A stretch of DNA of 31,278 nucleotides from Gemmatimonadales bacterium (GCA_035709185.1 DASTEX010000321.1:1-31278), one strand, 5' to 3'. Shown: positions 1-31,278, counted from the stretch's first letter. The notes: a model not told the origin generated them from the letters alone. Translations and numbers: made by a program.

Positions 1-128
1 AGGCGGTGCTGCGCCGTCCCCTCCCGCTGCGGCTGCGCCAGCGGCTGACGGCGGTGGGGCTGTTCCTGATCATGGCGCTGATCGTCCTGGCGTTCTCGAA
101 TGACATCAGGCGGTTACTGGGGGTATGA
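1..128 (+). CDS. rseP: RIP metalloprotease RseP, C-terminal fragment (5' truncated by window)
   Basis: Frame from nt 3 reads AVLRRPLPLRLRQRLTAVGLFLIMALIVLAFSNDIRRLLGV*, matching the RseP C-terminal helix ending in NDI; stop TGA 126-128. Confidence 0.75.
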   Translation, partial: AVLRRPLPLRLRQRLTAVGLFLIMALIVLAFSNDIRRLLGV

Positions 129-139
129 CGATGAACCTC

Positions 140-292
140 CCGGTGCCGAGTGCCGGGTGCCGGGTGCCACGTGCGGTTCTGGGTTCTTCGTTCGGTGCCC
201 GTCTGATGTCGTGTGACAAGACCTCTGGGGGTGACCCAGTACCGGGCACCCGGAACCGCCCTGGGCACCAGGCACGGGGCACTTGGAACCGC
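140..292. repeat. Element A: inverted heptamer tandem arrays (CGGGTGC-type left arm, GCACCCG-type right arm) with 40-nt spacer
   Basis: Left 140-198: ccggtgc cgagtgc cgggtgc cgggtgc cacgtgc ggttc tgggttc ttcgttc ggtgc. Right 239-292: gtaccgg gcacccg gaacc gccctgg gcaccag gcacggg gcacttg gaaccgc. Confidence 0.9.
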
Positions 293-321
293 TTGTAGCA
301 TCCCCGAACCGCCGTTATATT
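293..321 (+). promoter_or_regulatory. Putative sigma70 promoter of rpsO-pnp
   Basis: TTGTAG (293-298) - 17 nt - TATATT (316-321). Confidence 0.65.
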
Positions 322-368
322 GCCATGCTACAACAAATTACGATAACGCAGAGCGCAGGTAGCCAACG

Positions 369-629
369 ATGAGTCTCGACAAGCAGAGCGTGATCACCAA
401 GTACCGTGTGGCCGACAACGATACCGGTTCGGCCAGGGTACAGGTGGCGCTCCTGACTGAGCGGATCAACTCGCTCACCGACCACTTCCGAACCCATCCC
501 AAAGATCATCACGGACGGCGGGGCCTGCTCAAGATGGTGGGGGCGCGACGTCGCCTGCTCACCTACCTGAAGCGAACGGATCTGCAGACCTATCGTTCGC
601 TCATCGCCGATCTCGGCCTCAGGCACTAG
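369..629 (+). CDS. rpsO: 30S ribosomal protein S15
   Basis: 86 aa; [50 protein letters not shown] is the S15 signature. Confidence 0.98.
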
Positions 630-646
630 TCCGGAGTCGATCTCCC

Positions 647-680
647 AGGGGCGTCCCACCAGGCACAGTGAGACGCCCCT
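647..680 (+). promoter_or_regulatory. Stem-loop in the rpsO-pnp intercistronic region
   Basis: aggggcgtc-c-cac / caggcaca loop / gtg-a-gacgcccct; no U-tract follows. Confidence 0.5.
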
Positions 681-715
681 TGTCGCTATTGGTGTGTCCA
701 AGGATGGTAATTGAC

Positions 716-2797
716 GTGCATCGCATCGAAACCGATTTCGCGGGGCGGAAACTCACGATTGAAACCGGACGCATGGCCAAGCAGGCGGCCGGCTCGGCGG
801 TCATCCGGTTCGGCGATACCATGGTCCTCGCGGCCGTCACGGTGTCCCCCAACATCTCCGCTCTCCCGTTCTTCCCCCTCACCGTCGAGTACAAGGAAAA
901 GACCTACGCCGCGGGCAAGATCCCCGGCGGGTTCATCAAGCGCGAGGGCCGGCCTTCGGAAAAGGAAATCCTGGCCGGCCGGCTGATCGACCGGACCATC
1001 CGCCCGCTGTTCCCCGACGGCTTCCGCAACGAGGTGCAGGTCTTCGTGACGGTCATTTCGGCCGACCAGGAGAATGACGCCGACGTGCTGGGCCTGGTGG
1101 CGGCCTCGGTGGCGCTGAACCTGTCTCCGGTTCCGTGGCAGGGCCCGATCGCGGGAGTCCGGGTGGGCCGGGTGGACGGGCACTGGATCCTCAATCCCAC
1201 CTTCCAGCAGCTGGAGGTCTCTACCGTCGACCTGGTGGTGAGCGGCACGGCCGATTCCATCGTGATGGTGGAGGGCGGCGCCTTGGAGATCTCCGAGCCG
1301 GAAATGCTCGAGGCGCTCAAGGTGGCCCAGCACGGCATCCGCGACCTCATCGCGTTCGTCGGCCGCCTGCCGGCCGAAGCGGCCCATCGCAAGATGAGCT
1401 TCCAGCCGCCGGCCCAGGACCAGGAGCTGATCCGGAAGGTCCGCGAGCTGGCGGAGGAGCGGATGGCGCAGGCGATCAACGCGGGCGACAAGCATGCCCG
1501 CGCCACCGGCATCGCCGAGGTCAAGACCGCGGCGCTCGCCGCCCTGGCCGAGAGCTACCTGGAGCGGGTGCGCGAGGTCGGGGCCGAGCTGGACGACATC
1601 GAGTACCGGGTGATGCGCCGGCAGGTACTGGAAAAGGGCGAGCGGGTGGACGGCCGCGACCTCGATACCGTCCGGCCCATCAGCGTGGAAGTGGGGCTCC
1701 TGCCCCGGGTCCACGGGTCGGCCCTCTTCACCCGGGGCGAAACCCAGGCGCTCGTAGCGGTGACGTTAGGCACCAGCGATGACGAGCAGCGGATCGACAG
1801 CATCGACTTCGCGGGCGAGACCACCAAGTCGTTCATGCTGCATTACAACTTCCCGCCCTACTCCACCGGGGAAGTCAAGCCGATGCGCGGCACCAGCCGC
1901 CGGGAGATCGGGCACGGGGCGCTGGCGGAACGGGCCCTCCAGGCGCTGCTCCCCGCCTTCGAGAGCTTCCCCTACACCCTGCGGGTGGTATCGGAAATCC
2001 TCGAGTCCAACGGCTCGTCCTCCATGGCCACCGTCTGTGGCGGCTCCTTGGCGCTGATGGACGCGGGGGTGCCGATGAAGGCGCCCTGCGCCGGCGTCGC
2101 CATGGGCCTGGTCAAGGAAGGCTCCCGGACCGCCATCCTGACCGACATCCTCGGGGCCGAGGATCACCTGGGCGACATGGACTTCAAGGTGGCGGGGACC
2201 GAGCAGGGGATCACCTCCATCCAGATGGACATCAAGATCACCGGGCTCGACCTGGGCATTCTGGGCCAGGCGCTGGAGAAGGCGCGCAAGGCGCGGCTCC
2301 ACGTGCTGCGCGAGATGGGCAAGGTGCTGAACCGTCCCCGCCAGGACCTCTCGCCTTTCGCGCCGCGGATCATCACCATCCAGATCAAGCCGGAGAAGAT
2401 CGGCGACGTGATCGGTCCCAAGGGCAAGACCATCCGCGGGATCCAGGACGCCACCGGCGCCAAGATCTCGGTGGAGGACAGCGGCCTGGTGACCATCGCG
2501 GCGGTGGGGGGCGAAGCGGGCCAGAAGGCCCGGGACATGGTCGCCGCCATCGTGGCCGAGCCCGAAGTGGGCCGGACCTACGAGGGACAGGTCAAGAGCG
2601 TGGTGCCCTTCGGCGCGTTCGTCGAGATCATTCCGGGCGTCGAGGGCCTGCTGCACATCAGCGAGCTGCAGCACGGACGGACCGAGAAGACCGAGGACGT
2701 GGTGAAGGTGGGCGATACCGTCACGGTGAAGCTGCTTGAGGTAGACGAGCGCGGCCGGATGCGGCTCTCCCGCAAGGCCCTGCTGCCCAAGGCCTGA
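716..2797 (+). CDS. pnp: Polyribonucleotide nucleotidyltransferase (PNPase)
   Basis: GKIPGGFIKREGRPSE, FMLHYNFPPYSTGE, RREIGHGALAERA, ESNGSSSMA and EDHLGDMDFKVAG motifs, then KH and S1 domains. Start placed at GTG 716 (MHRIET) after AAGGA; ATG 704 is an alternative. Confidence 0.97.
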   Translation: MHRIETDFAGRKLTIETGRMAKQAAGSAVIRFGDTMVLAAVTVSPNISALPFFPLTVEYKEKTYAAGKIPGGFIKREGRPSEKEILAGRLIDRTIRPLFPDGFRNEVQVFVTVISADQENDADVLGLVAASVALNLSPVPWQGPIAGVRVGRVDGHWILNPTFQQLEVSTVDLVVSGTADSIVMVEGGALEISEPEMLEALKVAQHGIRDLIAFVGRLPAEAAHRKMSFQPPAQDQELIRKVRELAEERMAQAINAGDKHARATGIAEVKTAALAALAESYLERVREVGAELDDIEYRVMRRQVLEKGERVDGRDLDTVRPISVEVGLLPRVHGSALFTRGETQALVAVTLGTSDDEQRIDSIDFAGETTKSFMLHYNFPPYSTGEVKPMRGTSRREIGHGALAERALQALLPAFESFPYTLRVVSEILESNGSSSMATVCGGSLALMDAGVPMKAPCAGVAMGLVKEGSRTAILTDILGAEDHLGDMDFKVAGTEQGITSIQMDIKITGLDLGILGQALEKARKARLHVLREMGKVLNRPRQDLSPFAPRIITIQIKPEKIGDVIGPKGKTIRGIQDATGAKISVEDSGLVTIAAVGGEAGQKARDMVAAIVAEPEVGRTYEGQVKSVVPFGAFVEIIPGVEGLLHISELQHGRTEKTEDVVKVGDTVTVKLLEVDERGRMRLSRKALLPKA

Positions 2798-2801
2798 GCG
2801 G

Positions 2802-4118
2802 GTGCGGATCGAGCAGCTGGACGAGCGGCTCGTCCGGTACGTCGCGCCTAACGGCCTTCGGGTCCTGACGGAGTCGCTGCCGGGCGTGCGCTCGGCCGCG
2901 GTGGGCCTGTGGGTCCGGTCGGCCTCGGTCCACGAGCCGGCCCACCTGATGGGCATTTCCCACCTGCTCGAGCACATGGTCTTCAAGGGCACCGAGCGGC
3001 GCACGCCCCGCGAGATCGCCCTCGAGCTGGAGAGCCGGGGCGGGTCGCTCGATGCGTTCACCTCCCGCGATCACACCGCCTTCCAGGCCCACGTGCTCGA
3101 TGCCGACCTGCCGGTGGCCATCGAGGTGATCACCGACCTGGTGCGGCGGCCCCTGCTCCGCCAGAGCGACCTGGAGCTGGAGCGCAATGTCATCCTGGAA
3201 GAAATCAGCAGTGTGCACGACGCGCCCGACGATGTGGTCTTCGAGCTGCACGCCCGCGCGCTGTGGCCCTCCCATCCCTACGGCTATTCCATCCTGGGAA
3301 CGGCCGAGACGGTGCAATCGATCACGGTCGACGACCTGCGGGCCACCCATGCCGCGGGCTACTATCCCGGCAACTGCATCATCACCGCGGCGGGCAATCT
3401 CGCCCCCGACCAACTGCTGACGGTGCTGGAGCGCGAAGGCTGGTTCGAGGGCTCCGAGGCGACGCCGCCCCTGCCGCCGGTGCCGTCCACGCCGGCCGCG
3501 CGGGGTGAACGGGTCATGGAGCCGCGCGACAGCCAGCAGTGCCACCTGGTCATCGGCACCGACACGGTGTCCAGCCGGGACCCCCGCCGCTACGGCTTCG
3601 CCCTGATCTCCACCGTCCTGGGCGGCGGCATGTCCAGCCGGCTGTTCCAGCAGATCCGGGAAGAGCTCGGGCTGGCCTACGCGGTGTTCTCCTTCCAGCA
3701 GTTCTACCAGACCACGGGAGTGACCGGGGTCTACCTCGGCACCCAGGCCGAGACGGCCGCCCAGGCCACCGATCTGGTGCTGGGGGAGTGCGGGCGGCTG
3801 GCCCGGGAAGGGCTGCCGGCCGAAGACCTGGTTTCCGCCAAGCAGCAGCTCAAGGGTCAGATCATGCTGTCGCTCGAGAGCCCCATGAGCCGGATGCACC
3901 GGCTGGGCGGCGTGGAGCTGGCCCGCGACCGCTACCGCCGGCTCGACGAAATCCTGGCGGAGATCGACGCCGTGACGCCGGACGAGGTCCGGGCCATCGG
4001 GGAGGAGTTCTTCCACCCCGACCGGCAGACCATCGTGCACCTGGGCCCCTTCGGTCCCCGCATCGTGCGGGACGAGCCCCGGGCGGCCGCGCGCAGCCTG
4101 TCATCCCGCGACGCCTGA
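2802..4118 (+). CDS. M16 family (pitrilysin/MPP-like) zinc peptidase
   Basis: Inverted zinc motif HLLEH (GISHLLEHMVFKGT), GGSLDAFTS, GGGMSSRLFQQIRE; usual position after pnp. Confidence 0.93.
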   Translation: MRIEQLDERLVRYVAPNGLRVLTESLPGVRSAAVGLWVRSASVHEPAHLMGISHLLEHMVFKGTERRTPREIALELESRGGSLDAFTSRDHTAFQAHVLDADLPVAIEVITDLVRRPLLRQSDLELERNVILEEISSVHDAPDDVVFELHARALWPSHPYGYSILGTAETVQSITVDDLRATHAAGYYPGNCIITAAGNLAPDQLLTVLEREGWFEGSEATPPLPPVPSTPAARGERVMEPRDSQQCHLVIGTDTVSSRDPRRYGFALISTVLGGGMSSRLFQQIREELGLAYAVFSFQQFYQTTGVTGVYLGTQAETAAQATDLVLGECGRLAREGLPAEDLVSAKQQLKGQIMLSLESPMSRMHRLGGVELARDRYRRLDEILAEIDAVTPDEVRAIGEEFFHPDRQTIVHLGPFGPRIVRDEPRAAARSLSSRDA

Positions 4119-4145
4119 ACCACGAATCGCGACTTCGAGGAGAAC

Positions 4146-5261
4146 ATGATCATCGGTGTCCCCAGGGAGATCAAAACCAACGAGAACCGGGTTGCGGTGG
4201 TCCCCGCGGGCGTGGAGCTGCTGGTAGGCGCGGGTCATACCGTCTACGTCGAAGCCGGCGCCGGACTCGGCAGCGGGTTCCCCGATGAGGCGTACCAGAA
4301 GGCCGGCGCGCGGCTGCTCACCCCGGCCGAAGAGGTGTGGAGCAAGGCCGAGATGATCGTGAAGGTGAAGGAACCCATCGCAGCGGAATGGCCCCGGATG
4401 CGGCCGGGGCAGGTGATCTACACCTACTTCCATTTCGCGGCGTCGGAAGAGCTGACCCGGGCGGTGCTCGATTCCGGCGCGGTGGCGGTGGCCTACGAGA
4501 CGGTGCAGCTGCCTAACGGCGAGCTCCCGCTGCTCACGCCCATGTCGGAAGTGGCCGGCCGCATGGCGGTGCAGGAAGGCGCCAAGTACCTGGAGAAGGT
4601 CCACGGGGGCCGGGGCGTGCTGCTGGGCGGGGTGCCCGGGGTGGCGCCGGCCGAGGTGGTCATCCTCGGGGGCGGCGTGGTCGGCATCAACTCGGCCAAG
4701 ATCGCGGCCGGCATGGGCGCCCACGTCACCATCCTCGATATCTCGCTCGACCGGCTGCGCTACCTCGACGACGTGCTGCCCACCAACGTCGATACGGTCT
4801 ACAGCAACCGGTACAATATCCTGGACGCGGTATCGCGGGCCGATCTCGTGGTCGGCGCGGTCCTGCTCACGGGCGCCAAGGCGCCCCACCTGATTCTGCG
4901 GGACGATCTCAAGCTGATGAAGCCGGGCGCCGTGGTGGTGGACGTGGCGGTGGACCAGGGCGGCTGCGTCGAAACCATCAAACCCACCACCCACGAGAAC
5001 CCCACCTATTTCGTGGACGGCATTCTCCATTACGCGGTCGCCAACATGCCGGGCGGCGTCCCGCGGACCTCCACCCTGGCCCTCACCAACGCCACCATGC
5101 CCTACGGTCTCAAGCTGGCCCGCTACGGCTGGAAGGAAGCCTGCCGGAAGGACCCTGCGCTCCGGCTGGGGCTCAACGTGGTCGAGGGACGCACGGTGTA
5201 CCCCGGCGTGGCGGAGGCCTTCGGGCTGCCGCTCACCAGCGTCGACGCCGTACTGCAGTGA
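4146..5261 (+). CDS. ald: Alanine dehydrogenase
   Basis: [47 protein letters not shown]; SD GAGGAG upstream. Confidence 0.96.
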
Positions 5262-5285
5262 GGGGTGAGGTGTGAGGCGTGAGGT
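5258..5285 (+). repeat. Element F: single heptamer tandem array (GTGAGGN)x4
   Basis: gtgaggg gtgaggt gtgaggc gtgaggt; contains the ald stop (5259-5261) and the in-frame dut GTG (5272). No inverted partner seen nearby. Confidence 0.85.
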
Positions 5286-5730
5286 TGGCGCTCTGCCCGA
5301 CATCATGGTGCGGCGGCTCCCCCATGGCGAGGGGCTGCCCCTCCCGGCGCGCGCCACCGCCGGCTCGGCCGGGTATGACATCGCCAGCGCCGAGGACGCG
5401 ATGGTGGGCCCGCTGGAGCGGCGGCTGGTCCGGACCGGCTTTGCCTTTGCCATCCCGCCCGGTTATGAAATGCAGGTGCGGCCGCGCTCCGGCCTGGCGC
5501 TCCGCCAGGGGCTCACGCTCCCGAACACGCCGGCCACCATCGACAGTGATTACCGGGGCGAGCTGATGATCGCGGTGGTGAACCTGGGCGCGGTCCCGGT
5601 CGAGGTCACCCGCGGGATGCGGATTGCGCAACTGATCATTGCGAAGGTCGAGAGTCCCGCGATGGTCGAAGTGGGGGAACTCCCCGAGACCCCACGGGGG
5701 GACGGCGGGTTCGGCAGTACCGGGACCTGA
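5272..5730 (+). CDS. dut: dUTP diphosphatase (trimeric dUTPase)
   Basis: [23 protein letters not shown] and [10 protein letters not shown] motifs. Exact start uncertain. Confidence 0.96.
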
Positions 5731-5829
5731 GACTGGCTCCGGTCTCGCGTCTGGCAAACGACTTGCTCTGAACCGGCTCTGCAGCCTCTCGCCGGTTCGG
5801 TGAGGACCCGAGAGACTGCTTAACATGGC

Positions 5830-5858
5830 TTGTCGAAGTGCAAGCCTCATTTTAACTT
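5830..5858 (+). promoter_or_regulatory. Putative sigma70 promoter of the mre/mrd operon
   Basis: TTGTCG (5830-5835) - 17 nt - TAACTT (5853-5858), in an AT-richer patch before mreB. Confidence 0.55.
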
Positions 5859-5886
5859 AGGCGCCAGCCTACCCCTAAGAAACTAA

Positions 5887-6921
5887 ATGAAGTTTCCCTT
5901 CAGCCTGGACCGCCTCCTGCCCGCCAACGAGATCGCGGTCGATCTGGGCACGGCAAATACGCTCATCTATGTAAAAGGCGAGGGAATCGTCCTCAACGAG
6001 CCGTCGGTGGTGGCCATCGAACGCTCGACCGGGAAGATCAAGGGCATCGGCCTGGAAGCCAAACGGATGCTGGGCCGCACCCCCGAAGGCATCATCGCGG
6101 TTCGGCCGCTCAAGGACGGCGTCATCGCCGACTTCGACGTGACCGAGAAGATGCTGCGCTACTTCCTCAAGACGATCATCGACAAGCACCTCTTCCGGGT
6201 GAAGCCCAAGGTGATCGTCTGCGTGCCGTCGGGCATCACCGAGGTGGAGCGCCGCGCGGTGCGCGACTCGGCGGAAACCGCCGGGGCCAAGGAAGTCCTG
6301 ATGGTGGCCGAGCCGATGGCGGCGGCAATCGGGGTGGGCCTGCCGGTCGAGACGCCCACCGGCAACATGGTGATCGACATCGGCGGCGGCACCACCGAGA
6401 TCGCGGTCATCGCGCTCTCCGGCATCGTCTGCGACACCTCGATCCGGACCGGGGGCGACGAGCTCGACCAGGCCATCGTGCAGTTCATGCGGAAGAACTA
6501 CAACCTCCTGGTGGGAGAACCCACCGCGGAGGCCATCAAGATCAAGATCGGTTCCGCCTGGCCGGTGGGCGAAGAGCGCGAGATGGAAGTGAAAGGCCGG
6601 GACCTGGTGTCCGGCATCCCGAAAACGGTCCGGGTGCACTCGGCCGAGATTCGCGAGGCGGTCCAGGAGCCGATCCAGCAGGTGGTGGATGCGGTCCGGC
6701 GGGCGCTGGAAATCACCCCGCCCGAACTCTCGAGCGATATCGTGGACCGCGGCATCGTCATGACCGGCGGTGGCGCGCTCATTCGCGGGCTCGACGTCCT
6801 GCTGGCGCAGGAAACCGGCCTGCCGATCCACGTAGACGAAGACCCGCTCACCTGTGTCGTGCGCGGTACCGGCCGCATTCTCGACGAATTCGACAAGTAC
6901 CGCAGCGTCCTGACGACCTGA
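5887..6921 (+). CDS. mreB: Rod shape-determining protein MreB
   Basis: IAVDLGTANT, RPLKDGVIADF, AEPMAAAIG, DIGGGTTE, GIVMTGGGAL. Confidence 0.98.
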   Translation: MKFPFSLDRLLPANEIAVDLGTANTLIYVKGEGIVLNEPSVVAIERSTGKIKGIGLEAKRMLGRTPEGIIAVRPLKDGVIADFDVTEKMLRYFLKTIIDKHLFRVKPKVIVCVPSGITEVERRAVRDSAETAGAKEVLMVAEPMAAAIGVGLPVETPTGNMVIDIGGGTTEIAVIALSGIVCDTSIRTGGDELDQAIVQFMRKNYNLLVGEPTAEAIKIKIGSAWPVGEEREMEVKGRDLVSGIPKTVRVHSAEIREAVQEPIQQVVDAVRRALEITPPELSSDIVDRGIVMTGGGALIRGLDVLLAQETGLPIHVDEDPLTCVVRGTGRILDEFDKYRSVLTT

Positions 6922-6922
6922 C

Positions 6923-7765
6923 ATGCTCCGCGCGCGTCGGCGCACCGTCCTGCGGCGTGACACCATCCTGTTCGCTGCGTGCATCGGTCTGTCGTTCGCG
7001 GCGCTCCTGCTGCCGTCGCCGGTGACCGGCCGGCTGGCCGTCTCCATCCGCGAAACCGCACTGCTGCCGCTGATCACGCTCCAGCGACTGGCCGAGGAAG
7101 GCCGCACCAGCCGGGCCCGCTATCGCACGGCCGTGGCCCAGCGCGACTCCGCCGCCATGGCGGCCCAGGAAGCGAGCGCGCTCCGGTTCGAGAACGATCG
7201 GCTGCGCGCCCTGCTCGACATCCGGGGCCGCTACGGCAGCGGCTACATCGCGGCCGAGGTGCTGCACCAGACCATGCCGGTGGACGGCCGCACGCTCCTG
7301 CTCTCGGTGGGTTCGCGCCAGGGCGCCCGGGTGTACCAGCCGGTCATTACGGTCGAAGGTCTCATCGGCGTCGTGTCCCGGGTCGGTCCCACCGCTGCCG
7401 TCGCTACCACCTGGGCCCATCCCGAGTTCCGGGTGAGCGCCGTCACCGAAGACGGTTCGGTGCTGGGCATCGTGGCCCCGACGGCCAGCCGGGATCCCAG
7501 CCGGACCGCGCTCGAGTTTCGCGGCGTGGCCTACCGGGACACGGTGCCCGAGGGAACCCGGGTCATGACGTCAGGCCTGGGCGGGGTGTACCCGCGGGGC
7601 ATTCCGGTCGGCATCGTGCAGGGGGTCCGGCGGGAAGAGCAGGGATGGGAGCTCATCTATCACCTGGTTCCCCTGGCTAACCCGGGAACCGCCAGTCACG
7701 TGCTCCTGGTCACCGCCCGGTCGGATGCGAGCGGTCCGGTCCGGCTGACCGACTCGCTGCCGTGA
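6923..7765 (+). CDS. mreC: Rod shape-determining protein MreC
   Basis: N-terminal TM segment, coiled coil ENDRLRALL, VMTSGLGGVYPRGIPVG; follows mreB. Confidence 0.92.
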   Translation: MLRARRRTVLRRDTILFAACIGLSFAALLLPSPVTGRLAVSIRETALLPLITLQRLAEEGRTSRARYRTAVAQRDSAAMAAQEASALRFENDRLRALLDIRGRYGSGYIAAEVLHQTMPVDGRTLLLSVGSRQGARVYQPVITVEGLIGVVSRVGPTAAVATTWAHPEFRVSAVTEDGSVLGIVAPTASRDPSRTALEFRGVAYRDTVPEGTRVMTSGLGGVYPRGIPVGIVQGVRREEQGWELIYHLVPLANPGTASHVLLVTARSDASGPVRLTDSLP

Positions 7766-8256
7766 ACTCCCGCCGCGGTGCCTGGCCGCTCTGGCTGGTG
7801 TTGGGGCTCCTGGTGCTGCTCCATTTCTACCTCCGCCCCCGGCTCTATGCCGGGCGCGGGGCCCCCGACTTTCTGCTGCTGGCCTTGCTGATTGCGGCGT
7901 TCCGGAGCCGGCCCGGCACGGCCGCGGTGGCCGGGTTCATCCTGGGGCTGGTGGAGGACGTGCTGACGCCGGCCCGTTTCGGGGCCGGGATGATGGCCCA
8001 TACCATCGTGGCCTACCTCGCGGCCTGGGGCCGGGCGGTGTTTTTCGCCGATAACCTGCTGGTCAACGCCGGGCTGTTCGCCACCGGGACCATCCTCCGG
8101 AATTTCCTGGTCCTGCTGGTGAGCGGCGGCGGCGCCAGCGCGATCCTCGGGGCGGTATCCTTAATGGGATTGTTGCAGGCGGTGACCACCGCCATTGCAG
8201 GGACGCTGGTGGTGCTGGCCATCCGGCACCGGGTCGATTTCCGGCTGGAAGAATGA
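7762..8256 (+). CDS. mreD: Rod shape-determining protein MreD
   Basis: Hydrophobic 164 aa, PDFLLL and GFILGLVEDVL; GTGA overlap with mreC. Confidence 0.88.
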   Translation: MNSRRGAWPLWLVLGLLVLLHFYLRPRLYAGRGAPDFLLLALLIAAFRSRPGTAAVAGFILGLVEDVLTPARFGAGMMAHTIVAYLAAWGRAVFFADNLLVNAGLFATGTILRNFLVLLVSGGGASAILGAVSLMGLLQAVTTAIAGTLVVLAIRHRVDFRLEE

Positions 8257-10112
8257 GTACCCAAACGCAAATCCGGGCGAGGGAGCAGGCGGACCAGTTC
8301 CGCTGGGTGCTGGGGCTCGCCTTTCTGATCCTCGGCGTGGCCTTTTTCCGGATCCAGGTACTCCGGGTCGAGGAATACCGGCTCCGCTCCGAGTCCAACC
8401 GGCTGCGGGCCCTCCCGCTGGCCGCTCCCCGGGGGCAGATCAAGGACCGGAACGGCCTGATCGTCGCCGACAACAAGCCGGGCTACACGGTCAAGCTGCT
8501 CGCGCCGTCCACCGATTCGCTGCGGGCCGTGCTGGCCCGCCTGGGCCAGATCGTCGAGCTGGACAGCTCCACCGTGGAGCAGGTGGTCCGGCGCTGGCGC
8601 AGCGCCCGCTACCAGCCGTCGCTGGTATTCAACAGCCAGTCCTTCGAGGTGATCTCCCGGCTGGAGGAGCACCGGCAGCTGCTGCCCGGCCTGGTCATCC
8701 AGACGGAACCGCGCCGGTACTATCCGGGCGGCGGCGCGGTGGCGCACGTGGTGGGCTATGTGGGCGAGGTGTCGGAGGGAGATCTCGAGCGCGACCGGTA
8801 CCCCGGCGCCCGGTTGGGAACCATCGTGGGGCGCGAGGGACTGGAACACCAGTACGACAGCGTGCTGCGGGGGCGGGAGGGCGTTCGGTTCGTGGAGGTC
8901 AACGCCCGCGGCGCCATGGTGCGGGAAGGCGATTCCACGCTGGCCATCGAGCCCGCCGGGGGCCAGCCGCTCGCGATCACCATCGATCTGCCGCTGCAGC
9001 TCTACATCGATTCGCTCTGGCGCGACTCGCTCAACCGGTTCAAGGGCGCCATGGTCGCCATGCGGCCGAATGGTGAGATCCTGGCGCTCTACTCCTGGCC
9101 CACGTTCGATCCCAATGACTTCGTCGGGGGCATTGCCCCCGAGCGCTACCGCGAGCTCACGTCGGAGGGCTCCGGGCTGCCCCTGTACAACCGCGCGATC
9201 AAGGGCGCCTATCCCCCGGCGTCGCCCTTCAAGCTCGCTACCGCTGCGATGGCGCTGCGCCGGGGTCTGGTGAACTTCTCCACCCACATGGATCAGCCCT
9301 GCAACGGGGGCTACCGGTTCGGCAATCGGGTATTCAAGTGCTGGAAGAAGGAGGGCCACGGCTCACTCGACCTGACCCAGGCCATCGCGGTCAGCTGCGA
9401 CGTGTACTTCTACCAGCTCGGTCTCAGGCTGGGGCTCGACAACCTGCTCAAGGACGGGGTGGATTTCGGGTTCCGGGAGCGGACCGGGGTCGATCTCCTG
9501 GCGGAGACGCGGTCCTTCTTCCCGCCCTCCCGCGAGTACTACAACAAGGCGTACGGGCCGCGCGGCTGGACCAACGCGGTCACCCTCAATCTTTCGATCG
9601 GGCAGGGAGAGAACAGCCAGACGCTGATCAACGTCATGCGGTTCTACCAGGCCCTGGCCGGTGACGGCGTGGGACACACCCCCCGTCTGGTGGCGGGCCA
9701 CGACCCCGAACCCAAGAAGCTCGACCTCACTCCCCGGCAGCTGGCGGGCCTGCGCGAGGCGATGCGGATGGTGGTGCAGCGGGGCACCGCGGCGGCGTCG
9801 CGCGGTGGTGACCTCGACATGGCCGGAAAGACCGGCACCGCCCAGAACTCGCACGGTGACGATCACGGCTGGTTCATCGGTTTTGCCCCGGCCACCAACC
9901 CGGAGATCATCGTCGGCGCCATCATGGAGAAGGCGCTGCACGGCTCGTCGGTGGCGCCCTGGGTGGCCCGGGTAATCCGCCGCTACCTGGAAGGCCCCAC
10001 GACCAGGACCGACGCGCCGCTCGAGATCGAGCTGCCGGCCGACTCGGCGCCCCGGCCCGAGGTGCTCCCGCCGGATTCCGCCGCCACCGACACCCTCCGG
10101 CCCCGCCCATGA
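8253..10112 (+). CDS. mrdA: Penicillin-binding protein 2
   Basis: APRGQIKDRNG, SxxK (PASPFK), SxD (SCDVYFY), KTG (AGKTGTAQ). Confidence 0.95.
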   Translation: MSTQTQIRAREQADQFRWVLGLAFLILGVAFFRIQVLRVEEYRLRSESNRLRALPLAAPRGQIKDRNGLIVADNKPGYTVKLLAPSTDSLRAVLARLGQIVELDSSTVEQVVRRWRSARYQPSLVFNSQSFEVISRLEEHRQLLPGLVIQTEPRRYYPGGGAVAHVVGYVGEVSEGDLERDRYPGARLGTIVGREGLEHQYDSVLRGREGVRFVEVNARGAMVREGDSTLAIEPAGGQPLAITIDLPLQLYIDSLWRDSLNRFKGAMVAMRPNGEILALYSWPTFDPNDFVGGIAPERYRELTSEGSGLPLYNRAIKGAYPPASPFKLATAAMALRRGLVNFSTHMDQPCNGGYRFGNRVFKCWKKEGHGSLDLTQAIAVSCDVYFYQLGLRLGLDNLLKDGVDFGFRERTGVDLLAETRSFFPPSREYYNKAYGPRGWTNAVTLNLSIGQGENSQTLINVMRFYQALAGDGVGHTPRLVAGHDPEPKKLDLTPRQLAGLREAMRMVVQRGTAAASRGGDLDMAGKTGTAQNSHGDDHGWFIGFAPATNPEIIVGAIMEKALHGSSVAPWVARVIRRYLEGPTTRTDAPLEIELPADSAPRPEVLPPDSAATDTLRPRP

Positions 10113-11353
10113 GGTCCGAGGGACTGGACCGGCCGCTGCTGCTGGAGGTGTTCCTGCTCACCACCTTCGGCCTGCTCATGCTCTATTCGGCCGGGCAGAC
10201 CGATGCCCCGACCAACGCGGCGGGGGCCTGGACCAGGCAGCTGGTGTGGGCCGGCGCCGCGATCGTGGCGGCCATCGCCGCCTTCCGGGTGTCTCCCCGG
10301 GTCATCGAATGGCTGGCGCCGGGGATTTACGCCTTCTCGCTGTTGCTCCTGCTGATCACGTTGGTCATCGGCACCGGCGCCGGGTCGGCGGCAGGGACCA
10401 AGAGCTGGATCGCGATCGGCGGGGTGCGACTGGGCCAGCCGGCCGAGCTGGCCAAGCTGGGGACGATTCTGTTCCTGGCCCAGTATCTCTCCAACCTGCG
10501 GGAACCGCCGGACAATCTCCGCCGGCTGATTCCGGCCTGCACCATCGCGGCGGTGCCCACGCTGCTGGTCCTGGCTCAGCCCGACTTGGGCAGCGCCATC
10601 GTGTTCGTGGGGATTCTCTTCGCCATGCTGTTCTGGGCCGGAGTGCGGCCCGCGCTGCTGCTGCTGCTGGCCTCGCCGGTGATCAGCCTGCTGCTGGCCG
10701 CGAATACCGCGTTCTGGATCGTCTGGATGATCCTGCTGGGCGGACTGCTGTTCTTCTGGCGGATCTATCTGTCGGAGGGTTTGCTGGTCTACATCGTGAA
10801 CTCGGTGATGGGCGTGCTCGCCTTTCCCATGTGGAACAAGCTCAAGCCCTACCAGCAGCGCCGGTTCCAGGCGTTCCTCGATCCCGAGGTGGATCCCGGC
10901 GGCGCGTCCTACCAGGCCATCCAGTCGAAGGTGGCCCACGGATCGGGCGGCCTGTTCGGCAGCGGCTACACCCAGGGGCCGCAGAAGCGGCTCGCCTTCC
11001 TGCCGGAGCAACACACCGACTTCATCTTCCCCGTGGTGGGTGAAGAACTCGGATTCATCGGCGTGATGGCCGCGCTGGGGTTGTTTCTGCTGTTCTTCCT
11101 CACGTTGCTCCGGATCGCCCGCCGGGCCACGGACCAGTTCGGCGCGCTGGTGGTGTTCGGCGTGCTCGGCCTGATGCTCACGCACATGTGGGAGAACATC
11201 GGCATGACCGTGAACGTGATGCCGATCACGGGGATTCCGCTGCCGTTCTTCAGCTACGGCGGCTCGTTCCTGCTGACCTGCGGCGTGGCGATCGGGCTGG
11301 TGCTGCGGGTGGCGTGGGAGTCGCGGGGAGCGGGGTACCTGGAGAAGGACTGA
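10109..11353 (+). CDS. rodA: Rod shape-determining protein RodA (SEDS glycosyltransferase)
   Basis: QPAELAK, QPDLGSA, LPEQHTDFIF, PITGIPLPFFSYGGS; follows mrdA. Confidence 0.95.
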   Translation: MRSEGLDRPLLLEVFLLTTFGLLMLYSAGQTDAPTNAAGAWTRQLVWAGAAIVAAIAAFRVSPRVIEWLAPGIYAFSLLLLLITLVIGTGAGSAAGTKSWIAIGGVRLGQPAELAKLGTILFLAQYLSNLREPPDNLRRLIPACTIAAVPTLLVLAQPDLGSAIVFVGILFAMLFWAGVRPALLLLLASPVISLLLAANTAFWIVWMILLGGLLFFWRIYLSEGLLVYIVNSVMGVLAFPMWNKLKPYQQRRFQAFLDPEVDPGGASYQAIQSKVAHGSGGLFGSGYTQGPQKRLAFLPEQHTDFIFPVVGEELGFIGVMAALGLFLLFFLTLLRIARRATDQFGALVVFGVLGLMLTHMWENIGMTVNVMPITGIPLPFFSYGGSFLLTCGVAIGLVLRVAWESRGAGYLEKD

Positions 11354-11356
11354 ACA

Positions 11357-11490
11357 AAAGTGCCGAGTGCCTGGGTGCCGGGTGCCGGGTTCGGTACCGG
11401 GTACCGGGTACTTGGTACGGGTACTCCGGTGGCCAAGACCCAGGTACCAGGCACGGCACGGGGTACGGGGAACCCGGCACCGGGCACTCT
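11357..11490. repeat. Element B: inverted heptamer tandem arrays with 19-nt spacer
   Basis: Left 11357-11424: aaagtgc cgagtgc ctgggtgc cgggtgc cgggttc ggtac cgggtac cgggtac ttggtac gggtac. Right 11444-11490: gtaccag gcacg gcacggg gtacggg gaacccg gcaccgg gcactct. Confidence 0.9.
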
Positions 11491-11595
11491 AACCTGTTCG
11501 TATCCATAGCCTTGCGTCCCACCATCTGGCGCGGGTCGGGTCCGGCCCCCAAATTGGGTGTGATGTAGATTCGACTCCACACTTACGCTATCCTT

Positions 11596-12478
<883 letters not shown>

Positions 12479-12480
<2 letters not shown>

Positions 12481-12568
12481 TTCAGCGATTTAGCGATTTA
12501 GCGATTTAGCGATTACCAACCCTTGACGGTCAACCCAATCGCTGAATCGCCAGATCGTAAAATCGTGA
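12479..12568. repeat. Element E: inverted octamer tandem arrays with 22-nt spacer
   Basis: Left 12479-12514: gattcagc gatttagc gatttagc gatttagc gatt. Right 12537-12568: aatcgctg aatcgcca gatcgtaa aatcgtga (reverse complement type). Fills the whole accD-folC gap. Confidence 0.9.
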
Positions 12569-12569
12569 A

Positions 12570-13805
12570 ATGAACCTGTCCTACACCGAAGCGCTTCAGT
12601 TCCTCTACCCCCGAACCCAGAACTATAAATTCGGCCTGGAGCGCACCGAGCGTCTCCTCGACGAGCTGGGCCGTCCCGACCGGGTTTACCCGGTGATCCA
12701 CGTCGGGGGCACCAACGGCAAGGGCAGCGTGGCGACGCTCATGGCCGAAACCCTGCGCACCGCCGGGTGGCGCACCGGGCTCTACACCTCGCCTCACCTG
12801 GTCTCGTTCCGGGAGCGGTACCTGGTGGACGGGGCGCCGATCAGCGAGGGCGCGGCCGCGATGTGGATTCAGCGGCTCCGGCCGCTCACGGAGGAGATCG
12901 ACGCCACCTTCTTCGAGGTGGGAACCGCGCTGGCCTTCGCCGACTTTGCCGCGCGCGGGGTGGAGATCGCCGTCATCGAAGTCGGCCTGGGGGGCCGGCT
13001 CGACAGCACCAACGTGGTCCGCCCGGTGCTGTCGGTCATCACCAAGATCGAGCTGGATCACCAGAAGTATCTCGGAGACACGCTGGAGCAGATCGCGGCC
13101 GAGAAAGCCGGGATTGCCAAACCGGGCGCGCCGTTGGTAGTGGGGGAAACCCGGCCGGCGCTGATCGAGGTACTGAGGCGGGAAGGGCAGCGGGCCATCG
13201 GGGCGCTCGATCCCGCCGCTACGCTCGACTTCCGGCTGGTTCCGGGCGACGAGTTGTACCAGGGTCCCCTGCGCCTGGTCGGAAGTCACCAGCGGCGCAA
13301 CGCCGCCGTGGCCCGGGCCGCGCTGCACGCGCTGCCGGATCGGTGGAAGCCTCCCGAGCCAGCGATCGAGCGCGCCTTTGCCCGGGCCACCGTCCCGGGC
13401 CGGCTGGATCGCCGGGGCCGCTGGATCTTCGACGTGGCGCACAACCCGGACGGCGTGCGGGCGCTGGTCCGGACGCTGAAGGAGCTGAATCCGCCGGGTC
13501 CGGTCGTGGCGCTGGTATCGATCCTGGGCGACAAGGCGTGGCCGGAAATGCTGGTAACCCTGGATCAGGCCATCGATCACGGCATCCTCACCATCGCGCC
13601 CTCGGCCGACACGCGGCGATGGGACCTGGAATGGCTGCGGCGCTGGCTGCGCGAGCCCGACCGTCCGCCGGCGCGGGCCCGATGGCAGCTGATTCCCGAT
13701 TTCCACCAGGCCCTGCGTGAGGCGCAGGCTGAGGCCGGGACGATTCTCGTGACCGGCAGCTTTCACACGGTGGGCGATGTGATGGGGGCGGTGGGGATAC
13801 TCTAG
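12570..13805 (+). CDS. folC: Bifunctional folylpolyglutamate synthase/dihydrofolate synthase
   Basis: HVGGTNGKGS, YTSPHL, TFFE, EVGLGGRLDSTN, DVAHNPDG, VTGSFHTVG. Confidence 0.95.
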   Translation: MNLSYTEALQFLYPRTQNYKFGLERTERLLDELGRPDRVYPVIHVGGTNGKGSVATLMAETLRTAGWRTGLYTSPHLVSFRERYLVDGAPISEGAAAMWIQRLRPLTEEIDATFFEVGTALAFADFAARGVEIAVIEVGLGGRLDSTNVVRPVLSVITKIELDHQKYLGDTLEQIAAEKAGIAKPGAPLVVGETRPALIEVLRREGQRAIGALDPAATLDFRLVPGDELYQGPLRLVGSHQRRNAAVARAALHALPDRWKPPEPAIERAFARATVPGRLDRRGRWIFDVAHNPDGVRALVRTLKELNPPGPVVALVSILGDKAWPEMLVTLDQAIDHGILTIAPSADTRRWDLEWLRRWLREPDRPPARARWQLIPDFHQALREAQAEAGTILVTGSFHTVGDVMGAVGIL

Positions 13806-13971
13806 TGCCGCGTGCCGGGTGCCGGGTGCCGAGTGCGGTTCAGGGTGCGGGGTGCACGGTGCACACCTCCACCCAGGCAGTCGCGGCACTGAACCGGGCA
13901 CACCTGAACGGCACTCGGTACCGGGCCCGCTGAACGGCACCCGGTACGCGGCACCCGGCACGCTGAGCCCG
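13802..13971. repeat. Element C: inverted heptamer tandem arrays with 23-nt spacer
   Basis: Left 13802-13862: ctagtgc cgcgtgc cgggtgc cgggtgc cgagtgc ggttc agggtgc ggggtgc acggtgc. Right 13886-13971: gcact gaaccgg gcacacct gaacg gcactcg gtaccgg gcccgct gaacg gcacccg gtacgcg gcacccg gcacgct gagcccg. Confidence 0.9.
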
Positions 13972-13996
13972 TCCGTCGGATTAAACCTGGGTCCCA

Positions 13997-14005
13997 TGTT
14001 AGATT
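13997..14005 (+). promoter_or_regulatory. Extended -10 element of hisS, probably leaderless
   Basis: TG-T-TAGATT, then 6 nt, then ATG 14012; no SD. Confidence 0.5.
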
Positions 14006-14011
14006 CCCCCG

Positions 14012-15304
14012 ATGCAACCCCAAGCCCTGCCTGGGTTTCGCGACTTTTACCCCGCCGAATTTGCGCTCCGTCGCCACCTTTTCGAGGCGTGGCGACGTGT
14101 GGCCACCCGATATGCCTTCGAGGAATACGACGGCCCGCCGCTGGAGCCGCTGGAGTTGTATACCTCCAAGAGCGGCGAAGAGATCGTCGGGCAGCTGTAC
14201 ACGTTCATCGACAAGGGTGACCGGGCCGTTGCGCTCCGGCCGGAGATGACCCCCACGCTGGCGCGGATGGTGGCGGCACGGGCCAACGGTCTCAAGAAGC
14301 CGATCCGCTGGTTCTCCATTCCCCAGCTGTTCCGTTACGAGCGGCAGCAGCGGGGCCGGCTGCGGGAGCACTTCCAGCTCAACTGCGACCTGATCGGGGA
14401 AGCGGGCCCGCTGGCCGACGTCGAGATCATCGCGGTGGCGATCGACTGCATGCGGGAGCTCGGGCTCACCGAGCGCGACGTCCGGGTCCGGGTGTCGGAC
14501 CGGCGGCTCCTGACGGTACTGTTAGGCGAGGCCGGGCTGGCGGAGCCGCTCCGGCCGCTGGCCTTTCAGCTGCTCGACAAGCTGGGCCGGGGGGAGTACA
14601 CGGCGACCCGCCAGGCGCTGCTGGAGGCGGGGGCGTCGGCCGGGACGGTCGGGCGGCTGGAAAGCGTGCGCGAGCTCCGGCAATGGTCCGACGTCGAAAC
14701 CGCGTTTCCCCTGGCCGCGGGCGCGGGGGAGCCGCTGCGGCAGGTCTTCCAGGCCCTCGACCGCATGGAGCTGGGTGCGTGGCTCGACTTGGACCTGACG
14801 ATCGTGCGGGGCCTGGCCTACTACACCGGCACCGTGTTCGAGCTCTTCGACGCCGGGTACAGCCTGCGGGCCATCTGCGGCGGGGGACGTTACGACAACC
14901 TGCTGCAGGCGTTAGGCGGAGTGGACCTCCCCGCGCTGGGGTTCGGCATGGGCGACGTGGTGCTGACCGAGCTGCTGCGCGAGCGCCGGCTGGTGCCCTC
15001 GTTTGATCAGCGGCTGGACGTCTTTCTGGCCGGGGTCACGGGAGAGGATTTCCCGCATCTGCTGGGCCTGGCCCGGGTGCTGCGCGACCGCGGCCTCCGA
15101 GTGGAGTTCCCGCTGGCGGAGGCGGCCCTGGGCAAGCAGCTGAAGCTCGCCGCCGCGCGCCAGGCCCGGTTCGCCGTGGTGGTGGGACCGGATGACCGGG
15201 CCCGCGATCAGGTGGTAGTGAAGGAACTCGAGACGGGACGGCAGGAAGCCGTGCCCCAGAACCGATTGCCGGAGATGCTTGCCGCATGGCAGACAAAGCG
15301 CTGA
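14012..15304 (+). CDS. hisS: Histidine--tRNA ligase
   Basis: [46 protein letters not shown]. Confidence 0.97.
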
Positions 15305-16737
15305 CCACCCGCGCCCAGGACTTCAGCGCCTGGTACAACGAGTTGATCCTCCGGGCGGAGCTGGCCGATTACAGCCCCGTGCGCGGCTGCATGGTCATTC
15401 GTCCCAACGGCTACGCCATCTGGGAGGAAATCCAGCGCGCCCTGGATGCCATGTTCAAGGAGACCGGCCACGTCAACGCGTACTTCCCGCTCTTCATCCC
15501 GCAGAGCTTCCTGGCGCGGGAAGCCGAGCACGTGGAAGGGTTCGCCCCCGAGCTGGCGGTGGTCACCCACGGCGGCGGCAAGGAGCTGGAGGAGCCGCTG
15601 GTCGTCCGGCCGACTTCGGAGACCATCATCTACTCGATGCTGTCCAAGTGGATCCAGAGCTATCGGGACCTGCCGGTGCTGCTGAACCAGTGGGCCAACG
15701 TGGTGCGGTGGGAGCTCCGGACCCGTCTCTTCCTGCGCACCACGGAGTTCCTCTGGCAGGAAGGGCACACCGCGCACGCCACCGAGGCCGAAGCTGAAAC
15801 CGAAACCCGGCTGATTCTGGCGACCTATCGCCGGTTCATGGAAGAGCACATGGCCATGCCGGTGCTCACCGGGCTCAAGACCGAGACCGAGCGGTTTGCC
15901 GGTGCGCTCCGGACCTATGCGCTCGAAGCGCTGATGCAGGACAACCGCGCGCTGCAGGCCGGGACCAGTCACAACCTGGGCCAGAATTTCGCCAAGGCGT
16001 TCGACGTCACGTTCCAGACCGCCGACGGCGGGCTGGACTACGTGTGGAGCACCTCGTGGGGCGTATCCACCCGCCTGGTGGGCGGGCTCATCATGACCCA
16101 CAGCGATGACGCCGGTCTGGTCTGTCCTCCCCGGCTGGCCCAGTGGCAGGTGGTGATCGTGCCGATCTACAAGACGGACGAAGAACGGGCCGCTACCTTC
16201 GAAGCCGCCGAGCGGATGGTGCATCAGCTGCGGGTCGCCGGGATCCGCGCCCGGGCCGATCTGCGCGAAGGCCTCAAGCCCGGCGCCAAGTATTACGAGT
16301 GGGAGACCCGCGGGGTGCCCTTCCGGCTGGAGCTGGGTCCCCGCGACCTGGCCAACGAATCGGTGATGCTGGCGCGACGCACCGGCGGCAAGAAGGAGTC
16401 GATTCCGGCCGGCGGCCTGCCGCAGCGGATGTTCCAGGAGATCGACCAGATGCAGCGCGATCTGTTCGAGAAGGCGCGCCAGCGCCGTGAGGCCAACAGC
16501 ATCCGCGGGGCGAGCCGGCAGGATCTGCTGGAGAAGATGGCCGGCGAAGGCGGCGGCGGCTTCGTGTACGGTGGCTATTGCGGCAGCCCCGCGTGCGAGG
16601 CTCAAATCAAGGAGCAGACCAAAGCCACGATCCGGGTGCTGCCCGACGAGGAGTTCCGCTCCACGAACCTGCCGGAGCGCTGTCTCTGGTGTGATGCACC
16701 GAGCGTGTCGGAGGCGGTCTGGGCGAGAGCCTATTGA
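15286..16737 (+). CDS. proS: Proline--tRNA ligase, archaeal/eukaryotic type
   Basis: [51 protein letters not shown]; C-terminal Cys cluster and terminal ARAY; no INS editing domain. Confidence 0.97.
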
Positions 16738-18071
16738 CGGGCGGGCCGGCGGGCGGGCAGTCCCCGGACGAGGACCCGTCCTTTCGTTCCGCCCTTTTCG
16801 AAGATGCCGGGCTGTCCCGCGACCCGGACGGCAACCTTCTGGTCGGCGGCGTGGCCATCGAGGCTATCGCTCGCGCCGCCGGCACGCCGTCGTTCGTTTA
16901 CAATGCCGAAGCTGTCCGCCGGAAATACCTGACGCTGGACGCGGCGCTGGCGGGATACCCCCACCGGATCCTCTACTCGGTGAAAGCCAACGGCAACCTG
17001 GCGGTGCTCCGGGTGCTGCAGGAGGCCGGCGCCGGCTGCGACATCGTCTCCGGCGGCGAGCTCCGCCGGGCCCTCGCCGCGGGGTTCGATCCCGGCAGCA
17101 TCGTCTTCAGCGGCGTGGGCAAGACCCGGGAGGAACTCGCGGATGCGTGCGAGGCCGGCATCGGGCAGATCAACGTCGAGTCGCTCGAGGAGCTGGGAAC
17201 GCTGGAGGCAATCGCCACCGACCGGAGCCAGCCGGTGCGAACTGGCATCCGGGTCAATCCCAGCGTAACGGTGGATACCCATCCATTCATCGCCACCGGT
17301 ACCGCCGCCGCCAAGTTCGGGATCCCGGCGGACCAGGTGGTAGAAACGGCGCTCCGCATTGCGCGCCAGCCGAAACTTCGGTTGACCGGCCTCGCAATGC
17401 ACCTGGGCAGTCAGCTGCTCGATCCGGCGCCATACCGGGAAGCGGCCCGCAAGCTGGCCGGACTGGTGGACCAGATCCGCACCGCGGGCATCACCACCCT
17501 CAGGTCGCTCGACCTCGGGGGCGGGCTGGGCATCCGTTACCATCGCGAGCAGGCGCTGGAACCCGGACAGTTGGTGGCCGAAGTGGGGCCGGTGCTGGGC
17601 CCGCTGGGACTGGACTGGCAGGTGGAGCCGGGCCGATATCTGGTGGGGAGCGCGGGCCTGCTGCTCGCCACGGTGCTCTACCGGAAGCACGCGGGCGGAA
17701 AAGACTTCGTGGTGGTGGACGCGGGAATGAGCGACCTGGTCCGGCCCAGCCATTACCTGGCCTACCACGACATCGTGGTCTCGCGTGACCGGGGCCGGCC
17801 CGTCCGCCGGGTGGACGTCGTGGGGCCGATCTGCGAGAGCGGCGACTTCCTGGCGCTCGACCGTCCGCTGCCCGACGTGGAACCGGGCGATGTGCTGGCC
17901 ATCCTGGGTGCGGGCGCCTACGGTTTCGTCATGGGTTCGCGCTACAACGCCCGACCTCGTCCGGCCGAGGTGCTGGTCGACGGCCGGACCTGGGGCGTGG
18001 CCCGCCGCCGCGAGACGTACGCCGACCTGATGGCCGGTGAAGTGGTCCAACCCCTGGAGCATCACGACTGA
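16734..18071 (+). CDS. lysA: Diaminopimelate decarboxylase
   Basis: YSVKAN (PLP Lys), [43 protein letters not shown]. Start uncertain. Confidence 0.95.
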
Positions 18072-18072
18072 C

Positions 18073-19635
18073 ATGGCGTCTCAGCCGCACCATCCCGGTA
18101 TCCTGATTCTCGATTACGGCTCGCAGTTCACCCAGCTCATCGCGCGGCGGGTTCGTGAGGCCCACGTCTACTGCGAGATCCACCCGCCCAACCGCACCCT
18201 CGACTGGATTCGGCAATGGAATCCGCGGGGCATCATTCTCTCGGGCGGGCCCAACTCGGTCTACGAGGAAGGTGCTCCCCGGGGTCCCGACGGCATCCTC
18301 GACGTGGGCGTGCCGGTCCTGGGACTGTGTTACGGCATGCAGCTGATGGCGCGCATGGCGGGGGGTTCGGTGGTCGGGGCCGATCGCCGCGAATACGGCC
18401 GGGCGACGGTGCGGATCGAGGGGGGCCGTCTCTTCCGGGGCTTCGAACCGGGAGAGGAGACGCCGGTCTGGATGAGCCATGGCGATCACGTCGACGAGCC
18501 GCCGCCCGGATTCATCCGCACCGCGTCGAGCCCCAACACTCCGGTGGCAGGATTCGAGCACGCACAGCGGCCGCTCTACGCGGTCCAGTTTCACCCCGAG
18601 GTGGCGCACACCACCCGCGGCAGCGAGATCATTTCGAATTTCCTGTTCGACATCTGCGGCTGCACGCCGGACTGGACCGCCGGGCATTTCATCGAAACCG
18701 AAGTTGCCAGGATCCGGGAACAGGTCGGCGCCTCCGCCCGCGTGATCTGCGGGCTCTCCGGCGGCGTGGACTCGAGCGTGGCGGCGGCGCTGGTGCATCG
18801 CGCGGTGGGCGACCGGCTGACCTGCATCTTCGTCGACCACGGACTGCTGCGACAGCATGAGCGCGACCAGGTCGAGAATACCTTCCGGCGCCACCTCGGC
18901 ATCGACCTGCGGGTGGTGGATGCCGGCGACCGGTTCCTCCAGCGGCTGGGAGGCGTCGCCGATCCCGAGGAGAAGCGCCGCCGCATCGGCCATACCTTCA
19001 TCGACGTATTCGAGGACGCCGCCCGCTCGGTGGGAGCCGACGTGGGCTTCCTGGTGCAGGGCACACTCTATCCGGACGTGATCGAGAGCGTCTCGCCCCG
19101 GGGCGGCCCGTCGGTGACCATCAAGACCCATCATAACGTCGGCGGATTGCCTGAGCGGCTTCCGTTCTCGCTGATCGAGCCCCTGCGCGAGCTGTTCAAG
19201 GACGAGGTGCGCCAGGTGGGAAGAGAACTCGGCCTGCCGGAGGAAATGGTGGGGCGGCACCCGTTCCCGGGCCCGGGCCTGGCCATCCGGATCCTGGGAG
19301 AAGTGACGCGTCCGGCCCTCGACCTGCTGCGGCGGGCCGACGCCATCTACCTGGAAGAAATCCGGGCAGCAGGTCTGTACGACGACATCTGGCAGGCCTT
19401 TGCCGTGCTCCTGCCAATCCGCTCGGTCGGAGTGCAGGGGGATTTCCGGACCTATGACCTGACGGTTGCCCTTCGAGCCGTGACCAGCCGGGACGGAATG
19501 ACGGCCGACTGGTACCCCTTTCCCCCCGATGTCCTGGCGCGGATTTCGAGCCGGATTGCCAACGAGGTAAAGGGGGTAAACCGGGTCGTCTATGACGTGA
19601 GCTCGAAGCCTCCGGCCACCATCGAATGGGAATGA
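18073..19635 (+). CDS. guaA: GMP synthase (glutamine-hydrolysing)
   Basis: [56 protein letters not shown]; ATG 18073. Confidence 0.98.
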
Positions 19636-19741
19636 GACGGCTGGGCTAAGTCGAGTCCTGTGTTAGCATTGGCGCACTTCTTGCTCGGCTGACTTGTATC
19701 TTTTTGCAGCCCTTCCTTCAGCGGAGCCAAGAACTCCTGCA

Positions 19742-21085
19742 ATGACACGGACTCCACGAATTGCCATCGTCGGCACCGGCATGGCCGGCCTGGGGGCGGC
19801 GCACCGGCTGAAGGAAACCGGCCTCCCGGCCGTGCTGTTCGACAAGAACCCCTATCCGGGCGGACACACCGCTTCCCACGCCAGTGAGGGATTCGTCTTC
19901 GACGAGGGCCCCCACGTCTCCTTCACGAGCGACGAGCGATTCCGCGCGCTGCTGTCGCAGAGTGTCGGAGGGAACTACCTCCAGGTCGACGCACAGATCA
20001 ACAACTACTGGCAGGGCTACTGGATCCGACACCCGGCGATTACCAACCTGCACGGCTTGCCCAGCGACCTGGTGGTGCGGATCCTCCAGGACTTCATCGC
20101 CAGCCAGAATGCCCCGCAGCCGGTCATCAACAACTACCTGGACTGGCTGGTCGCCAGTTACGGCCGGACCTTCGCGGAGACCTTCCCGGCCCGTTACACC
20201 GTCAAGTACCACACGACGACGGCCGAGAACCTGAGCACGGACTGGCTGGGACCCCGGCTGTACCGCGCCTCGCTCGAGGAGGTCCTGCGGGGCGCCGTCG
20301 CGCCCGGCTCGCCCAACATCCACTACGTGCAGGATTACCGCTATCCGGCCCAGGGGGGGTTCGCGTCCTATCTGGAGCTGTTCCGGCGCCAATCGGATAT
20401 CCGCCTGAGCCACGAAGTGGTGCGGATCGACTGGCGCCGGCGGGAGCTCTCCTTCGCCAACGGGTCGGTCGTGGAGTACGATCACCTGATTTCCTCGGTA
20501 CCGCTGCCCGACCTGATCGGCATGATTCCCGGGACCCCACCGGATGTGACGGCGGCCGCCGAGCAGCTTGCATGCACCACTCTGGTGCTGGTCAATCTGG
20601 GCGTCGCCCGTTCGGACGTCTCCAGTCACAGCTGGAATTACTACTATGACGAGGAATTCCCGTTCAGCCGGGTGAGTTATCCCCGGGTCATGTCACCCAA
20701 CGTGGTGCCTGAGGGCATGAGCAGCATACAGGCCGAATTGTATTTCTCCCGCAAGTACCGACCGCTGACCGGCGCACCCGAAGCGTGGATCGATCCGGTG
20801 ATCGACGGTCTGCGCCGCTCGGGGGTTCTGCGCCAGGATGACCGGATCACGTTCCGGCAGGCCCTCCTCGTTCCCTATGCCAACATCATCTTCGATCTGG
20901 ACCGGGAAGCGTCCCTGCGGACGGTGCATGGGTACCTGGATTCGATCGGGGTGCGCTATTGCGGCCGGTATGGGGACTGGGGCTACCTCTGGACCGACGA
21001 AGCCTTCCGAAGCGGGGAAAACGCCGCGCAGGGCATCGTCGATCGGCTGGACACCCCGACCAGCCTCAGCACCACGGCGGCCTGA
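19742..21085 (+). CDS. FAD-dependent oxidoreductase (HemY/UDP-galactopyranose-mutase-like)
   Basis: IVGTGMAG Rossmann motif, PGG, FVFDEGPHV, C-terminal GRYGDWGY; ATG 19742. Confidence 0.75.
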   Translation: MTRTPRIAIVGTGMAGLGAAHRLKETGLPAVLFDKNPYPGGHTASHASEGFVFDEGPHVSFTSDERFRALLSQSVGGNYLQVDAQINNYWQGYWIRHPAITNLHGLPSDLVVRILQDFIASQNAPQPVINNYLDWLVASYGRTFAETFPARYTVKYHTTTAENLSTDWLGPRLYRASLEEVLRGAVAPGSPNIHYVQDYRYPAQGGFASYLELFRRQSDIRLSHEVVRIDWRRRELSFANGSVVEYDHLISSVPLPDLIGMIPGTPPDVTAAAEQLACTTLVLVNLGVARSDVSSHSWNYYYDEEFPFSRVSYPRVMSPNVVPEGMSSIQAELYFSRKYRPLTGAPEAWIDPVIDGLRRSGVLRQDDRITFRQALLVPYANIIFDLDREASLRTVHGYLDSIGVRYCGRYGDWGYLWTDEAFRSGENAAQGIVDRLDTPTSLSTTAA

Positions 21086-21094
21086 GGAGAAATC

Positions 21095-21967
21095 ATGCCA
21101 CGGGTCAGCATCGGGATGCCGGTGTACAACGGGGAACGCTATCTCCGCTTCTCGCTCGAATCGCTGCTGGGGCAGAGCTTCGGCGACTTCGAGCTGGTGA
21201 TTTCGGATAATGCTTCGACCGATGGAACCCAGGATATCTGCCGGGGATACGAGGCCCGGGACCGCCGGGTGCGGTACACCCGGACGGATTCCAACATCGG
21301 TGGTCCCGCCAATTTCCGCCGGGTATTCCGTCTCTGCACCGGCGAGTACCACAAGTGGTCCACGGCCGACGATTACTGGGACTTGACCACCATCGAGAAG
21401 TGTGTCGCCGTGCTCGACCGGCATCCCGACGTGGCGCTGGTCTACCCCAAGTCCCTGCTCGAGGACGCCGACGGGAACCTGCTCCAGCGCTACGACGACC
21501 ACCTCCACCTGATGGAGGACTCGGCCGTGCAGCGCTTCAAGAAGGTGGTAGAGACGGCCACGCTCTGCCACGCACACCTGGGCGTTCTGCGCCGCAGCGC
21601 CATGGAGCAGACCGCGCTGATCGGGAACGAGGTCGCTTCCGATCTCCGGTTCCTGGCCGAGATGAGCCTCTACGGGAAGTTCTACGTGGTTCCGGAATAC
21701 CTCTTCCACCGCCGCTTTCACGAGGCGTCATCCAGCTGGGACCGCCAGAGTTCCGATTGGCAGCGGCAGTACTACGATCCATCGCACCGCTCGCTCTTCG
21801 GCCTGCACACCTGGCGGCGGTACTTCAATCTCGGACTGGCCGTGGTGCGCGCCCCGCTGCCCGGGGCGGAGAAGTGGAGCCTGCTCCACTACGTGGCCCG
21901 CAAGGCTCGGTGGCAGCGCCGCAAACTGTGGGCGGAGCTCAAGTCACTGGGCCATATCCGGACCTAA
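21095..21967 (+). CDS. Glycosyltransferase family 2
   Basis: VSIGMPVYNGERYL, VISDNASTDGT, ADD; SD GAGGAG. Confidence 0.92.
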   Translation: MPRVSIGMPVYNGERYLRFSLESLLGQSFGDFELVISDNASTDGTQDICRGYEARDRRVRYTRTDSNIGGPANFRRVFRLCTGEYHKWSTADDYWDLTTIEKCVAVLDRHPDVALVYPKSLLEDADGNLLQRYDDHLHLMEDSAVQRFKKVVETATLCHAHLGVLRRSAMEQTALIGNEVASDLRFLAEMSLYGKFYVVPEYLFHRRFHEASSSWDRQSSDWQRQYYDPSHRSLFGLHTWRRYFNLGLAVVRAPLPGAEKWSLLHYVARKARWQRRKLWAELKSLGHIRT

Positions 21968-21968
21968 T

Positions 21969-22421
21969 TCAGGCGCCCTTCTCGTCCAGCAGCTGGAGCA
22001 GGTCCTCGCGCGAGGCGAGGCTCATCAGCCGGGGTGGAACGTCGGGCTCGCGCACGAACTGGGCGATCTTCCCCAGGACCGGGAGGTACTGGTTGGAGAC
22101 CTCCATCGGCGGGGCCACGATGAGGAAGAACACCCGCACCGGCTGACGGTCCATCGCGTTCATCTCGATGCCGGTCCGGTGCCGGCCGAACGCGAGCCGG
22201 AGCCGCGAGACCGCCAGGGTGCGGCAGTGCGGGATGGCCACGCCGTGGCCGAACCCGGTGGATCCCAGCAGCTCCCGGCGGATCAGCTGCCGGACCACCG
22301 TGCTCGCCGGTTTCTCGTTGAGCCGCAGCAATCCCACCAGGTGGGCAAAGACTTCATCCCGCCCGGTTCCAGCCAGCTCGAGGTCCACCGCGTCAGCTTC
22401 CAGGAAATCGCGCAGCCGCAT
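21969..22421 (-). CDS. Stand-alone PTS EIIA domain protein (PtsN/fructose-mannitol IIA family)
   Basis: RELLGSTGFGHGVAIPH (phospho-His), VRVFFLIVAP; ATG at 22421. Confidence 0.9.
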   Translation of the reverse strand: MRLRDFLEADAVDLELAGTGRDEVFAHLVGLLRLNEKPASTVVRQLIRRELLGSTGFGHGVAIPHCRTLAVSRLRLAFGRHRTGIEMNAMDRQPVRVFFLIVAPPMEVSNQYLPVLGKIAQFVREPDVPPRLMSLASREDLLQLLDEKGA

Positions 22422-22427
22422 GGCCCA

Positions 22428-22507
22428 AACGTAACCCGCGGCGCGGACTACGGTCAAAAATCGGTCAACCTTGTCGTGTTGCCGCGCCCCGTATGGCTAA
22501 CTAATTT
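22428..22507. promoter_or_regulatory. Divergent promoter pair for PTS IIA (-) and dusB (+)
   Basis: Minus: TTGACC (22457-22452) - 18 nt - TACGTT (22433-22428). Plus: TTGCCG (22479-22484) - 17 nt - TAATTT (22502-22507). Each -10 is 6 nt before its ATG. Confidence 0.6.
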
Positions 22508-22513
22508 TGGGAT

Positions 22514-23497
22514 ATGAGGTTACCCTACGCCCCCGCGCGGAGCACGCCGCTCATCCTGGCCCCCATGGCCGGGGTGTCGGAAGCGCCCTTCCGGCAGATC
22601 TGCCGTCGGATGGGAGCGGACATCCTCATGACCGAGTTCCTGGCGGCCGAAGCCATCCGCCGCGGCATCCGGAAGACGCTGGAAGGGTGCGAATTCGAAG
22701 AAATCGAGCGCCCGATCGGTATCCAGATTTACGGGGCCGCCCCCGAGGCGATGGGGCGCGCTGCCGCGATCGTGAGCGAGGCGTATCAGCCCGAGTTCAT
22801 CGACATCAACTTCGGGTGCCCGGTAAAGAAGGTGGTGCAGCGCAACGGCGGTTCGGGCTGCCTCCGCGATCTGGATCTGGTCGAGCGGATCATCCGGGCG
22901 GTCGTAAGCGCCACGCCGGTGCCGGTAACGGTGAAGACCCGGAGCGGGTGGAGCGAGGAGTCCCGCGATCCGGTGGGCATCGCGCGGCGCATGCAGGACG
23001 CGGGGGCCCGCGCGTTCACCCTGCACGCCCGGACCCGCACCCAGATGTTCTCGGGCAAGGCCAGCTGGGACGAGATCGCGCGGGTGGTGGAGGCGCTCGA
23101 CATTCCGGTGATCGGCAACGGCGACATCCAGACGGCGGAAGACGCGGTCCGCATGCGGGATCATACCGGCTGCGCCGCGATCATGATTGGCCGCGGGTCG
23201 TTCGGCAATCCGTGGCTGTTCCGGGACGCGCGGGCGCTGCTCGACGGCGCCGTCCGGGCGGCGCCCCCCACGCCGGCCGAACGGTTCGTGCTGGCGCTGG
23301 AACATGCCCAGCTGGCGCTCCGCCTCCAGGGTGATTCGCGCTCGACCGTGATCGAGTTCCGCAAACACCTGGGGTGGTACACCCGGGGACTGCCCGGAGC
23401 ATCGGCCCTGCGCGAGCGGCTCTTCCAGGTCGATACCATGGCCGAGGCGGCCGGGATCTTTCATCAGTATCTGGAGCCGGTCGCCAGCGCCGCGTGA
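22514..23497 (+). CDS. dusB: tRNA-dihydrouridine synthase (DusB-like)
   Basis: LAPMAGVS, IDINFGCP, GGSGCL, VTVKTRSGW, LHARTR, IGNGDI, MIGRG. Confidence 0.93.
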   Translation: MRLPYAPARSTPLILAPMAGVSEAPFRQICRRMGADILMTEFLAAEAIRRGIRKTLEGCEFEEIERPIGIQIYGAAPEAMGRAAAIVSEAYQPEFIDINFGCPVKKVVQRNGGSGCLRDLDLVERIIRAVVSATPVPVTVKTRSGWSEESRDPVGIARRMQDAGARAFTLHARTRTQMFSGKASWDEIARVVEALDIPVIGNGDIQTAEDAVRMRDHTGCAAIMIGRGSFGNPWLFRDARALLDGAVRAAPPTPAERFVLALEHAQLALRLQGDSRSTVIEFRKHLGWYTRGLPGASALRERLFQVDTMAEAAGIFHQYLEPVASAA

Positions 23498-24252
23498 ACC
23501 GGACTGCACTGGAGGTCCTGCTGGCCGACGTGGCGGCCGGGCGAATCAGCCCGGGTGACGCGCTCGCCCGGCTGCGTCATTTCCCCGACGAAGACCTCGG
23601 TTTCGCGACCCTGGACCATCAGCGCACCATCCGGCAGGGTCAGCCCGAGGTCGTGTTCTGTGAAGGAAAATCGGTGGACCAGGTGGTGCGGATCTGCGAC
23701 CGGCTGATGGCGGCCTCGGGCGGGTTTCTCGCCACCCGGGCGGGCCCGGCGCAGGCCGAAGCGGTGCTGGACCGAATCCCCGACGCCCGCTGGGACCCGT
23801 TAGGCAGGACCCTCTGGCGGCCGGTCGACCCCTCCGCGGCGCCAGGAGGTTCGCTGGTCCTGGTCGTGACCGCGGGCACTGGTGATCTCCCGGTCGCGGC
23901 CGAGGCCGCGGTCACAGCCGGCGCCTGGGGAGCCCGGGTGGAGCAGCTGAACGACGTCGGCGTGGCAGGACTGCACCGCCTGTTGACCCGGAACGCCCTG
24001 CTGCGCACGGCCGGCGCCATCATCGTCGTCGCCGGCATGGAGGGGGCGCTGCCGAGCGTCGTCGGAGGACTGGTGGATGTGCCGGTGATCGCGGTGCCCA
24101 CCAGCGTGGGATACGGAGCCTCGTTCGGCGGCCTGGCCGCGCTCCTCGGGATGCTGAACTCGTGCGCGGCCGGGGTGACTGTGGTCAACATCGACAACGG
24201 GTTCGGAGCCGGCGTGGCGGCCGCACGCATAACGACCCGGGAGGGCACGTGA
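23494..24252 (+). CDS. larB: Nickel-pincer cofactor biosynthesis protein LarB (AIR carboxylase/PurE-like)
   Basis: [64 protein letters not shown]; GTG 23494 overlaps the dusB stop. Confidence 0.9.
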
Positions 24253-25196
24253 TCCGGACTATCCTCACCGCCGAACGTCACGGCGTCACCTGGATCGACG
24301 TCACCGCCCCCACTCCCGAAGAACTGCACCAGATCGCGCATCGCCACGGCCTCCACCCTACGGTGGTGGAGGACTGCCTGGACCCGGCCCATCTGCCCAA
24401 GTACGAGAAGCAGGAAGAGGCCACCTTCATCATTCTGCGGGTATGGGGCGAGCGCCCGGAACGCACCGGTGAGGCGGTCCAGGACGTCAGCCGGAAGATC
24501 GCGCTGTTCACCCGGGGCGACCTGCTGCTCACGATTCACCGGGCCGACCTCGCCCTCATCCAGCGGGTGGAGAAGGAGTGGACCCTCCGGAAGTACGATG
24601 GCGGCGAGCGCGCCATGGTGCCGGCCATCTTCGCGGACATCGCGACCGAGGCCTTCAGCTCCTACGATCAGCCGCTGGACGATGCGGAAGAGACGCTGAT
24701 GGCCTTCGAACGCGCGTTGTTCGATCCCAAGTCCCGGCCGCCGGCCCTGTTCGCCATTCACCAGCTCAAGGGGAGGCTGGGACTGATCCGGCGGATGCTC
24801 TGGCTCACCTCCGGCGTCATCCTGAAATCGGGTGGAGGCCAGGAGCGCACCACCCCGCTGCACCAGGACCTGCGCGAGACCGCCGACAGCTATCTCTTCT
24901 ACACCGATCAGCTGCTGGACCAGACCCATGACCTGCTCACGATCCACCTGGCCGTCGCGTCCCACCGGACCAACGAAGTGATGCGCGTGCTCACGGTGTT
25001 TTCCGCGTTCTTCCTGCCACTGACGTTCATCGTCGGGCTCTACGGCATGAACTTCGTGCACATGCCGGAGCTGGGCTGGCGGCTGGGCTATCCCATGGTT
25101 CTGGCCGTGATGCTCGCGGTCAGCCTGGCCATCTTCACCTGGTTCCGCCGGCGCGGCTGGCTCCGCCGGGTGGGTGGGGAGGAAGAGACGTTGTGA
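24249..25196 (+). CDS. corA: CorA family Mg2+/Co2+ transporter
   Basis: [24 protein letters not shown] (GMN motif), MPEL; GTG 24249. Confidence 0.92.
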
Positions 25197-26602
25197 CGCT
25201 CGACTGGATCCTGGCCCTGCTGGGTGTGGCCTTCGGAGCGGTGCTCGGCTGGGTCGCGGCCCGGACCGTGGGCCCCAGGCTGCTGTCCTCGGCCCCAGCC
25301 ACCGCGCGTCCCCAGTCCCGTCCCGCAGTGATGAGCGATCCACCGGAGCTGGCCTGGATTGCCCGGGCGAATGCGGCCGCCGGCGTCTGGCTCCGGCGGG
25401 GGGTCCGGAGCAACGTCGTCTCGGTGACCCTGGGGGCCGTACCCGGCAGTCTGCAGCAGGCGATCGCAGCCCGGCTGGCCACCCTGGCTTCGGCCGGAGG
25501 GCGGACCGAGGTGGAACGGCTCGAGGACGGTGTCACGGTGTACGTCGCGTCCGAGGATGTGCAGCTCGCGATGCTGCTGGCACCGAAGCAGCCGTTCGCC
25601 CAGGCCCAGCGGGACCTCGAGGGGCTGCTGGGCGTGCTGCGGACCCGGGAGCTGCTGGAGATCGCCTCCCAGAAGCCGGCCGGGTCCGGCGAGACGATCA
25701 ACAGCGTGGCGATCCGGCTGGCCATGGAAATCGAGCGGTTCCTCGATGCCGAGGCGGCCGTGGTGGTCCGCCAGCCCCGCGGTCCTCAGGTCATCGGCAC
25801 ATCGGTGCGGGCCGATCCCCACCTTCACCGGGTGGTGGCGCTGCCCGGGTCGGCCGTCGACGAGGCGGTGCGGGGTGAGGGGGACGGAATGGTGATGGCC
25901 TATGACCCGTTAGGCGTTCTCCCGCCGGACCGGCGCCACCGGGAGCGGCGAGCCTTCATCCTCCCGCTGGTGAACGCCGGCACCAAGCTGGGCGCCGTGG
26001 TGCTCTGGCCCCCCAGCGGCGTCGAGCCCACCGGGCCGATCAAGGCGGAGCTGGATCGGATGATCCAGCGGGCCGCGCCCCGGCTGGAAGACGCCATCCA
26101 GCGCATGGAGCTGCAGGAACGGGCCATTCGCGATCCGCTCACCGGGCTGCGCAACCGGCGGGGGATGACCGAGGCCATGGGGGCCATCGAAGCCCAGCGG
26201 GGGGCGGTGGTGGTCTTCGACCTCGACCACTTCAAGGCTCTCAACGACAATCTGGGTCACCCCGCGGGCGACTCGGCGCTGCAGACGGTGGCGGGGATCC
26301 TGGAGGAAATCGTGCGGGACGGCGATACGGCCGCCCGGGTGGGCGGCGAGGAATTCGCCGTCTGGATCCGGGACGCAACCATGGAGGACGGTATGGCGGT
26401 GGCCGAACGGATCCGGTCGCGGATCGAGCACGTGAACTGGCAGTGGCAGGGGCGACGCTGGCCCATGACCGCCAGCTTTGGGGTGGCGTCGTGGCCCGAG
26501 ACCACCCGTCACCGGGACAACCTGCTGGCCCAGGCGGACGCGGCCCTCTACCGGGCGAAGGAGAAGGGGAGGAATCGGGTGGAGAGAGCAAGTAAGGACT
26601 AA
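25193..26602 (+). CDS. Membrane-anchored diguanylate cyclase (GGDEF)
   Basis: N-terminal TM helix; [26 protein letters not shown], RxxD I-site (RDGD) and GGEEF. Confidence 0.92.
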
Positions 26603-26629
26603 GGACTAAGGACTTAGGACTTAGCTCTT
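26595..26629 (+). repeat. Element G left arm: (AGGACTW)x4 plus one degenerate unit
   Basis: aggacta aggacta aggactt aggactt agctctt; contains the DGC stop (26600-26602) and the four-helix-gene stop (26623-26621). Confidence 0.92.
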
Positions 26630-27005
26630 CCCCTTGAGGTCTGTTCTCGGATCGACGCTTCGGCGCAGCCCAGCCACAACCCGTGAGGTCTCGCAGCAAA
26701 GCTCAACCAGTTCGCGGTAGGTTCGCTGGTCAACGAGGCCGGCATCGAAGCTGTGGTGCACCAGGCTCCTCACCTCGGCGAGAGAGCCTTTGGCAATGGA
26801 CAGGAACTGGTGGAACTCCCGCCTTCCGCCCCGCTCGAACCCCTCGGCAATATTGGACATCACTGAAAAGCCGGCTGAGTAGCTGGGCCTTCAGTTTGAA
26901 GTGGGGCCGAAACGGCTGGGTTGATGTAACCCTGGCCACGGCGCTCGCGAGCCACCGAGCCTTCTGCCAGGCAATCAGATCTTCGAAGACGCGGACAGGA
27001 GCCAC
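26621..27005 (-). pseudogene. Four-helix-bundle protein (23S rRNA intervening-sequence protein family, PF05635/TIGR02436-like), frameshifted near 26873
   Basis: Frame 1 from GTG 27005: FEDLIAWQKAR...KAQLLS. The +1 frame continues GFSVMSNIAEGFERGGRREFHQFLSIAKGSLAEVRS. These are the family hallmarks F+DL.AWQKA and SNIAEGF. Family assignment is by motif recognition. Confidence 0.88.
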
Positions 27006-27092
27006 CGCTCAAATACTGCGAGAAAGTGCCGAGCCGCGGTAACCGGAAAGCCGCCTCCGGCACCAATTAAGCCCCTGGCTCTCGAGCCACCC

Positions 27093-27113
27093 AAGTCCTA
27101 AGTCCTAAGTCCT
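27093..27113 (-). repeat. Element G right arm: (AAGTCCT)x3, reverse complement of the left arm
   Basis: aagtcct aagtcct aagtcct followed by degenerate tgtcttg. Confidence 0.92.
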
Positions 27114-27142
27114 TGTCTTGGAATGCGGTAGGAGTTTAGATT
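27113..27142 (+). promoter_or_regulatory. Putative sigma70 promoter of ssrA
   Basis: TTGTCT (27113-27118) - 18 nt - TAGATT (27137-27142). Confidence 0.5.
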
Positions 27143-27159
27143 TTACGTCACTTAGGAAG

Positions 27160-27519
27160 GGGGGCGACCGGTTTCGACGGGTCAGAGGAGCTTGTGGTTG
27201 CGCGTCCAGGTCCAGGTTCCTGGTTAAACCGCTTGGAAACACACAACTGCCAACACCAACTTGGCACTGGCTGCGTAAGCTGAGCTTAGCTCGCTGAAGC
27301 ACCACCGGTGAACGAAGCCCGCCTGGGGCGTCGCCGCCGGGTCGAAAATCCGGGCTGGTCCGACGCGATCTTCCGGCGCGAAGGACGAGATCTCAGGAAG
27401 TCGGTGGTGGGAAGTCTGGCCGGTCGACGGCCCACTGCTCAGGCAAGAAGATCGGCCTACGCGCGTAGATACTGCGAGGGATGCTGATTCGGACCAGGGT
27501 TCGATTCCCTGCGCCTCCA
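27160..27519 (+). ncRNA. ssrA: tmRNA, tag peptide (A)ANTNLALAA
   Basis: 5' GGGGGCG pairs with 3' CGCCTCC-A (G3.U wobble); D-loop-like GTTTCGAC; T-arm CAGGGTTCGATTCCCTG; tag ORF 27249-27278 gcc aac acc aac ttg gca ctg gct gcg taa. Confidence 0.97.
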
Positions 27520-27524
27520 TCAGG

Positions 27525-27560
27525 AATACAAAGGGCCCGGCAACCGGGCCCTTTGTATTT
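27525..27560. terminator. Bidirectional intrinsic terminator after ssrA
   Basis: AATACAAAGGGCCCGG-CAA-CCGGGCCCTTTGTATT, a perfect 16-bp stem with T-rich tails on both strands. Confidence 0.9.
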
Positions 27561-27680
27561 CCCATCTGGTCCGGACCTGGCCCTGCATATGCGACGACGG
27601 AAGCGGAAGTGCTCTACCCGGCGGCGATCCTGGTCGGGGATTTTATCCGGGCCCGGCGGTCGGCCAGATAAGTCGGCTCC

Positions 27681-28244
27681 TTACTTCGACTCCTCCAGCG
27701 GAAGCGACACGCGAGTGTGCTCCCACTCGAGAATCAGTTTGCCCCAGCCGCCCTTGGCTTCCGAGCGAATGGTGAACTGCTCGATGTGCTCCTCCAGCTT
27801 CCAGGCCTTGACCTTCCCCCGGCCGACTTCCTGCTTCTTGATCGCCTCGTTGTAGGAACCTTCATCGCCCCACTGTTCCACCGAGCGGTTGATCACGATC
27901 TCCCATTCGGTGGGTCCCGGTATGGTGTAGAGCGAATACACGCCCTGGTCCAGCTCTACCCCGGCGATGACGACCGGGCCACTGGCGTGGATCATGGTGG
28001 GCTCGTTGGCGCCGGTCCGCCACAGCTTGCCGAAGGGGACATTGTGACCGCCGAGCATGGTGCGCCCGCGCGAGGAGGGCCGGCCATAACAGATCTTCAC
28101 CCGCGTGCTGCCGACCGTGAACGCCACCGAATCGAGCGGACTCGCCCGCTTGGCCAGCGAAGCCTGGCTGGCGCTGGTGATGCAGGCGGGGTCCTGGCGC
28201 GCGGGCAGGCCCAGCAACACGGCGGTAAACAGTTCCAGAATCAT
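27681..28244 (-). CDS. DUF2911 domain protein (probably exported)
   Basis: ASPLDSV, ICYGRPSSRGR, VPFGKLWRTGANEPT, YSLYTIPG, LEWEHTRV; hydrophobic N-terminus. Confidence 0.85.
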   Translation of the reverse strand: MILELFTAVLLGLPARQDPACITSASQASLAKRASPLDSVAFTVGSTRVKICYGRPSSRGRTMLGGHNVPFGKLWRTGANEPTMIHASGPVVIAGVELDQGVYSLYTIPGPTEWEIVINRSVEQWGDEGSYNEAIKKQEVGRGKVKAWKLEEHIEQFTIRSEAKGGWGKLILEWEHTRVSLPLEESK

Positions 28245-28278
28245 AAGAGTTTCTTACTCCGATGCAGAACGAAACAAT

Positions 28279-28452
28279 CCTGCCGATCGTTCCAAGTCCA
28301 CTGTTCCAGGTTCCGGGTTCCGTTCATCGTGCCTCGTTCGTGGTGTCCGACGATAGTGTGCATACGCCTTGTGAAAGGCCGGGGCACGCGGCACCAAGCA
28401 CCCGGAACCGCACGCGGAAACCCGGCACTCGGAACCCGGAACGATCGGCAGG
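28279..28452. repeat. Element D: inverted heptamer tandem arrays with 44-nt spacer and perfect 15-bp terminal inverted repeat
   Basis: Left: atcgttc caagtcc actgttc caggttc cgggttc cgttc atcgtgc ctcgttc. Right: gcacgcg gcaccaa gcacccg gaacc gcacgcg gaaacccg gcactcg gaacccg gaacgat. Termini cctgccgatcgttcc (28279-28293) / ggaacgatcggcagg (28438-28452). Confidence 0.9.
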
Positions 28453-28488
28453 CACGAGGTGAACTACGAAATCAGCGGGCTCGGGGTG

Positions 28489-28982
28489 TCACGCCGGGGC
28501 AGGCAGCGTGGTGGCCCGGATCTTCGCTTCCTGGCTCTGCCGGAAGCCGGCGAGCCGTTCCGCCAGGGCCGGGTTGCCCAGACTCAGAATGGCGACAGCG
28601 TAGAGCCCGGCATTCTGGGCGCCCGCTTCGCCGATCGCGAAGGTCGCGACCGGAATCCCGGCCGGCATCTGCACCGTGGAAAGCAGCGAATCGAGGCCCT
28701 GGAGGTGCTTGCTGGGCATCGGTACGCCCAGCACCGGAAGCGTGGTCTTGGCCGCGAGCACGCCGGCCAGGTGGGCCGCACCGCCGGCGCCGGCGATGAG
28801 GCACCGCAGGCCGCGCTCCGCCGCCGTGGAGGCGTATTCGTCGGCCAGCTGCGGGCTGCGGTGTGCCGAGACGACCCGGGCCTCCCACGGCACGCCGAAC
28901 TCGGTGAGCCGCTTTGCCGCCTGCTGCATGACGTCCCAGTCGTTGGCGGACCCCATCACGATCCCTACCAGCGGAGCCGACA

Positions 28983-28983
<1 letters not shown>
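28489..28983 (-). CDS. purE: N5-carboxyaminoimidazole ribonucleotide mutase
   Basis: VGIVMGSANDW, VVSAHR, IAGAGGAAHLAG, DSLLSTVQMP; ATG 28983 overlaps the ppdK stop. Confidence 0.97.

Positions 28984-31278
<2,295 letters not shown>

Follow-up and report, generated by a model that had tools for sequence, protein, structure and literature searches.

The six inverted-repeat elements in the stretch of DNA analyzed here (31,278 nt, hereafter the window) may form one system, consisting of gene cassettes of the 23S rRNA intervening sequence (IVS) type and their gene-less relatives, with each lineage carrying its own repeat unit, a reading to which we give about an even chance (roughly 0.5). More broadly, our results suggest that the dispersed repeats and the PF05635 protein family belong to one selfish element system. 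Established here are the structure of the elements, their statistics across the genome, the polymorphism of their insertions, the pairing of genes with unit families, and the recurrence of the design across phyla.

Elements in the window

The host is a soil bacterium of the order Gemmatimonadales, with a draft genome of 3.8 Mb in 731 contigs that is 77% complete. At each of the six sites proposed in the earlier note, Tandem Repeats Finder and direct reading identified a tandem arm and its reverse-complement partner; the single lone arm (element F) was also recovered, and the layout that the note described as common to the six is real. Five of the elements are empty, and each folds as RNA into one long hairpin (-40 to -112 kcal/mol); element G has the same architecture but is loaded. 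The window contains no transposase, integrase, or reverse transcriptase. The empty elements and the lone array are as follows.

140-292: element A, empty hairpin; arms 142-174 (GGTGCCG-type heptamer) and ~243-292 (inverted, CCGGCAC-type), loop region ~68 nt; starts just 3' of the stop of a short gene end at the 5' edge of the window; RNA fold -94.3 kcal/mol
5258-5285, plus strand: element F, lone array (GTGAGGN)x4 with no inverted partner; overlaps the TGA stop of the gene at 4146-5261 and lies 10 nt upstream of the GTG start of the gene at 5272-5730
11357-11490: element B, a compound hairpin without cargo, located between rodA and accD; arms 11360-11425 and 11455-11487, with GTGCCGG and then GGTACCG arrays followed by the inverted partners; RNA fold -80.0 kcal/mol
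12479-12568: element E, empty hairpin of 8-mers (GATTTAGC x4.5 / AATCGNNN) that fills the accD-folC gap; arms 12479-12514 and ~12537-12568, the first unit overlapping the accD stop; RNA fold -40.5 kcal/mol
13802-13971: element C, empty hairpin in the folC-hisS gap; arms 13805-13864 (GTGCCGG-type) and 13935-13963 (inverted); RNA fold -111.9 kcal/mol
28279-28452: element D, empty hairpin whose arms (degenerate GTTCCGG / CCGGAAC; ~28295-28322 and 28383-28443) lie inside an exact outer inverted repeat, the stem of which pairs in the fold; flanked by a DUF2911 gene (27681-28244, minus strand) and the following plus-strand ORF; RNA fold -90.8 kcal/mol

The loaded element and its neighbor are arranged as follows.

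26593-26621: left arm of element G, (TAAGGAC)x4.1; contains the stop of a GGDEF gene (25193-26602) and adjoins the 3' end of the PF05635 pseudogene
26621-27066, minus strand: cargo of element G, a PF05635 (23S rRNA IVS protein / four-helix-bundle) gene
27093-27113: right arm of element G, (AAGTCCT)x3, reverse-complementary to the left arm and followed 46 nt later by ssrA
27160-27519, plus strand: tmRNA gene ssrA (tag ANTNLALAA), a flanking landmark outside element G

The arms of element G (29 and 21 nt) pair around the 471-nt insert in the minimum-energy fold, which has a z score of -2.8 against shuffled sequences. The PF05635 domain lies at 26621-26863 on the minus strand (Pfam, E = 1e-15), but the N-terminal part of the gene (26860-27066) and the C-terminal part (26621-26863) are in different frames. 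Alignment with the intact orthologue in the closest relative (G007) revealed a 2-nt deletion, making the window copy a -2 frameshift pseudogene. Sequence identical to this gene is present in contigs from two other soil metagenomes. The left-arm unit is high copy, since the k-mer depth there was 427-1391, compared with 8-14 in the flanks (two independent soil metagenomes), and its family comprises 121 arrays in the genome. RNA (metatranscriptome) contigs covered 27168-27508 of the tmRNA and none covered the cassette. No direct repeat of the target-site duplication type was seen at the borders of element G.

Hairpins across the genome

In the draft genome, we counted 1,579 arrays with periods of 7-10, and the short hairpins number at least 285. 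The earlier note had set arm symmetry against simple slippage, and symmetry prevailed: neighboring heptamer arrays were inverted in 224 cases, direct in 13, and unrelated in 203, and at spacings of 1-130 nt there were ~200 inverted pairs compared to 4 direct ones. The arm symmetry is far beyond chance. As for polarity, 266 of the 285 hairpins have a G-rich 5' arm and a C-rich 3' arm. An arm has a median of 4.4 units, with 4-5 the most frequent copy number. The distance from a stop codon to the start of the following hairpin has a median of 4 nt (interquartile range, 0-16), and hairpins are overrepresented at convergent gene junctions.

The units had been described as unrelated sequences, which they are not when the whole genome is considered: they fall into about a dozen families with tens of genome copies each. 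None of the main units (GCAGAGT, GGACTTA, GTGCCGG, GACGATT, and GATAGCT) has more than two adjacent G residues. The loops of the empty hairpins were singletons in 242 of 266 cases, and the empties are therefore neither simple copies of a master element nor uniform deletion derivatives. By the same count of loops, the hairpins lack the conserved internal sequence of a MITE or transposon.

Association with PF05635 genes

In this genome, all seven PF05635 genes lie next to arrays, compared with 3 of 566 small control genes; the association with four-helix-bundle genes that the earlier note proposed is thereby borne out by a criterion set beforehand. Across 25 Gemmatimonadales genomes, 43 of ~80 PF05635 genes sit strictly within arms, with a median insert of ~470 nt, and ~15 of the 80 have no arrays. 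One genome (G025) carries eight PF05635 genes, with no arm pair at the five examined, and lacks arrays altogether. Only PF05635 genes are consistently found inside arms. A few other small genes (CspA, MGMT-like domain, and orphan genes) are also bracketed by arms, with the usual G-first polarity.

Array density was compared between relatives with and without the family. Hairpins were absent from four relatives free of PF05635, whose heptamer arrays numbered 0-2.4 per 100 kb, while three of four PF05635-bearing relatives had 9.6-17 arrays per 100 kb. Outside the order, clear inverted arms flank ~14 of 17 PF05635 genes, which come from Chloroflexota, Gamma- and Alphaproteobacteria, Desulfobacterota, Cyanobacteria, and Bacteroidota; the sample is small, and some of it was picked for resemblance to an armed gene. 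Cassettes occupy sites as different as accB-accC, an RND pump operon, cas6-cas4, and 23S rRNA; the last is represented by an Azospirillum copy (L351) that lies within 23S rRNA (Rfam, 1132 bits) and has full heptamer arms. None of 96 (GGACTRA)n arrays in metagenomes had a PF05635 gene beside it.

The match extends to the identity of the unit. The seven PF05635 genes of the genome have seven different arm units, each of which is an amplified family there: the resident cassette units have 9-67 exactly matching arrays each, compared with only 0-3 occurrences for 41 foreign cassette units. The pattern was replicated in a second genome (G020), where the cassette unit was matched by 12 of 30 sampled arrays. 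Protein identity fell from 60% at an arm-unit distance of 0 to 43% at 1 and 31% at 2 or more. PF05635 protein similarity thus tracks arm-unit identity, even across phyla. Members of the GGACTRA group come from five phyla and share 52-71% protein identity, the unit AGGGTGT is common to Calothrix and Gemmatimonadales, and a Luteimonas PF05635 gene is flanked by a Xanthomonas-like unit. The suggestion that the elements are structure or period defined rather than sequence defined is not supported, given both the amplification of resident units and the rise of protein identity with unit identity.

Junction states among relatives

In most of 30 relatives, which are not independent of one another, the rodA-accD, accD-folC, and folC-hisS junctions are short and without repeats (folC-hisS is a repeat-free 40-50 nt). 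One relative (G001) has a 9-mer hairpin built from another unit at the junction of element B. On this comparative sequence evidence, the elements at the rodA-accD-folC-hisS junctions are derived insertions. The polymorphism between loaded and empty states that the earlier note anticipated was found at the orthologous GGDEF-ssrA junction within one genus: repeats are absent from G002 and G006, the hairpin of G001 is empty, and a loaded cassette is present with an intact gene in G007 and a frameshifted gene in the window's own genome (G000). Several relatives have hairpins directly 3' of the tmRNA gene.

Proposed explanation and alternatives

In the explanation that we favor, a cassette is a PF05635 gene of ~125-140 codons within ~470 nt between two ~30-nt arms, the arms being 4-5 tandem 7- to 10-mers and their reverse complement, with the G-rich arm always 5' on either strand. 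Cassettes are inserted between host genes, as at GGDEF-ssrA here, or within operons; some bacteria have them in 23S rRNA, and there they are the classical intervening sequences. In this genome, the arm unit of each PF05635 lineage has also multiplied into tens of empty hairpins directly past stop codons, each made of an arm, a 20-130-nt unique loop, and an inverted arm, and these most likely persist as 3' stem-loops that stabilize or terminate transcripts. We infer that cassettes and empties spread as selfish insertions and that an oligomeric PF05635 protein recognizes 4-5 repeats of its own unit. Any processing of cassettes at the RNA level would be a further putative step, and the earlier idea of an RNA-processing cassette is weakened because searches of 15 Gemmatimonadales genomes, of which four are 99-100% complete, did not detect RNase III (PF14622, PF00636, TIGR02191); an IVS-style excision step may therefore not exist in this order.

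The most serious competitor, although we consider it distinctly less probable, holds that the arrays are independent, host-generated repeats of the STRR type, which slippage and hairpin-templated repair would create at the 3' ends of genes and which would be retained as terminators or as stabilizers of mRNA 3' ends. The PF05635 genes would then be separate selfish genes that insert into hairpin loops or have their best chance of survival in them, and the empties would be landing pads and not derivatives. Such an origin fits the position of hairpins at stop codons and terminator sites, including directly 3' of the tmRNA gene in several relatives, as well as the unique loops, the large excess of arrays over genes, the metagenome arrays without a gene nearby, and the occasional bracketing of other small host genes; arrays in Xanthomonas, Nostoc, and Geobacter have also been published without a gene link (PMC4692102, PMC2700814). 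However, it leaves unexplained why a unit is kept per gene lineage across phyla (GGACTRA and AGGGTGT), why arrays are scarce in PF05635-free relatives, and why seven genes have seven different unit families that are all abundant.

Mobility would be unnecessary if PF05635 proteins were trans-acting, sequence-specific binders of tandem repeats, which is conceivable but rather unlikely. Each ring-shaped oligomer might bind 4-5 units, much as TRAP does with GAG repeats; the dispersed arrays would then be putative binding sites at the 3' ends of mRNAs, together making up a regulon, and the gene would regulate itself through its own arms. That each paralogue has one unit family and that arm copy number peaks at 4-5 agree with such a role. 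So does the oligomeric state: a PF05635 relative (PDB 2gsc) has five chains, and self-association is predicted with a score of 0.63 (best control, 0.38). Of 30 proteins solved as pairs of one chain, 21 attained that mark, compared with none of 23 solved as single chains, counts that apply only roughly as the modeling job included four copies. The related protein Avd binds nucleic acid and reverse transcriptase in diversity-generating retroelements. Against a purely regulatory role, the gene is wedged into unrelated operons and 23S rRNA in a selfish-looking manner, its presence or absence differs between close species, and the window copy is a pseudogene, yet its unit family persists. Far less probable still, and pure inference, is templated repeat addition at DNA ends in the manner of telomere-like break healing, with filler DNA or a gene captured between two extended ends. 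Extension of the 3' ends of both broken host ends would give the observed polarity, the unique loops resemble filler DNA, and the units are short, tandem, and G-rich, but neither a reverse transcriptase nor any other candidate polymerase was detected, and the placement at stop codons is left unexplained.

Comparison with known systems

The literature that we found on the cassette design consists of separate pieces only. ORF-bearing 23S rRNA IVSs also occur in Leptospira; they are inserted in 23S helix 9, 25, or 45 and are excised from the transcript by RNase III. In Coxiella burnetii, the S23p IVS is 428-444 nt long, has a 28-bp stem that is cut by RNase III, carries tandem heptamers (GACAGAT) ahead of the ORF, and in some strains has a decaying ORF (PMC4990558). 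The resemblance that the earlier note drew to these IVSs holds: element G likewise has a PF05635 ORF in the loop, terminal inverted repeats, a stem of ~25-30 bp, and a decayed ORF, and the ~470 nt between cassette arms is close to the Coxiella size. Unlike an IVS, element G lies outside rRNA, between a GGDEF gene and ssrA, and its host also has hundreds of gene-less hairpins with cassette units.

The earlier note's further link to diversity-generating retroelements gained nothing, as no reverse transcriptase (PF00078) was found in the 77%-complete genome. Their bAvd shares the four-helix-bundle fold family and the pentameric state, and Pfam bAvd (PF22296) also matches many PF05635 homologues, but the neighbors of element G are the GGDEF gene and ssrA. 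MITEs and REP/BIME sequences are likewise short, abundant intergenic palindromes at gene 3' ends whose gene-less forms outnumber the gene-bearing "autonomous" ones. They differ in having a fixed terminal sequence where the arms here are tandem micro-repeats, and here there was no conserved internal sequence, no target-site duplication at the borders of element G, no transposase in the window, and no RAYT-type gene. The position after stop codons would suit intrinsic terminators, but by eye no T run follows the 3' arm in the window's elements.

Dispersed heptamers have been described as GGGAATC in Xanthomonas and GGGGAYT in Nostoc (Rehm et al. 2015, PMC4692102) and as GGACCGG elements in Geobacter (PMC2700814). 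Xanthomonas has 70-75 convergent inverted pairs in which the G-rich strands face each other, and many are transcribed (PMC4692102). These arrays were described without any gene link and interpreted as G-quadruplex or regulatory motifs, with one unit per genome (PMC4692102, PMC2700814). They and the cyanobacterial STRR repeats, to which the proposed relation also stands, resemble ours in being non-coding tandem heptamers of ~4 units within 50 nt of stops, and the Xanthomonas/Nostoc type shares the frequent convergent inverted pairs. The Xanthomonas/Nostoc units contain a G3-4 tract that the main units here do not have, and in contrast to the published repeats, the present genome has a dozen families of period 7-10, most of them lacking G3 tracts and each tied to a PF05635 paralogue.

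Many PF05635 genes stand between inverted tandem arrays

The earlier note had tied a four-helix-bundle gene to inverted short-tandem-repeat arms, and this association holds well beyond the single copy in the window. All seven PF05635 matches in G000, the Gemmatimonadales draft genome to which the window belongs, adjoin an array, whereas only 3 of 566 other small genes are flanked likewise, one of the three being the window's gene itself. Both flanks are assembled for four of the seven. On contigs C321 (the window) and C447 the arms pass a strict test, and on C374 and C279 inspection by eye shows a second arm that is inverted and more degenerate; for the remaining three, either a contig end truncates the gene or a single arm is clear. 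Across 25 Gemmatimonadales genomes, 43 of about 80 PF05635 genes are strictly flanked (same-period arrays on both sides, units reverse-complementary with at most one mismatch), with inserts of 363-1044 nt (median ~470); the arms are degenerate at many of the rest and absent at about 15. The use of arrays as predictors of PF05635 genes was rejected, since a scan of metagenomes gave 96 (GGACTRA)n arrays and not one with such a gene within 900 nt.

Other genes are also found between arms. At C341:10675-11125 (L397), arrays of the element G unit, (AAGGACT)x4.4 and (AGTCCTA)x5, bracket a 385-nt insert whose 102-codon orphan ORF might represent another type of cargo. Three more genes have inverted 9-10-mer arrays around them, G-first in arm order as usual: a cold-shock protein gene on C307 (L401), an MGMT-type DNA_binding_1 gene on C153 (L398) and a 147-codon gene on C284 (L399). 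The orphan cargo ORFs of C341 and C284 had no match in Pfam or the Atlas.

Tandem Repeats Finder and direct reading recovered all seven repeat features of the window (A to G) where the earlier note had placed them. The gene order is rpsO and pnp, further on an mreB-like gene, PBP2, rodA, accD, folC and hisS, and later GGDEF, element G and ssrA. The features discussed here are as follows.

5258-5285: lone array F, (GTGAGGN)x4
26593-26621: left heptamer arm of element G
Between the arms of element G, minus strand: PF05635 gene
27093-27113: right, inverted arm of element G
27528-27560: ordinary short stem and T run 3' of the tmRNA gene

As RNA, the empty elements A, B, C, E and D each fold into one long hairpin (-40 to -112 kcal/mol), and the arms of element G pair, enclosing the 471-nt insert. 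The gene in this insert has lost 2 nt that the closest relative retains in an intact orthologue, and this deletion splits it into two frames. Contigs from two other soil metagenomes carry the gene sequence with zero differences, so the frameshift is not an assembly slip of the G000 MAG. Among metatranscriptome contigs over the window, only the tmRNA was covered. Short metagenome contigs joining arm to arm (465-472 nt skipped) were not accepted as excision of element G, because the overlap on one side was 20-25 nt and they may come from other empty elements. Array F provides the TGA stop of one gene, and its GAGG motifs stand 10 nt ahead of the GTG start of the next; it could therefore serve as a translational coupling spacer. 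In several relatives, a tandem-repeat hairpin immediately 3' of the tmRNA gene occupies the terminator position (L094 1868-1995, also L105, L107, L113, L115 and L102).

The G000 draft comprises 731 contigs and 3.81 Mb at 67.5% G+C and is 77% complete. The nearest relatives of the window PNPase are Gemmatimonadales MAGs (78% identity), and an exact look-up of the window HisRS in public contigs gave no match. At least 14 soil metagenome runs, belonging to 8 studies, contain 79-98% of the words sampled from the region 25800-27600, and the organism therefore has a wide distribution in soils. On the practical side, such arrays break short-read assemblies: the contigs of metagenome assemblers break exactly at the left arm of element G, and the short-read assembly of G000 is a fragmented draft in which arrays coincide with contig ends.

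Hairpins of many unit families at gene ends

Period 7 is the dominant tandem-repeat period in G000 (thresholds being our own), with 938 arrays in 118 unit classes, most of them in a dozen classes; periods 8, 9 and 10 add about 670 arrays. Adjacent heptamer arrays are inverted in 224 cases, direct in 13 and unrelated in 203, and about 200 of the inverted pairs are spaced 1-130 nt. Over periods 7-10 we count 285 short hairpins with a median total length of 114 nt. By gene calls from our own simple GC3-based caller, which recovers the window genes, only 17% of heptamer arrays are mostly genic, hairpins start a median of 4 nt past a stop codon (interquartile range 0-16), and they occupy 18% of convergent junctions versus 6-7% of tandem or divergent ones. 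The G-rich arm is the 5' arm in 266 of the 285; because such a hairpin reads alike on either strand, the polarity belongs to the element itself and does not depend on its orientation. Arms hold a median of 4.4 units (interquartile range 3.9-5.3).

Nearly all loops are unique (242 of 266 singletons), and the idea that they are decayed copies of one master was given up when loop clustering returned almost nothing else. About half of the GGACTTA-family loops (e.g., C122 940-1053 and C324 39-145) have an inner second stem, CCCCGCCCC...GGGGCGGGG, whose G/C arm order is opposite to that of the outer arms. GGACTRA units contain TAA/TGA and GAGGA. Three-frame stops were rejected as the cause of period 7, with stop triplets in 91 of 202 G000 units versus 89 expected from shuffles. 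Longer inverted pairs (150-4000 nt) were likewise dismissed as elements: in most of them an arm of one hairpin faces an arm of the next, the C-rich one coming first, and the genes between them are ordinary host genes such as those for RNase T or patatin.

In G000, each gene copy is paired with an amplified repeat family

The seven PF05635 genes of G000 have seven different units, and each exact unit recurs in 9-67 G000 arrays, whereas the units of 41 foreign Gemmatimonadales cassettes occur 0-3 times there (Mann-Whitney p = 8e-5). Of the nine largest array families, seven differ by at most one mismatch from the unit of a resident cassette; families with no cassette so far include AACGGCT, AAGRYGGTCG 10-mers and ACCGTCCG. 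In a random 100 kb of the relative G020, 12 of 30 arrays match a G020 cassette unit versus 0.37 for the average foreign unit; G014 gave a weaker match of the same kind and G017 none. Protein identity follows the unit, at 60% for the same unit, 43% for one mismatch and 31% beyond, and AGGGTGT-armed genes of Calothrix and Gemmatimonadales share 43-44%.

Four PF05635-free relatives have 0-2.4 heptamer arrays per 100 kb and zero hairpins (~80 kb sampled each), and G020, G014 and G017 have 9.6-17 arrays per 100 kb; the relatives being kin, these densities are a description and not a test. G025 has 1.0 array per 100 kb and no detected arm pair at the five PF05635 genes examined.

Three states of one junction within a genus

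The rodA-accD-folC-hisS order is conserved in 30 of 30 relatives searched, in most of which the three junctions are repeat-free and 30-110 nt long; the window carries elements B, E and C at these places, and by this comparison its elements are derived insertions. At the rodA-accD junction of the sister species G001 (L124 1217-1421), the hairpin GGCGGTTAG x15.7 / GCCCCAACC x4.2 differs from B in unit and period, which suggests repeated independent gain at one gene end. In G014, the accD-folC junction (L129 2346-3188), the site of element E, holds an 840-nt insert in which accD is followed by a lone (GAGACGA)x4.4 array; the opposite strand of the insert has a 204-codon Cys-rich ORF that is not PF05635.

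The GGDEF gene stands immediately upstream of ssrA in about 20 relatives. The loaded and empty states that the earlier note had envisaged are found at this orthologous junction, together with its bare form, within one genus.

G002 and G006: ~70 nt, with only the likely ssrA promoter
G001: empty hairpin, loop 11 nt
G007: intact PF05635 gene, GGACTTA-type arms
G000 (the window): frameshifted PF05635 gene

By tmRNA and GGDEF protein similarity, G007 is nearest to G000, followed by G001 and then G002 and G006; element G was therefore gained within the genus.

Cassettes in other phyla and in rRNA

The sample outside the order is small (17 genes). Among its members, the close homologues, with 52-71% identity, belong to Thermomicrobiales, a gammaproteobacterial MAG, Desulfobacterales and further contigs and are co-directional inside operons, at the following sites.

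Between acyl-CoA ligase and hydroxyacyl-CoA dehydrogenase
Between two epimerases
Between RND adaptor and pump
Between methylase and helicase

Four of the five have (GGACTRA)n upstream and (TYAGTCC)n downstream, the unit of element G; in the fifth (L220) the arms are less clear, and the unit, of GTGCTTA/TAAGCAC type, is a related one. The GGACTRA set was picked by protein similarity, and it shows similar proteins in five phyla keeping the same unit. Distant members (30-40% identity) have inverted arms of other units in Nostoc (two plasmids), Anabaena, Calothrix and Riemerella; arms also occur at three Mesorhizobium genes and at a Luteimonas gene between accB-like and accC-like genes, as read from translated flanks. 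The PF05635 gene of Anabaena sp. 90 lies between cas6 and cas4, as does that of Pseudanabaena, which has a more complex layout with direct arrays on its two sides; previously reported genes at cas loci, 18 in number (PMC3936711), are in line with this position. The flanking arrays on the Anabaena sp. 90 and Pseudanabaena plasmids (L346 and L348) are very long, up to ~40 units. Five unrelated genomes (Acidobacteriota, Nitrospira and others) have between them a single PF05635 gene, broken and without arms.

In Azospirillum lipoferum the copy is located within 23S rRNA (Rfam LSU, 1132 bits), and its arms are (GAGGACG/GATGACA)x3.9 and inverted arrays. With an armed copy in this position, classical intervening sequences (IVS) and intergenic cassettes appear to be the same kind of object.

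Discussion

We propose a selfish-insertion family in which the arms would travel together with the PF05635 gene and the units would also multiply as gene-less hairpins at the 3' ends of genes. The PF05635 protein is an oligomer, judging from the solved relative 2gsc, which has five chains and is cited as an assembly of five four-helix bundles (PMC3936711), and from a four-copy model of the G007 protein that scored 0.63 versus 0.38 for the best control. Among proteins solved as one-chain pairs, 21 of 30 attain that mark, and among those solved as single chains, 0 of 23; for a job with four copies this calibration is only rough. Five subunits, 4-5 units per arm and one unit per paralogue suggest that a ring-shaped oligomer may read its own repeat. 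A wider form of this reading, to which we give a probability of about one in five, is that PF05635 oligomers would be sequence-specific readers of tandem 7-10-mers and that each paralogue, having neither transposase nor reverse transcriptase to itself, would drive or guide the spread of its cognate hairpins, making IVS, the cyanobacterial heptamer repeats (STRR) and the heptamer excess one system.

Three observations count against a simple IVS-like RNA mechanism here. Searches with PF14622, PF00636 and TIGR02191 detected no RNase III in 15 Gemmatimonadales genomes, G000 and 14 relatives, four of them 99-100% complete, and were positive in 8-9 control genomes; RNase III excision was for that reason not adopted as the mechanism here. 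Cassette G has no covering RNA contig, and the unit family of the window gene still thrives, the gene itself being dead. Long perfect RNA hairpins might be tolerated in a lineage that lacks RNase III. The arm polarity and the unique loops would also be compatible with repeats having been added where DNA was broken, but a candidate enzyme was not found in G000. A reading as a diversity-generating retroelement (DGR) was dropped, no PF00078 reverse transcriptase having been found in G000 (77% complete). Should the protein-guided reading be true, rRNA IVS, STRR-type repeats and the bacterial heptamer excess would be products of one repeat-propagation system.

Three puzzles have so far been handled separately in print: the nature of ORF-bearing 23S rRNA intervening sequences, the over-representation of heptamer repeats such as STRR and GGGAATC in the genomes of many bacteria and the role of the very large PF05635 "four helix bundle protein" family outside DGRs. 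We found no paper joining IVS, dispersed heptamer arrays and PF05635 cassettes. The Coxiella IVS is 428-444 nt long with a 28-bp stem and has three tandem GACAGAT units ahead of its ORF; RNase III cuts at the first unit, and the unit number varies among strains (PMC4990558). In Xanthomonas and Nostoc, gene-less heptamer arrays near stop codons and in convergent pairs favour four units and were interpreted as G-quadruplex motifs (PMC4692102), and four-heptamer elements have been described in Geobacter (PMC2700814). To these the window adds the apparent absence of RNase III, statistics of arm polarity and stop-codon placement, an extreme host with about a dozen unit families in which each gene copy is matched to one amplified family inside a single genome, and a three-state junction in one genus. 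The pairing in G000 and the switching among none, empty and loaded within the genus make the link between gene and repeat directly testable.

Follow-up and report, generated by a model that had tools for sequence, protein, structure and literature searches.

Intervening sequences and other described relatives

Some 23S rRNA genes carry intervening sequences (IVSs), and in Coxiella burnetii, Leptospira, Xanthomonas and Brucella those with an open reading frame encode a protein of the S23p family, PF05635 (PMC4990558). The Coxiella IVS has tandem GACAGAT heptamers in its 5' arm, their number varies from strain to strain, and RNase III cuts at its first repeat (PMC4990558). The Xanthomonas PF05635 protein is a homopentameric toroid (PMC4990558), and Avd, the accessory protein of diversity-generating retroelements, is a homologous pentameric four-helix bundle that binds nucleic acid (PMC10053308).

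Other systems share single traits with the elements described below. REPINs, as reportedly set out by Bertels and Rainey in 2011, consist of REP sequences that have their own Y1 transposase, the RAYT. The Foldback (FB) transposons of Drosophila have long inverted ends made of short tandem repeats with a higher-order periodicity, and the trp RNA-binding attenuation protein (TRAP) is an 11-subunit ring that sits on 11 (G/U)AG repeats. PF05635 proteins are four-helix bundles, and no catalytic domain is known in them.

The window analysed here, a stretch of 31,278 nucleotides from a Gemmatimonadales bacterium, contains four palindromic elements, A to D, all of them between protein-coding genes and none carrying a gene. 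They are gene-less copies of a young, discrete palindromic family that is limited to this species and its nearest congener. In the account that we prefer, with a probability of roughly 55%, this family descends from a master element bearing a PF05635 gene, and its register is both inherited and held by a class-wide constraint, probably a protein ring that reads five cores. What is new here is the fixed register itself, its retention in the sister species, and seven matches between a gene and a repeat family.

The resemblance to 23S rRNA IVSs is close in several respects. A PF05635 gene lies in the loop of an inverted-repeat stem (28 bp in Coxiella), the 5' arm contains tandem heptamers, and the open reading frame is prone to decay, as in a copy of another family at 26621-27005 of the window. 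The long-stem inverted repeats are present, and the PF05635 reading frame is found in the family's copy on contig C374; insertion into a 23S rRNA helix was not found for A to D, and Rfam returned only tmRNA for the window. Unlike IVSs, the present elements sit between protein-coding genes rather than in rRNA helices, and there are tens of gene-less copies for each gene-bearing copy. One genome contains many families side by side, their units unrelated, and arm length is fixed at 33 nt (4x7+5). Such intergenic siting, gene-less copies, coexisting families or fixed arms do not appear in the papers that we found. The stem of an IVS is an RNase III substrate, whereas for the elements here cleavage is proposed by analogy.

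REPIN/RAYT systems are similar in that a gene is enclosed by short intergenic palindromic repeats of one family, with several such pairs per genome and species-specific families. They differ in the flanked gene, here a four-helix bundle without a known catalytic motif instead of a Y1 transposase, and in the arms, which here are tandem 7- to 10-mers as opposed to a single palindrome of 20-40 nt. FB transposons likewise occur with or without a coding loop, but they are eukaryotic, far larger and encode other proteins, and homology is not implied.

Four elements in the window

Each of the eight arms has five GT[G/T/A]C cores at a spacing of 7 nt and a sixth core after 5 nt. None of the elements is assigned a strand. 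Element A (143..289) is a hairpin of the GTGCCGG family upstream of rpsO. Its left arm (143-175, 33 nt) has cores starting at 143, 150, 157, 164 and 171, followed by 176, and its right arm (257-289, also 33 nt) has, going inward, cores at 286, 279, 272, 265 and 258, the last being a degenerate GCCC, followed by 253. A second 5-nt step leads from 190 to 195.

Element B (11360..11487) lies between the rodA stop codon (11353) and accD, and its inner units are GTACCGG. The left arm (11360-11393) is 34 nt long owing to one 1-nt insertion, with cores at 11360, 11367, 11375, 11382 and 11389 and then 11394; the right arm (11455-11487, 33 nt) has cores at 11484, 11477, 11470, 11463 and 11456 and then 11451. 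At this site a GTGCCGG element is absent from all seven congeners. Two soil runs hold a variant of B in which 7 nt, GGTACCG, are inserted behind 11392.

Element C (13805..13968) overlaps folC by the final base of its stop codon and is located upstream of hisS. The cores of its left arm (13805-13837) run from 13805 to 13833 in 7-nt steps and then reach 13838, and those of its right arm (13936-13968) start at 13965 (a degenerate GAGC, the outermost core), 13958, 13951, 13944 and 13937 and then 13932. The right half shows two extra 5-nt steps, 13906 to 13911 and 13886 to 13891. The orthologous spacer is about 40 nt long and empty in four congeners; in the nearest congener it holds a small hairpin with GTAC cores.

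Element D (28279..28452) occupies the space between a DUF2911 gene and a pyruvate phosphate dikinase gene. Both arms (28289-28321 and 28410-28442) consist of GTTCC units, as in the family of the sister species, and the element is extended by 10 nt on each side. Cores start at 28289, 28297, 28303, 28310 and 28317, then 28322, on the left, and at 28439, 28432, 28425, 28417 (GAAA) and 28410, then 28405, on the right. The nearest congener has no such element at the orthologous site, and D is found in contigs from two independent soil runs.

An initial annotation of the window had placed a single 5-nt unit after five heptamers in all eight arms. Its coordinates for these pentamers were exact on rechecking, and the 5-nt step to a sixth core is indeed there in 8/8 arms. 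The step is not unique within an element, since A has one more and the right half of C two more, and instead of only two 1-nt insertions the outer five units show three shifts of +1 and one of -1 (+1 in the left arm of B, +1 and -1 in the left arm of D, and +1 in its right arm).

Arm geometry across the genome

The pattern of five cores and a 5-nt step has 62 matches in the genome and none when the pattern is reversed as a control. Only 3 of the 62 arms have a sixth core in the 7-nt register; about 90-95% of arms have exactly five, and in 65 of the 96 outer arms that contain a 5-nt step, this step is preceded by exactly five cores. At its outer end an arm starts abruptly: positions -12 to -1 carry 0.0-0.2 bits of information, position 0 about 2 bits. 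Within the units the core GTNCC is kept while the 2-nt spacer varies. The natural parse of an arm is (GTGCCGG)x4 followed by a spacer-less core, GTGC[C/G]. As the fifth unit lacks the 2-nt spacer, the arm is 33 nt long, and the 5-nt unit is simply its inner end: counted from the true outer boundary it is the fifth unit and not the sixth, and the proposed protein footprint of about 40 nt becomes one of 33 nt.

Inside the elements the 5-nt step repeats every 19, 26 or 33 nt, with three units (27 cases) or two units (23 cases) between successive steps, and TRF reports periods of 26, 33 and 19 nt on C374. The single 5-nt unit of the initial annotation is therefore incomplete. These inner steps may have arisen by tandem duplication of modules of 19, 26 and 33 nt that span the junction between arm and interior.

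Many contigs of this metagenome-assembled genome terminate in these repeats, which are short and prone to slippage. It might be suspected that no true elements exist and that simple sequence has expanded or the assembly is at fault. This is refuted by the sharp boundaries and fixed register, by the empty reversed-pattern control, and by the recovery of identical elements in contigs of independent soil metagenomes.

Folding, siting and strand

All four hairpins fold better than expected as RNA (z of -5.7 for A, -4.2 for B, -7.3 for C and -5.8 for D). The outer end of an element lies a median of 2 nt from the adjacent stop codon; elements are over-represented between convergent genes, under-represented between divergent genes. 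These observations would suit another account, in which arms are selected solely as a stem of about three turns (33 bp), as an RNase III substrate or a 3' stabiliser, and the repeats are a by-product of slippage: long hairpins fold throughout, the spacers in which they lie are transcribed, the classical IVS stem of 28 bp is cut by RNase III at its first heptamer (PMC4990558), and arm lengths across families (31-42 nt) vary less than a fixed number of units would predict at any unit length. As the whole explanation it is nevertheless unlikely. The spacer positions of paired arms show no compensation, leaving a stem mismatch about every 7 nt, and a stem can do without tandem periodicity and without a conserved core. 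Pairing also has no need of a strand rule, yet the 5' arm is the G-rich one in 276 of the 297 informative elements of the genome, on both strands, and the increase of arm length with unit length (31, 32, 36 and 42.5 nt) is not what a ruler of pure length would predict.

PF05635 genes and their repeat families

One GTGCCGG element, on contigs C374 and C580, carries a gene, which encodes a PF05635 protein (23S rRNA IVS protein/Avd-like) and not a transposase. The gene lies at C374:2892-3269, matches the profile with 83.6 bits and has a product of 125 aa. The right end of this copy we infer, because the overlap of C374 and C580 is 96% identical and not 100%. The initial annotation had speculated about five units and a pentameric four-helix-bundle ring, the protein in question being the PF05635 product of the cassette at 26593..27113 (see below), and since a gene-bearing GTGCCGG element exists, that link is stronger than its author could know. 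The protein of this copy can now be tested directly as a reader of the repeat.

The arrangement is general in this genome. All seven PF05635 genes carry tandem arrays, each with a unit that matches one dispersed family; all seven gene-bearing copies are paired in this way with dispersed copies that lack the gene. For the large families TGCAGAG, the 10-mer and the 9-mer GGGTCGGAA, no gene turned up in this genome, which is only 77% complete. Inverted arrays stand on both sides of the PF05635 gene at 19 of 29 loci from the same taxonomic order and at 38 of 80 loci from many phyla, and array density is 7 times higher within 250 nt of such a gene. The arms at PF05635 genes of many phyla have a median length of 31 nt (4.4 copies, mostly heptamers). 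Among 60 gene-bearing cassettes from other phyla, 52 have a G-rich upstream arm.

The family has traits of MITEs, with 33-nt inverted arms (62 in all) and elements of 114-352 nt, and it differs from them in its lack of target-site duplications and in a gene-bearing copy without a transposase. None of 23 complete elements has a direct repeat of 2-8 nt at its junctions, and four soil metagenomes contained no empty site or excision joint. It is very improbable that these are REP/REPIN- or MITE-type elements moved by a conventional RAYT or DDE transposase encoded elsewhere, with PF05635 as a passenger. They are multi-copy, intergenic and palindromic with terminal inverted repeats, and a gene within its own repeat family does recall the RAYT/REPIN layout, but the absent duplications speak against it, as does the lack of matches to the Y1 transposase (PF01797) and reverse transcriptase (PF00078) profiles in this 77% complete assembly. 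Moreover, the flanked gene is PF05635 in 7/7 cases here and in cassettes of many phyla, which is more constant than one would expect of a passenger. The assembly yielded no transposase, RAYT or reverse transcriptase that could make the copies, and PF05635 cannot yet account for the copying because no catalytic domain is known in it. A diversity-generating retroelement is likewise not indicated, with no PF00078 match and no template/variable repeat pair in the assembly, and Avd genes are not known from between inverted heptamer arrays.

Related species and unrelated families

A strict form of the arm pattern has 45 matches in this genome and none across 40 relatives, as the common descent proposed in the initial annotation would have it. 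The nearest congener has 50 arms with the identical register and the unit GTTCCGG; a sixth core is present in 5 of them. In six other congeners there are no such arms. Two unrelated heptamer families, AGGACTT x4 + AGTCC and ATTGACG x4 + ATTGC, also have arms of 33 nt (4x7+5). Conservation of geometry beyond sequence, as had been supposed, is supported, in that the register outlives the change from GTGCCGG to GTTCCGG and recurs in families of other units. A further heptamer family has TGCAGAG x5, and families of 8-, 9- and 10-mers have four units per arm, with arms of 32, 36 and about 42 nt. Neither arm length nor unit count is strictly constant across families.

The register could be a frozen accident, the sequence of one master that was recently multiplied, with nothing that measures five units. 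The GTGCCGG family is indeed young and species-specific, and its arms are about 80% identical. Two arms from a single element agree at 29.9 of 37 positions, barely more than the 29.3 for arms from separate elements (p ~0.05); the 7-nt insertion in B shows that unit number can change in nature. Still, we consider this reading rather unlikely. Almost all 50 arms of the sister species have exchanged GTGCC for GTTCC and yet keep five cores and the 5-nt step, the 33-nt arm recurs in the unrelated families, arms beside PF05635 genes of many phyla cluster near 31 nt, and the core is conserved where the spacer is not.

A proposed ring that reads five cores

On the account that we prefer, the register would be inherited from the gene-bearing master and additionally held by a class-wide constraint, since the sister species kept it through a change of unit and unrelated families show it as well. 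The likeliest source of this constraint would be a ring of the cognate PF05635 protein that reads one arm as a single strand through its five G-rich cores; a 2-nt spacer between cores, with none needed after the last, gives 4x7+5 nt. The strand rule of the G-rich 5' arm speaks for single-strand reading. Base pairing between the two arms of a transcript would create a stem of about 30 bp, open to cleavage by RNase III as in 23S rRNA IVSs. The RNA runs that we located contained at most 15% of the sampled words.

As to the ring, the PDB homologues 2GSC and 2RLD have five chains per entry each, and the predicted self-association score was 0.58 against 0.01 for the best control, with at most 4 copies folded; in a benchmark, 21 of 30 solved homo-pairs and 0 of 23 single chains scored at least 0.58. 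The analogy to TRAP, drawn in the initial annotation, would pair a ring-shaped homo-oligomer with short tandem cores separated by variable spacers of 2-3 nt, and reading of this type with a spacer-free last core would explain the truncated fifth unit. The folds are unrelated, however, binding in the present system is a proposal, and the unit sequence here differs with each paralogue. A strict rule of one unit per subunit is plausible yet weakened, because five cores are the number in heptamer families, whereas the 8-, 9- and 10-mer families have four units.

More tentatively, and with distinctly less confidence than in the account as a whole, each PF05635 pentamer may be a sequence-specific reader of single strands, with five G-rich cores set around the ring, one per subunit, which would give the 33-nt arm. 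Each paralogue would have evolved a 5-nt code of its own and would control or mobilise its own tens of hairpins at gene ends. If so, bacteria would possess a large natural collection of ring proteins, each matched to a short-repeat target, and a single explanation would cover both the unexplained heptamer repeats and the IVS protein family, whose function has been open for 30 years.

Other repeats in the window

A cassette of a different family lies at 26593..27113 on the minus strand, with arms of TAAGGAC x4 and AAGTCCT x3 around a broken PF05635 gene. This gene is truncated or frameshifted and matches only profile positions 38-104 (26675-26875). Contigs from two soil runs cross the cassette with zero differences, which rules out an assembly error as the cause of the break; in the nearest congener, the orthologous place is occupied by this cassette with its gene intact. 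A lone arm of GTGAGGN x4 (5262..5285, plus strand) follows immediately after the stop codon of the alanine dehydrogenase gene, with no partner arm. Finally, element E (12479..12572, unstranded), between accD and folC, has the architecture of A to D with an octamer unit, GATTTAGC x4.5 and its inverse, and a fold z of -7.3. A related element is found at the equivalent site in the nearest congener, and there are more copies in both genomes.

Arm register and the 33-nt arm

The initial annotation had proposed a fixed register for the eight arms (terminal inverted-repeat halves) of four gene-less hairpins of the GTGCCGG family, elements A (143-289), B (11360-11487), C (13805-13968) and D (28279-28452). 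With cores scored as GT[G/T/A]C in left arms and G[C/A/T]AC in right arms, this register is indeed present: five cores follow each other at 7-nt spacing from the outer end, the sixth comes after only 5 nt (a 5-step), and every pentamer position proved exact on re-reading the sequence. Four outer cores are degenerate, namely GCCC in A right, GAGC in C right, GTCC in D left and GAAA in D right. Two details of the proposal have to be corrected. Only two 1-nt insertions had been counted, but the register is actually shifted four times: by +1 in the left arm of B, by +1 and again by -1 in the left arm of D, and by +1 in the right arm of D. The 5-step, described as a single 5-nt unit per arm, is not unique either, with a second one in A and two more in the right half of C. 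Element D is built from GTTCC units, and the orthologous site in the nearest congener is without it; outside its arms there are 10-nt extensions that mirror each other. On another contig of the same genome (C697:9540-9740), a GTGCCGG element is nested within another inverted repeat, with mirrored flanks gcgctgaga / tctcagcgc and further mirroring beyond them.

The genome searched, to which the window belongs as contig C321, is a metagenome-assembled one of 3.8 Mb (67% GC, 731 contigs, 77% complete). A strict arm pattern finds 45 arms in it, 0 arms when the pattern is reversed, and 0 arms in 40 relatives, seven congeneric species included. When the genomic copies were collected by core spacing only (five cores plus the 5-step), as the initial annotation had suggested, 62 arms were found against 0 in the control, and a sixth core in register with the five occurs in only 3 of the 62. 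An independent chain-finding script gave 96 outer arms with a 5-step; exactly five cores precede the step in 65 of these, and every other core-count class has 7 or fewer. In arms aligned on the 5-step, positions -12 to -1 carry 0.0-0.2 bits of information and those from position 0 onward about 2 bits; this jump shows that the first core's G is where the element starts. Of each heptamer, GTNCC is kept and the final two bases are variable. The natural description of the arm is therefore 33 nt, made of four full heptamers and GTGC[C/G], a fifth unit cut to its core. Within the elements, 5-steps return after three heptamers (27 cases) or two (23 cases), and TRF reports periods of 26, 33 and 19 nt; together these fit a tandem duplication of modules spanning the junction between arm and interior.

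Geometry across species and families

The nearest congener has 75-83% nucleotide identity to this genome in housekeeping genes. It contains 50 arms in the same register, here with units GTTCCGG, then GTGCG, then GTGC, and a sixth core in only 5 of the 50, while the six other congeners have 0 such arms. Within the genome under study, TRF and a reverse-complement pairing script yielded 316 inverted tandem-array pairs, merging to 307 elements. The approximately 310 gene-less hairpins, roughly one per 12 kb, represent 15 or more families whose units are unrelated (examples are C159:151-265, C86:394-504, C717:1341-1412 and C62:684-784), and many contigs terminate in hairpin arrays. There are about 60 TGCAGAG, 40 AGGACTT and 40 ATTGACG elements, about 35 of a 10-mer and about 25 of a 9-mer.

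Read from the outer end, the arm consensus is five units (35 nt) in the TGCAGAG family, four units plus AGTCC (33 nt) in the AGGACTT family, four units plus ATTGC (33 nt) in the ATTGACG family, and about five units (about 35 nt) in the AGCTGTC and CCGTTAG families. The 8-mer families have four units (32 nt), the 9-mer family four (36 nt), and the 10-mer family four plus 2 nt (42 nt). Since the AGGACTT and ATTGACG arms also follow 4x7+5, this arm is not peculiar to the GTGCCGG family. Across unit sizes, however, both the number of units and the length of the arm vary somewhat. The earlier suggestion that geometry is kept beyond sequence is thus borne out: the register persists through the unit change in the sister species and recurs in unrelated families. 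We infer a class-wide constraint that sets the arm.

PF05635 genes and their arrays

The pentameric four-helix bundle to which the initial annotation referred is the product of a PF05635 (23S_rRNA_IVP) gene. Seven PF05635 genes are present in this genome, and tandemly repeated units of 7-9 nt lie no more than about 250 nt from each of them. The unit differs from gene to gene, and each matches one dispersed family; the matched units include an 8-mer (gene on C38) and a 9-mer (gene on C306). In the 77%-complete assembly no PF05635 gene was found for the TGCAGAG family, the 10-mer family and a large 9-mer family. The gene belonging to the GTGCCGG family (C374:2892-3269) is preceded by a left arm of this family, with a degenerate outer unit, five cores and the 5-step, and then a 26-nt module repeated 4.4 times. 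Downstream of the gene, G[C/A]AC cores run as far as the contig end, which a second contig, C580, overlaps by 81 nt at 96% identity; C580 contributes a right arm in which five cores and the 5-step are followed by two rounds of 7,7,7,5 spacing. With GTGCCGG-type arms around this gene, the gene-bearing element measures about 750 nt, and A-D are its relatives without a gene. The register is real, marks a 33-nt arm, and is common to a species-specific family that includes the PF05635-bearing copy.

This association extends beyond one species. PF05635 genes are present in 54 of 61 genomes of the same order, where reverse-complement arrays flank the gene on both sides at 19 of 29 loci. Among 80 loci from many phyla a strict criterion finds two-sided arrays at 38, and a further 32 carry one array or more. 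Array density is 3.4 per kb within 250 nt of a PF05635 gene vs 0.48 per kb from 500 nt outward; heptamers make up 150 of the 182 arrays close to the gene, and their median arm is 31 nt. Across 82 cassettes protein identity and unit similarity are weakly correlated (Spearman 0.09), and most sharing of units occurs at more than 70% protein identity, with the result that co-inheritance and recognition are not separated by this comparison.

Genomic placement and polarity

The window is ordinary housekeeping chromosome, with rpsO-pnp, mreBCD-pbp2-rodA, accD, folC, hisS, proS, lysA, guaA, corA, ssrA and a pyruvate phosphate dikinase gene. Rfam at gathering thresholds finds only the tmRNA in the window, and the elements are covered by no known RNA family. 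Four congeners have an empty spacer at the orthologous folC-hisS position, and the rodA-accD spacer of seven congeners is without a GTGCCGG element. In one congener (G001, L015:1214-1500) the rodA-accD spacer holds an inverted 9-mer array of about 200 nt, GGTCGGTTA (8-mer variants too) vs CAACCGCCC; the site of element B has there been colonised independently by an unrelated array. Element E (12479-12572, octamer GATTTAGC) has a related copy at the accD-folC site of the nearest congener, and further copies in both genomes, e.g. on C320 of this genome (183-261) and on five contigs of the congener. A partnerless arm, GTGAGGN x4, occupies 5262-5285, immediately past the stop codon of the alanine dehydrogenase gene, and runs into the start of the following ORF.

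Spacers were counted with a simple gene caller that reproduces the Pfam-supported genes of the window. Elements lie in 119 tandem, 78 convergent and 22 divergent spacers, with a background of 1662, 363 and 361, and convergent spacers are enriched (36% vs 15% of spacers). Measured from the outer end of the element, the median distance to an adjacent stop codon is 2 nt, with 47% of ends lying within -4 to +5 nt, and that to an adjacent start is 25 nt. Target-site duplications were seen in 0 of 23 elements. The two arms of one element resemble each other scarcely more than they resemble those of other copies, and compensatory change between them is essentially absent; pairing therefore comes from the shared consensus and not from compensation. 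Whichever strand is read 5' to 3', a G-rich arm comes first and a C-rich arm second; this rule holds for 276 of the 297 informative elements and for 20 of 22 families. Upstream arms are also G-rich in 52 of 60 gene-bearing cassettes from other phyla (loci L057-L136), and the opposite order hardly occurs. Such polarity suggests that a single strand is read.

A ring protein as a possible reader of the arm

The C374 protein (125 aa) matches PDB 2GSC (E = 5.5e-11), and the PF05635 family profile also matches PDB 2RLD; both entries have five chains. The Xanthomonas PF05635 protein has been cited as a homopentameric toroid (PMC4990558). For four copies of the C374 protein, side-by-side association is predicted with a score of 0.58 (best control 0.01), a value that 21 of 30 solved homo-pairs and none of 23 single chains attain. 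The favoured source of the arm constraint is a ring protein that would read five cores: the cognate PF05635 ring would take up five G-rich cores on one strand, and the last core would require no spacer, giving 4x7+5. The narrower model of one unit per subunit is given about one chance in four, because the 8-10-mer families have four-unit arms. In transcripts the paired arms may serve as an RNase III stem, by analogy with the Coxiella IVS, which has a 5' arm of tandem heptamers and is cut by RNase III at the first repeat (PMC4990558).

The closest described system is the ORF-bearing rRNA IVS, for which arm heptamers, variable heptamer number and a pentameric protein were already known (PMC4990558). 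In the literature no paper was found that connects dispersed families of gene-less repeats, or a fixed length of arm, with PF05635 genes, nor any description of several matched gene-and-family pairs in one genome, of a fixed 33-nt arm kept across a unit change, or of the G-rich 5' arm rule. In a figure legend, a large CRISPR survey includes "23S rRNA IVP" in its list of genes with a new link to CRISPR arrays or adaptation modules (PMC10910872). Speculatively, tandem arrays flanking PF05635 genes might contribute to that signal.

This genome is a clean test bed, with about 310 gene-less hairpins, seven families matched to a PF05635 gene of the same unit, and an arm geometry (five cores, 33 nt) that has persisted through a change of unit between sister species. 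To our knowledge, PF05635 (S23p) proteins have had no function since their discovery in rRNA intervening sequences, and the short tandem heptamer arrays of bacterial spacers have no known partner. A vague association becomes a quantitative prediction: the pentamer should prefer five cognate cores over three or four, and should not bind the unit of another family. For annotation, it is worth noting that hundreds of gene junctions have such an element adjoining a stop codon, and that metagenome assemblies break at these elements.

A decaying cassette and soil metagenomes

The window also contains a gene-bearing cassette of the AGGACTT family (26593-27113), in which a PF05635 gene lies on the - strand between TAAGGAC and AAGTCCT arms. 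Only profile positions 38-104 are matched and the N-terminal part is in another frame, which makes this a decaying copy. An ORF on the + strand (26683-27042) was discarded, as it has no match in Pfam or NCBIfam and the real gene, broken, is on the - strand. A version with an intact gene occupies the orthologous place in the nearest congener (G007:C450), adjoining a DUF2911 gene. The tmRNA gene (27160-27522, Rfam 144 bits) starts about 45 nt past the end of the right arm, which places the cassette within the ssrA promoter region.

Neither a Y1 transposase (RAYT) nor a reverse transcriptase was found in the 77%-complete assembly, and no convincing excision or empty-site joints were seen in four soil metagenomes. 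Joints from 26621 to 27094 were rejected, having only about 20 nt per side and deriving from other AGGACTT-family copies, and a joint from 13839 to 13920, with a side of 29 nt, is ambiguous. Elements B and D and the gene-bearing cassette are unchanged in contigs from these four metagenomes, which come from four different studies, and the soil contigs carry exactly the broken PF05635 form. Two independent soil runs (X1 and X9) have an extra GGTACCG (7 nt) exactly at the 5-step of the left arm of B, at 11392, and this insertion is a natural polymorphism in unit number.

Follow-up and report, generated by a model that had tools for sequence, protein, structure and literature searches.

Several bacterial 23S rRNA genes, including those of Leptospira and Coxiella, contain ORF-bearing intervening sequences (IVSs), in which a gene of the PF05635 family ("23S rRNA intervening-sequence protein") lies in the loop of a long stem formed by terminal inverted repeats. 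The stem of the S23p IVS of Coxiella burnetii measures 28 bp, contains tandem heptamers and is cut by RNase III; the number of heptamers differs among strains, and the ORF is decaying (PMC4990558). PF05635 genes have also been noted inside cas loci (PMC3936711). Inverted pairs of short repeats have been described elsewhere with no link to a gene, as GGGAATC heptamers in Xanthomonas (PMC4692102) and as 7-/8-nt repeats in Geobacter metallireducens (PMC2700814); heptamer repeats of cyanobacteria are cited in PMC4692102. The widespread, function-orphan PF05635 family, the origin of ORF-bearing rRNA IVSs and the over-representation of heptamers in bacterial genomes have so far been treated apart.

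In the REPIN-RAYT system, a gene lies between inverted copies of a repeat of its own, hairpins of that repeat without the gene are scattered in large numbers through intergenic regions, and a genome may hold several distinct gene-repeat pairs of this kind. RAYTs are Y1 transposases of the IS200/IS605 type, the chemistry of which is known; to our knowledge, no catalytic activity has been described for PF05635 proteins.

Here we describe a PF05635 locus in a Gemmatimonadales genome (G000; assembly of 3.8 Mb in 731 contigs, 67% GC); "the window" denotes the whole 31,278-nt stretch of DNA analysed. The locus lies between a GGDEF diguanylate cyclase (DGC) gene and the tmRNA gene ssrA, not inside an rRNA helix, and is probably a hairpin cassette of the IVS type at a non-rRNA site, the member that carries a gene within a hairpin family built on the unit AGGACT. 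Full-text literature searches returned no description of gene-plus-array cassettes outside rRNA or of unit-matched repeat families. Together with its relatives, the locus suggests a link among the three topics named above.

The cassette between the cyclase gene and ssrA

Table 1. Features of the cassette and its surroundings (positions in the window).
Feature	Position	Strand	Remarks
GGDEF diguanylate cyclase (DGC) gene	25193..26602	+	PF00990, E 5.8e-41
Left arm (3' arm relative to PF05635 gene)	26593..26622		~4 units AAGGACT/TAGGACT
PF05635 pseudogene, C-terminal part	26621..26881	-	profile positions 43-104
Frameshift point, approximate	26882	-	full-length reading regained by skipping one base
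PF05635 pseudogene, N-terminal part	26883..27005	-	GTG start 27005; profile positions 1-36
Leader between 5' arm and start codon	27006..27092	-	87 nt
Right arm (5' arm relative to PF05635 gene)	27093..27114		AAGTCCT x3, plus strand
ssrA promoter, inferred	27113..27141	+	TTGTCT, 17-nt spacer, TTAGAT; abuts right arm
tmRNA gene ssrA	27160..27519	+	tag peptide ANTNLALAA

Two inverted arrays of one heptamer unit, AGGACTW, delimit the cassette (Table 1). Tandem Repeats Finder reports TAAGGAC x4.1 at 26593-26621 and AAGTCCT x3.0 at 27093-27113, and the arms pair at 95% over 22 nt and 88% over 25 nt. A sequence-only reading of the window had called them exact reverse complements; their inverted arrangement is correct, and exactness extends over only ~17-18 nt. 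The window has five copies of the double unit AGGACTWAGGACT, all within the two arms, against an expectation of 0.02 from shuffled sequences. The arms are 470-471 nt apart (about 460 in that reading) and, as it had proposed, enclose only the minus-strand PF05635 gene and its leader, in DNA that is indeed less GC-rich than its neighbour (57-61% in the cassette, 69-75% in the DGC gene). The last three DGC codons and the TAA stop (26600-26602) are encoded by the left array, and the PF05635 stop (TAA, 26621-26623) falls within the unit of this arm nearest the gene, so that both convergent genes do end in the left arm. At the opposite side, the suggested overlap of the right arm with the ssrA -35 element amounts to 1-2 nt, the -35 (TTGTCT, 27113-27118) being inferred from conservation: the promoter was called because the TTGTCT/17-nt/TTAGAT layout is also present at insert-free junctions of relatives (G002, G006). 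A strict sigma-70 consensus scan called no promoter and thus missed the conserved ssrA promoter too.

No target-site duplication is visible at the locus or in the comparison of the junction among relatives, in agreement with the first inspection of the sequence. The arms are paired in the minimum free energy (MFE) and centroid RNA folds of both strands, and the expectation that a transcript of either strand would adopt the topology of an IVS is consistent with these predictions. A single RNA run gave heavy tmRNA coverage and zero contigs over the cassette interior, a result that says nothing either way on expression.

The gene itself is broken. The sequence-only reading had placed it correctly in its four-helix-bundle family and had overlooked a frameshift near 26882. 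Both gene pieces are assigned to PF05635 by Pfam, in different frames; when the protein is read with base 26882 skipped and an X at the break (window:26624-26881~26883-27005:-), it matches PF05635 positions 1-104 of 106 with 93.5 bits (cut-off 33.8) and is 58% identical, without gaps, to its orthologue in the closest relative, G007, which is intact. In the QxRRAxxS motif both conserved arginines are replaced; NIAEG is retained. Through the frameshift and the loss of the arginines, G000 lacks an intact ORF with the conserved R...S...N..E helix face at this locus, and the gene is a decayed pseudogene. The cassette interior is the same, with 0 differences and 0 gaps, in contigs of three independent soil metagenome runs from different studies; the frameshift therefore belongs to the organism and is not an assembly artefact. 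In G000 only one repeat family is larger than AGGACT, although the sole known cognate gene of AGGACT is broken; an intact AGGACT-armed copy may lie in the unassembled part of the genome, because the assembly is 77% complete.

The junction in related genomes

DGC orthologues adjoin ssrA in seven relatives, among which the junction is filled, short-filled or bare. In G007 (tmRNA 91% and cyclase 73-77% identical to those of G000), the same cassette occupies the same site on the same strand, and the tail of its intact gene reads into the array; the left arm consists of mixed AGGACT/AGGTCT units and the right arm of pure AGTCCT, followed by the promoter. G007 is the only other carrier of the gene at this junction, and its gene is thus armed as well. 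The junction of G001 holds a short gene-less hairpin (AAGACCT...AGGTCTT, loop ~12 nt). In G002, G006, and G022, it is bare, with ~65 nt from the cyclase stop to ssrA and the same promoter, which supplies the empty site that the cassette proposal called for; the cassette is therefore an insertion, and the simplest reading is that it was gained in the lineage of G000 and G007, between the DGC stop and the ssrA -35. The two flanking genes give conflicting groupings: tmRNA places G000 with G007, whereas the DGC C-terminus places G007 with G001. G022 belongs to another genus.

The G001 hairpin, at the identical junction, is also compatible with a different history, in which the gene alone is mobile and inserted into the loop of a pre-existing hairpin, the arms being those of a host repeat family. 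Gene-less hairpins that far outnumber gene-bearing ones, and whose loops are unrelated to cassette interiors, would likewise suit this history, which also predicts arms that match a repeat family resident in the genome. However, the G001 hairpin is built from a unit that is related to but distinct from AGGACT, and its polarity is opposite; further evidence on this point comes from the arms of other PF05635 genes.

Armed PF05635 genes and their repeat families

G000 contains seven PF05635 genes, each with its own unit (AGGACT on contig C321, GCTATCA on C447, GTGCCGG on C374, GGCAGGCG on C38, CAATCGT on C111, TATGCAC on C279, and AGGGCGGAA on C306); an array is present on 11 of the 12 visible flanks, and four of the five genes with both flanks visible are bracketed. 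In related genomes (30 loci in 30 genomes), ~24 of the 30 loci lie between inverted arrays of 7-8-nt units and share one layout: 5' arm, leader of ~65-110 nt, ORF, and a 3' arm that begins at or inside the stop codon. A wider search with the G007 protein as query, restricted to one genome per species, yielded 80 loci at 44-56% identity, nearly all bracketed and most of them by AGGACTG or close variants, in Acidobacteriota, Nitrospirota, Chloroflexota, Planctomycetota, Cyanobacteria, Proteobacteria, Deinococcota, Ignavibacteriota, and others. When 117 loci from the relatives and about ten phyla were pooled, with arm counts built on Tandem Repeats Finder rows, arrays were found on both sides in 105; the arms are inverted and of the same unit in 80 of the 117 at ≤1 mismatch and in 11 more at 2 mismatches, compared with 1 of 138 control windows shifted by 1 kb. 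Flanking arrays are thus usual for the family, as the earlier proposal had supposed.

Coincidence would account for the bracketing if arrays were so common that a small gene fell between two unrelated ones. G000 does contain many lone arrays besides several hundred short inverted pairs, and PF05635 genes are not alone in lying between inverted same-unit arrays: so do small ORFs that match no Pfam profile and some ordinary genes (the cold-shock gene csp, rpsP-rimM, lgt, and an Atl-like gene). Nevertheless, the excess over shifted controls, the presence of only ~20 long-spaced inverted pairs among several thousand G000 genes, against four bracketed genes in five for PF05635, and the same arms around the orthologous G007 cassette leave coincidence a negligible probability.

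Unit and protein change together. Distances between units and between proteins are correlated (Mantel r 0.58, reached by 0 of 2000 permutations); units are identical at >80% protein identity and near random at <50%. Since the unit drifts while both arms change together, the comparison strongly supports a stem or an arm-equalising process. These surveys show that gene and arms form one co-inherited unit of fixed geometry, which recurs across many phyla. A gene that moved by itself into resident hairpins is difficult to reconcile with a unit that follows the protein lineage across phyla and is shared by the most similar proteins, with AGGACTG arms around members of this protein subfamily in five phyla or more, or with a leader that stays constant and a stop codon that falls in the first unit of the 3' arm, and we regard it as unlikely.

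The cassette has many gene-less counterparts. The G000 assembly contains ~3000 short tandem arrays (period 6-11 nt) and 321 inverted same-unit array pairs ≤150 nt apart (typically 40-60 nt), which fall into ~25 unit families with units of 7-10 nt; the AGGACT family accounts for 33 short pairs, with matches on ~80 contigs and ~80 loci without a gene. Polarity is constant inside each family, the G-rich arm being 5' in 24 of 27 families and 287 of 321 elements, and arms have a median of 4.3 units (~4-5). Arms lie at gene ends: the median distance from the stop codon is 2 nt, and 67% are within -25 to +5 nt, as measured on crude ORF calls. G002, a hairpin-free congener, is colinear with the window and lacks the whole of its gene-less elements at 11357-11490 and 13802-13971. 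Tandem arrays break short-read assemblies, and many of the contigs of this metagenome-assembled genome (MAG) end in arrays.

The cassette had been put forward as the "loaded" form of these elements. What the two have in common is indeed the repeat unit; similarity of the gene-less loops to the cognate cassette interior is no higher than to non-cognate interiors. The gene-less hairpins were considered as internal-deletion derivatives of the cassette, and this was rejected: nothing beyond the arms is shared, and they are therefore not simple deletion derivatives. Read joints that skip 465-472 nt were likewise rejected as signs of an empty allele or of excision; their sides are ≤25 nt, their content is undefined, and they derive from other AGGACT hairpins.

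Pattern matches to individual units were counted over 41 related genomes. AGGACT has 248 matches in G000 and 60 in G007, 0 in five other congeners, 17 in G022, and 6 in G023; GTCTCAGC has 50 in G001 and 0 elsewhere; GCTATCR has 53 in G000 and 81 in G024, which are of different genera, and 0-2 elsewhere; AGGCAAT has 17 in G040 and 0 elsewhere; GGCGGTCA has 94 in G010 and ≤3 elsewhere; AGGGTGT is abundant in five genomes of family f3 and elsewhere has 3 matches in G022. For all six units tested, the match-rich genomes are those with a gene armed by that unit. Among genomes of other phyla, five with an AGGACTG-armed gene include four that carry 62-472 matches, and of five in which the gene sampled has different arms, three carry none. 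Unit-matched gene-less hairpins are thus abundant only where a gene armed with that unit is present, in counts that overstate independence because the genomes sampled are kin.

Hairpin densities, sampled from 27-200 kb per genome, point in the same direction. Short inverted pairs number 8.4 per 100 kb in G000, ~7 in G007, ~6 in G001, and 10 in G022; eight PF05635-free relatives (G002, G004, G006, G011, G012, G013, G015, and G028) have two short pairs in ~705 kb in total. Samples of 66-80 kb from the PF05635-positive genomes G014, G031, G024, and G029 contain zero short pairs; the gene is therefore insufficient for abundant hairpins, and looks necessary but not sufficient for many of them.

The association of unit families with cognate genes, and the position of the arms at gene 3' ends with fixed polarity and ~4-5 units each, could also be understood if nothing were mobile and the PF05635 protein were a trans-acting factor, with the gene-end arrays as its binding sites in a regulon or terminator-like arrangement and the arrays at its own gene serving autoregulation or mRNA stability. 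There is a precedent in G. metallireducens, where paired tandem 7-/8-mers were interpreted as sites of a global regulator (PMC2700814). Such sites would still have had to reach hundreds of unrelated junctions, where they appear as whole insertions against a colinear congener; they differ among congeners, the arrays of G000 are near-perfect although the gene is a pseudogene, and the same unit-protein pair recurs in distant phyla. For these reasons, binding sites without mobility seem to us improbable.

Possible mechanism and relation to known systems

If the locus is an IVS-type cassette, the arms of a transcript of either strand would pair into a stem of ~25-30 bp, and RNase III would cut the stem and clip the insert from read-through RNA, as it does in 23S rRNA IVSs; such processing would separate the insert from transcripts that run on from the cyclase gene, and ssrA would depend on its own promoter. 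With less certainty, a pentamer-forming protein may recognise the tandem units, ~4-5 per arm. The protein matches the pentameric Xcc0516 crystal structure 2gsc (E 3.8e-9, a sequence match), and this match, the number of units per arm and the co-variation of unit and protein together suggest that the protein reads tandem units and acts on the family to which they belong. Less certain as well is that the protein helps this family to spread or persist, in a master-satellite relation like that of RAYTs and REPINs. No enzyme for DNA movement is evident, neither movement nor excision was observed, and a Pfam profile search found no transposase domain.

The closest likeness is to the ORF-bearing 23S rRNA IVSs, which have the same protein family in the loop and terminal inverted repeats that form a long stem; with the Coxiella IVS, the cassette further shares tandem heptamers in the stem and a decaying ORF. 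It differs from them in its site between a protein gene and a tmRNA gene, in arms that are pure tandem arrays, and in its genome, where the unit of the arms recurs at dozens of places without the gene; cleavage, moreover, is predicted here from the rRNA case. The Xanthomonas, Geobacter and cyanobacterial repeats resemble the gene-less hairpins in being intergenic convergent pairs of 7-8-nt arrays that vary in length between close relatives, whereas each unit family described here goes with a PF05635 gene armed by that unit.

The arrangement also recalls REPIN-RAYT systems, with a gene-flanking repeat, many gene-less hairpins and a repeat family found only with its cognate flanked gene; in contrast, the flanked gene is PF05635 rather than a Y1 transposase, and the repeats are short tandem units rather than a unique palindrome. 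It is unlike a pair of MITE and autonomous transposon in that there is no sequence shared beyond the repeats, no target-site duplication and no transposase domain.

Avd and Xcc0516 (PDB 2gsc) belong to the same four-helix-bundle fold family, and 2gsc is pentameric in the crystal. PF05635 is the family usually cited for Avd (PMC10053308). The protein might play the part that Avd has in diversity-generating retroelements, alongside a reverse transcriptase that would copy repeat-flanked RNA, and templated synthesis could in principle make repeat arrays. Yet no PF00078 reverse transcriptase was matched in the hairpin-rich genomes G000, G001, G007, and G022 (the last 98% complete), and no template/variable repeat pair is present at the locus; an Avd-like role is very improbable.

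It is conceivable, if short of probable, that PF05635 proteins in general are sequence-specific partners of unit-matched tandem-repeat hairpin families, each with one gene-bearing master and many gene-less copies at gene ends; ORF-bearing rRNA IVSs would then be cassettes that landed in rRNA, and the Xanthomonas, Geobacter, and cyanobacterial heptamer repeats would be satellites of the same system. The genus offers a natural series in which hairpin-full genomes with PF05635 stand against genomes with neither, and one junction is found filled, short-filled, and bare; the question whether a PF05635 protein binds its own repeat, and makes or maintains copies of it, thereby becomes testable. To what was known, the present locus adds this three-state junction series, the cognate-family test, PF05635-free and hairpin-free congeners, the polarity rule and a confirmed pseudogene, together with two negative results, the lack of a reverse transcriptase in the genomes searched and of homology between the loops compared.

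Two further observations concern rRNA and cyanobacteria. At the PF05635 locus L023, a 23S rRNA match is confident up to approximately model position 2737 and then runs into a (GGGGCACG)n arm; the 3' remainder of the 23S gene was not found downstream, the contig ending inside the rRNA gene, and the locus may be either a genuine IVS that collapsed during assembly or a chimera. The cyanobacterium Coleofasciculus carries 378 AGGACTG matches.

Cargo between inverted arrays

AGGACT arms enclose differing cargo in the Gemmatimonadales genome (G000), since a second cassette with these arms, on contig C341, carries in place of a PF05635 gene a 102-aa acidic open reading frame with no Pfam match. Inverted arrays of a single repeat unit, some with units of 9–10 nt, also bracket ordinary genes of this genome; on four contigs these include a cold-shock protein gene, rpsP with rimM, lgt, and a gene for an Atl/MGMT-like DNA-binding protein (PF01035). 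Within the window itself lie five gene-less hairpins formed by inverted arrays, and in an alignment with G002, a colinear congener, two of them (11357–11490 and 13802–13971) stand out as whole additional segments.

Array-associated and junction features in the Gemmatimonadales genome and its relatives
Feature	Location	Description
Second AGGACT-armed cassette	G000 C341:10675-11125 (L203:273-578)	385 nt separating the arms
Array-bracketed ordinary genes	G000 C307:834-1501; C25:899-1770; C245:1-1062; C153:3023-3430 (L208)	Inverted same-unit arrays
Gene-less hairpins (n=5)	Window 140-292; 11357-11490; 12479-12568; 13802-13971; 28279-28452	Units other than AGGACT
23S rRNA fragment, PF05635 cassette, second gene-less hairpin	L023 (G038:C92) ~1830-2075 and 1380-1461	
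Duplication in cyclase gene end	G007 (L002, C450) ~1800-1850	Adjoins left arm
Cyclase-ssrA junction stretch	G011 (L008, C26) ~2790-2990	AT-rich, ~220 nt

Cassette surroundings in related genomes

At the cyclase-ssrA junction of the closest relative, G007, the end of the cyclase gene contains a tandem duplication (AAAGCCTAG-G-TAAAGCCTAG). The AT-rich stretch at this junction in the PF05635-free relative G011 is devoid of both arrays and a PF05635 gene. In locus L023, from another related genome, a fragment of 23S rRNA (Rfam model positions 2595 to ~2737) passes straight into the (GGGGCACG)n array that forms one arm of a PF05635 cassette, and a second, gene-less hairpin follows the PF05635 gene; the remainder of the 23S gene was not found downstream in this locus. 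Farther afield, the genome of Coleofasciculus sp. H7-2 (G050, the source of locus L085) yielded 378 hits to the AGGACTG double unit and has arrays of 20–30 units, which points to a link between cyanobacterial heptamer repeats and these cassettes.

Hairpin polarity, assembly breaks and occurrence in soils

Hairpins have a fixed polarity across the whole genome of G000: of 27 unit families, 24 have their G-rich arm on the 5′ side, as do 287 of the 321 elements, and the median is 4.3 units per arm. The assembly is fragmented into 731 contigs probably because many contigs break inside arrays; starts or ends within arrays are frequent (e.g., C22, C223, C245, C473, C374, and C220). Positions 26300–27400 of the window are matched nearly verbatim in public soil metagenome runs (X1–X14) from at least nine studies, and the organism is therefore widespread in soils.
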